Shown: positions 1 to 50,803 of the stretch, in pieces
Position numbering within the stretch: the stretch's first letter is position 1
How the letters are laid out: every line of letters begins with the position of its first letter
NCBI GenBank assembly: GCA_031763465.1
Contig: JARFOE010000203.1
Coordinates: forward strand, 6,205,208-6,256,010
Length of the DNA stretch: 50,803 nt
Direction: 5' to 3'
Source: Squatina squatina
Taxonomy: Eukaryota
Notes under the pieces: model-generated
The model's database searches: none
What the model saw: only the letters and a program-made list of their open reading frames with translations
Told to the model about the DNA's origin: nothing
Translations under genes and position numbers: made by a program

Positions 1-355
1 ATGATTCTATGGTGTTACATTTCTGTAATACATTGTAGCAGAGATACGTATTTCACATCAACTAGCTAGCTATGTCCCGATTGTAGAGAGATTCGTGCAA
101 ATTATATTTCAATACAGGTCATTTTGTGTTTCCCGTCTCCTAAAATCTATAGGCTTGGCCACTACATCTCGATTTAGTTCTCCTTGTTTCCTACACTATT
201 CTACTTACCGAGTGTCCTTGCACGATGGTCCTTTAATTGCCTGTATTAAGTTAAAAATACAGGTTTGAAGATGTTATGTTTAACCTCTATTGTCTCGTGT
301 GCTTGAATTTATTGCACTTACTGAGGATTTTATGGGTTAAAGAAAAACACCTTAC

Positions 356-586
356 CAGGGTTGATAACGTCCATTATATCTCGCCACACTTTATACTGGA
401 TGGGTCCTTTGAATGACCCCAGAGGGAGCTTGCCTTCTGTGACTGACGTCTGATAATTGCTGTCACTGATAATGCAAACATGAAACATTAGAAACTAGAA
501 ATAGGCAGTAAAATGTGGATTGGTGTTAATGTACACACACATTCAATGAAAAGCGATCCCTACCTCTTCCCCTTATCTGGATCGTC
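356..586 (-). CDS. TRIM (C-IV, TRIM69/TRIM39-like) gene fragment: 23-nt exon (586-564) and pre-PRY exon (465-356)
   Basis: AG/GT-bounded exons of 23 nt (DDPDKGK) and 110 nt (DSNYQTSVTEGKLPLGSFKGPIQYKVWRDIMDVINP). Phases and the KGPIQY-W-INP motif match exons 4-5 of the complete TRIM at 25162-29094. Absent from the ORF track. Confidence 0.85.
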
Positions 587-1662
587 CTGCAACCAAACAA
601 AACATAGGTTGAAGAATGGTGGCGTTACAGCAGATGGCAGGTGATGTCACGGTGCACCTCATTAGAGCAATGAGGCTCGATTGAAATGATCAAAAACTCA
701 CCTTCCACGTTTGAGAATTCCCCAGAAAGATATAAATATACATATGGAATTTTAAAAATTTACTTCTGGTTAAGGATTAAAATCAGAAGCACGCACAGAA
801 ATGTGCCGAGGATATGCTGTTGATGTGGTTAGTGGGCAACGCAGAACAGGCCGATATGGTGTCCCTCTGTCTGCTAAATCAAGGGGAGGCATTAGCAAGT
901 ATAAAATATCACCTGCATTACAGTAGCGAAGATAAATGATATGATGTTCANNNNNNNNNNNNNNNNNNNNNNNNNNNNNNNNNNNNNNNNNNNNNNNNNN
1001 NNNNNNNNNNNNNNNNNNNNNNNNNNNNNNNNNNNNNNNNNNNNNNNNNNGTATATTCAAAATGTAGGGCAATTTTACTCATGTTGCAAATACTTAATTG
1101 ATATGGCTGTTGCAGTAAAGACTCTACTGGCTCTACCAATACCAATAGTCTAAATTCATTTTTCAGACTACAGTACTTCTTGATAAAAGGAATCATAAAG
1201 TTCTGAATGCCACAGCTCTTAATTTCCATCAATGAGGCTGACTGGCTAATTCGTGAACAACATTGGGAGCAAAAAATAAGCTATTGAGGCATTGAGTATT
1301 CTATTCACTCCAGAAAAGCAGCTTTTCTTTGTAAAAGGCCAGCATAGGAAAATAAATAATCTGACGTAATGTGACAATCATTTTCCCCATAAGAGTTGCC
1401 TGAGCATTGTAGCACATTTCTGGTTTGGGATTATTATGTGTTGTTTTAGGGAATATTTGAATGCTATTGAGTGAGGTTTAATTATTTGCAGCAGTTCATG
1501 AAGACCCATCACCACCTTCTCAGGGCACTCAGGGATGNNNNNNNNNNACTTCCTGACAAAAAGTGAGAAGACGACACTATGAAATAAACTTTTACCATGA
1601 GTATGGCCATTATCTGAAGAAAGGTCTTTCTCTTTCCTTTGTGTTCTGCAGGTTGTATAAAG

Positions 1663-3806
1663 ATGGAGGACTTGCCAGAAATGTACATAATCTTCCAGGG
1701 CGAGGTACATCTTTCAACATGTACACAGATTGTTGCTTTAAATACACACAAATTTCTTACAATTTTTATTACCTGTAAAAAAAAAACCTGCTTAAATTAA
1801 TTTTTCAGGTTGCAACTGTAACAGAGTATGGAGCATTTATTAAAATTCCTGGTTGCAAACGGCAAGGTACATTATCTTACCAATTTTGTACACAGTATAT
1901 AGTATCTTACAGTTTTATATTTAAATATGTGCAGATAGCACTATTATTAAGATACACAAGTCCTTTCCACTCATTGAATTATACTAAGTGTGCGTCATCT
2001 TTTATTTTTATTGTTGTGGCTCTTGCCAAATTAGATACACGCTGTTCTATAAAATGCCTGATCAATATTTGCTACCAGTTGTATATGTTCCAAACTAGCA
2101 ATTCCAAATTCAAGCCAACAAACTCAGCGGCATAAATCAGAAGTAGAAACGGAGCAGTGAGCTGTGCCATACCAGGGCGAGTCACTGGGCTACGTGGGCC
2201 GGATAGCCAGGGGTCGTGGGCACTGTAGGCAGGATCTGTTCACTGAATGCTTGTTTTATTTTGCAGGTCTTGTTCACAAGTCACATATGTCAGCAAGTCG
2301 GGTGGATAATCCATCCGAGATTGTTGATGTTGGAGAAAAAGTCTGGGTTAAAGTAATTGGAAAAGAGGTATGGCAACTATCCCTGGACTTTCTCAAAGCT
2401 GCATGTGATTTTGAGAGAATTTTTCACAGCTCCATTCCTCTGATGATCTGTGGGGAAGATATCCTCCTTGTGCAATGTGCAACTAAATTAGATACATATT
2501 TGTCATAAATGGATTTACAATTTTGTGTCACATAGNNNNNNNNNNNNNNNNNNNNNNNNNNNNNNNNNNNNNNNNNNNNNNNNNNNNNNNNNNNNNNNNN
2601 NNNNNNNNNNNNNNNNNNNNNNNNNNNNNNNNNNNNNNNNNNNNNNNNNNNNNNNNNNNNNNNNNNNNNNNNNNNNNNNNNNNNNNNNNNNNNNNNNNNN
2701 NNNNNNNNNNNNNNNNNNNNNNNNNNNNNNNNNNNNNNNNNNNNNNNNNNNNNNNNNNNNNNNNNNNNNNNNNNNNNNNNNNNNNNNNNNNNNNNNNNNN
2801 NNNNNNNNNNNNNNNNNNNNNNNNNNNNNNNNNNNNNNNNNNNNNNNNNNNNNNNNNNNNNNNNNTAAAAGGAGTTTGAGGGGACATGAATTGTGTAAAG
2901 CAAGTAAAAATACACCTGCTTTTCTCACTTTTCTTTGAGGAGCTTATAGATCCGGTGGATTAGGGGAGTCAGTGGCTGTCATCAACTTGGATTTCAGAGA
3001 AGCGTTTGACACGATCTCACATGAAAGATTGATTCACCAGGTGCATGCCCATGTAATAGATAGCAAAATATTTGACTGGGATGATACATGGCATTTGGAG
3101 ATTTCATCGTGGAAAGTGGTTGCCAGTGGAGTCCCGCGAGACGTGTTATGGTTGCAGTGTAAGTTTTTATGAATGATTTAGAGGACAGAATATTGTTCAC
3201 TGTCTGAGATTACAGCGTGAACCCAAATTGTGTGCAGCAACCAATGGTGCAAACCAATGTGCGATAATCGAAAAGGTCCTGGACAGGCTGGATCAATAGG
3301 CAGAAAAGTGGTGGGTGGAATTAGCACAGATAAGTGTAAAATGATAAGAATAGGTAGAAAAATCAAGGATGTGGAGTACACATTAAATGTTACTTGGTTC
3401 TTGGAATTCTGTAGCGTGGTTTCCTACAGTTCAGCTGGTCCGCCAGATGTTCTGAAGTCGCAGCTCCTGCTGTTTTCAATAGAGCTGTTCTGGAACGTAT
3501 TCCATAATTGACGTTTTAAAAACCATCAAGGAAATATGTGGAAAGAGTGTCAGTCCTCTTGTATAAAAAGGAGAGTACTTGAAACAAAATGTAATTCCCC
3601 ATTTCTTCAGCAACATATACCTGACTTCACATGTTTGTGTAATGCTACAGCATTTAATAAACCTTGTGTATATAAGGTACTTGATTATAATTAAAAACAA
3701 GCTTTTGTTTTTAGGTGAAGGATGGCAAAGTCAAGCTTTCTCTTTCAATGAAGGCTGTCAATCAAGGATCTGGGCAGGACCTCGATCCAAATAACGTTGC
3801 TCTTGA
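1663..3806 (+). CDS. ZCCHC17: Zinc finger CCHC domain protein 17 / pNO40 (S1 domain), first four coding exons: 1663-1704, 1809-1866, 2267-2367, 3715-3806; 3' exons missing
   Basis: Spliced translation MEDLPEMYIIFQGE-VATVTEYGAFIKIPGCKRQG-LVHKSHMSASRVDNPSEIVDVGEKVWVKVIGKE-VKDGKVKLSLSMKAVNQGSGQDLDPNNVALE matches the ZCCHC17 S1 domain. All junctions are GT-AG and in frame. Confidence 0.95.
2900..3390 (+). mobile_element. Highly decayed CR1 LINE RT fragment in ZCCHC17 intron
   Basis: AVINLDFREAFDTISHERLI resembles the CR1 RT motif YLDFxKAFDxVPHxRL; VASGVP and DKCKMIRIGRK follow; multiple frameshifts. Confidence 0.7.
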
Positions 3807-4132
3807 GTATGTGTTTTTGTTAATGGCTTTGACTTGTTTATTTCTAAAATGCATTGTGATAACTTTAAAAGATTTCGAATTAAAAAGTTACTTTTCGAAC
3901 ATGGGTTACTAGGGTGAAAAGCTGACCAATAAACGACAAGGAAGCCCATTGAACATTTGTTCACAATTACTCACATGTCTTTTCTTGTATTTGTATTTTT
4001 TTCAGTTCTTCATCATTTCCAGCTCTTCACTGNNNNNNNNNNNNNNNNNNNNNNNNNNNNNNNNNNNNNNNNNNNNNNNNNNNNNNNNNNNNNNNNNNNN
4101 NNNNNNNNNNNNNNNNNNNNNNNNNNNNNNNN

Positions 4133-4470
4133 TGGAGCTTAGGCGGAAACATTAGGATGAGGTACAGATCAGCCATGATCTAATTCAAAGGCGGAAAAGA
4201 TTCGATGGGCTGATTGGCCCACTCCTGTTCCTATCTTCCTGTGATGAGGTCACCCCTTCAGGTGAGATGTTAAACCAAGGCCGCCTGTGTCTCAAGTGGG
4301 TGATTCACATCCCACGGCAGAGGAGCAGGGGAGTTCTCCCGGTGTCCGGGCCAACATTCCTCCCTCAACCAGCACCACCAAAGAGAGATTAACTGGTCAT
4401 TCATCGCATTTGCCCTCTGTGGGATCTTGCTGTGTGTCAAATGGCTGCTGCATTTTCCTACGCTTCTGAG
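4133..4470 (+). mobile_element. CR1 3' tail followed by partial Deu-domain SINE
   Basis: cagatcagccatgatctaatt...ctcctgttcct CR1 tail, then gagcaggggagttctcccggtgtccggg, shared with other SINE copies in the window. Confidence 0.65.
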
Positions 4471-5414
4471 TAATGTATTGCAGGTGCAGTAAGTTTCTGG
4501 GCTGGGTTGAGGCGCTGTCTGATCACAAGTCTTCAAGTCTTCCATTGTTACAAAGTGCCCCGCTGCACTGCTGCCACCTGCTGGAAGGATATCAGTGCTG
4601 CAGGGAATAATTCCCCATTAAAACCCGCCCAAGAAGCAGCGACTGTCTCTGAAGGTTCACAGGCAGGATGGGCCGAATGGCCTCCTTCTGTGTTATATCA
4701 TACTCTGATTCTTATGAATTCTTATACTTGAATCATATCAATTCCACCTCCTCAAAAAAAACTGATTTCATTCAATCCTATTGTTTGATTGTACTTTCCA
4801 GGGCCATCATTGGGAAAGATTAGCTAGAAAACGCCTCAGTAATATTCACAATCATGTGGGAAATATAAACCGATTCACCATTAGTGTGTAAGGTTTGGTA
4901 TATGCTGCAGTATTCAGCCTGCTTTGAATTGCCCGACATAAACCAACATGGTTGGCACCCAGGCATTGTTCTGCCCACAGAGCGATTTAAGCAGAGTAAT
5001 GGTGGAGAACAAGTGATTGGGGAAACCGGGAACTGTTCACAGGATCGCTGTCAGTCTTGGTATCTAGACCCTGGCTTGGGCAAGTCAACTCCAATCTGCT
5101 GCGTCGGTTCTTCTGCTGAATATCACGATGACATTCACTCTGTGGGGCAAAATGTGTGTCGCTCACCTCTCTCTGAGGACCTGGTTAGTCTGGACAGAGG
5201 GTCATTGGGTCACGGAGCTCTGTTGGATTGCTTGTGACAGCCGAACTTTCCATCTGAAATGTGTCCTTATATATTTCTTACTCCCATTTACTGAGTTCAC
5301 TATTAAATCCTGCCTGTGTCTCTAAAATTACATCTACTCGTCTATCTCTTGCAAACGGCCGCTATTGAGCAGCTCTGATAATATAATGTTAGTTCTTGAT
5401 TACAGGGATTAAAA

Positions 5415-5820
5415 TTCTTGGCATTAGGCACCTTACAGCCTTCCGGCCTCAACATTATGTTCAAGAACTTCAGATCACAACCACCCTTACCATTCTGCTG
5501 GGACCATCCACATCTCCTCTGGACCCATCTTTTGTTTCTGTACTTGTCCCATTACCATCCTCTTTTGCTTTGCACCATCCCTTTTGACATTGAATCACTC
5601 CTGCCCCCCACCCTGTATCACAGACTTTCCCTTTTGTTATTTCCTTGCACCCACCCCTCCCCCTTTCCCAGGCTCTGTACCTGCTTATAGATTGTTAAAT
5701 CTCCAACATTTTCCAGCTCTGACTAAAAGGTCACCGACCTGAACCGTTCTGTTTTTCCCCTCCACTGATGCTGCCCGATGTGTTGAGTGTTTCCAGCATT
5801 TTCTGTTTTTATTCGGGATT
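5415..5820 (+). mobile_element. Penelope-like element 3' relic (GIY-YIG C-terminus, pyrimidine-rich UTR, degenerate hammerhead-like motif)
   Basis: LGTLQPSGLNIMFKNFR matches the Penelope GIY-YIG end (LGTLxPxGLN); ctgactaaaaggtcaccgacctgaac at 5719-5744 and gatgctgcc...ttccagcattttctgttttt follow. Confidence 0.7.
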
Positions 5821-6094
5821 GGGAATGTTAATGTGAGATATATTACGTTGTAACAGCGTAAGAGTAAATACGGTAACTGGTCTCTTCAGGGCAATTTAGC
5901 GACAAGTTAGTGTGAGTTCATGACAGGGAGTTGGGAATTGTCTTATTGTGCGGTATTTCACTTTGTATCACTGTCAGGATAAATATGGTGACACCGCAGG
6001 GAACTGAAGGCGGATTTGATGGACGAACCGGGGTTGGATCCACGCACAGAAATATGAGCCCAGCATTTTGAATCAGGAAGCGCTGAAACTCATC

Positions 6095-6819
6095 CTGGCT
6101 TCCAGACAGCAGGCGGAGAGTTTCATTGAGGAGTTAAATTGTCCCATTTGTCCCGATTTCTTCTCCGATCCGGTTATGCTGGAGAGCGGACACAACTTCT
6201 GCCGCTCCTGTGTCACCCGGCCCCGCGAAAACAAGGAGGCGACAAACTCCTGCCCGGAATGTAGAGAGGAGTTTGGAGACAGAAACCTCCCGGTCAATCC
6301 GGCCTCAGCGGGTCTGGCCGAGAAAGCTCGAACATTAAACCTGAATGGGAAAAGGAAAGCAAGTAAACTTCACTGTGAGGAACATCAGGAAGAACTGAAG
6401 CTGTTTTGTGAAACTGACAAGAAACTGATCTGTGTGACGTGCCTGGGCTGGGAGAGACGGACAGAGTGACGAGTCGCGCCGCTTCCTGCTGATCAATGAA
6501 GCTGTTCAGATCTCCAGGGTGAGATTCACTTGATCCAGTCCTTCACTCGCATATTTTCAGAAACACTTTATTCTGTGATTTTTTCTCCCAATCTCAGGAT
6601 CGGCTGAAATCTTCCTTAGATTCTCTCACAGAGAAGAAATCGGCGGCTCTAGAAACGGAATTAAAACAGGAACAGCAGGTTTCCGGAGTTAGGGTGAGGT
6701 CTTCCTGTGCTGATTTTCCGGGATCTCGGTTAGTTTTGTTCTCTTTATCGCGGTACATTAATTATGTTTCACATTTCATTTGTTAGGAACAGTCGAGCAG
6801 TCTGCAGACCCGCATCACA
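6095..6819 (+). pseudogene. TRIM RING-B-box pseudogene (exons 6095-6518, 6598-6693, 6787 to gap)
   Basis: Paralog of 7212-7752. ATG is replaced by CTG (6095), a RING Cys is lost (LESGH versus LECGH), and the B-box has a TGA at 6467 plus a frameshift before RFLLINEAVQISR. Splice sites and the 96-nt exon are preserved. Confidence 0.8.
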
Positions 6820-7200
6820 NNNNNNNNNNNNNNNNNNNNNNNNNNNNNNNNNNNNNNNNNNNNNNNNNNNNNNNNNNNNNNNNNNNNNNNNNNNNNNNNN
6901 NNNNNNNNNNNNNNNNNNNAGCCCCGTGTGTGACTCGTTGTTAAATTTTGTGTGAGGCAGATTTATGGTGTTTGCCAAAAGAACCAGAGGCGACATGAGG
7001 AAACATTTTTTTAACACAGCGAGTTGTTGTGATCTGGAATGCGCTGCTAAAGCTCCTCTGAGCGCCTTGGGAGCCTTTACTACGTTAAAGGGACAATATT
7101 AAAGCAGGTTGTTGTAGTTGCTGAAGAGTGATCTCAGACTGGGAACCGGGATGGCTCCACCCACAGAAACACGAGACCAGCAGTTTAAACAGGGAGCGCT

Positions 7201-7211
7201 GAAACTGAAAC
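7201..7211 (+). promoter_or_regulatory. ISRE-like GAAACTGAAAC abutting the TRIM ATG
   Basis: gcgctGAAACTGAAACatgg matches the GAAANNGAAA consensus. Confidence 0.4.
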
Positions 7212-7752
7212 ATGGCTTCCAGACACGAGGCGGAGAGTTTCACAGAGGATTTAAATTGTCCCATTTGTCTTGATTTCTTCACCGATCCGGTTACACTGGA
7301 GTGTGGACACAACTTCTGCCGCTCCTGTATCACACAGTATTGGGAAAAGAAGGAGACAAACTCCTGCCCGGAATGCAGAGAGGAGATTCCGGAAATAAAC
7401 CTCAAGGTTAATTGGGCCTTGGCGAGTCTGGCCGAGAAAGCTCGAAAATTAAACCTGAATCCGAAAGAGAAGGAAAGTAAATTTCACTGTGAGGAACATC
7501 AGGAAGAACTGAAGCTGTTTTGTGAAACTGACAAGAAATTGATCTGTTTGGTTTGTCGAGATGCGCGGGGACACAGAGAGCACCGCTTCAGGCCCATTAA
7601 AGAAGCTGTTGGAATCTACAAGGTAAAAGGGATCAGATGTGATCTCCTGATTATTTTATCACATTTTCATGGTCCAACACTTTAATTCTGTGATTTTCTC
7701 TCCCAATCCCAGGATCGGCTGAAATCTTCCTTAGATTCTCTCACAGAGAAGA
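7212..7752 (+). CDS. TRIM (RING + B-box2) E3 ligase, exon 1 (7212-7622) and start of exon 2 (7713 to gap)
   Basis: C3HC4 RING CPIC...CGHNFCRSC...CPEC and B-box CEEH...FC...CLVC...H..H. The 411-nt exon ends at AAG|gtaaaa; the next exon begins DRLKSSLDSLTEK. Confidence 0.9.
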
Positions 7753-7852
7753 NNNNNNNNNNNNNNNNNNNNNNNNNNNNNNNNNNNNNNNNNNNNNNNN
7801 NNNNNNNNNNNNNNNNNNNNNNNNNNNNNNNNNNNNNNNNNNNNNNNNNNNN

Positions 7853-8100
7853 TTCTCCCTCAGAGCGGAGAAGATTGAGAGGCGATTTGATATAGGGGTT
7901 CAAAATCATGAGGGATCTGGACAGAGTAGATTGAGATAAACTGTTCCCATTGGCAGAAAGGTTGAGAATCAAAGGACAGAGACTTAGGGTGATTGGCAAA
8001 AGAACCAAAGGCAACATAAGAAAAAAACTTGTTTACACAGTGAGTGGTTTTGATCTGGAATGCACTGCCTGAAAGGGTGATGGAGGCAGCAGACTCAAAC
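7853..8100 (+). mobile_element. CR1 LINE 3' ORF2 fragment
   Basis: gagcggagaagattgagaggcgatttgata...aaactgttccca...gtgagtggttttgatctggaatgcactgcctgaaagggtg, typical CR1 ORF2 C-terminal region. Confidence 0.75.
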
Positions 8101-8104
8101 ACGT

Positions 8105-9080
8105 AGCATTATATAGGATATAGGACACAGAAATAGCCCAACCAGACCATGCTGGCGTTTATCTCTACTTGAGCTTTCTCCTGTCTTTCCTCATCGAAAC
8201 CTATCATAACCCTCTATTCCCTTCTCCCTCATATGCTTGTCTAGCCTCCCCTTAAATGCATCTATACTACTTGCTTCAACCACTCCCTGTGATAGCGAGT
8301 TCCACATTCTCACCATTCTCTGGGTAAAGAAGTTTCTTCTGAATTCCCTGTTGGATTTCTTGGTGATTCTTATATTGATGGCCTCCAGTTATGCTCTTCC
8401 CCGCAAGTGGAAACATTCTTTCTGTAATCACTCTATCAAAACCTTTCATAATTTTAAAGACCTCTATTAGGTCACCCCTCTGCCTTTTTTTCCCCAAGAG
8501 ATAACATAACCAGCCTGTTCATCCCTTCCCAATATGTATACCTTCGCATTTCTGGCATCATCCTTGTAAATCTTCGCTGCACCCTCTCCAGTGCCTCTAT
8601 ATCCTTTTCACAATATGGCGACCAGAACTGTACGCAGTACTCTAAGTGTGGTCTAACCAAGGTTCGATACAGGTTTAGGATAACTTTATTACTTTTCAAT
8701 TCTCTACCTCTGGAAATAAACCCTCGTGCTTGGCTTGCTTTTTTTTTTTAAAACAGCCTTGCAAACCTGTGTGGCAACTTTTAATGATGTGTGTATTTAT
8801 ACTCCAAGATCCCTTTGTTTCTCTACCCCACCTAGACTCGCACCCTCCAAGTAATGTGACCTCCAGATTTTTCCTACCTAAATGTAGTACCTCACATTTG
8901 TGTGTTGAACTTCATTTGCCAATTATGTGCCCATTCTGCAAGTTTATTAATATCCTCCTGTAATTTGTTGCAGTCCTCCTTGACTATACCCCAAAATTTG
9001 GTGTCATCCACAAATTTTGAAATTGTGTTTTTGATTCCAAAGTCTAAATCATTAATATAAATGTAAACTGTGAACAACAG
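8105..9080 (-). mobile_element. 5'-truncated CR1 LINE (ORF2 RT C-terminus to 3' tail)
   Basis: Minus-strand peptides YINDLDFGIKNTISKFVDDTK, WQMKFN, LYRTLVRPHLEYCVQFWSPY and RGDLIEVFKIMKGFDRV, with frameshifts. Confidence 0.92.
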
Positions 9081-9394
9081 TTTCTTTGAACACCTTTTGT
9101 TTATTAGTTTTAAAATTATTGAGAGTGGGTAAATAGAATGTTTTACAGGGCAGGGTGGTTGGACGTGAGAGGTCATGTGATAAAACTGCCAGGAATATGT
9201 CCAACCAGACTAGATTTGTAGGCGAGTGCGTGGGGACACTGTCACCATTAGATCAGCTGATTGGTGGCTGTTACTGACCAATAGAGGACAGTACTGGGAG
9301 CATGAATAATTGTAATAAGGCAACATAGAAATGCAAATTTCTTCCTTTGTGCTCACTTTTAATTTGTATAAACAGGGAGTTTCACTTTTTCTCA

Positions 9395-9631
9395 AAGAAT
9401 GAGAGGTGATCTCATTGAAACACAGAATTCTTACAGGGCTCGACAGGGTAGATGCAGGGTAGATGCAGGGAGGATGTTTCCCCCAGCTGGGGAGTCTAGA
9501 ATCAGAGGTCACAGTCTCAGAATAAGGGGTAAGCCATTTAGGACTGAGATGAGGAGACATTTTTTTCACTCAGAGAGTGGTGAATCTTTGGAATTCTCTA
9601 CCACAGAGGGCTGTAGCGGCTCAGTCATTGA
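9395..9631 (+). mobile_element. CR1 LINE fragment
   Basis: RMRGDLIET...SRIRGHSLRIRGKPFRTEMRR...VVNLWNSLPQRAV. Confidence 0.85.
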
Positions 9632-9731
9632 NNNNNNNNNNNNNNNNNNNNNNNNNNNNNNNNNNNNNNNNNNNNNNNNNNNNNNNNNNNNNNNNNNNNN
9701 NNNNNNNNNNNNNNNNNNNNNNNNNNNNNNN

Positions 9732-10704
9732 TCTCTGTATCTCCTGTACCTGTACAGTAGACATCGGGTAAAAGGAAAGGGGTCACTCCAGTCTGGTACT
9801 GTACGGCTCTTGTGTGGCTCAGTTTTAGCTCCTGTACATGTACAGTACACAGCGGATAAAAGGGAATGATTCACCCCGGTCTGGTACTGTACAGCCCGTG
9901 TATATTTCAGTATCGCCTGTACTTGTACAGAACCCAGCTCGTAAAAGGGAATGATTCACACCCGCGTGGTACTGTACGGCCCGTGTGTGTCTCTGTGTCT
10001 CCTGTACATATGCAGAACACAATGGGTAAAAGGGAATGATTCATTCCTGCCTCGTACTGTACGGCCCGTGTGTGTCTCTGTTTCGCCTGTACATTTACTG
10101 TACACAGCGGGTAAAAGGGAATGATTCACCCCGGTCTGGTACTGTACATCCCATGTATATCTCAGTGTCTCCTGTACATGTACAGTACACAGTGGGTAAA
10201 AGGTAATGATTCACTCCCGTCTGGTACGGTACGGCCCGTGTGTGTCTCAGTGTCTCCTGTACATGTACAGTACAGAGGGGGTAAAAAGGAATGATTCACT
10301 CCCATCTGGTACGGTACGGCCCGTGTGTGTCTCAGTGACTCCTGTACATGCACAGAACACAGTGGGTAAAAGGGAACGATTCGTTCCCGCCTGGTTCTGT
10401 ACGGCTCGTGTGAGTCTCAGTGCCTCCTGTAGGTCTACAGTACACAGCGGGTAAAAGGGAATGTTTCACTCTCGTCTGTTACAGTACAGCCCGTCTTTGT
10501 CTGAGTTTTAGCTCCTGTACATTTAGAGTACACAGCGGGTAAAAGGGAATGATTCACCCCGGTCTGGTACGGTACATCCTGTGTATATCTCAGTGTTGCT
10601 TGTACATGTACAGTACACAGCCGGAATGATTCACTCCTGTCTGGTACTTTACGGCCTGTGTGTGTCTCAGTGCTTCCTGTACATATACAGTAAACAGCGG
10701 GTGA
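9732..10704. repeat. ~85-bp tandem satellite/minisatellite, about 11 copies, bounded by gaps on both sides
   Basis: The gggaatgattcac anchor recurs at about 9862, 9947, 10032, 10117, 10202, 10288, 10372, 10457 and 10545; units are rich in gtac/tgtaca. Confidence 0.95.
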
Positions 10705-10805
10705 NNNNNNNNNNNNNNNNNNNNNNNNNNNNNNNNNNNNNNNNNNNNNNNNNNNNNNNNNNNNNNNNNNNNNNNNNNNNNNNNNNNNNNNNNNNNNNNN
10801 NNNNT

Positions 10806-11053
10806 TGTCGTTTTAGTTGAGGGATTAATATTGGCCCCAGGACACCGGGGAGAACTTCCCCCTGCTCTTCTTCAAAATAATGGACTGTGGTTTAATATCT
10901 CACCCGAAGGACGGCACCTCCAGCAGTGCGGCATTCCCTCAGTACTGGGAGTGTCAGCCTGGATTTTTGCGCTCAAGTCTCCGAAGTGGGGACTGGAACC
11001 CATGACCTTCTGACTGAGAGGAGAGAGTGCTGCCCACTGAGTCATGGCTGACA
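10806..11053 (-). mobile_element. tRNA-headed Deu-domain SINE (SacSINE1/AmnSINE-like)
   Basis: Reverse strand begins tgtcagccatgactcagtgg (A box) ... ggttccagtcc (B box), followed by ggaggtgccgtccttcgggtgaga and gaagagcagggg Deu-like core. Confidence 0.8.
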
Positions 11054-11215
11054 ATGTCACAGCATGATGAAGGGGGTGTTGGGGAAGGGAGGGCGGCGGA
11101 GGGAGTGCGGTGTGTTGGGGTGGGCGGGGTTGTGGGGGGGGGTGGGGTGGAGGGAGAGTGGATTCTTCCTGCCCGATGGGTAGATGTTTATTTGTCCCCT
11201 TTTAACTGTTTGTAG

Positions 11216-11497
11216 GTTTGGTTTCAGAACGCCAGAGCTAAGCTCCGGAAGACCCTCTTGCAGGAGGAGAACACGGACAGCGACACCGTGCCGGAGACGC
11301 AGGAGCTGTCGCGCTCCCCGGTGGCCCAGCAGAACACGGGGGCCCCGGGCCCCCCCAGCCCCCTCTTCTCCACCCCCAACGGCTCGGCACCCTGCCCCCA
11401 GCCGGCCGGGCCAACGATGGCGCCCATCTTCCTGAACTTCGACCCCGCAGAGCCCTCCGACTCCCTCCGGACCATCGACCGCACCAATTTGTGCTAA
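11216..11497 (+). CDS. LIM-homeobox LHX2/LHX9-subfamily terminal exon (homeodomain helix 3 + C-terminal tail)
   Basis: Acceptor tgtag|GTT TGG TTT CAG AAC GCC gives VWFQNARAKLRKTLLQEENT...TNLC*. The phase-0 intron before VWFQN, the ARAK-R--LL-EN motif and the terminal TNLx are LHX2/9 hallmarks. The ORF track misses the homeodomain part. Confidence 0.85.
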   Translation, partial: VWFQNARAKLRKTLLQEENTDSDTVPETQELSRSPVAQQNTGAPGPPSPLFSTPNGSAPCPQPAGPTMAPIFLNFDPAEPSDSLRTIDRTNLC

Positions 11498-11972
11498 AGG
11501 CGGAACGAGGCGGACTCATAAAAAAAGAATTGGCACCGCTGCACTGGGAGTTGGCATCTTGGGACTATACATTGATGCAGTTAAAAGGGAAGGTAGATAA
11601 GCACATGAAGGAGGGAGGAACAGGTTATACCGATGGAGTTAGATGAAGTAGGGGTGGGAGGAGGCTCATGAGGAACATAAACACCCGCACGGACCAGTTC
11701 GACTGAGTGGCCTGTTTCTGTGATGTAACAATTCAAGGTAATTCTATGAGTGAAGAGGCCAGGAGCAGAAGTGCTGAGACTTACTGCCGGGGAGTTGGTT
11801 GTTAACGCCCGCCTTCCAATCAGTGCCGAGCNNNNNNNNNNNNNNNNNNNNNNNNNNNNNNNNNNNNNNNNNNNNNNNNNNNNNNNNNNNNNNNNNNNNN
11901 NNNNNNNNNNNNNNNNNNNNNNNNNNNNNNNTGAGGAGAAAAAAAGTCGATCCATTCCTGGATTGCAAATAC

Positions 11973-12263
11973 CTGTGATGTTTAAGAGAGCCACCAGCGG
12001 CCGGGAGAGTTGGCCACCAGCCACACCATAGAGGTAAATGGTATAGTTGGTTGTCGGCCTGAGGCCTGTGATGTAGGCTGATCGGTGTTCGTCAGGTACC
12101 GTGATGTTCTGCAGGGTGTCAGAACCCTGAGCTCTGTACTGTATCAGGAAGGAGTCAAAGACACTCTCAGCTATCCAGGAGAGCTGGAGGGAGTCAGCTG
12201 TGATGTTAGAGAATGAAAGGCTCCCAAATGTGTGCGATGTTACTCCCTCTTTGTCTGTGGAAG
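11973..12263 (-). CDS. TNXB: Tenascin-X-like fibronectin type III exon (291 nt, phase 1-1)
   Basis: ASTDKEGVTSHTFGSLSFSNITADSLQLSW...FDSFLIQYR...ITGLRPTTNYTIYLYG...; polypyrimidine-AG acceptor and GT donor. TNXB versus TNC is inferred from MHC context and the FDSF..QY motif. Confidence 0.75.
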
Positions 12264-12459
12264 CTAAAGGGAGAAGAAGAAGAAGAAAAAAAAAGAAATA
12301 TACACAACACTTTACTGAGGGGAAACTGCTGCTGCTCAACTACAAGAGGAAGCGCTTCCTTACAGTTTCAACTCTCCAACAGACCACAGTGCCTTGTGTT
12401 GCCCAGGCAACTGTCTGTCGACAGTAAGTGAGGACTCTGATTGTCAGTGCGTCACAATT

Positions 12460-12850
12460 GTAGAATCTCATGGCCCATTGTGCCTGTGCTGGCTCTTTGA
12501 AAGAGCTGTCTAATTAGTCCCACTCCCCACCCCCGTCCTTTCCCCTTAGTCCTGTAATTTTTTTCCTTTCAAGTATTTATCCAATTCCCTTTTGAAAGTT
12601 GCTATTGAATCTGCTTCCACCGCCCTTTCAGGCAGTGCATTCCAGATCACAACAACTTTCTCATCTCCTCTCTGGTTCTTTTGCCAATTATCTTAAATCT
12701 GTGTCCTCTGTTTACCGACTCTCCTGCCAGTGGAAATAATTTCTCCTTATTTACACCTTATCAAAACCGTTCATAATTTTTGAATTCCTCTATTTAATCT
12801 CCCCTTAACCTTCTCTGCTCTAAGGAGAATAATCCCAGCTTATCCAGTCT
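12460..12850 (-). mobile_element. CR1 LINE 3' fragment
   Basis: cccctttcaggcagtgcattccagatcacaacaac...ccccttaaccttctctgctctaaggagaa is the reverse of the CR1 ORF2 end. Confidence 0.8.
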
Positions 12851-12917
12851 CTGAAGTCAAAGCGTAAAAGTTAAACTTTTGACATGAAGCTGATGATTCT
12901 AACTTTCTCTTCCCCAG

Positions 12918-13085
12918 CTGATAGCTATTGTGATGGATGTATTCACCGACATTGACATCTTCTGTGATGTGCTTGAGGCAGCCAACAAGCGCATGGTCAC
13001 TGTTTACCTGCTACTAGACCAGTGCTCTTTACAATACTTCACTGACATGTGTGAAAAACTCCAGATAAAAGACAGCCACCTAAAG
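12918..13085 (+). CDS. FAM83A: FAM83 family DUF1669 exon, FAM83A-like (168 nt, phase 0-0)
   Basis: cccag|LIAIVMDVFTDIDIFCDVLEAANKRMVTVYLLLDQCSLQYFTDMCEKLQIKDSHLK|gtatg; EAANKR and DSHLK are as recalled for FAM83A. Confidence 0.85.
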
Positions 13086-13261
13086 GTATGTGTTTTGTCA
13101 GCATTATATTAAAGAGTAAAATAATCCAGTTTTAAAACTACGCAATACATATTATGTATATCTGGGCTCACACTTGGTCTAGGAATGGGAGAGTGACCAA
13201 CTCTTATGGAACTGAGCCCGGGTAAAACAACAGGGGATGTTGAGAAAAGTGACAAGCCAAA

Positions 13262-13450
13262 AGCTCAGAGCAGTGAAGGCTAAGGGGAGATTTAATAGAG
13301 ATGTTCAAAATTATGAAGTGTTTTGATAAAGTAAATGAGGAGAAACTGTTTCCACTGGCGGGAGGGTTGGTAACCAGAGGACACAGATTTAAGATAATTG
13401 GCAAAAGAAATGAGGAGAATTTTATTTTACGCAGCGAGTTGTTATGGTCT
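13262..13450 (+). mobile_element. CR1 LINE fragment
   Basis: RLRGDLIEMFKIMKCFDKVNEEKLFPLAGGLVTRGHRFKIIGKR. Confidence 0.8.
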
Positions 13451-14055
13451 ATATTTACTGCTTTAAAGCCTACTCTGAGTATATTTTCCTCTGTTCCCTG
13501 CGAACCTAAAAGTGCTGGGATACTGTCCCATGGGTACCGGTCACTCACTGGCGTTACACCCACGTGCCCATTGACAATATGAATGGGATAGAGAGCATCA
13601 ACAGATTGCATGTGCATGCCAGGCATCACAGGCCCAAACCTGACCTCACTCAACGCACTGACATTTCCAATNNNNNNNNNNNNNNNNNNNNNNNNNNNNN
13701 NNNNNNNNNNNNNNNNNNNNNNNNNNNNNNNNNNNNNNNNNNNNNNNNNNNNNNNNNNNNNNNNNNNNNNNCCACGAACAACCCGTCACTCTTGAAGCAG
13801 TACAATCAACTCTAGAGCTTTAAAAATCATTTCTTCCTTCAAGGCATCCACACTGTACAGAAACAAACAACATTTGAGTTTTCAGGTAAATGGACAATGA
13901 AAGTGGTTATCGTTCCAAGATGGCGGACAACGGTTGCCATAGCAGCGCTGGAGCTTCAAGGAGCATCCGAGGTGATAATTCTTTTTGTACAAGATGGGAA
14001 AAGACTGTGCAAAGTTAAAATAATTTCCCTGAGAAAACTTGCTGGCGAAGAATAC

Positions 14056-14355
14056 CTGCAGTGGTTATTATAGTGGTTAGTGGCCTTGTTCGTCTGCTGC
14101 CGGAGACCCCATAGAGAGAAACCAGGTACTTGGTACTGGGCCTTAGGCCTCTGATGAAGGACGACTGTCGGTCCCCAGTTACGGTGAAGTTCTGCGTCTC
14201 TTCGGAACCCTCGACTCTGTACTGGATGAGAAATGAGTCAAACCCACTCTCGGCCGCCCAAAAGATTTGGAGGGAGTCCTGTGTGACATTATTCCCTGAA
14301 AGTCGGATAAGTTTACCCAGCCTGCTCGGTTTTATGCCATTGGTATCTATGAAAA
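14056..14355 (-). CDS. TNXB: Tenascin-X-like FNIII exon (300 nt, phase 1-1)
   Basis: FIDTNGIKPSRLGKLIRLSGNNVTQDSLQIFWAAESGFDSFLIQYRVEGSEETQNFTVTGDRQSSFIRGLRPSTKYLVSLYGVSGSRRTRPLTTIITTA; canonical splice sites; absent from the ORF track. Confidence 0.75.
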
Positions 14356-14819
14356 CTGGAAAAAAAAAGGAGAAACACCCGACTTAAAGACCGTGTTGTG
14401 GGCAATCACCCCTCACTGTAAGTTGGTCGAAATCATATCAAGCACCTTTTTTGTTTTGGGTTAACTATCCACCGCCTCCTAAAGATGGATGGGTGGAAAG
14501 CAATGGTCACTGTAAGCAGGTAAAAGAGGAAAAAAAAACTCAACTCAGGCGGGTGACCAATATATACCAGTCACCGTGATGCTAGTTCAGAGGTTCCTCC
14601 GTGTTGAGTTTCCTTGTGAAGAGAAATCAATTGGCAGCCGAATAACTGTCGGTTCAGATGAGGAAATGTCGCACTGATTTCCCAAGGGGGAGGGGGCAGG
14701 AATCATTGCGGGCTGAAGTAGGGGTTTAAGGCGCACTCTTATCGCACTCACCTATATACACCATGTGTTTTAGTAGAGAAGCCCTCCGAACATTGCACGC
14801 TTCATGTGTTACAGTAGAT

Positions 14820-15225
14820 AAGATTTGTAGACTATATACACTGTATATTATGGTACAGAGCTACAGCAGAAAATATACCGTATATTATTGTATTCATTCA
14901 CAGCGCTATATACACTTTATTATTGTACAAATTCCACAGAGCTATATACACTATATCTTATTGTACAAGGTCCACAGAGCTATATACACTGCATATAATA
15001 TGGTCCAGATCCACAGAGCTATATACATTGTATATTATGGTACAGGTCCACAGGTATATACGATGTATATTATGGTACAGAGCCACACACAGGAGCAGCA
15101 GGTCTGCAGAGGTATATACATTGTATCTTATGGTACAAAGCCACACATACAAGGAGCAGGTCTACAGAGGTATATACACTGTATATTATGGTAGAGAGCC
15201 ATATGCAGGTCCACAGGTATAGACA
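14820..15225. repeat. Degenerate AT-rich tandem repeat (core tatatacactgtatattatggtacag, units about 35-55 bp)
   Basis: Core motif repeated about 9-10 times with variable ccacagag/ggagcagg spacers. Confidence 0.85.
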
Positions 15226-15475
15226 GCAACAGTCCTCGGTAAAGTGAATCATACTGCTCTTGTGTTCATTCACTGCTCTTTCACTCATTCGACCACCATT
15301 CACCACTTAATCTGGGCTCTAAATTTGCAAAAGCGGGAGGGAGAGACATCCCGTAAACACACATTCAGACAGAGAGGGGACAAGTTTAAAGTTTGCACTA
15401 AACTGACAGGACAGTTAGCGCAGTTAAACTTGGTCCATTTGCTGTTTCAGGGAAGAGGTAGAGGTTACCAGATAT

Positions 15476-15713
15476 ACTTCCAACAATAGAGATGGCGGAT
15501 TGCTCCAGTGAGATCACAGAACTCGAACTGCAGGGCATTGAGGCAAAATGGTGCCCCAAACCATTTGTACCATGAGGAAATGATAAAGTAAGCATTCGCG
15601 GAGCAGAAAGCAACAGTCTGAGGTGAACAGTGTGCCAGGGCCTTGGTTAAGCAGATAGGAGTCACAAGGATCAGTCATCAACCTGACTGGGAAACTACCT
15701 CAGAAAGAAAGCT
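15476..15713 (-). pseudogene. Probable decayed FNIII pseudo-exon
   Basis: Residual motifs in shifting frames (DSYLL, AYFI, caccat..ctc.at, AISIV) are collinear with the neighbouring FNIII exons; the downstream intron 15341-15405 resembles 16131-16220. Confidence 0.4.
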
Positions 15714-15759
15714 ACATCAGATTCTTCCCAATCAGAAAGAAACTGGGAAACCTCACAGG

Positions 15760-16066
15760 AATAGGAATTGAAGAGATCACAAGGAATGGGAATTGAAGAG
15801 ATCACAAGGAATGGGAATTGAAGAGATGTCAAGGAATGGGAATTGAGATCACAAGGAATGAGAATTGAAGCGATCACAAGGAATGGGAATTGGAGAGGAC
15901 AAAGAATGGAATGGAAGAGATCACAAGGAATGGAAATTGAAGAGAGGTCAAGGAATGGGAATGGAAGAGATCATGGGGAATGGGAATTGAAGAGAGGTCA
16001 AGGATTGGGAATTGAAAAGAGGACAAGGAATGGGAATTGAAGAGATCACAAGGAATGGGAATGGAA
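15760..16066. repeat. 25-bp purine-rich minisatellite (aaggaatgggaattgaagagatcac)n, about 12 copies
   Basis: Unit starts at 15781 and 15806 and continues with variants to 16066. Confidence 0.92.
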
Positions 16067-16397
16067 TCATTCCCTGGTTGACGGTGAAACTATATATTTA
16101 TATACAGGATATGAATATATAAGAGAGAGAGAGAGACATCCCATAAACNNNNNNNNNNGACTCAATACACAACCTCCCAGAGACAGAGAGGGGCAAGTTT
16201 CAACGTTTGCACCAAAGTGGGAGGAACGTCGGCCCAGAGAAACTTGCCACTTGCGGAGTTTTGGGGAAAGAGACCGGGGTAAGGGGGATTGTCTCAAGAG
16301 AAAAAGCCGGGAAATATTTGTCCGCTTGCGCCACAGAAGGGCGATGGAAATATTTCTGATTTTTGAGCAAGGACTCTTTGCTGGTTGGCCACGATAC

Positions 16398-16697
16398 CTG
16401 TTGTCGTCACGACGATGGAGAGCGGGCTGGTGTGACGGCCCCTGGACACTCCGTAGACGTAGATGGTGTACTTGGTGCTAGGCTTGAGACCCAGGATGAT
16501 GTAGGATCCCCGGTTGCCGGATACCCTGAGCTTCTGCACCTCCTCAGAGCCCTGGGCTCTGTACTGAATGACGATGGAGTCAAAGCTCCACTGGGTTGAC
16601 CACGAGAGCTCCAGTGAGTCAGCCGTGATGTTAAACACGGAGAGGCTGCCCAGCGCCCTCAGGTGACTCGGCCTTATACTTTCCTTAACTATGGAAG
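16398..16697 (-). CDS. TNXB: Tenascin-X-like FNIII exon (300 nt, phase 1-1)
   Basis: ASIVKESIRPSHLRALGSLSVFNITADSLELSWSTQWSFDSIVIQYRAQG...GLKPSTKYTIYVYGVSRGRHTSPLSIVVTTT; AG/GT bounded. Confidence 0.78.
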
Positions 16698-16787
16698 CTA
16701 GAGGCAAGAGAGAGAGACAGAGAGGGAGGAAAAAAAAAACCCAAATGAAACATATGCAGGAGATTCTGCGGTGAAAATTTTAAAATG

Positions 16788-17092
16788 GATTTGCATTTAT
16801 TCAGCTCCTTTCACCACCGTAAGACAATGAAGTAATCTTGAAGTGTAGTCGCTCTTGAAATGTAGGAAACGGAGCAGCCAATTTGCACACAGCAAGCTCC
16901 CACAAACATGCAATGTGATAATGACCAGATCATCTCATCCGAAAGACAACACCTCTGACGGTGCAGCGGCTCCCTCAGCACTGCACCGGGAGTGTCAGCC
17001 TGGATTATGGGCTCAAGTCTTTTGAGTGGGACACGAACCCACAACCTTCTGCCTCAGAGGCGAGAGTGCTGCCCAATGAGCAAAGGCAGACA
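16788..17092 (-). mobile_element. Deu-domain tRNA-SINE
   Basis: ttgcatttat tail, ctcatccgaaagac core, and A/B-box head at the 17092 end. Confidence 0.8.
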
Positions 17093-17831
17093 ACCGAACA
17101 CTTAACTCGTTAGGTATAGAGTTGACCTATGGAGATATTCGAGCACTAGAGGCAGCGCAGAGAAGAGCTTGGAGTCTGATCTGCAACGACAGAGGGCCTG
17201 AGTGATGAGGAAGGACTGGAGAGACTCGGGCTATTCACCATGGAAAGGATGCGACCGGGAGGTGACCTTATAGAGAGATATAAGATGGATATTGAAGAGG
17301 TTATGTCACTTTAAACTAAACTGTGAAGGTAGGGCAGGAGTACAATATAATTAGAGTAGTGATATCCAGAGATCTTTCTCACATAAACGGAGGGTAGTTT
17401 TGATTTTGGGCGACAGTGCAAAACGGTCAATGTCGAATCAGCTATCCCTGAAACATCTCTCCTGATTGGACTTACGGCACAGAAAGAGACCCAACTGGTC
17501 CATGTATCTGCTCCACACGAGCCTCCTCCTCCTCTCACCATATCAGCATTTCCCTCCCTTCCTTTCCCCTCATCTGCATATCGAGCTTTCCCTTAAGACC
17601 ATCTATACCAGTCACTTCAACAACTCCCTGTGGCACCAAGTTCCACATTCTCACTNNNNNNNNNNNNNNNNNNNNNNNNNNNNNNNNNNNNNNNNNNNNN
17701 NNNNNNNNNNNNNNNNNNNNNNNNNNNNNNNNNNNNNNNNNNNNNNNNNNNNNNNNNNNNNNNNNNNNNNNNNNNNNNNNNNNNNNNNNNNNNNNNNNNN
17801 NNNNNNNNNNNNNNNNNNNNNNNNNNNNNNN

Positions 17832-18117
17832 GTGGAAGCTACAACGGCCATCAGCTTTGTGAGCTGACTTTCAAAGACCCCATAGAGATAGATGGTGTAT
17901 TTTGTGCTGGGCCTGAGGCCTGTGATGAAGTAGGACCGCTGGTCACCGCCCACAGTCAGGTTCCGTATACTATGCGAGCCGTGGGCCCTGTACTGTACCA
18001 AAAATAACTCGTAAACCCGCCCCACCATCCAGGAGAGCTGGAGGGAGGTGGCGGTGATGTTAGCTATGCCAGGCCTGACCGGGGCCCTTGGTGGTGGACT
18101 ACCAGGATCTATGGAGG
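17832..18117 (-). CDS. TNXB: Tenascin-X-like FNIII exon, 3' end lost in gap
   Basis: ASIDPGSPPPRAPVRPGIANITATSLQLSW...VQYRAHG...ITGLRPSTKYTIYLYGVFESQLTKLMAVVAS; acceptor at 18118-18119. Confidence 0.75.
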
Positions 18118-18269
18118 CTAAAAGAGAAAAAAGTCGATGAGAACCTAGCATTACTGGTCGAAAGCCCTGTTAAGTGTCACCGAGCAGCGGAGAGCCACGA
18201 TTTGAACCTACAGAGAATGCCAACTGAAGCACTCAAATACTGACGGATTCTGTCGGGTATGTGTGAGCT

Positions 18270-18457
18270 CGTGGCAAAAGAACCAGAGGGGGAGATGAGA
18301 CATTTTCTTCACTCAGCGAGCTGGTGTGATCTGGAATGCGCTGCCTGAAAGGGCGGGGGCAGCAGCTTCAATCGTAAAACTTTCAAAAAAGGGAATTAAA
18401 CACAATACATGAAAAGGACAAATCTGCAGTGTTCTCGGGGAAAGAACAGAGGAGTGG
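18270..18457 (+). mobile_element. CR1 LINE fragment
   Basis: ggcaaaagaaccagaggggg...gtgatctggaatgcgctgcctgaaaggg, the same family as 6940-7050 and 7853-8100. Confidence 0.7.
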
Positions 18458-19551
18458 NNNNNNNNNNNNNNNNNNNNNNNNNNNNNNNNNNNNNNNNNNN
18501 NNNNNNNNNNNNNNNNNNNNNNNNNNNNNNNNNNNNNNNNNNNNNNNNNNNNNNNNNCTGAAAAGTTTCCTCAATTTCAATTTTTTGTGGGAAGAAAAAT
18601 AACTGAAAACTGTAAATATCTAAGTCTGTGACTGCAAAGCCCCGAACAAAACAGTCAGTATTGAAGTGTAGCAGTTGGATAGAGCCCAGAAAATAGCAAA
18701 CTATAAAATACACATTGCTGGGACTGGAGGTAAACTCTGTTTAAGTGCATGTTCCTGACTGAACCATGTAACGTTTCACAGTGAATGGATTTCAGGCTAA
18801 ACAGGAATAGGACTGTACAGCAAATTCTCTGCAACACCTGAAGGAAGACGCATAAACCCTCTTTGTTCCTTTACAAGCCAAGCCAGTTTCAGCTCGAACC
18901 CTTCAAGGGACTTCAATGCCTTGGCCTTCCACCAGGTGCTGGGCCTCAGGCTTTTGATCTCCACTAGGCCTTGAAGCTCATCTCAGGTTTCCCAATCCCA
19001 TCTACTCCCTTCAGTGTGAACCGCAGGTATTTCTTTTCCTCTGATGGTGCGACGTGAGTTATGGCTGGTCCTTCCTTCTTGCCCCTTCAAAGCCCAGGGA
19101 GCTTCTAATAGATGCCCAAGTGTGCGAGTTAAACCTGCGAACAGAGCTATCTCCACCGGGTAGCTCCCCAGGCTGGTAGAGAAATGAGGAGAGAAGATAA
19201 AGAATTAATAAACAGTGACAAACTGGGCAGAAGGACGGCACGACTGACAAACGGGGTAGGCTGAGCAGAGGTCTCCGAACCAGAGTCCGTCCTGTTCGTA
19301 TTCGGATCCATACAACTTGACCATGTGCCTGTTGCCATCCCGCCAACATTGTCCTGCAGTTTCCCCAGGAATTAAGGATTAATCCCCAGGACACTGCAGC
19401 GAGCAAAGCACCCGAGGAGAAAACTCAGGGAGAGCATTTTTAAGAAGAGAGTGTGGTTCTTTTTATCCATTTTCTTTGACCACTCCTGTTTATCAGTTCT
19501 AAAAATACTGGCGATGTGCGATGAAAATGACCGTTTGACTGACAGTCAGGA

Positions 19552-20030
19552 ACAACAACAACAACTTGTATTTATATAGCACCTTTAACGCAGTGAAACG
19601 TTCCAAGGCGCTTCACACGAGTGTTGAGACAAAAAATTTGACACCAAGCCACAGAAAGAGAAATTAGGGCAGGTGACCAAAAGCTTGGTCAAAGTGGTAG
19701 ATTTTAATGAGCGTCTTGAAGGAGCAAAGAGAGGTAGAGAGGCGGGGAGGTTTAGGCAGGGAATTCCAGAGCTTAAGGCCGAGGCAGCTGAAGGCACGGC
19801 CACTCATGGTGGAGCGATTATAATCAGGGATGTTCAAGAGGACGGAATTAGAGGAGAGCAGATATCTCCAGGGGGATGTGGGGCTGAAGGAGATTACAGA
19901 GACAGGGAGGGGCGAGGCCATGAAAGGATTTGAAGACAAGGATGAGAATTTTGAAATCGAGACATAACTTAACCAGGCCAATGTAGGTTAGCGAACACAG
20001 GGGGGATAGATGAATGGGACTTGGTACGGA
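19552..20030 (-). mobile_element. L2-clade LINE 3' end
   Basis: Minus-strand LDFKILILVFKSFHGLAPPCLCNLL and GRAFSCLGLKLWNSLP; ends in a gctatataaatacaag(ttg)n tail. Confidence 0.88.
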
Positions 20031-20959
20031 GGGTGGAAGATGGGAGCCCGGCCAGGAGTGTTTTAGAATAGTAACAAAGGTAACAAAGGGATGGATGAGA
20101 GATTCAGCACTCCACCACCATAAAAATGGGCTGAGAATAAAATGCCTGACCTTGTCATATTTCCCCCAATTTGCACAGTGTAGATTGGGTGCCTGAGCCA
20201 CCTTCGATGCAGCTAGTCCATCCACTGCGTGAGGTGCCAGGAAAATGTGGCTGTGAACATGCCGCTTGAGGGCAGAGAAGCCAGCAGATCCAGTTGAAGA
20301 ACTTGGTGAAAAACAAAGGTTTGCACCTTTCGAGGAAGGACAATTTCACCATGATGGTGCAATCTCATTTGCTGTGGGCCATGAAACCAGCCTGTGGCAC
20401 GCTTTGTGGGCGCTAGTTCNNNNNNNNNNNNNNNNNNNNNNNNNNNNNNNNNNNNNNNNNNNNNNNNNNNNNNNNNNNNNNNNNNNNNNNNNNNNNNNNN
20501 NNNNNNNNNNNNNNNNNNNGTATCTTGTTTAAACTGCTAATTTTAATTAATGCTTCTAGACCTCAGCTCTCAAATCTCGCTGTCTCCCGCTCCCTCTCTC
20601 AGACCGTTCCTTGAACAGCACCTGCTCCCTCACTGCACAAAATTCCCTCACTCACCAAATTCCCAGAGTTTAATACTCTGAAGAAGCAGTACTTCATAGA
20701 ACTGGACTCCATGCTACTTACTCTGTCCTTCTAATCATCAGTGAACTGATGGAAGGAGTCGTCAACATGAATTCCACAGGTGAGATGAGAGTGAGTACCC
20801 TTGACATAAGGCAGCATTTGGCCGAGTGTGGCACCAAGGAGACCTGGTAAAACTGAAGTCAATGTGGATAAGCTGGAAACCACCCTGTGACTGGAGTCAT
20901 ACCTGGTGAGGGATGGAGGTTTGAGGAACTGTGCATGGTAAAAGTAAATGATTGGCAGA

Positions 20960-21560
20960 AAATGTGAAATCAGCAATGGCAGAGGGTATCAGGAGAGTCA
21001 CAGATATAGGTGGGTACAGACTGGACAAGAGTTAAGGTCAGAGGATATTAGTCTAGGGACAGCAGTAAACTAGAATAATCCATCTACCAGTCCAGTCCTA
21101 TTTGTGTATCTTGGGGGTTAATTGGAAACTCGGTGCGGAGTTGGGGAACAATAAGATTGGAAGCATGGTGCTGGGAGGTGGGCGGTGATGGAGGTCTCTG
21201 GAAGGGATGAGTTTGTTTTTCACTGAGATTATGATTTGGAGTTTGGTCGTGGTGTCATGGTCTGTCGTGAGATGGGACTCATCGTGGGACAATTGATGTT
21301 CAGCCTCAGCCTGTCAGAGGCCCTTCTGCCATACAACACCAGTGTCGGTGTCTTTGTTGGTGTGTTTGATGGTATCTGGAATGGAACAGAAAGCTACAAG
21401 TGAAGAGGGAAATAAATTAAAGGAATAGAAACTGCTGACATCACAGCAGCAGTTGTTGATGAAGAGATTGAGTGAAGGCAAGCTGAAGGAGTCCAGAATG
21501 ATGGAGACAGGAGAAGCGGTATGATTCAGATTCACACAGACTCTTCCTGGCTGAAAATGA
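20960..21560 (-). mobile_element. Decayed Penelope-like element RT fragment
   Basis: Minus-strand remnants LPSLNLFINNC, PKIHK-D-GR and LVQSVPTYICDS match the Penelope RT region; many stops. Confidence 0.65.
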
Positions 21561-21806
21561 AGGCACAGAAGTGGTGGTGGCAGAGGAGTTGTCACATCAA
21601 GCAACTAATCCAATATTGCCTGTTTTACACGATCAGCGAACGTTAAAATTACCCCCACCGATTTTAATACTTGGGTCAGTCAGTGGAGGAATCGGTAGTC
21701 CTATATTAACATTTAACAGCTTAAAATTATTATGGATTGCTGCAATTAGACATTTAACAATAAAAATGAGTAATAGTTTTTATTACTGATTAAATCCTAA
21801 TTGCAG

Positions 21807-22091
21807 GTTTTGGACACCGACCTTGGATTCACCTGGAGGAAAACCACAAACAAGGAGTTCGTGTTGTGTGTAAATCTGATGGATGGTATCCTGAGCCACT
21901 GATATGGTGGGTGGATGGGAATGGACAAAATTTGACAGCACGGTCTGAAACAGGATTCATCAAGGACTCCAGAGGCCTTATTGCTGTCCAGAGTCATATT
22001 GATGTGATAAGTGATTCTGTAAACAAGTTTTCTTGTTTCATGCAAAACTGGTTATTGCAGAAAAAACGAGAGGCCCATATCCAGATATCAG
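21807..22091 (+). CDS. Butyrophilin/BTNL-family IgC domain exon (285 nt, phase 1-1)
   Basis: ttgcag|GFGHRPWIHLEENHKQGVRVVCKSDGWYPEPLIWWVDGNGQNL...FSCFMQNWLLQKKREAHIQIS|gtacgt; the C-S-GWYPEP-W and C---N-LL---K---I-I pattern is typical of BTN IgC. Confidence 0.85.
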
Positions 22092-23716
22092 GTACGTGAG
22101 AGCTTAGAAATTGTTTTATAAAAAGAACAACCTAACTATATTTCTCCTCTCCTGAAGGCACTAACTTAGACCGGGTGTGGGTCCACGAGCACTGGCTCTC
22201 CTGTGGACCATGCCCAAGAGGCAGTTTTTCATAACTGAACCCAGAAAGTTGGCAAACTCGTGGACTATCTGTGACACTGCAGATGAGCCTGATGTGTCCT
22301 CACCCAATGTCCACATGTCCATATTCCAACAGTGGTCACTGGATAGAGATTAGGAGCAAGTACACTGGGTATTGTGGTTTTGTATGACTGAAGACAGGAT
22401 TTGAAGCGACAGTTGACATCTTCTCTAAATGTCAATTCATAACAGCACCTGGGATCCAGGTGGATGTCTATCTTATCTGGACATAGTACTGCAGGACAGG
22501 TATGAGAGGGGCAAGGGGGAGTTTGGCCTTTATCCTTCTGGATTGATAGCAAAGTCTGTGACCCTGAAATTCCTTTGTCCAGGGATGGGGCACAGCGGAG
22601 TTTTTCCTGATATTCTCAAATTTCACAGGAGCCAAAAGCTCGTTTCCATGGTCTCTCACAACATCTCTCCTGGAGGTCTGCAATGCCTTGCCCTCATGGT
22701 GGGTAAATCAGAGTAGATCCATCAGGTTAAAATTATGTACAGGGCAAAGGAAGTACTCAGAACTGAAGAATTTTGTTCTTTCGATTTTGCTCTTTCTTCC
22801 CTGTTCAGTATTGTAATGATCCCTCCCCACAGTCTACAGATTCATTCTACATCAAAAATGTACTGCTTTTTAGGCAATAAAAGTGGGATTGCTTACTTCC
22901 TTTTCATTTTCAATGTAACCTGTGCGAGAGAATGNNNNNNNNNNNNNNNNNNNNNNNNNNNNNNNNNNNNNNNNNNNNNNNNNNNNNNNNNNNNNNNNNN
23001 NNNNNNNNNNNNNNNNNNNNNNNNNNNNNNNNNNATCAAAAGGGAATTCTATAAACACTTGCAGGGAAAACATTACAGTCTATGGGGAAAGAGCAGGGTA
23101 GTGGGATTCATTGGCAAGCTCTCCTAAAGAGCCAGCACAGGCACGATGGCCCGAATGGCCTCATTCTGTACTTTACCATTCTCTGATTCTGTGTGTCCCA
23201 CTGTTTGAAGATTGGGAACACTGATTCCTCACAGCAAAACCCAATCTACACGTTGGTCTGCCGAATTACCCTCCGTCTCTTCACTGGCACAAACACCACA
23301 GCTGAGGTGCACCCCTTAACTTTCTCCTACCAGACCATGATTTCTGTCACCCTTTGTAACAGAGGCCCACCCTCCTCCTCCAGGTCTCCTCTACTGCTCC
23401 GACCCCCAGTACGGTCTTCTCTAAAGCCTCATCTATAAAAGCTTTACGTGTCCCCTTTGTCATGTACTTCCCACTGGTGTTCTCTCTCACCCCAGTTCCT
23501 CTCTCCTGCCCCTCTTTACCTTTAACTTCCCAACTGGAGTCTGTGGTTCCCTTGGTGCATTTCTGCCCCTCTTTAAATTCACTCTGTCCCTCAGCCCCGA
23601 TGATTCTCGATGTTGTTGAGATTTTTAAATTTAATTTTGCAGGAGTCTCTGGAGAAGTTGCCATGAGTTTGTTCCACTGCACCGATTAACCAAACAAATA
23701 TCACCAACAAGACATT

Positions 23717-25025
23717 GGCCTGAATTTCAACATTTTGTCGGGCTGCGAGCTGGTGGGGCTCAGTGGAGTTGGGACCCCCAGAAGAACAGGTTTCACACAG
23801 GCCCTGCCTAATTTAACATCAGTGCCTGATTTATACTGGAAACCTTTGTTTACCAACCACAGCCAGTCAGACTGAGAGGCTCGCAGGCAGCTAGGCCTGC
23901 GGCACGAGGCCAAAGAGAGGAGGAAGGGAGGGATCACATTGGGGCTGGGGTTGGGTGAGTGGAGAAGCATGGGGAGGGCAGGAGGAGCGCATTGTGGGCT
24001 GGGGGTTACATTCGGCATTGATCGGGGTGGGATTGGAGGAGCCAATGGGCTGTGGGGCCTAATCTGTGGGCCGGAGCAGTGGGTTTGCTGGGGTTGGGAA
24101 TGATCGGGGGCCAGAGTAGCTGATCGGGGGCTGGGTGGGGTGTAAGGGTTGGTCGTGAACGAATGGAGGCTGGTTGAGCAGATCAGGGGCTGGAAGAGAA
24201 GCAGCAGTCTGGAGGAGCAGATCAGGGGCAATGGTCATGGGGGAGGTGGTGAGTGCAGGGGTGAAGAAGAACCAGGGGTCTGGAGCAGCAGGTCGGGGTC
24301 CAGAGGAGCAGGTCGGACACAGAAGGGAGCAGTGGTGGGGTGGGTCAGGAACGAATGGTAGCTGAAGGAGCAGATGGGGAGCCACAGGAGAGGCAGGGGT
24401 CCGGAGCACCAGATCGGGGTCCAGAGGAGCAGATCGGAAGCTGAATGGAACGGGGTTTGTGAGAAGGGGTAAGTGGGAGCCTCATCAGAGGGCCAGGCAT
24501 CGCAGCAGGTCCAGGAGGAGCGAGGGTAGGAAGAGGAGCAGGGTGGGAGGGGTGAGGTAGGGAGGCAGACGGCGTCAGCGGGTCGGAGGAGCATGGGGAG
24601 GTAGAGGCATTGTGAAGGGGATCAAAGGCCTGGGTGTGGGGGGAGGATCCTAGGCTTCGGGCTTTGTCCGTTCACGGGGAGTGGGGGAGGCAGGGTCTCT
24701 GGATCCAGGAGGTAAATGTGAAGGCGCTTACTTCCTGGATCCAGCAGTCCTCACCTTCCATTAACTGGCGGGTTTCACGAGGCCTGAAAACCCCAACCAG
24801 CGACAGTGAAATTTAAAATGGAGGTTAAATCTGAGGGAGGCCAGTCTCATTATAATATTTAAATGTTCAACCCGCCTCCTGGGAGCGGATTGGCTGCCCG
24901 GCCCTGTCCCGCCTCCATTAAGTGGGCGGGTTAGAGGTGGGTCCGGATCCGGATTCAGATTTTTAACACTTTAACTTCCCACCCGACCCCCACCCACCCG
25001 TATTTATGGGGTTAAAATTCCCCCC
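23717..25025. mobile_element. Putative non-autonomous PIF/Harbinger-type DNA transposon (imperfect 15-bp TIRs, 3-bp TSD)
   Basis: Left end GGCCTGAATTTCAAC; right end GTTAAAATTCCCCCC (reverse complement GGGGGGAATTTTAAC); ATT on both flanks. GC-rich interior with repeated ggagcagatc-gggg. Confidence 0.5.
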
Positions 25026-25161
25026 ATTGTCAGTGTGTTGTACCCGCCCTGACCTCAGGTGACACTGGGACCATCCGCACCACCTGGGACTGAGACCGAC
25101 GTCCAGCAGTTTGCAGCTGGCAGGACGCAGGTAGGCGGTGTGAAATTATGGGATGGTCCTG

Positions 25162-28100
25162 TCAGTGACCTTTGATCCCACAGATTCTCAGCGGGGCGGA
25201 GTTTTTCCCGCCCTCACTCAGTCCCGGACTGAAGATGGGAAAGAGTGTCTCAGTGAAAGTGTGGGTGAAGGTGTGGAGATGGGACATGTTGTCCGCATTG
25301 TAAAAGGACACCTGTCCGCCCTCATAGTCCAGGAACACCCCGATCTTCCGGGGATCCCCACTCGGGGTGAGGGGGGTCTGTGAGGGGGAGGTGAGGGCAA
25401 CATAGCCATTAACGGGACCCAGCCCCACCATCCAGTATCCGGTCTCAGGTGTCGGGTCAATTTCTCCTTTCCTGTCGGCTGACTCTCGGGTCACTCCCAT
25501 CTCCCACCGTGTCTTGTTCCCCACCTCCACCTCCCAGTAGTGTCTCCCTGATGTGAATCCCTCCGATCCCAGGACATAGAGATAGAGATCAAACCTCTCC
25601 GGGGTGTCAGGGAGCTCCTGCCATTTGTCTCCGAGTCTCACACGGGTCCGGTCCTCAGACACGATGAGCCGGGGATGGGCTGTGTTCGGATCCAGAGTCA
25701 GAGAGGCTGGAGCTGGGGGAAAGTTACAATCACACAGTGAGCGGTTGAGTTTGTTGCTGTGATTTATTCAAACACTTGCCCTTTGTAAAGTGGCCATTCG
25801 GGGGATTCCCGGGAACTGCGGTGTTTTTAAAGGGCTCCAGGTTCTGTTATTGGAATCTGCTCTGACCCGGGGGTTTACACTCCTGGGGTCACTCTGACCT
25901 CTGCTGGCCACTGCGATCCGACCAGGAACTCTGCGGCCCCCGGTCCCCTGCTGTTCTCAGCGGCTGCAGAGTGACCCAGGGACCTTCAGAAACACACAAG
26001 GAATCGGCGCCAGAGGCTACGGCGGGGCTTCCGAACGGAAGAGGGGGAAAGGGACAGACAGCAGAAGGAAAGAGAGAAGGGAAGGGAAAAAGGGGAAAAG
26101 AAGAAAACGAAGGGGAACTGCTGCAGAGGGGAAGAGAGAACCCAGAGGAGGAGGGAAAGTAACTTTATAAAAATACCCCACATCATTATATCCATAAACC
26201 GCAATAGACTCCAACACACAATCAGGCAAAACTAAACTGATCGACATAAAAGGACAGGTGGAAGCGGCATTTCTACAGGAGACCCTCCTCATCGCCCTCA
26301 GAACACACCAGGTTTAGGAGTGAGTGGGTGGGACAAATGCTGGCCGCCTTCTCCTCAGCCAAGAGCACAGGACAGTCACACTGATCACCAGCAACCTTCC
26401 CATTACTCTGGAGATACACATTCCTGGAGAAGGAGGCCGCTCCATCCGAATGGAATTTGATTGTCAGGAGAACCCAAAGTGATGCTTCAGTTCAGTGTCC
26501 GGAATGTGGAGTCCCCGCATCAGCATTCCTCACACTCGCCCCACCCATGGACAGCACAGGAACCAGGAGTGGAGACCCGAACTGTGCTCTTCACTCCCAA
26601 CAGGACAAGCTCCCAGTGGACACAGGACACGAGGACCAGCAGCCGGACCAATCCGAGATCAGTGTAGTGTCCTGGGCCGAGAGGATGTATGGACGGCCCA
26701 CACCCCAAAGAGAAGGAACTCACCTTCGACTTGAACCGACACAAGACACACTCCAGGATCGGCTACTCCTATCTGAAGCATCCCGTCTATCCCGCCTAAC
26801 CTGTTGTGATAGGAGGTAAACAGGACTTGTACCAATTATCCTCCATTCAGTCCTCGGAGCCTCAATCCTTCCCTCCGACATGACTGAGAGTTCCTGCCGA
26901 CCTCAAGGCGAAGCTTATCTCCTCACATATACCCTAAGGTCGAAAATGCATGAGTGAACTATGGCACATGGTCACTCTGTGTCCTAATCTCAGAAGGTGA
27001 GCTCGAACCAGGAGAAAACAAACCAACTGACGCCCACCCGACCAAGATTAACAAGACCACAATCCCGGAACTTTCTCCCCTCTGACTGAACCTCCCACAC
27101 CCTGTACTGGAGACACAGAACCAGATACTCTGAAATTTTCAACAATCGTGTGAATACATAAGAACAGTGAGGTTATCCCCACATGGTCACCATACACATT
27201 CCTTAATGCTGACTATAAAATATTGGCCAAAGTCCTGACCTCCAGACTGGACACGGACATCAGTGATCATTTAATCTGGGGTCTGGGAGCCGGTTTACGA
27301 TCCTCTCATCTGGATTTATAAATCAGGAAAAGGAATAGAAGAGTTTTACCGGGGTTAATGGCGTCGATCATTTCTCTCCACGCTGTGTACTGGAAAGGGC
27401 CGTTGAACTTTCCGATCGACAGCTTGTCATCTGCGACTGATAGTTTGTAATAATCCTCACCAGTCCTGTAAATATTCAACAGTTGATGTTATACATTGAC
27501 CATAAACCCTTTGCTGAGTTATTTTACTAAATTGTGCAGAGTTTCAGTAAACAGCTTGTCCTACCTCCTCTTCTGACACGCTTCCTCCTGAAATCAATAA
27601 AACACCAATCTGAGCTGACGGAGACTGACCGTCTATATCCGGACAGCAGGAATCACACCCACATTGTACAAGATGCTGATAATTCCCAATTCTCACTGCC
27701 GGGATCACACAGATTGAAAGAGGATATGTTTGAAAACCAGGCAGCAGAAATTCCACCAAAAATTATGAAAAGCATCTGATAGAAAGAGGATGCAGTTGTA
27801 AACTGTGATTTGTGTTGTCAGGTTCTGGAACTGAACACCAGTCTCACTCAGAGACACAGTGACTCTCACACCCACCGTACCAGGCACACCCACACACTCA
27901 CACAATGTAACTGGAACTGGATTGTAATGGGAGTTCCAGGAGAATATTAACCTCTTGGGGAGACAGCAATAATTACAGATTAAGTATCAGGGCAACCCGT
28001 TCCCGGATCCTGCAGACAGTGTGGGAGGCGGTTAGTTCAGTCACAATAGCAGATCCGCCCCGGAATACACAAAACAATCGGTTTTAATCAGTTTCGAATT

Positions 28101-29094
28101 TTTCAACAAGTGCTGCATTTATTTCAACATTGTCATCGCTTATTGAGCAACTCACCCGCAATATAATCCTCACCTTCAGAAATGTCAGCTCGTCTTGTTC
28201 ATCCATCTCTTTCTGCAACTTTGAAAGCTTCTCCTGAATAGAATTTAAATTCTCTTGAATTTCTCGAAGGTTTTTCTCCATTACATCCACAATCCTCTCC
28301 TCTTCCCCCCTGAGATCTCTGATCAAACGCTGCTCTTTCTCAGTCAGAACCTGGTGCATTTTAGCGAACTCGGATGTGATGTGGGTTTGCAGACTGCTCG
28401 ACTGTTCCTACCAAATGAAAGGTGAAAAATAATCATGTACCGCGATAGAGGCAACAAAACTAACCGAGATCCCAGAAATTCAGCACAGGGAGACCTCACC
28501 CTAACTTCGGAAATCTGCCGTTTCTGTTTCCGTTCCGTTTCCAGAACCGCCGATTTCTTCTCTGTGAGAGATTCTAAAGAGGATTTCAGCTGATCCTGGG
28601 ATTGGGGGGAAATCACAGAATGAAAGGGCCGGACTGTGAAAATGTGATCAAATAATCAGCTGATAAAATCTGCTCCATTTTACCTTGTAGATTTCAACAG
28701 CTTCTTTAATCGACATGAAGTTGTGAGATTTGTGTTCCCGCGAAACTATACAAGTGTAACAGATCAGTTTCTCGTCAGTTTCACAAAACAGCTTCAGTTC
28801 TTCCTGATGTTCCTCACAGTGACGTTTATTTTCCTTCTCTTTCGGATTCAGGTTTAATTTTCGAGCTTTCTCCGCCAGACTGGCTAAGGCCCGACTGGTC
28901 CTGAGGTTTCTTTCCGGAAACTCCTCTCCACATTCCGGGCAGGAGTTTGTCTCCTTCTTTCCCCAACACCGTGTGATACAGGAGCGGCAGAAGTTGTGGC
29001 CACAATCCAGTGAAACCGGATCGGTGAAGAATTCAAGACAAATGGGACAAGTTACCTCCTCGGTCCAACTCTCGGCCTGCTGCCTGGAAGCCAT
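25162..29094 (-). CDS. Complete C-IV TRIM E3 ligase (RING, B-box2, coiled coil, PRY/SPRY B30.2), 476 aa; exons 29094-28684, 28595-28500, 28407-28174, 27587-27565, 27465-27350, 25712-25162
   Basis: Exons of 411+96+234+23+116+551 = 1431 nt, all GT-AG with compatible phases. Motifs [40 protein letters not shown] and [11 protein letters not shown]. Lies on a gap-free contig. Confidence 0.95.
26160..27270 (+). mobile_element. Decayed, internally deleted L1/Tx1-clade LINE in TRIM intron 5 (antisense)
   Basis: Endonuclease remnant AAFLQETLL (about 26262) and RT remnant [16 protein letters not shown] (about 27202). Confidence 0.7.
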
Positions 29095-29104
29095 GTTCAC
29101 ACTC

Positions 29105-29179
29105 AGCACTTCCTGATTCAAACCGCTTTCAGTTTCGATGTTGCTGAGCTCCCGAACACCTTCGGCTCAGGGATTTCCC
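29105..29179 (-). promoter_or_regulatory. ISRE (GAAACTGAAAG, 29136-29126), NF-kB site (GGGATTTCCC, 29170-29179) and ETS core (CAGGAAGT) just upstream of the TRIM ATG
   Basis: Consensus matches within about 85 bp of the start codon; function is inferred. Confidence 0.5.
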
Positions 29180-30721
29180 GAGCAAGTTCGGGGCGAGACT
29201 CCGGGAATTAATTTCCTCCTTTAAACTCCAGCTGGATCCCGCCAATAGGTGTCGCTGCTGGACAATATTTCTCAACCAAGGATTTTTGTAGTTTCCTGAA
29301 AAAGATTCTGTTGCGGGAAAACCGCGCATTTGCTTTCCGTGCAGTGAAGGACCGCATTAAACAAACCGATTTACTCCGTGCATCAGTTTCATGTTGTCTG
29401 GAGCCAGGAAACACGCTCTGAAGGTGGAGAAATAATTGCTCTAATCTCAAATGTTTTACAGGTGATGTGAATATGTCAGAAACTGTGATAATTATCCTGG
29501 GTTTGTTAAAATATTTAACTGCACCACCCTTCATACATTGATGTGCTTTTGATTCCAGTTTGTTGATTTAATGTCAGGTTTTGGAGGGGATGTGCCGTTC
29601 TGTTGCTCCACATGTTGGCCTGGATTTGAAGTTTGGAGCCACCTCTGGTCATATTTCAGGCCCAGACAATCTGAAAGTGAGAGGTGGGCGGACTGGGCGG
29701 AGTCTTGCTGAATTCCCGGGGAGGAGGGCGCATCGGGTGGGCGGGGGGAAGAAGGCAGCCTCCGAACTGCTGGGAACACATTCTTGTGCTCAATTCTCAC
29801 TGCAGCTGGCGGTGCCCGGGTCCGGCCGCGCTACAGGAGCGCTTGTACAGATCTCTCACTGTCGAACCCCGAAAGCCCCTCTCTTTATCCGTGCAGATGT
29901 TGACCTGAGCAGCCACCGTTATCCCTGCAGCTGGTGACTGCCCCCATTAAACCCCGAGTGACTGGATCCCCCTCTCTCCAATTGTACAGATCCTGGTGTG
30001 TGTTCCTCACAACCGGATCCGCCACAATTATCTGCCAAGTGCATTGCCGAACAATCCACTCTGTGTCAACCGAGCGAGACCGAGTGTGAGCGAATGTTTG
30101 GGGCGATTTTCTCCTTCGTTCTTTGCCGCAGGGCGATGGGTCTGTTCAACTCAGGGGAGTCTGTGAATCTGCTTTTGAAATGTGTCACGGAGCCCGTTTA
30201 CAGATTTACCACAAATCAAAAACAAATTCTGAATTTAAACCGGTCTGTCCGAGAAACAAGACAGAAGCTTCAGCTGGTATCAATTTTAAATAATTCGTTC
30301 CTGTATTAATTTCAGAACAATATCCATCTTTGTATTTATTTATGGCTGTAAATGTTAGCATTGCTTTGATTTCCGATTGTGGTCTGACCCGGAATCCCAT
30401 TCATACAAAGGAAACACGGAGAGTGGTCCCCTCGGCTGTCCTGTGCTGCACTTCAGGTTATCTGTGTTACTGCGAAACATCGAGCCGGTTTATATAAAGA
30501 TCGACACACATTTCAGTAACAATGAAACTAAAAGAACATATTAAAGAGCGAAGGGAGAGCTTTAGGGAAATGTGGACAATATGCAGCCGCTCAGGTACAG
30601 AGTGACCAGTCCTGGTCCTGGCACTGACCCTTCGGGTAGGACAGGCGGGGGACAGAAGCAAACAGTTCATCCAATCAGCACAGCAGGAGACTATTCGGCC
30701 CAATCCCGAAGTGAGTGAGCA

Positions 30722-31438
30722 AGAACATGGCAGATGGAATATAATGTGGAAAAATGCAAATTTATCCACCTTGGTCGGAAAAACAGAAATGCAGAGTATT
30801 TCTTAAATGGTGAGAGATTGGGAAATGTTGATGTCCAAAGGGTCCTGGGTGTCCTTGTTCACGGGTCACTGAAAGCTATCTTGCAGGTGCAGCAAGCAAT
30901 TAGGAAGGCAAATGGTATGTTGGTCTGTATTACAAGAGGATTTGAGTACAGGAGTAAAGATATCTTACTGCAATTATATCGAGCCTTGGTGAGACCTGTA
31001 GTATTGTGTACCGTTTTGGTCTAATTACCAAAGAAAGGATATACTTGCCACAGAGGGAGTGCAACAAAGGTTAACCAGACTGATTACTGGGATGGCGGGA
31101 CAGTCCTATGAGGAGAAATTGAGTAGGTTAGGCCTGTATCTCGAGTTTAGAAGAGTGAGAGGTGATCTCATTGAAACATACAAAATACTTACAGGGTAGA
31201 CTCAGGAAGGATGTTTCCCCTGGCTGGGAGGTGGGGAGGTGGAGGGTTCTGTCTAGAACTAGGGGATACAGTCTCAGTATAAGGGGTCGGCCATTTAGGA
31301 CTGAGCTGAGGAGCAATTTCTTCACTCAGAGGGTGGTGAATCTTTTGGAATTCCCTCCCCCAGAGGGCTATGGAGGCTCAGTCATTGAGTATATTCAAGA
31401 CAGAGATTGATAGATTTCCAGATATTAAAGACATCAAG
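30722..31438 (+). mobile_element. 5'-truncated CR1 LINE ORF2 fragment
   Basis: WQMEYNVEKCKFIHLGRKN...KANGMLVCITRGFEYRSKDILLQLYRALVRP and RPFRTELRSNFFTQRVVNL. Confidence 0.9.
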
Positions 31439-33899
31439 GGGCCAAAACTGGCTGCCTTTTAGCGCCCCTATCTCACCGGGCGTCGGCGTTGTTGGGGCAT
31501 AAAGAGGTTTTTTCCCGTTGGCGGCGGGTCTGCCACCTCACGGGAAATTCACGGACCATTTTGCGCCGTCCCCTGAACGACCAGGCAGAAAATTCGGTGC
31601 TGAAATCGCAGGGGCCGCCTGGGGTAAATAGCGACAGGAAAAGCTGTCACTGCAGAGGCGGCCCCTGACGCAACGCNNNNNNNNNNNNNNNNNNNNNNNN
31701 NNNNNNNNNNNNNNNNNNNNNNNNNNNNNNNNNNNNNNNNNNNNNNNNNNNNNNNNNNNNNNNNNNNNNNNNNNNNGAAGGCAACTGGGAGGTGCATGCC
31801 AGGCTGGGGTTCAGGTCTGATCCTCCCTCCACTCAATCCTGAAGTGCCAACTATAATTGTGCCACAACGAATGGAGACCAGGCTGCTCCCCACACCACAG
31901 CGATTCCTTACAGCAACATGGCTCACTTTTCTCTGTCGTTTCTTCCTCTCCCTTACAGAGGACCTCATGCTCACTTACTTGGCCCATCACAAATTTACCT
32001 GCCAAGTGTTAACAATACAATCCATGCGGTTTCTTGCATAAAGCCANNNNNNNNNNAAATGAAAATATAATCAATGGAGGGAAAAAATTGAACCACTGAC
32101 TCCTCATATTTTACAATAATTTCCACATCAGACAGATTGATGAATACACAGAAGTGATTGAGGTCAACAGTGTCAACAAGTTGTAAAACAGTCCTAACAG
32201 ACTCAAACAATATTTTCTAAAATAGACATGGATATTCCACCCATTAGCCCTACAACACAATTTGAAGAGATGGGTGGGATTGGAAATAAAGTTCCTGCAG
32301 TACCGCTTTGAGAGAGTAGATGACAGTGACGCGCCGCGAGTTTATTGCGGTGCAACGGCGCGACCTGCTGGGAAAAAGCGGTACTGCAAGAAAAAGCAGC
32401 TCACTTCAATCCCAGTCCCTCGAGTGGAGAGAATTGATTTTTCCCCCATCGCCAATATTGTGTCTCCTCATATTCATGAGGCATANNNNNNNNNNNNNNN
32501 NNNNNNNNNNNNNNNNNNNNNNNNNNNNNNNNNNNNNNNNNNNNNNNNNNNNNNNNNNNNNNNNNNNNNNNNNNNNNNNNNNNNNAAATGCATTTTTAAA
32601 GTCACTTATCTACCAGGAGAATTCTTACGTTTTATTGCCTCTTTGCAACTGTATTAAAATCAGACATTTTGGGTCTAGAGTTGGCAATGAATCATGACGC
32701 TGCCATGAGTGAGATGTCACTAAATTTAAAATTTATTTCCAGCCAGGTACAACTTTAACCATTAGAAATATTCCCCTTATATTGATATTCCTGTCCTCTT
32801 TAAGTTTATTTAGTTTGTGACTTCTTTTTCTGATAACCATGTCCCTTAATCCTCTGACCTGATGTTTCACACATAGAATCTGCCCACAACCATCCCACCC
32901 TGACAATCCACTGCTATTCATCAAATCAAAGCCAATTATATCCAAATGGTACCTGCAGCAGGTGTTCAAAATTTACTTTTTGCAAATTATTTTTCTTTAA
33001 AAAACTATTTGAACAACATCAGAAGTTTAGGAAACATGCAGACTTGCATTTAATTAGAGTGCTGTTCCATAATATTAAATTGTAGTTGGCATTGCCCAAG
33101 GTAAGTTGATAAAAAAATTATTTTTTATATAAAAGACAAAAATCTCAAATATTTGATTCGTAAAAACCCAGTTCATTCATTCAAAACTATTCCTTTGAAA
33201 TATGATTTTAAAAGCTTATATATAGAAAACACTCTTCTTCCCTTCAAAAACATTTAAATTTCCCTTTAAATCATTAAACATCCAGGTTATGAAGGAAGAA
33301 GCGAATAGTGAACAGAGACAAACCAGACCGAACTGATCAGATATAGAACTTTGTCAGGGAGGGGAAATCAAATCATTGAGGAGTCAAGTTCAACGAATGA
33401 AGCCCACAGCAGCAGCCCAGCTATCGACTCTGGGATGGCGGTATTAACTTGTCCAGGGGGTGTCTGAGCAGGCGACAGCAGAGTGTAGATTTACACTAAA
33501 CTATTGGGCGGGCGCCAAATTAATCCGCGGGGACCAGACTGACTTCCATCCTTCACATGACTATACTTATAGAATTTACACAAGTTAATTTCAGCTCAGA
33601 ATCGCCCAACTGCCTTTTCCCCACCCCTATTCACTCTGTCTAATTAGTGTTTGTCTAAGAGTCAAGGGGGCAGAACACCTGAGGTAGTCGTTGAGTGTTA
33701 TTCTGACATTTCAAAATTAATCTGAATACCTGAAAACGTTCTGTGCATTGGATTCAGATTAGTTAGCAGTAGCATTAAAAAGCAGCATCGGAGCAGCTTN
33801 NNNNNNNNNNNNNNNNNNNNNNNNNNNNNNNNNNNNNNNNNNNNNNNNNNNNNNNNNNNNNNNNNNNNNNNNNNNNNNNNNNNNNNNNNNNNNNNNNNN

Positions 33900-34095
33900 T
33901 GTAAAATGAGCGGTGTTGCATTGGCGGCATAAAACGCGCAGCGGCAGTGTAAAATGAGCGGTGTTGCATTGGCGGCGTAAAACGCAGCGGCGGTGTAAAA
34001 TGAGCGGTGTTGCGTAGGTGGCGGCGTAAAATGCGCGGCGGCATAAAACCAGTGGCATTGCATTGGCGATGGTGTAAAACGAACGGCATTGTAAA
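33900..34095. repeat. GC-rich ~45-48-bp tandem repeat (gtaaaatgagcggtgttgcattggcggc), probably a MITE interior
   Basis: Unit at 33901, 33949 and 33995, followed by degenerate copies. Confidence 0.8.
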
Positions 34096-34304
34096 TCGAG
34101 CAGCATCGCGCGGGCCATCCAGTATAGGCTCCGCCGAATATTTAGCTTGATTGTGATCAATAGAAACACAAATAAGCCGCGTGTAACACTGATTCACTCT
34201 TGCCCATATTGCAGTTCTGCCCAGCACGGATTGCACTGCTGCCCACCCCCCCGGACCCCAGTCCAGGTGCCGATTGTCTTTTTATGTTCCAATTGCTATT
34301 GCAG

Positions 34305-34580
34305 ATGGTCAGAGTATGGCGGCCAACTCTCCTCATCAAGCTGCCAGGCATCCACTGCCCTCCAGGAAGGCCATTCTCTACCCACGCTCCATTGCCTCAG
34401 CTGCCGGTCCCTCCACTGAAACATACATTGGAACGCTACCTCCTGGCACTACAGCCCCTCGTGACCCTAGAGGAGTTGGAACAGACGAAGCAAATGGTGA
34501 GAGAGTTCAGCAGACCACGTAGTATCGGACTAAAACTACAGGACAGGCTGGAAAGGCGATCTCGAAGGACTGAAAACTGG
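34305..34580 (+). CDS. CRAT: Carnitine O-acetyltransferase-like, N-terminal coding exon (276 nt)
   Basis: gcag|MVRVWRPT...LPQLPVPPLKHTLERYLLALQPLV...LQDRLERRSRRTENW|gtaagt; contains the LPxLPVPxL acyltransferase signature. Confidence 0.85.
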
Positions 34581-35478
34581 GTAAGTGTTAGGAGTTGTCA
34601 CAACAAACAATACGGGACACTACAATTCCTCTCTGAATTCCTGCAGATTGATGTGAAAGTGGGAGTGCGGGACGTTGCGGGGGGTGGGGTGCGCGGTGGG
34701 AGGGGTGCTGAAATCAGAAAAATGTACTTGAGCACCATCAAGTGGTCATTGGGTGATGACTGGATTGGGCTCGGTTGTGATGCCTTGCAGTGTCAAATAG
34801 CAGCCCGCTTGATCGGCATCCCATCCGCCACCTCTTCATTTACTTTGGTGAGCTGCAGGGTGCTAAACGGACATCTCAATAGGTTGAAGCTGGCCAATAT
34901 CTGGGTGCCATCAGTGTAAATGCGAGTCCCAGAGTGGCAGAGGCCTAGAGTACTTTAGTCGGGCCCAGGAGGGGCCCTCCTGCTGCTCGGGGCCCGAAAG
35001 AAATAANNNNNNNNNNNNNNNNNNNNNNNNNNNNNNNNNNNNNNNNNNNNNNNNNNNNNNNNNNNNNNNNNNNNNNNNNNNNNNNNNNNNNNNNNNNNNN
35101 NNNNNNTACAGTATTGTAGCTGCTAATCCCTTTTACCATTATCAATGGTGACAAATGGTAATCAATTGGTTAGCATTTAAGTCTGTGCACAGCCATGTGA
35201 CTTAAATTATTATTATATAAGAGAATGTTACAAGTTGGATTTGACCTTCTGTGCTATTGGAATATAGGTCATAGTTGATGAAAATAGTAGTGCTTATGAT
35301 GGTTTAGCACACTTTATAGCTCAAGTATCTAATTGTGCGATTAGGGGCTATTATTAGACCTGGTATTATACAGATAACTGGACAGGGCTGTTGAAGCAGC
35401 GAGTGCTCATTAACTATTTGGGAAATTTGTACAGAACATTTTTCTTTAAAATTATATACTGGTTTTGTTTAATCACAG

Positions 35479-35616
35479 GCACTTAAAGGAATGGCAATTG
35501 ACAGACACTTGCTGGGCCTGAAGCTGCAGGCTATTGAAGAAGGTCTAAGTGTGCCGGAGATCTTCATGGACACCTCTTTTGCTGTGGCAACACACTGGAG
35601 GCTCTCGACAGGGCAG
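35479..35616 (+). CDS. CRAT: CRAT-like penultimate exon (138 nt)
   Basis: cacag|ALKGMAIDRHLLGLKLQAIEEGLSVPEIFMDTSFAVATHWRLSTGQ|gtgcgt; DRHLLGL motif; absent from the ORF track. Confidence 0.88.
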
Positions 35617-35756
35617 GTGCGTTTAAGCTGGGCATAGGAAATAATGAACGCTTCAGTGCTGGTGTCGATAGTCTGAACCCTCATGGAGGTTACCACAAAG
35701 CAGCCATTCCCAGATGTTCTTCATTGTCTCACTTTTGACAGTCCTGGAACAGCAAT

Positions 35757-36210
35757 AAGACCATAAGAAGACCAAAAGAAATAGGAACCAGGGGTAGGCC
35801 ATTCAGCCCCTCGAGCCTGCTCCGCCATTCAATGAGATCATGGCTAATCTGCGATCTAACTCCAGATACCCGCCTTTGCCCCATATCCCTGAACACCTTT
35901 GGTTAACAAAAATGTATCAATCTCCAATTTAAAATTAACAATTAATCTAGCATCAATTGCTGTTTGCAGAGGAGAGTTCCAAACTTCTACCACCCTTTGT
36001 GTGTACAGGTGTTTCCTAATTTCACTCCTGAAAGGTCTGGCTCTAATTTTTAGACTACGCCCCCTACTCCTGGACTCCCCAACCAGCGGAAATAGTTTCT
36101 CTTTATCTACAGTATCTGTTTCCTTTAATATCTTGAAAACTTCGATCGGAGCACCCTTAACCGTCTAAATTCGAGGCAATACAACCCTAATGTTTGTGAT
36201 CGCTCCTCAT
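35757..36210 (-). mobile_element. CR1 LINE 3' end
   Basis: aggccattcagcccctcgagcctgctccgccattcaatgagatcatggct (reverse of the CR1 tail) plus the ORF2 end. Confidence 0.85.
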
Positions 36211-36261
36211 TTTCAACTTTCTTCTTTCGTACGGTAGTAGCAAAGCAAATCAAATGTCAAT

Positions 36262-36530
36262 ATCTAAGTCAGATATCCAGGTAATCCAGTATAACAGCCT
36301 GGATATCTTGTAGGCTGCCGGTGAATTTCCTCCTGAGGGCAGTGCTCAATGATGTGCTCCAGGGTCTGTTGAGGAGTTCCACAGTCACATGATGGGGATG
36401 CATGAATCTTCCAGCTATGGAGAAGGTGGCAGCTTCGACCACTTGATGAGGCACTTGATGGTTGTCCACTGTTTGTGAAGAAGGTTTGATTCTTTAGGTT
36501 GTACTGTGGTTTCACAGTGCCCGATTGCAA
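36262..36530 (-). mobile_element. Non-LTR retrotransposon C-terminal zinc-knuckle fragment (I/Ingi/Vingi-like)
   Basis: SPSCDCGTPQQTLEHIIEHCP CCHC motif. Confidence 0.6.
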
Positions 36531-37093
36531 TAGTCATTCTGTGACATCTTAAAATATTGCAGCCCTGTTACTGCTGGGAGTTATTTTAGTATTTTTACTG
36601 AATGGCAGGATTGCCAGCGCGAGTATGTTACAAAAGATTAAGCTATATCCATAATTGATACACATTCGAGGAGTGTATTTCAATACTTTAGGCCCAATGA
36701 ATTCCATATTTGTGCAATGTTTTAGGGTGTACTACAGACTGATACAACATTTTCATCAGCAGCAGCCAAATCGCTCATGAAAGTAAAAGTACCAAAACAT
36801 AGGAGTAGAACCGGAATGAAAAAGCTCAGGAGGACGGCCTCAGTAAGTAGTGATCTAACAATGTAGGAGGAAGGGAGAGAATGCGAAGTTCAGTGTGCAT
36901 TTAATGTCCAATGCAGAGTGAAAACACACTTGGCATTACCAATAGCAGCAGAGCACATACGGGGTGAAATCGGTCTTGGGGAGGTGGTGCATNNNNNNNN
37001 NNNNNNNNNNNNNNNNNNNNNNNNNNNNNNNNNNNNNNNNNNNNNNNNNNNNNNNNNNNNNNNNNNNNNNNNNNNNNNNNNNNNNNNNNNNNA

Positions 37094-37590
37094 TACCATC
37101 CAGGATGACTGGCACGCCATCCACCACCTTAAATATTCACTCCCTGCACCACCTGGCTGCAGCGTGGTGCATCTACAAGATGCACTGCAGCAACTTGCTG
37201 AGGTTTCTTTGGCAACACCTCCTAAACCCATGGTCTCTGCCACCTAGAAAGACAAGGACTGCAGGCGCATGGGAACACTACAACCTGCAAGTTCCCCTCC
37301 AAGTTACACACCATCCTGACTTGGAAATATATCGCCATTTCTTCATCGTTGCTGGGCCAAAATCCTGGAGCTCCCTCCCTAGCAGCATTATGGGCGTACC
37401 TTCACCACACAAGCTTCAGCGGTTCAAGGAAGGGGCTCACCACCACCTTGCCAGCATGGCCTGGTTGGGCCGAATGGCCTGGTTTCTGTGCTGTATATCC
37501 TATGTAATTCTCAAGGGCAATTAGGGATGGGCAATAAGTGCTGGCAATTGTCAGCGATGCCCACATCCCAGGAACGAATTAAAAAGAAAT
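37094..37590 (+). mobile_element. CR1-superfamily (Crack/L2-group-like) LINE 3' end with a short CR1/SINE tail inserted
   Basis: PSTTLNIHSLHH...CIYKMHCSN...FIVAGPKSWSSLP...LQRFKEGAHHHL. Confidence 0.7.
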
Positions 37591-37816
37591 GTTAACCAGT
37601 GCACAGAAGGGGGAAATGAAATTCCTGATTTGTCAGTGAATAGTTTCGATTGATTTTTAAAAATTTTTTTTTATTTATGAATGTTTATTCATGAAAAGAC
37701 AAATCTATTTTCATTTGTTTCCTGTTTTTTTCATTGCTCTTAGTGGAATCTTGCTGTGCAACATGCCTGGGGCTAAAGTATCCAAAGCAATTCTTGTATG
37801 TGAAGCGCTTTAAGAT

Positions 37817-37904
37817 GTTTGGTTGAAATGCATCTGTTACACTGTCAGCCTAGATTGTGTGTTTGGTTGAAATGCATTTGTTACACTGTCAGCCTAGATT
37901 GTGT
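37817..37904. repeat. 44-bp direct tandem duplication within a decayed SINE
   Basis: gtttggttgaaatgcat(c/t)tgttacactgtcagcctagattgtgt occurs twice. Confidence 0.85.
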
Positions 37905-38448
37905 GTTTGGTTCTGGGAGCGTAGCTTGGACCTATAACCTTCTGACTCTGATTACCGCTAAGTTCAGACAAACTTCACCAACGTAATTCCCTGCCTTGTC
38001 AATGCCTGTGCCTAATTTGCATGCAAGAACTCGTCATTTGTGTAATGAGCTTTGCACTTTCATTCTTCTGGCATCGTGCGAACTACAACCAACCAATGCA
38101 CCTCATATCAATCACCCTTTGTTTCTCTCTCTGACTTATGAGCTTTGGTTGGTCCAATTTACTGAAGAAACTGCAATCCTGTCTGTCGTCAATCCTGGCA
38201 GCCTCTGCATCCATCCAGGATCTGACACTTTGGCCGAGGTTCAGTCTCTGACTCACTGAACAGTCTGGGTCAGGAGTAAAGCTGTGAGGATGGGGTGGCG
38301 ATAGCAACGTGTAGTTTCAGTTTCCTGAGCTTGCAGGGTCCAAAATTGTAAGCCTGGTAGAGGTGGAGTTAATTCATGTACAATGCATGTGTCAGCTGTT
38401 TTGATGTTGAAAGATTGGCCTTAACCTTGAACCTTTTCTCCTATATAG

Positions 38449-38664
38449 GTGCCCGCCAGAACAGACTGCGTGATGTGCTTCGGTCCCATGGTGCCAGATG
38501 GATATGGTGTCTGGTACAATCCCCTACAAGATCATATCAATTTCTCTGTCTCTGCCTTCAACTGTTGTGAAGAGACTAACGCAGAATGGTTTTCAAAATC
38601 TCTGGAGGCTGCACTGTCAGACATGCAAAACTTAGTTTTAGAGACATCTAATCAGACTGCATAG
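38449..38664 (+). CDS. CRAT: CRAT-like last coding exon
   Basis: tatag|VPARTDCVMCFGPMVPDGYGVWYNP...SLEAALSDMQNLVLETSNQTA*; FGPxVPDGYGV motif. Confidence 0.88.
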   Translation: MPARTDCVMCFGPMVPDGYGVWYNPLQDHINFSVSAFNCCEETNAEWFSKSLEAALSDMQNLVLETSNQTA

Positions 38665-39680
38665 GAGAATATGACAGGAAGAGTCATTCTCCTGTACAGG
38701 GAGCTCGATACAGCCTTTTATTGAGAGGTCACCTTGCAAACTGAACCAAATTGGTTGGTTCAGGCAGATGGCTCTTTGATCCAGATGGCCCAACAACTGA
38801 ATTGTTAGTCGGTACCCACCATAATGCCTATTTGTAAGATGCTGGAAGCTGTTTAAGACCAAGAATCTGCTTTTATTCCCAGTAATGAAAGGTCAAAGTG
38901 CAATGTCTTTGTTCCCATAATGTAGCTGAGGAAACCCAAGTTATCATCTGTATAGTAAAAAAGGTGTCTTGCATTTGCATTNNNNNNNNNNNNNNNNNNN
39001 NNNNNNNNNNNNNNNNNNNNNNNNNNNNNNNNNNNNNNNNNNNNNNNNNNNNNNNNNNNNNNNNNNNNNNNNNNNNNNNNNTGCTTTCTGAATAAATATC
39101 GTTGTTAGAAACCACATAAAAAGTTAGACCCATTCAAATGAGGTTTAACTGGGTTTTTAATGGCAATCTCTAATAACTACTGATAAACAACAGTTCTGAC
39201 CCTGAAAAACTAATTTTATATTGGTGGAATGTCAAATTTCTCCATTAAGTTTAAAAATTATTAGATTTTAAAATCAAAAATATTTTTTAAAGTTTGTTCA
39301 TCGTATTTGAGCTTCTACTTCAACCCAATGTATGTCAAAGAAAATCTTCCTTTTGCTCTCTGTATTAAGAAGTGACTGATCATTAGTGCATTCTCTTCCT
39401 TGTCTGTGAGAATTCTGCAATGTGATTGGCTGTTTCGACAGCTTGTTAACGTCACTGCAGCTCACACTATGGAATTCCCACTATACTACGTTGATTACAG
39501 CTGCACGTCGGAAAGGCCAAATCTCTCGCCACAGAAATCGCTAGATCTTTGTGGGAAGTTTATTTCGGGGCCAGTGGCGAACACCTTTGCTTTGCCGCTG
39601 ACCACAAATTACGGGCCATAAGAGAGTAATAATTTTCATTAAACTTAAATATAGTACTGATGATTAAATTTACATTGTAG

Positions 39681-39965
39681 GTATTGGACACCAGCCCTGG
39701 ATTAACCTGGAGGGAATCAATAAACAAGGAGTTCATCTGGTGTGTAAATCTGATGGGTGGTATCCTGAGCCAAATGTACAGTGGCTGGCTGGGAATGGGC
39801 AAGTTGTAACTCCACAATCTGTATCAACACACAAAAGTGACTCCAGTGGCCTTTTTACTGTTCTGACTCAAATTGATGTAACAAGTGGTTCTGTGAACAG
39901 ATTCTCCTGTCTAATGCAAAACAGTTTATTGAACAAAGAGGAAGAGGCCCATCTCCAGATATCAG
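39681..39965 (+). CDS. Second butyrophilin/BTNL IgC exon (285 nt, phase 1-1)
   Basis: tgtag|GIGHQPWINLEGINKQGVHLVCKSDGWYPEPNVQWLAGNGQ...FSCLMQNSLLNKEEEAHLQIS|gtgtgt; paralog of 21807-22091. Confidence 0.85.
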
Positions 39966-40741
39966 GTGTGTGAGCAGCTTTTCATTGTTTTATAACAAAA
40001 CTTGCTGTGAAAATTTGTTCCCTCCTGTCTTGACGGTACTGACTGACTGGATATGGTTCCATCGTCATCAGTTATCCTCTGGTATGTCTTCCTGATGCTA
40101 TTTGTCATACGTGAGGCCCGATAGCTGGCTAGTCAAGTATTGGGGTACGACAGCCGAGCCCAATCCTATCCTCTTCCACCATCCACACGTGCACAATCCA
40201 GCAGAGGTCACAGGCTAGCATTCCACACCAGAAACATTGACTAACTTTATTTTTCACCCTTGGGCCAATTGTATTGCCTCCCCTTCTGCTGCCCTAGCTG
40301 TGACTTGCTCACTCAGTGGGGACAAGGAATGGAACCTGGGATTTTCTGGTCGTATGGGTTGCTTACACCCTAGTTTCATCAGCTAGGTCATTGGCGAACC
40401 AGCTGCAATCAGCTTTAAATGTGATATCATGACCTCCNNNNNNNNNNNNNNNNNNNNNNNNNNNNNNNNNNNNNNNNNNNNNNNNNNNNNNNNNNNNNNN
40501 NNNNNNNNNNNNNNNNNNNNNNNNNNNNNNNNNNNNNCTCACACATGAAGAATGTCCAATTGAACAAGGTGAGAGAGGGCTACTGTGTGAAACGGAGGGA
40601 AAAAAGGAAAGAACACTGAACGAAAAAGGAATATCAAAATCTGTGATAATAAAGGGATGGTCACATCTAGTATGATGTTAATGAACAGCAGAATTTCCCT
40701 GCACCCCGGGCTATCAACTCTAACCTTGTTTTCTCCTCAAG

Positions 40742-41034
40742 CCTTACAGGATGGAGGGCACCAAGCACCGATGTCACCTCCACCTTACCCAGTGCAGGAG
40801 GCCTCAGCAAACGGCACATCGGCAGGCTATTCGATGCCAATGCACCCTTCCACAATGACATTGGGCACAGACGGATTCGTCCAGGAGACTCAGTTTAACA
40901 GCTCATCTCAAGTCTATGCCATACCCACAAATCACCCCTCGGGGCCAATGTGGTCAGCAGGGTATGCACACCAAGGCTACGCCATGCAGTACCAGCCCTG
41001 TGCAGCTTACGTGCCAGTCTATCCCATGGCAAAT
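40742..41034 (+). CDS. PRRT1: PRRT1 (SynDIG4)-like proline-rich exon; acceptor at 40741 or 40749 uncertain
   Basis: SPPPYP...GYAMQYQPCAAYVPVYPMAN|gtgagt matches the PRRT1 QPCTAYVPVYP motif. Confidence 0.8.
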
Positions 41035-41689
41035 GTGAGTAAGACTCTTGTATGAAGGGTATCACAGTGGGGCGAGGCAAAGGCCCCAGGTACTGGCTGT
41101 GTTAGGTCAATGTTGTCTTCATATTGTCCCACAGTGAAGAGTGCAAAGATTGGCATGCTGAGAAGTGAACACTCCTTTCATAGCCAGAACCATCCTTCCA
41201 CCAGACACTAGGGTAGGTTAGTCCTTATAGGGTGGGAGGGTTTCATGAGTTTTACACAACCCATATGATGATGGGACAGGCCACCTAAACCCACCAGACA
41301 CAAGTATCCTGCTGGATGCTCACCAGCTGGAACTTCAGTCTCCTCTCACCGGGAGTGCCCGGAGCAGGATTTGAACCCGGCACCTTCTGACTCCGAGGCG
41401 GGAACGCTACTGCTAAGCCAAAGGCTCGCTCCACCAACAATAGGAGGGGAACCTGAGGCAACCACCTCTCCATGACGGCAGGTGGTGAATTTTCCAGCCA
41501 CATGGGGAGGGCGGGCACCAGAGATGTATCCATACTGCCTGTTGCATCCTATTGTCCATGCAAATTAGGTGCATTCCCACTGACCCTGGCAACTCCGCAA
41601 GGGCCGGTGCTGGAGGGAACTGATGGGTGCGATCTCAACATTACTGCCAGGATTGCACCCTGAGGAATTTCAATGTTCCTGTCTGTACA

Positions 41690-41870
41690 GTGATTCGAAT
41701 CGCCAATTAATCAATGGGAAATAGGCTGGGAATTTCCTGACTCTTGTCTATAAAGTGATTTGAGTTGCCAATTACTCTTTGGAAAAGAGGTTGGGAATAT
41801 CCTGGATCCTATCTTGACAGTGATTACAATCACCAATTACTCAATGGGAGAGAGGTTGGGAATTTCAAGG
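41690..41870. repeat. Three diverged 65-bp tandem units in PRRT1 intron
   Basis: gtgatt...ccaatta...gggaat(t/a)tc units start at about 41690, 41755 and 41820. Confidence 0.7.
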
Positions 41871-41952
41871 CTTCCCAGGCTGATCCTCCAACTCAGGACT
41901 GACTGTCTCAAGTGATGCTTACAATCTGAAACTGAGCTTCTCTTCTCCTCAG

Positions 41953-42132
41953 AATGTGGGACCATATCTCCCCGGAAACAACGGGATTACATCAGGCGGG
42001 CAACAGATGCCATCTTCCATCGCAATGATGAACCCCCCACGACCCCCTCACGATTACCTACCCATCGCAGTGTTGACTACAGTGTGCTGTTTCTGGCCAA
42101 CTGGGATTTTTGCCATAATTAAAGCTGTACAG
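41953..42132 (+). CDS. PRRT1: PRRT1 CD225/dispanin-domain exon, copy A (180 nt)
   Basis: ctcag|NVGPYLPG...RPPHDYLPIAVLTTVCCFWPTGIFAIIKAVQ|gtgagt. Confidence 0.9.
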
Positions 42133-42339
42133 GTGAGTGTCCATGCTGCCTCATCTCCTGTCCCGTGTGAAGAAGCAGGTTCACCATGGCATGAAGTGCC
42201 ATTTACAATAACCCCAATTAATATCAAACTGAACCAATGATTAAATTAGAGAAGTTGTTTTGAATACACTATTAGATACCGCCGCCATTGAGTGTTGACT
42301 ATGTGACTTTCCCTTTAAGAGAGGTGAATCTGCTGTGGG

Positions 42340-42722
42340 TGTAGATACGTAGGTAAGTATATGTGTGTGGTGTGTATGTGGTGTGTGTAGACATGTAGCT
42401 AAGTATGTGTGTGTGTGTGTAGATCTGTAGGCAAGTGTGTTTGTGTGGTGTAAGGGTGTAGATGGGTGTGTACATGGGTGTGAGTGTGTATATGTGTGTG
42501 TAGATCTGTAGGCAACTGTGTATATGGTTATGTGTGTGTATGTGATATGTATGTGTGTAGATCTGTAAGTGTGTGTGTCGTGTGTGTATATGGATATGAG
42601 TGTGTGTGTAGATCTATAAGTAGATGTGTGTGTCATGTGAGTGTGTACTCGGGTGTGTGTGTGTGCATATGTGTGCAAGTGTGTATGTGTGTGTGTGCAT
42701 GTGCGCATTTGAGTGTGTGTGT
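42340..42722. repeat. (TG)-rich compound microsatellite with recurrent gtagatctgtag
   Basis: Directly visible low-complexity TG tract. Confidence 0.9.
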
Positions 42723-42988
42723 NNNNNNNNNNNNNNNNNNNNNNNNNNNNNNNNNNNNNNNNNNNNNNNNNNNNNNNNNNNNNNNNNNNNNNNNNNNNNN
42801 NNNNNNNNNNNNNNNNNNNNNNCTGATTTTTACTCCTCATTGAAGTCAAAGGAGAGTAGTATTGGTCGTCATATTATTATCACTGGCTGTACCTTCATCA
42901 GATGTGTGTGACTCCTGACATCAAGCCAATTGCAATGTTATTAAATCTGCGAAGGAGTTTAACTCAATACTCTCCGATTCTCTTCCAG

Positions 42989-43174
42989 CATCCTCAGCCC
43001 TATCTGCCAGTGTACAGTGGAATTCCACCAGGCACACAGCAGTCTCGGGTCCCTTCGGGATTCCGAATCGTAGAACCACAAAGGCCGCCTCATGACTACT
43101 TGCCCATCGCTGTGCTGACCACAGTTTGCTGTTTCTGGCCAACAGGAATCATTGCCATTATTAAAGCCCTGGAG
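42989..43174 (+). CDS. PRRT1-like CD225 exon, copy B (186 nt)
   Basis: tccag|HPQPYLPVYSG...EPQRPPHDYLPIAVLTTVCCFWPTGIIAIIKALE|gtaaaa. Confidence 0.85.
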
Positions 43175-44145
43175 GTAAAATATTCCCTGCTCAGTTATTT
43201 CACCAATAAATCATTAGTGGAAACGACAGTCCTGCCAATTGACCTCGTTTCAGCTCGCTGAGATATATTCAAGTGACAGATTTACTGAATTGAGTACATT
43301 GGAATTTCCATGTTTTGTTTGCATTCTGTTAAAATCCAGCCTCGCAACATTCAACTCCAACTTCACATGAATATCCATTCGTCCGTTGTTTAAACCCAGT
43401 AGAATGCAGAGCGGGAGTAAAAAGCACCCAGTGGCGACAGAAGGGTCACCATGGGGCTAACTAAAGTGGGTTTTGTAAAAAAAATAAAATGCCTTTTTGA
43501 TAATTTTACTGAATCTTTAGGCAGCAGTTTTGCTTCATAACAGATTTATTTTCAGTACTTTAATATACTCTATCTGTGTTGGTTCTTGTACTTGTAGATA
43601 TGTCTGCAGAGACACTTTATGCTAAACAGGTTAACACGTCTGTTAAAATAGCAAACAATGGAATATGATATAATGCATTAAGAATTTGCTTGCTTTCACT
43701 GCAAGCAGTAATTTCTAGGCTCATATCTGTTGTGTCTCTGGTTCTCTCTGATTATCCTGGTGTGTCTATGACCCCCGTGTGTGATTCCAATCGGCTCTAA
43801 TGAATCTGAGTAGGTGACAGGGTGAATCACCCTCCATTTGCTAGTCATCCGATAGCAACTATGTATAGAAACTAAATGTCTCCACACATTTCATTTCAGA
43901 ACCAACATGGCCTATTTTGATGTATGTCAGTGGTTAAAATAATCACAGCTCGATATCTTTAACCAAGTTTGCAAACTATGTGTTCCCACTGACAGTGAAT
44001 GTCATGGCCACCGTATCTCCAGTGTTAACCACTCTGCCGAAGAAGTGAATCCCCTCTGCCTGACTATAGGCTGTGCAGTGAGTAACCATCAATGGGAAGA
44101 GGCAGGTGCGAGGATTAACTCCTTCCGATAAGGTGGAAGCCTTTG

Positions 44146-44396
44146 TGTCAGCTGTGGTTCAGTGGGTAGCACCCTTGCCTTGGAGTCAGAAGGCCATGGG
44201 TTCAAGTTCCACTCCAGGGACTTGAGCACGAAATCTAGACTAACGCTCCAGTGCAGTACTGAGGGAGTGCTGCACCGTCTGAGGTGCCGTCTTTCAGATG
44301 AAATGTTAAAACTGTCTGCCCCCCTCAGGTGGATGTGAACGATCCAATTTCATAGAAGAGCAGGGGAGTACTCCCCAATGACCTGGTCAATAATCC
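44146..44396 (+). mobile_element. Deu-domain tRNA-SINE 5' part
   Basis: tgtcagctgtggttcagtgg (A box), ggttcaagttcc (B box), gagggagtgctgcaccgtctgaggtgccgtctttcagatga. Confidence 0.85.
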
Positions 44397-44714
44397 NNNN
44401 NNNNNNNNNNNNNNNNNNNNNNNNNNNNNNNNNNNNNNNNNNNNNNNNNNNNNNNNNNNNNNNNNNNNNNNNNNNNNNNNNNNNNNNNNNNNNNNNACTG
44501 GGTTTCACAGTAGTTTGGCGATTGGCAAGTATTATGATGGGGTTCCGCACATGCCCGAAACCTGACTGGCCAAGAGAAGGTACCATTCCTTTGTTGAGAG
44601 ATTGGGAAAGGCAGGAGCCTTTCCTTAGGCTTTTGAGAAGTTCACATGTGAGCTGCTGATTGGCAACCGACCATTTGAGCTGGAAAAGTGAAAGGGATAT
44701 TTGATGTTCCTTAC

Positions 44715-44856
44715 CCTGGATGTCTGGGTACTTCATCATGATGTAAAGTGCCCAGCGAATGGTGGTGGCCGCAGTTCCCATCCCAGCGATGAACAGATCA
44801 CTTGTTGTGATCAGCAAGTTCTTCTCGTGGAAGTACGTGTTTGGGTTTCCCGACTC
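44715..44856 (-). CDS. Cytochrome P450 family 2 (CYP2K-like) I-helix exon (142 nt)
   Basis: ESGNPNTYFHEKNLLITTSDLFIAGMGTAATTIRWALYIMMKYPDIQ|gtaagg; 142-nt phase 0-1 exon typical of CYP2 exon 6. Confidence 0.85.
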
Positions 44857-45094
44857 CTTGAAAAGAGAATGGAGGACCACAGAATTAGATCAGAATACTC
44901 CGTTTCTGTTAATCTGCAGTGTGCATTTTGACAATTCTCCATTTCTGTTATTCTATAGTGTGAGTTATTACTGTAAACTCTGTGTTGTATAAATTATCTC
45001 AGATCCTATTATTCTGGGGTTGTGAGTTAACACTGTAATCTCAGTTACTATTATTCTGTGTGATTGTCAAACAGTCAAAGATTCTATTAATCTG

Positions 45095-45522
45095 AAAGAA
45101 AGAAAGAAATTGCATTTATACAGCGCCTTTCACAACTCAGAATGTCCCAAAGCACTTTACAGCCAATGAAGTTTAGTCACTGTTGTAGGAAATGCAGCAG
45201 CCAATTTGTCCACAGCAAGATCCCACAAATGGCAATGTGATAATGACCAGATTTTGGTGATGTTGGTTGAGGGATAAATGTTGGCCCATGACAACGAGGA
45301 GGACTCCCCTGCTCTTATTCAAAATAGTGGCCGTGGGATCTTTTACATCCACCTGAGAGGGCAGATGCGGCCTCGGTTTCACGTCTCATCCGAAAGATGG
45401 CGCAGTGCTCCTTCAGTACTGCACTGGAGTGTCACCCTAGATTTTGTGTTCAAATCTCTGGAGTGGGACTGAACCCACAACCTTCTGACACAGAGGCGAG
45501 ACGCTACCCACTGAGTCAAGGC
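45095..45522 (-). mobile_element. Near full-length Deu-domain tRNA-SINE
   Basis: (gaaa)n ttgcatttatacagcgcc tail, full core and tRNA head ending ccactgagtcaaggct. Confidence 0.88.
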
Positions 45523-46329
45523 TTTGGGTGTAGATTATCACTGTAATTTTATTTTTTATTACTGGGNNNNNNNNNNNNNNNNNNNNNNNNNNNNNNNNNN
45601 NNNNNNNNNNNNNNNNNNNNNNNNNNNNNNNNNNNNNNNNNNNNNNNNNNNNNNNNNNNNNNNNNNAGTGATTACTGAAACTGTCTCATGTCGTTCCCAC
45701 ATTGTGCAAAGTCTCAAACAGTACACTCCAGGTCATGGCCATTTCTGATATTGCTTCACTAAATAAGTGCACAATAGTTAGCACCAGTTACCAACAAAGC
45801 AGGAACAAAGTCTGCCTTTCAGTCAGTGCCGTTAGGTGATTTTTTTTTGTTATTGTCACTTTCTAGGAACAGCAGCTCTCAAAATTTGAGTCTTGCGATT
45901 GAGATTCTCCCCACTGCATGTCAGTAAATCTAATCACTGGGCAATCGGTAATACCAGCCAATATCACGGAACAAGACTTGGAGAACCACAAAATGTTGAG
46001 GGGTAGTTCTTTTCCTCTTCAGAACTTGGGATTAAGAACTCAGTGGGGTCGAAGCCCTTAGACTAGAAACATGCGCAAGCGGCTCACAATTTCCTGTCCT
46101 TTCAATTCACCTTGTACCCAATTTTGCAATAAAGGCCGCCACCCCCAAACTCTTACAGCCTGAGCCCAGTAGGAAAATCTACCATTAAAAGTGTCGATGT
46201 TCAGCCAACTGAACTGCTGAGCCATTCTGAGAGGAGATGGTCATCCTATGACTGCTGTGGGGTTTACTATTGGCTAGCAATGAATAAAGGGCCTGCCAAC
46301 CTCCATCTTTCAATGTAGGTGGCAAGAAA

Positions 46330-46805
46330 GATTTGCATTTATACAGCCTCTTTCATGGTCTCAGGACATCCCAAAAAGCTTTACAGCCAATGAAATAGTT
46401 TTGAAGTGTGGACAATGTTGTAAAGTAGGAAACACTGCAGTTAATTTCTGCACAGCAAGGTTCCGCAAATAATAAAGTGATAATGACCTATAACTCACCA
46501 AGATCTCTGATTTCCTCCTGTTCTGGCCTCTTGAGCATCCCTGATTATAATTGCTCCACCACTGGCAGCCGTGCCTTCAGCTATCTAGGCCCTAACTTCT
46601 GGGATCCCTTCCTTAAACCTCTCAGCCTATCTACCTCTCTTTCCTCTTTTAAGACACTCCTTAAAACCTAGGTCTTTGGCCAAGCTTTTGGTCACCTGTT
46701 CTAATATCTCATGTGGCTCTGTGTTAGTGTGTTGTCTGAGAATAGCTCCTGCAAATTGCCTTGGAATGTTTTACTGTGTTAAAGGCGCTATATAAATGCA
46801 AGTTG
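46330..46805. mobile_element. SINE tail (minus, 46330-46490) joined to L2 3' end (plus, 46490-46805)
   Basis: GSRAFSYLGPNFWDP...SFKTLLKT and an aaggcgctatataaatgcaagttg tail. Confidence 0.75.
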
Positions 46806-48834
46806 CTGGAGGAGGTTACAGGGGCAAGGAAGTCTGAGGCCATGGAGGCATTGGAACACAAAGGTGAGAATTGTAACCAATGTAGGTCCACGAGCACAGG
46901 GGTTGATGGGCGAATGGGGACTTGGTGTGAGTTAGAACACAGACAGCAGAATTTTGGATGAATTGAAGTTTAGGGAGAGTAGAGTGGTGTGTCTGTGAAT
47001 TGGGATTTTCAGAATTGAGTTGGTGCCTTGTACCTTGTGTAACAGGGGCCGAATCATTGCATATTTAAAGGCGATGTACTGCAGATGTAGCTTTTAGGTT
47101 GGGCAGAGATTTGCAAGAGGTGTATGTCACAATTGCTGCTTGCAACACACTGTCACTTCTGAGGTCATTTGGCTATCTCTGACCTTTAACTTTGTCTGAA
47201 GGCTTCTTACCGGGTTTTGCCAGATCGACATTACTATGGCAATAACATTCCCAAGTTGCATTCACCCTTCCCCCCCANNNNNNNNNNAAACTGTATAACG
47301 CTGAAGTGACACGGAGGACCATTTGCACAGCGACTCGGTCAACATCCATCACAATGGCAACAGCATTCCCAAATCCCACTCGCATGTTGTTCTGTTGAAT
47401 GCCTGAACAGTTAGCGATCGCATTGCTATCTTAACACGGCCTCTGTCGCTGCGGAAACCACATGTCCATGTCCCAGGTCCAGCCTTGTTCTGTTTGATAA
47501 CAGCTGGACACAGATGTGTGGAGCTCCCTCTGTTGATCGCATTGTAAGCAAAATAAGGCCCGGGTTCCATGATCCGATTGATGGTTTTGTTGGTCCACGA
47601 AAACTTGCGCTCGTGATTCCCCCGTCAGGTCAGAGGAGCAGGTTTTAATGATGTNNNNNNNNNNAGTTGAGCCCACTGCACCCACAAAGACTGGCTCCCC
47701 CAAGTCTGTGTGTGAAGTGGAAAGTGTCACAGAGACATCATTCTTCCGAAATAGCCATCAGTGTAAAGGTTTGCACACCATAAGATCCCACGAACAACAA
47801 TGTGATAATGACCAGATAATTCTGTTTTTTTAGTGATGTTGATTGAGAGATAAATCCTTAGGACACCAGGGAGAACTTCCCTGCGCTTCTTCACAACAGT
47901 TCCCAGCAGGGGGAATTAACNNNNNNNNNNNNNNNNNNNNNNNNNNNNNNNNNNNNNNNNNNNNNNNNNNNNNNNNNNNNNNNNNNNNNNNNNNNNNNNN
48001 NNNNNNNNNNNNNNNNNNNNAAAAAATTCAACTCCTCTCCTCCTCTGCTTCTTTTGCTAATTATCTTAAATCTGTGCCCTCTAGCTAAGTGACACTCCTC
48101 TCACTGGAAACGGTTTCTCCCTATCTACTCTATCAAAATGCCTCATAATTTTGATTGCAATTTTCCATCTGCTAATGTCAAAGTATTAAAAAACTGCCAG
48201 CAATGCACCCGTGACTCTTCGATAAGCCACCCACTTTGTGGGGTCCGACAGTGCCACTGGGGGGAGGGGGAGGAGGGGAAGGAGATCTCGGAAAAATCCA
48301 CCCACTGGATGCATCAACAGCTTTGGGATAAATAGGTAAAAGTGCAATTGCTGAGTAAATCCTGCCTCTGCTTTTTTACAGCAAGCTAGCTGCTAGCACG
48401 AGAGAGAGAAAGCGCATTGGTCCAAAGTATATGGGCAGCTGTTCAATAGATTATTTTCATAAAGTCCTTACATGTTCAAAAACAACCTGGTCACAGGTTT
48501 AAAATCAGTTTGTGTTCAAGGTCCAATATTGTTACCTGCAGAAAGAATCACGGTTGATAAACTCTCAAAGGTCACAGTTGAAGATGATTACTTCGGTCCG
48601 CAGCCCGACAGGTTCAGTATTGAAGTCTCTATGTACTGACAAAGACAGGGGACATGTGCATCTTTTGCATGAATGGTGGCCCGAGTGCGAGGAAGTTGTT
48701 GCATTGCCAGTAGTTTTGCATAAAGTCCACTGTACGTGACCAGCAACTGATAAGCTATTTCCTGTAATAAAAAGAAAATAATACAGAACATAAAAAAAAT
48801 GAAATTAATCAAGGCAAAATATCATCAATCACAA

Positions 48835-49112
48835 CCTTGGCTCAGTGGTAGCTCTCTCAGGACATCCCAAAGTGTTTCACAACCAATGAAGTATGTTTGA
48901 AGTGTAGTCACTGATGTAAGGTAGGAAACATGGCAGCCAATTTACTCCCACAAGCAGCAATGTAAATACTGATTCAGGGATAAATATTGGCCAGGATACC
49001 AGAGATAACTCTCCTGCAATATACTGCCTGGGGATCTTTTGCATCCACTTGAGAGAGCAGATGTCCTCAGCTTAACATCTTATCCAAAGATGGCACCTCT
49101 AACAGTGCTGCA
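48835..49112 (-). mobile_element. Deu-domain SINE fragment
   Basis: ggacatcccaaagtgtttcac...gggataaatattggccagga...ccaaagatggcacctc. Confidence 0.75.
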
Positions 49113-49684
49113 AGAGATTAGTGTGCAAAATTAAAGCACATGGTATTGGGGGTAATGTATTGACGTGGATAGAGANNNNNNNNNNNNNNNNNNNNNNNNN
49201 NNNNNNNNNNNNNNNNNNNNNNNNNNNNNNNNNNNNNNNNNNNNNNNNNNNNNNNNNNNNNNNNNNNNNNNNNNNTGATGCGTAAATATGTTACTAAGGG
49301 GACAGATCACACTATTTTCAAATGTTCATTTTCATCCATGAAAAATACTTAATAAAGCCTGGCTTATATCCTAATGTCTGGATCATAGGAGGTTATACCT
49401 GAGAAATTTAAGCCAGTCAGCCTTAATACATTCATATTATTTCATATGGATAATGGTTATTTTTAATTCAGTTATACTTTTAATCTTGTTCAAATTATTA
49501 ACCTGCCCTATGCCAAATGCAGAAAAAAACAAACAGTAGTCTTTCAGGGTGTGATGGGAGATTGGAGCAAACATCCTTAAACCATAAGCCAAAAAGGAAT
49601 CTGTTTGGAAAACACGGCACAGGTGCCATTTTAAAATCCCCATGTATCTCAAAGAACTAGACAGAATAAAAGGAAAGATCTTAC

Positions 49685-49766
49685 GTTTCCTGGCCTCAGC
49701 AACCTTCTCTGCAGCACGTTTTTCAGCATGGAGAAGCTGCTGTATTCCTTGTGACTGGCTGGCCAT
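49685..49766 (-). CDS. ATP6V1G2: V-type ATPase subunit G, first coding exon (82 nt); G2 inferred from MHC context
   Basis: [28 protein letters not shown]|gtaag; an acceptor at 49818-49819 implies an upstream non-coding exon. Confidence 0.75.
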
Positions 49767-50044
49767 TTTATTTTCTCTCTCTGTCTCTGCCTCTCCTCCG
49801 AGGTCAGGTACCAGATGCTGAAAGAAAAGGATTCCTCAGGGTCCTAGTGCTTGTCGCATTCTAATTCAGACTGGCTGTCACAGATTTCAAAGGTGGATCA
49901 TGTTTTTTCCCCTACCATGTTTTTTCCCCCAGTGAAATGTTTGTTGGACACTAAAGGCTGTTGTACGCAATTGAATATTAGTGACATCGAATATAAGAGA
50001 GCTCACGACGCAATCTTGTATTCCTTTGAATATAGAAGATGAAC

Positions 50045-50405
50045 TAAATGACGTGTTTAAGATGATTAAAGGGTTTGATAGGGTAGACAGAAAGAAATGA
50101 TTTCCTCTGGTGGGGGGAGTTCAGAACAAGGGGGCATAGCCTTAAAATTAGAGCCAGGCCATTCAGGAAGCACTTCTTCACACAAAGGTAGTGGAAATCT
50201 GAATTCTCAGCCTCAAAAAGCTGTTGATGCTGGGAGCCAATTGAAAATTTCAAAACTGAGATTGATAGATTTTTGTTAGGCAAAGGGGATTAAGGGTTAT
50301 AGAACATAGGCAGGTAAATGGAGTTAAGATACAGATCAGTCATGATCTAATTGAATGGAGGAACAGGCTTGAGGGGTTAAATGGCCTCCTCCTTTTCCTA
50401 TGTTA
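50045..50405 (+). mobile_element. CR1 LINE 3' end
   Basis: gtgtttaagatgattaaagggtttgatagggtagac...cagatcagtcatgatctaattgaatgg...gcctcctccttttccta. Confidence 0.85.
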
Positions 50406-50803
50406 GGGGATGTAGGTGCTATATTAGTCAGTTTTCCAGTGGAGTAGTGTTTTTTGGGGGCAGGGAAGAGAGAGATCCACATGGGAAATTGGACTCCCCC
50501 TTGGTATAGAAACACTGCTGTGGCCATTGCAGTTCTGAACCTCTTCCTTTTGCTTCAAATATACATTCTCATGCGCCCTTCCTCCTCCTCCCTGTGCCTA
50601 CAGTGCTAAAACTGTGACACAATACACTCCTGTTTTAATTCACTTTTCTCCTCAAACCCCTGAACCTCCTCAATCTTCCTTACCTTCTGCAATCTGTAGG
50701 CTTTCAATACCCAAATCTTACATAAATTTTATAGCACAGAAATAGGCCATTCAGCCCAACTGGTCTATCCTCCACATGAGCCTCCTCCCACCCCACTTCA
50801 TCG

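Follow-up and report, generated by a model that had tools for sequence, protein, structure and literature searches.

A sparse, artificially compressed sample of the shark MHC class III region in a Squatina squatina assembly, with a probably retained and possibly undescribed third LHX2/9 gene

Introduction

The MHC gene lists of white shark chr19, catshark chr13 and sawfish chr34 are already available in the supplement of Verissimo et al. 2023 (PMC10751288), whose main text contains no mention of lhx, crat, tmem268 or zcchc17. From Lhx9-like/TNXB to ATP6V1G, the elasmobranch MHC class III region in these tables has the same genes, in the same order and on the same strands, as the window analyzed here, by which we mean the whole 50,803-nucleotide stretch of Squatina squatina DNA (assembly GCA_031763465.1, contig JARFOE010000203.1). 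Unlike the tabulated regions, the window holds only scattered exons and includes a foreign FAM83A exon, and ATF6B, CYP21A2 and PPT2, which in sawfish or white shark lie inside the corresponding interval, were not found in it. A more distant counterpart is the MHC of reedfish chr1, where a block of PPT2 (-), CRAT-like (+), TRIM (-), prrt1 (+) and TMEM268 (-), with strands as in sharks, lies between c4b and psmb8a, as does an Lhx2-like gene; the latter and an olfactomedin-like 2A gene are near atf6b. Reedfish chr1 differs in that its blocks are rearranged, prrt1 is single, the ATP6V1G2-like gene is 4.6 Mb off and there is no zcchc17 row.

Two further systems are relevant. First, the proto-MHC described in amphioxus and lamprey (bioRxiv 10.1101/2025.03.16.643586) embodies the same concept, namely that the MHC paralogons derive from one ancestral linkage group. 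The window, in contrast, is a post-duplication jawed-vertebrate region, and the proto-MHC markers listed in that preprint (RXR, DDX39, BRD, C3/4/5, CACNA1, NOTCH, PSMB and PBX) were not found in it. Second, in the Lhx2/9 family, LHX2 is located at human 9q33.3 and LHX9 at human 1q31.3 (PMC2211742). The full-length relatives of the LHX gene in the window share the LIM domains and homeodomain of LHX2 and LHX9, with an identical VWFQNARAK stretch, but this third gene lies on a third chromosome and its homeodomain has diverged.

Results

The features of the window are collected in Table 1. All exon types named in the sequence-only reading (TNX-like, PRRT1, ATP6V1G, BTN, B30.2-type TRIM, CRAT-like and LHX2/9-like) are present, LHX being identified by protein matches, TNX by position and strand, and the others by domain matches. 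The text of that reading omits four genes, namely ZCCHC17/pNO40, FAM83A, a CYP2 exon and a DUF4481/TMEM268 exon. A further Pfam scan of 395 additional ORFs of at least 45 aa (2 taken on the + instead of the - strand) yielded only S1, RVT_1, DUF4481, V-ATPase_G and one sub-threshold match.

Table 1 Features of the window, with positions counted from its first nucleotide.
Feature	Position	Strand	Evidence
TRIM linker exon, between coiled coil and B30.2	357..470	-	resembles 27351-27464 exon of the complete TRIM gene; no Pfam match
ZCCHC17 (pNO40), S1 domain, four exons over two contigs	1652..3807	+	solved-structure match
TRIM RING-B-box-coiled-coil fragment	6098..6819	+	Pfam RING, B-box
TRIM RING-B-box exon and beginning of next exon	7212..7752	+	Pfam; 85% DNA identity to 28556-29127
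Third LHX2/9 paralogue (RefSeq name Lhx9-like), last exon	11216..11497	+	protein matches; tree clade 100/100
Four fibronectin type III (FN3) exons, read as tenascin-X (12013-12270, 14057-14344, 16411-16701, 17834-18115)	12013..18115	-	Pfam fn3, E 1e-12 to 8e-9
Very high copy repeat between first FN3 exon and FAM83A exon	12470..12850	.	summed contig depth
FAM83A internal exon, foreign to region	12918..13085	+	Pfam SACK1, E 1e-22
Butyrophilin-like IgC exon	21809..22090	+	PF22705, E 4e-21
Complete TRIM-B30.2 gene, on one 8.6 kb contig	25162..29096	-	RING (28684), B-box, TRIM_CC (sub-threshold), PRY/SPRY (25165)
CRAT-like, three exons on three contigs, middle exons missing (34308-34580, 35478-35616, 38449-38661)	34308..38661	+	carnitine acyltransferase domain
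Second butyrophilin-like IgC exon	39683..39964	+	PF22705, E 3e-23
PRRT1-like gene 1, two exons	40741..42132	+	CD225, E 1.5e-9
PRRT1-like gene 2, exon	42989..43173	+	CD225, E 1.4e-9
Cytochrome P450 (CYP2) exon, at the place of sawfish CYP2K6-like	44716..44871	-	PF00067, E 7e-12; position and strand
TMEM268-like last exon	48588..48764	-	PF14800 DUF4481 positions 248-293, E 1e-14
ATP6V1G first exon	49685..49766	-	PF03179

The identification of the window as elasmobranch MHC class III agrees with the gene order and strands of the sawfish, white shark and catshark tables. Eight non-array genes were compared (Lhx9-like, TNX-like, CRAT-like, two PRRT1, CYP2, TMEM268 and ATP6V1G), and all eight keep the order and strand of sawfish chr34, where they span 0.86 Mb (Kendall tau 1.0, p 5e-5; order and strand jointly by chance about 4e-7). 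For five named markers, order and strand agree 5/5 with white shark chr19 and 5/5, reversed, with catshark chr13. If a related genome served as the scaffolding guide, the agreement with sawfish is not independent evidence for Squatina squatina. The presence of CRAT-like and LHX2/9-like genes within the MHC, which the sequence-only reading had proposed, is borne out by independent chromosome-level assemblies (sawfish chr34 and reedfish chr1), and judged by record length, an Lhx9-like gene also lies on the MHC chromosome of white shark (chr19) and catshark (chr13). C2/Bf, C4, TAP1 and PSMB8 share this chromosome in white shark, catshark and sawfish, and the reedfish table agrees; the scatter over several chromosomes that would have counted against the sequence-only reading is not seen in these relatives.

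Human class III orthologue types TNXB, PRRT1 and ATP6V1G2 occur together in the window, the paralogue identity of the FN3 and ATP6V1G exons being positional. The FN3 exons are read as TNX-like by position and strand relative to sawfish and white shark TNXB only; their best solved structures were fibronectin and Tencon, with no tenascin-X chain among the matches listed. For the ATP6V1G exon, G1, G2 and G3 are not separable by sequence (35.5, 35.2 and 34.4 bits), and at its place sawfish has a G2-like gene and catshark atp6v1g1. The two tandem PRRT1-like genes also occur in sawfish, white shark and catshark. Assignment of the P450 exon to CYP21A2 was rejected, as sawfish CYP21A2 is on the + strand and adjoins TNXB, whereas position and strand fit CYP2K6-like. 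TRIM and BTN genes form large local arrays, with about 30 TRIM rows in the sawfish table (counted by eye). The TRIM fragment at 6098-6819 is 79-80% identical in DNA sequence to the two remaining TRIM copies and has a stop after the B-box start (ORF end 6469); it is probably a pseudogene copy.

Two ZCCHC17 exons correspond to residues 49-82 (E 3e-13) and 83-113 (E 3e-9) of nucleolar protein of 40 kDa (PDB 2cqo). The gene is located at 103.9 Mb (+) on white shark chr19 and at 12.1 Mb on catshark chr13; neither the sawfish nor the reedfish MHC sheet lists it. It appears to have been inserted later and may have moved in on a fused chromosome. The region had been read as a retained proto-MHC gene set, and this description suits at most LHX, CRAT, TMEM268, ATP6V1G, PRRT1 and TNX. 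It does not suit ZCCHC17, FAM83A, which is located elsewhere in other species, or the TRIM/BTN arrays, whose expansion would be a later change on top of the retained set.

The LHX exon, which gave no Pfam match, has matches at 55-83% in 10 shark, ray and lungfish proteins annotated as Lhx9-like or Lhx2-like (83% in Heterodontus, 80% in white shark and 55% in lungfish Lhx9-like), whereas its full-length matches to LHX2 or LHX9 are all at 37% or less. In an unrooted tree without an outgroup, these shark, ray and lungfish proteins form a third clade with 100/100 support under both LG+G4 and a mixture model. The white shark third gene has 49% identity to LHX9 and 46% to LHX2, compared with 79% between LHX9 and LHX2. 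The homeodomain is diagnostic: 15 of its 60 sites differ from both LHX2 and LHX9, which differ from each other at none, and among 20 third-gene proteins, lungfish included, it varies by at most two differences. This near-identity between shark and lungfish implies that the third copy is older than their split. Judged by record length, white shark, catshark and basking shark each have their three LHX2/9 genes on separate chromosomes; the exception is Mustelus asterias, where LHX9 and Lhx9-like are on one 140.55 Mb record. The lungfish record with Lhx9-like (XP_043938069.1) also carries the 19-type paralogon. As judged from these comparisons and the unrooted tree, the third gene would fit a genome-duplication copy.

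Two other genes of the window may have a similar history. A single bamboo shark protein, P0133, is matched at 80-89% by all three CRAT-like exons in the right order, and the closest solved structure to this protein is carnitine acetyltransferase (564 bits, versus 344 for choline acetyltransferase). A search for CRAT relatives matched 931 proteins, and P0133 was the only named shark protein of the 18 examined among the matches listed. In reedfish, a CRAT-like gene is on chr1 (MHC) and crata is on chr9 (9q-type). The TMEM268-like exon was recognized by DUF4481 (PF14800), which we take to be the TMEM268 family; an Atlas search returned clusters without names only, at 0.78. TMEM268 lies on the - strand at the corresponding place in sawfish and reedfish. 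Each gene sheet has one copy, MHC-linked in these two species and on the 9q-type chromosome in lungfish, and two named TMEM268 copies were found in no species of the gene tables.

Most likely, the two early vertebrate genome duplications placed LHX2/9-like, CRAT-like and TMEM268-like copies on the future MHC chromosome, and these copies would have survived in sharks and rays and in some bony fishes that branch early, whereas the human lineage would retain just those on 9q and 1q. This scenario draws on synteny and, for LHX alone, on a tree. As expected of retained duplicates, the 9q-type chromosome carries separate copies, crata and LHX2, in reedfish and lungfish. Alternatively, LHX, CRAT and TMEM268 could have come to the MHC from the 9q or 1q paralogon later than the genome duplications, through a segmental duplication or translocation; we consider this explanation unlikely. 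It would account for the third LHX clade, a long branch, attaching among shark LHX9 rows in the unrooted tree (89/89, not starred), and one move could also explain a single TMEM268 copy that is in the MHC or on the 9q-type chromosome depending on the species; ZCCHC17 is an example of genes moving into the region. However, the attachment among LHX9 rows is unsupported, and LHX9 as a single clade is not rejected in this tree (AU p 0.316). The age of the third LHX copy likewise counts against a later move. So does the fact that sawfish and reedfish both have CRAT-like, Lhx-like, OLFML2A-like and TMEM268 genes in their MHC, with crata, LHX2 and olfml2a still present on the 9q-type chromosome.

The FAM83A exon has 86-89% identity to FAM83A of Heterodontus, Pristiophorus and Pristis. 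FAM83A and Lhx9-like are on different chromosomes in all seven species in which both were located by record length, and no FAM83 row is named in the sawfish chr34 or reedfish chr1 sheets. The exon was probably joined by a repeat-mediated chimera, with the repeat at 12470-12850 as the likely junction: in three relatives, summed contig depth there is about 4e4 to 6e6, compared with 1-40 to either side. The opposing explanation, that FAM83A is truly nested in a TNX intron in Squatina squatina, is improbable. In its favor, a gap-free contig carries both exons, separated by 650 bp, and the FAM83A splice sites are intact; the same repeat family also terminates both flanks in the three relatives. Against it stand the location of FAM83A on another chromosome, its absence from the two named sheets, the 380-bp high-copy repeat between the exons and the presence of one FAM83A exon only. 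Contig sets of the three relatives cover both flanks of 11932-13671 as separate pieces, with no bridge among those listed; because contigs of this kind are interrupted at every repeat, the missing bridge is no proof of a chimera. In a raw-read set, 20 reads were placed on this interval, all on repeats, and none of the four data sets compared was near-identical to it.

The window consists of 31 short contigs (N50 1,779 bp), and 23 of its 30 gaps are exactly 100 N. The warning that order across such gaps may be imposed by scaffolding proved well founded, since the assembly produces a 22- to 61-fold compression and one exon is foreign. Overall, the window is probably a thin sampling of shark MHC class III over about 0.9 to 5 Mb, and the compression would have arisen when fixed 100-N joins linked short contigs that had been put in order on a related genome. 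It is very improbable that the contigs are unrelated pieces in random concatenation, with a meaningless gene mix. The uniform gaps, the low N50 and the foreign FAM83A exon would fit this explanation, and any array could supply TRIM and BTN contigs, but it is refuted for the non-array genes by their complete agreement with sawfish order and strand; in addition, the CRAT exons follow protein order across three contigs and all four FN3 exons are on one strand. A truly compact Squatina squatina MHC class III with its genes within about 50 kb, as the coordinates suggest at face value, has next to no chance of being correct, as the genes are fragmentary (CRAT-like without residues 105-360, LHX without all exons except the last), ATF6B, CYP21A2 and PPT2 were not found, and a single gap-free TRIM gene already occupies 3.9 kb.

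Discussion

In conclusion, the MHC region sampled here is real and already mapped, and its 50-kb compactness is an artefact of a fragmented assembly; one retained gene is possibly undescribed. For the region itself, the window adds little, as tables of its gene order exist for three elasmobranchs and the window brings no independent linkage. The FAM83A exon is a caution that a gap-free contig in this assembly can still be chimeric. The useful yield is a handful of MHC-linked duplicates with no copy in the human MHC, which provide extra markers for the pairing of the 6p21, 9q, 1q and 19p paralogons.

We lean towards a third Lhx2/9 gene within the jawed-vertebrate MHC class III region, whose homeodomain became distinct early (15/60 sites) and was then nearly frozen from sharks to lungfish, and which disappeared from tetrapods and teleosts but persists in sharks, rays and lungfish, and probably also in reedfish. 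Together with CRAT-like, OLFML2A-like and the reciprocally retained TMEM268, it would extend the 6p21/9q duplicate pairs. In the literature searched, we found no description of a third shark Lhx2/9 gene or of CRAT in the MHC, and main-text searches for lhx were blank; the gene is annotated only as 'Lhx9-like' and is possibly undescribed. As a conserved developmental regulator, this third LHX2/9 gene could be mistaken for Lhx9 in shark expression studies.

Exon content of the window

The window consists of 31 contigs of 256 to 8,642 bp (N50 1,779 bp), separated by 30 N gaps. Its best protein matches come from sharks. Among the 23 window translations tested, 20 gave Pfam matches, including FN3, BTN IgC, RING/B-box, PRY/SPRY, carnitine acyltransferase, CD225 and V-ATPase G, which confirmed these exon types of the sequence-only reading; no match was obtained for the LHX exon, for one of the ZCCHC17 exons or for a TRIM linker exon. 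ZCCHC17, FAM83A, a P450 exon and a DUF4481 exon interpreted as TMEM268 were found in addition to the genes of that reading, and a Pfam scan of 395 other window ORFs (ORFs of at least 45 aa only) gave no further cellular genes. The genes are represented in fragments: of the bamboo shark CRAT-like protein P0133, the window's three CRAT exons cover residues 9-104, 361-419 and 419-489.

Features located in the window
Position	Strand	Feature	Remark
1652-3807		ZCCHC17 exons	
2939-3169		Decayed reverse-transcriptase (LINE-like) fragments	Also in other intronic stretches; one sub-threshold RVT_1 match
6098-6819		TRIM copy	Early stop; RING and B-box substitutions
9732-10704		Tandem repeat	Unit ~85 bp, ~11 copies, ~80% identity
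11216-11497	+	Lhx9-like, last exon	
11932-13671		Gap-free contig	FN3 (TNX-like) and FAM83A exons, 380-bp very-high-copy repeat between
14730-15230		Low-complexity/short tandem repeat	Long open frames, no protein meaning
15750-16070		Low-complexity/short tandem repeat	Long open frames, no protein meaning
33900-34100		Low-complexity/short tandem repeat	Long open frames, no protein meaning
42330-42722		Low-complexity/short tandem repeat	Long open frames, no protein meaning

Synteny with the MHC chromosomes of relatives

MHC-chromosome genes are tabulated in the supplement of PMC10751288, of which we used the accessible tables. On sawfish chr34 (1.63-2.49 Mb), these list Lhx9-like(+), CYP21A2, TNXB(-), BTN and TRIM genes and ppt2b, followed by CRAT-like(+), TRIMs, two PRRT1-like(+), CYP2K6-like(-), TMEM268(-), ATP6V1G2-like(-) and neu1. 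The window's eight non-array genes all agree with this segment in order and strand (8/8), a count that excludes TRIM, BTN, ZCCHC17 and FAM83A. On white shark chr19 (103.9-106.7 Mb), zcchc17(+), TNXB(-) and two PRRT1(+) stand in the window's order with neu1 next, the rows for ATP6V1G, CRAT and LHX being unnamed, and on catshark chr13 zcchc17, TNXB, two PRRT1 and atp6v1g1 form the reverse complement of the window arrangement (5/5). Sheet 3, for catshark, has chr37 in its title, against chromosome 13 (NC_052158.1) in its legend and in Table 1. In all three species, C2/Bf lies at most about 0.5 Mb from the segment start, and C4, TAP1 and PSMB8 share its chromosome. The c4b-psmb8a interval of reedfish chr1 holds PPT2, CRAT-like, TRIM, prrt1 and TMEM268, on the same strands as in the elasmobranch segment, and an Lhx2-like gene (PMC10751288). 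Given this gene order and linkage, the genes are not scattered over several chromosomes in these relatives, and the co-location with the MHC proposed from the sequence holds in all four tables. The region is already known and tabulated in published gene lists, and the accessible text of PMC11401434 had placed shark TNX beside Cyp21 and ATF6b.

By the tabulated positions, the genes shared with the window occupy 0.86 Mb in sawfish, 2.9 Mb in white shark and 5.0 Mb in catshark. The window is compressed 22-fold relative to sawfish and 61-fold relative to white shark, and this compression is an assembly effect. Exactly 100 N, the default gap inserted by reference-guided scaffolding tools, separates the contigs at 23 of the 30 gaps. 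The shortness of the contigs, the fixed size of the gaps and the perfect gene order together suggest that the contigs were scaffolded along a related genome; in that case the window's order would be taken over from the reference and would give no new evidence for this species.

Genes with relatives on other chromosomes

The nearest solved structure to the CRAT-like protein is carnitine acetyltransferase. In human, CRAT lies in 9q34, and TMEM268 and ATP6V1G1 lie in 9q32. Ohta et al. are said to have reported in 2006 a carnitine acetyltransferase gene in the Xenopus MHC, which, if true, makes the CRAT part less new. According to the named rows of PMC10751288, crata of reedfish is on chr9, of the 9q type, and its CRAT-like gene is in the MHC; CRAT is on a 9q-type chromosome or scaffold in lungfish and elephant shark. 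For TMEM268, sawfish and reedfish show MHC linkage and lungfish a position on the 9q-type chr12, a distribution that fits reciprocal loss of duplicates, or a move. These CRAT and TMEM268 counts are of named copies; several sheets have no gene names, and second copies may be among their rows. Olfactomedin-like 2A, unseen in the window, adjoins atf6b at sawfish chr34 1.50 Mb and reedfish chr1 66.27 Mb, and with olfml2a on the 9q-type chromosome of reedfish and lungfish it is another candidate retained duplicate (PMC10751288 supplement, accessible sheets).

The three best matches of the FAM83A exon come from sharks and rays, at 86-89% identity. FAM83A and Lhx9-like are on records of different length in 7/7 species with both at chromosome scale (Heterodontus, sawfish, Mustelus, two catsharks, epaulette shark and brownbanded bamboo shark), two skates whose LHX gene falls on a small scaffold being excluded for that reason. 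In human, FAM83A lies in 8q24. The exon is foreign to this region, and the gene is elsewhere in relatives. In three relatives, the FN3 and FAM83A sides of the 380-bp repeat are separate pieces; the contig is likely a misassembly, in which the FAM83A exon would have been joined as a chimera.

About 30 TRIM rows, counted by eye, occur in 3.5 Mb of the sawfish chr34 list, and since TRIM genes form such large arrays, an isolated TRIM or BTN contig has little value as a marker. Judged from its sequence, the damaged TRIM copy in the window is probably a pseudogene. ZCCHC17 is a 1p35 gene in human, as, presumably, are tmem39b, hdac1 and snrnp40. White shark chr19 starts with genes such as the latter three, and only the sheets of white shark and catshark list zcchc17, which is missing from those of sawfish chr34 and reedfish chr1 (PMC10751288, accessible sheets). 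These 1p35-type genes make white shark chr19 look like the product of a fusion, by which ZCCHC17 probably came into class III.

A third LHX2/9 gene

Only 10 proteins matched the LHX exon, all named Lhx9-like or Lhx2-like and from sharks, rays and lungfish. In a 40-row tree without outgroup (39 rows chosen from 132 proteins, and the window exon), the exon fell into a distinct third clade with support of 100/100, where it sits in an open fork with 78-83% identity to several shark orders; this clade was also recovered from 23 rows under a mixture model, with the exon left out. The white shark third gene is 49% identical to LHX9 and 46% to LHX2, compared with 79% between LHX9 and LHX2. Over a 60-residue homeodomain stretch, LHX2 equals LHX9, and 15 sites set the third gene apart from both. 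This third-type homeodomain occurs in 20 of 153 proteins with at most two changes from the white shark sequence; lungfish is among them, so a long-branch effect alone does not explain its place in the clade. In the unrooted tree, the clade branches off among the LHX9 rows of sharks, an attachment that is not firmly supported, and monophyly of LHX9 was not rejected (AU p 0.316). Among 120 listed of 539 matches there was no third-type protein from tetrapods or teleosts; the reedfish gene is also missing there, so this absence is no proof of loss.

LHX2 and LHX9 map to human 9q33.3 and 1q31.3, respectively (PMC2211742, accessible text). Sawfish Lhx9-like is named outright in the chr34 list (PMC10751288), and the length of the Lhx9-like record matches the MHC chromosome in white shark (115.85 Mb; last listed gene at 115.61), catshark (163.47 Mb; 163.38) and lungfish (1,974.1 Mb; 1,973.4). 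LHX9 and LHX2 are apart from it, on records of 123.5 and 179.0 Mb in white shark and 244.3 and 71.0 Mb in catshark; in basking shark, LHX9, LHX2 and Lhx9-like are on records of 105.8, 144.6 and 96.3 Mb. The exception is Mustelus asterias, in which the LHX9 and Lhx9-like proteins (P0015 and P0024) share one 140,552,254-bp record (140.55 Mb), perhaps through a lineage-specific fusion. No discussion of a third shark LHX gene was found in the accessible open-access main texts, including PMC10751288, PMC1309616, PMC12619710, PMC8423624, PMC11401434, PMC8302630, PMC10208646, PMC11979771, PMC2211742, PMC12863176 and PMC4810163; supplements may differ.

In conclusion, the exons were identified at family level, their synteny was found in relatives, and the third LHX clade is distinct. 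The sequence-only reading of a retained proto-MHC gene set is supported in part; FAM83A, which is elsewhere, ZCCHC17, confined to two sheets, and the TRIM/BTN arrays do not fit it. A larger hypothesised proto-MHC chromosome has been called an artefact of fusions. The LHX, CRAT and TMEM268-type copies may stem from early vertebrate genome duplications, and the MHC-linked copies would then have been lost in the human lineage. Of all that the window contains, we consider the third LHX2/9 gene most worth following.

Follow-up and report, generated by a model that had tools for sequence, protein, structure and literature searches.

A LIM-homeobox terminal exon on a short contig

The window, by which we mean the whole 50,803-nucleotide stretch of Squatina squatina DNA analysed here, carries the terminal coding exon of a LIM-homeobox gene that we call LHX-X, together with S1-domain, TRIM, fibronectin type III (FN3) and further marker exons (Table 1). 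The preliminary description presented this exon as intact, and we agree: 93 codons and a stop lie in an open frame, with the acceptor AG and its pyrimidine tract in place directly before Val47 of homeodomain helix 3. The tail contains MAPIFLN, a clade-typical motif that is also present in LHX-X of lungfish, sturgeon, reedfish and newt. GC3 of the exon is 0.91, against a GC of 0.57 for the contig that carries it.

Table 1. Positions and strands of the features recognised in the window
Feature	Position	Strand	Remarks
S1-domain exon (read as ZCCHC17), two RING/B-box TRIM starts	2161..7682	+	domain matches
N-free contig with LHX-X exon	10805..11831		1,027 bp; no second coding exon recognised
Pyrimidine tract and AG splice acceptor	11191..11215	+	phase 0; AG = 11214-11215
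LHX-X terminal exon	11216..11497	+	homeodomain positions 47-60, Pro/Ser-rich tail, stop codon
Four fibronectin type III exons, four adjoining contigs	11932..18169	-	read as tenascin-X
Downstream marker set	21794..49835		domains; names inferred from domain and position
Butyrophilin Ig-C, first then second copy	within 21794..49835	+	domain match
TRIM RING and PRY-SPRY	within 21794..49835	-	domain match
Carnitine acyltransferase	34176-38664	+	domain match
Two CD225/PRRT1-type pieces	within 21794..49835	+	domain match
Cytochrome P450	within 21794..49835	-	domain match
V-ATPase G	49440-49835	-	domain match

Searching with the exon returned 11 matches from sharks, rays, lungfish and sturgeon, all labelled Lhx9-like or Lhx2-like. 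The best of them, a Heterodontus 'Lhx9-like' protein, is 83% identical across the whole exon with E=1e-40, so the match is not due to chance. Identity to shark and ray LHX-X exons is 67-83% (62-66% in two more batoids), compared to 35-37% for chondrichthyan LHX9 and 31% for shark LHX2.

The exon contig is flanked on both sides by 100-N gaps. The window as a whole consists of 31 pieces, mostly of 1-2 kb, and 23 of its 30 gaps are exactly 100 N long. A motif scan for LIM or upstream homeobox exons in the window came back empty, and tblastn of four full-length orthologues against the window recovered this exon alone (next best E=0.52). The LIM and remaining homeodomain exons whose recovery had been proposed are therefore absent from the window, while both domain types are present in the orthologues.

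Single-copy markers of the window agree in order and strand with sawfish chr34, multi-copy TRIM and butyrophilin pieces apart. The tenascin-X name of the FN3 exons is inferred from order and strand, as in sawfish TNXB; against PDB, their best matches are fibronectin and the Tencon consensus. Roughly 38 kb of the window corresponds to ~0.86 Mb in sawfish. The pieces were probably ordered on a reference and would then not be independent evidence of linkage. Given the compressed span and the 1-2 kb pieces joined by 100 N, we discarded the window gene order as proof of MHC linkage. The placement of the exon among MHC class III markers is, in the window, a statement about scaffolding, and it stands by virtue of the chromosome-level assemblies described below.

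A separate clade of the Lhx2/9 family across jawed vertebrates

LHX-X exists across jawed vertebrates, with members in sharks, rays, coelacanth, lungfish, salamanders, bichirs, sturgeons, holosteans and teleosts. A homeodomain search with sturgeon LHX-X, of which the best 120 of 260 matches were examined, added reedfish, coelacanth, newt, gar, bowfin and ~100 teleost clusters; the axolotl, Lissotriton and Polypterus proteins were obtained through cluster look-up. The gene is filed under at least four labels, namely Lhx9-like, Lhx2-like, Awh-like and ttx-3-like. The matches listed (the best 120 of 260) did not include any name from frogs, caecilians, amniotes, holocephalans or cypriniforms. In human, the LIM class comprises 12 genes, of which only LHX2 (9q33.3) and LHX9 (1q31.3) belong to the Lhx2/9 family in the part of PMC2211742 available. 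Together, this suggests that LHX-X may have been lost in frogs and in amniotes other than human as well.

Membership of the Lhx2/9 family is clear from several sides. In the top 120 matches the 110 non-X proteins are all of LHX2/LHX9 type, the LHX-X homeodomain reaches 0.77 identity to LHX2/9 vs ~0.40-0.54 to other LIM-homeodomain (LIM-HD) classes, and LHX9 is the best homeodomain match in PDB. An ESM Atlas search returned LIM-HD clusters only. Nine of the 150 representatives carried the X homeodomain motif, all of them LHX-X of shark, coelacanth, sturgeon, newt or teleost, and none of the 150 was an invertebrate-type representative with that motif.

Within the family, LHX-X is neither LHX2 nor LHX9. 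The diagnostic homeodomain motif occurs in 0/110 LHX2/9 proteins vs 26/26 non-neopterygian and 101/102 neopterygian LHX-X, and three careful trees each unite LHX-X in a single clade with 100/100 support (23/23, 8/8 and 5/5 members). LHX-X, LHX9 and LHX2 lie on three different sequences in 8/8 species in which all three could be placed. The preliminary description was thus right to separate the exon from the LHX2 and LHX9 orthologues: the canonical genes occupy other sequences of the same species, and the case it named against itself, a lack of separate canonical LHX2 and LHX9, is contradicted by related species, which have both. It had also proposed a copy retained in this lineage, of which the separate paralogue stands, but sharks, teleosts and salamanders alike possess the gene. 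The family-specific C-terminal ends that it described (TNLC/TNLF) hold for elasmobranch members only; bony-vertebrate members end differently.

Against this separation, LHX-X (P0018) and LHX9 (P0032) of Mustelus are on sequences of equal size, as are LHX-X and LHX2 in Pleurodeles (P0144/P0109) and Lissotriton (P0293/P0107). Two MHC paralogons may have been fused onto one chromosome in these three genera. Newt MHC-type genes are placed on Pleurodeles Chr 6 in the available part of PMC12863176.

An altered homeodomain and drifting LIM domains

Five homeodomain substitutions (K17E, N23K, A28G, L31W and T41P) are invariant in 26/26 and 102/102 LHX-X at two-decimal rounding, a uniformity that is inflated by the sets having been chosen partly by homeodomain similarity. 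K32E and Q36K are found in non-neopterygian LHX-X, and F56L in nearly all. None of the invertebrate homeodomains (0/35) has any of the LHX-X residues C7, E17, K23, G28, W31, E32, K36, L56 and K58, and the 110 LHX2/9 all retain the alternative residue at these nine positions; we therefore take the LHX-X residues to be derived. Positions 2, 3, 5, 47, 48, 50, 51, 53, 54 and 55 are the same as in LHX2/9, including an identical recognition helix. In a predicted model (mean pLDDT 62.5), the LIM pair and the three-helix homeodomain are confident and the rest is disordered; positions 17, 28, 31, 32 and 36 lie in helices 1-2.

Homeodomain identity is 0.85-0.97 among non-teleost LHX-X and 0.68-0.77 (68-77%) between LHX-X and LHX2/9, whereas LHX2/9 themselves are nearly invariant (0.93 to an annelid). 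LIM identity among non-teleost LHX-X is 0.59-0.74 (0.86 between two elasmobranchs), similar to the 0.62-0.72 of LHX-X vs LHX2/9. The orthologues P0003, P0295 and P0144 combine two LIM domains with a homeodomain, as expected of the LIM-homeodomain class, and the complete set of 16 LIM zinc ligands, in canonical LHX2/9 spacing, is kept by 128 of the 150 X-type proteins. Judged from these alignments, the LIM pair is intact, though drifting.

The homeodomain changed a second time in neopterygians and teleosts, at positions 9-11, 15, 32, 33 and 36 (e.g. P0156, P0241). An N-terminal motif, ML[FLIV][HQ][GS][FIL], is likewise gone in their LHX-X.

Linkage to the MHC in chromosome-level assemblies

LHX-X is linked to MHC class III in chromosome-level assemblies. 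Proteins were matched to loci by species and product name in sawfish and reedfish, and by sequence size in white shark and axolotl. In the accessible gene tables of PMC10751288, sawfish chr34 runs atf6b, olfactomedin-like 2A, butyrophilins, CENPA-like, Lhx9-like (+), CYP21A2 and TNXB (-), and continues with ppt2b, a carnitine acetyltransferase-like gene (+), two copies of PRRT1 (+), CYP2K6-like (-) and V-ATPase G2-like (-). This order, Lhx9-like-CYP21A2-TNXB, supports the linkage to TNXB for which long-read data had been called (PMC10751288, in part). On white shark chr19, the same tables place an unnamed plus-strand gene immediately before CYP21A2, with zcchc17 0.7 Mb ahead of the CYP21A2/TNXB block; the white shark sequence with LHX-X is 115,848,844 bp long, and the last gene of MHC chr19 ends at 115,613,256 (PMC10751288). 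Axolotl LHX-X is on a sequence of 848,590,089 bp and MHC chr13 is given as 848.6 Mb in the part of PMC12619710 at hand. In the maps available from PMC4364491, LHX9(_L) adjoins TNXB in platyfish and tilapia. The lungfish rows near TNXB, in the accessible table, carry no gene names (PMC10751288).

The reedfish offers a comparison of two loci within one genome. Its MHC on chr1 reads csnk2b-psmb10-(one uncharacterised gene)-Lhx2-like-qrfp-MHC I-fkbpl-atf6b-olfml2A-like, and chr9 holds the canonical Lhx2 locus, olfml2a-...-psmb7-nek6-Lhx2, in the same partial tables (PMC10751288). Three paralogue pairs can be drawn between chr1 and chr9 in these data, i.e. the two LHX genes, PSMB10/PSMB7 and OLFML2A-like/OLFML2A. 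LHX-X sits among PSMB10 and OLFML2A-like, whose paralogues flank LHX2, as a gene of the MHC paralogon should.

Reedfish qrfp may be a further MHC-linked paralogue whose counterpart is of chr9 type, as judged by the human position. It adjoins the MHC LHX gene at NC_041394.2:66,058,211-66,060,096 in the reedfish table, as far as available (PMC10751288).

Origin of LHX-X

The lower bound on the age of LHX-X is firm: because both sharks and bony vertebrates carry it, the gene predates the shark/bony fish split. The trees used to place it further held no other LIM-HD classes and no amphioxus or lamprey sequence, and P0146 was left out because of an internal repeat. LHX-X falls on the LHX9 side in a 23-member tree (99/100, one outgroup) and in a 5-member tree built without hagfish, sturgeon, reedfish, axolotl X and two outgroups (83/93). 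It falls outside LHX2+LHX9, with weak support, in the fast tree and in an 8-member tree, the latter supporting its vertebrate placement at 87/90. One hagfish protein grouped with LHX-X in the fast tree and with the other hagfish protein in the 8-member tree. In the ML tree behind the AU tests, LHX-X branches below hagfish+LHX2+LHX9, again weakly supported.

The AU tests reject no placement of LHX-X (p=0.059 to 0.34), with values of 0.065 and 0.18 for LHX2+X, 0.28 for LHX9+X, 0.34 for LHX2+LHX9, 0.25 for LHX-X nested within LHX9 and 0.059 for LHX-X outside deuterostomes. PMC10751288, in its available part, argues that the paralogons on chr6 and chr9 form a pair, and LHX2 would hence be expected as the sister of LHX-X; this grouping was never recovered in four trees, its AU p values being the two given above. 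The tree that had been proposed thus delivers the clade at 100/100, but the sister gene differs between trees.

The N-terminal motif is found in 106/110 LHX2/9 and 16/26 non-neopterygian LHX-X, and in 0/102 neopterygian LHX-X, 0/2 hagfish and 0/36 invertebrate proteins, 30 of these 36 being assumed invertebrate from their position in the tree. This motif and the 87/90 support point to a date after the split from invertebrates, to be read with the AU p=0.059 and with trees that lack amphioxus and lamprey. As for the 2R origin put forward in the preliminary description, the paralogous synteny and the common vertebrate N-terminal motif speak for it, while the trees neither fix the sister nor reject an older origin. 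The paralogous neighbours PSMB7/10 and OLFML2A indicate a large-scale duplication, and LHX-X is most likely the MHC-chromosome copy from a genome duplication.

Taken together, we consider it highly probable that this terminal exon belongs to a third LHX2/9 gene of gnathostomes, a genome-duplication copy beside CYP21A2-TNXB, ATF6B and PSMB10. Could it instead be a single-gene duplicate of LHX9 that appeared between 2R and the divergence of sharks from bony fish and then moved into the MHC? The two trees with LHX-X on the LHX9 side, the AU result for nesting inside LHX9 (p=0.25) and the equal-sized LHX-X and LHX9 sequences of Mustelus are compatible with this. However, a lone transposition would leave the PSMB10 and OLFML2A-like neighbours unexplained, their paralogues PSMB7 and OLFML2A flanking LHX2, and 8 species carry LHX-X and LHX9 on separate sequences; we find such a duplicate quite unlikely. 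A pre-vertebrate Lhx2/9 duplicate surviving in jawed vertebrates alone seems very improbable. It would suit the AU value of 0.059 for LHX-X outside deuterostome Lhx2/9 and the weakly supported branching below hagfish+LHX2+LHX9 in the ML tree, yet LHX-X and gnathostome LHX2/9 have in common an N-terminal motif seen in none of the 36 invertebrate proteins, the vertebrate side is supported at 87/90 and no invertebrate-type representative among the 150 bears the X homeodomain motif.

One might suspect that the exon itself is a diverged LHX2/LHX9 orthologue, or a pseudogene fragment that scaffolding put in the wrong place, as the exon stands alone on a 1-kb contig, with LHX2 and LHX9 of Squatina squatina outside the window. 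With 67-83% identity to shark and ray LHX-X vs 31-37% to shark LHX2/9, an open frame and an intact acceptor, this is hardly credible, and a diverged orthologue is refuted for related species by their separate canonical copies. Finally, LHX-X could have the same origin and no new function, being a redundant copy under relaxed selection that decays towards loss. Long branches, drifting LIM domains, further change in teleosts and absence from human all fit decay, but the five substitutions invariant in 26/26 and 102/102 proteins and the canonical ligand spacing in 128/150 do not, and we rate it as rather unlikely.

Proposed function

For the genome-duplication copy that we favour, the homeodomain would have been altered in one early burst and frozen since, with the LIM domains drifting. 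LIM domains and LDB cofactors are a textbook partner pair. From established LIM-HD biology we infer that LHX-X acts as a LIM-homeodomain transcription factor, with its LIM pair on LDB cofactors, and that it recognises the TAAT-core sites that LHX2/9 read, the base-contact residues being unchanged. Predicted binding of LDB1/2 and TAAT fits the kept zinc ligands and DNA-contact residues. In other LIM-HD systems, an LDB dimer bridges two LIM-HD proteins, according to the accessible part of 10.1101/2020.08.24.265207. The remodelled helix 1-2 surface might provide new partners or an altered DNA affinity. Whether LHX-X modulates LHX2/9 targets or competes for them, in a narrower tissue role, is in our judgement about an even bet. 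Slightly below that we place the complete scenario: the MHC class III core houses a third, so far unrecognised ohnologue of LHX2/9 that acquired its new and since then conserved helix 1-2 surface (W31 included) when jawed vertebrates arose, that in fish and salamanders serves as a distinct regulator or antagonist at LHX2/9 targets, and that disappeared on the way to frogs and amniotes.

Relation to known genes

LHX-X shares with LHX2 and LHX9 of the apterous family the 116-residue ligand spacing of its two LIM domains, the recognition helix, which is identical, the N-terminal motif and its location on an MHC paralogon. Unlike them, it lies in the MHC proper, has another tail and is missing from the 12 LIM-class genes of human. 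NOTCH4, PSMB10 and TNXB are fast-evolving MHC-chromosome ohnologues, and Bmp16 and Pax10 are 'cryptic' pan-vertebrate genes lost in mammals. LHX-X resembles both groups as a long-branch genome-duplication copy kept in fish-grade vertebrates, and differs from them in being a LIM-homeobox gene. In human, paralogon pairs occur in four LIM families, whose members are confined to chr 1 and chr 9 in the available part of PMC2211742, so LHX-X fills the empty chr6-type slot.

Traces of the gene exist in the literature. An LHX9_L or LHX9 marker adjoins TNXB and ATF6B in platyfish and tilapia (PMC4364491, in part) and an LHX9 marker also appears in the MHC of pike and the MHC Ib regions of salmonids (PMC4364491, PMC7853315, both in part); this teleost marker is very likely LHX-X. 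In the passages available from these two papers it is a map label without a statement on a separate paralogue (PMC4364491, PMC7853315). The literature searched, with most subscription journals outside it, contained no paper treating LHX-X as a separate paralogue; PMC8040251, in its ohnologue table, and PMC7932699, in its orthology tables, could list the gene. LHX is mentioned 0 times in the body text of PMC10751288 and in those of PMC12619710, PMC12863176 and PMC10210626, as far as these were accessible, and 0 in the searched supplements of PMC12619710 and PMC12863176, the axolotl annotation file apparently being outside these. 'Lhx9l' in the available part of PMC12816808 was considered as a report of LHX-X and set aside, as it is a lamprey probe. 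LHX-X is therefore an additional Lhx2/9 member that is so far, in the literature searched, a map label and a database model.

Several consequences follow. The ancestral MHC class III core gains a developmental transcription factor gene, and LHX, PSMB7/10 and OLFML2 form a three-gene block for testing the chr6/chr9 pairing. LHX-X is also a clean case of a near-invariant homeodomain that changes once and then freezes. Many genomes list it under a wrong name (Lhx9, Lhx2, Awh or ttx-3), which deserves attention: if LHX-X is indeed a distinct regulator at LHX2/9 targets, fish and salamander 'lhx9-like' data partly concern another gene.

Other features of the window

A complete FAM83/SACK1 exon (12918-13085, +; Pfam E=9e-24) in phase 0 with both splice sites lies ~0.65 kb from an opposite-strand FN3 exon on the same N-free contig (11932-13671). 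It belongs either to a nested antisense gene or to a chimeric contig; FAM83 is not named near TNXB in the accessible sawfish table (PMC10751288). In a TRIM RING/B-box frame at 6020-6466 (+) the RING cysteines depart from the usual pattern and a stop codon comes early; this frame is possibly a pseudogene, and an intact-looking TRIM copy follows ~0.75 kb downstream (7209-7682). The window further contains a tandem satellite-like repeat (9732-10704) and a CA-rich repeat (42244-42720), and LINE-like and SINE-like fragments are common across it. A CRAT-like gene and TMEM268 are also present in the corresponding sawfish and reedfish regions, in the partial tables (PMC10751288), and the MHC-linked carnitine acyltransferase and V-ATPase G are candidates for further cryptic ohnologues.
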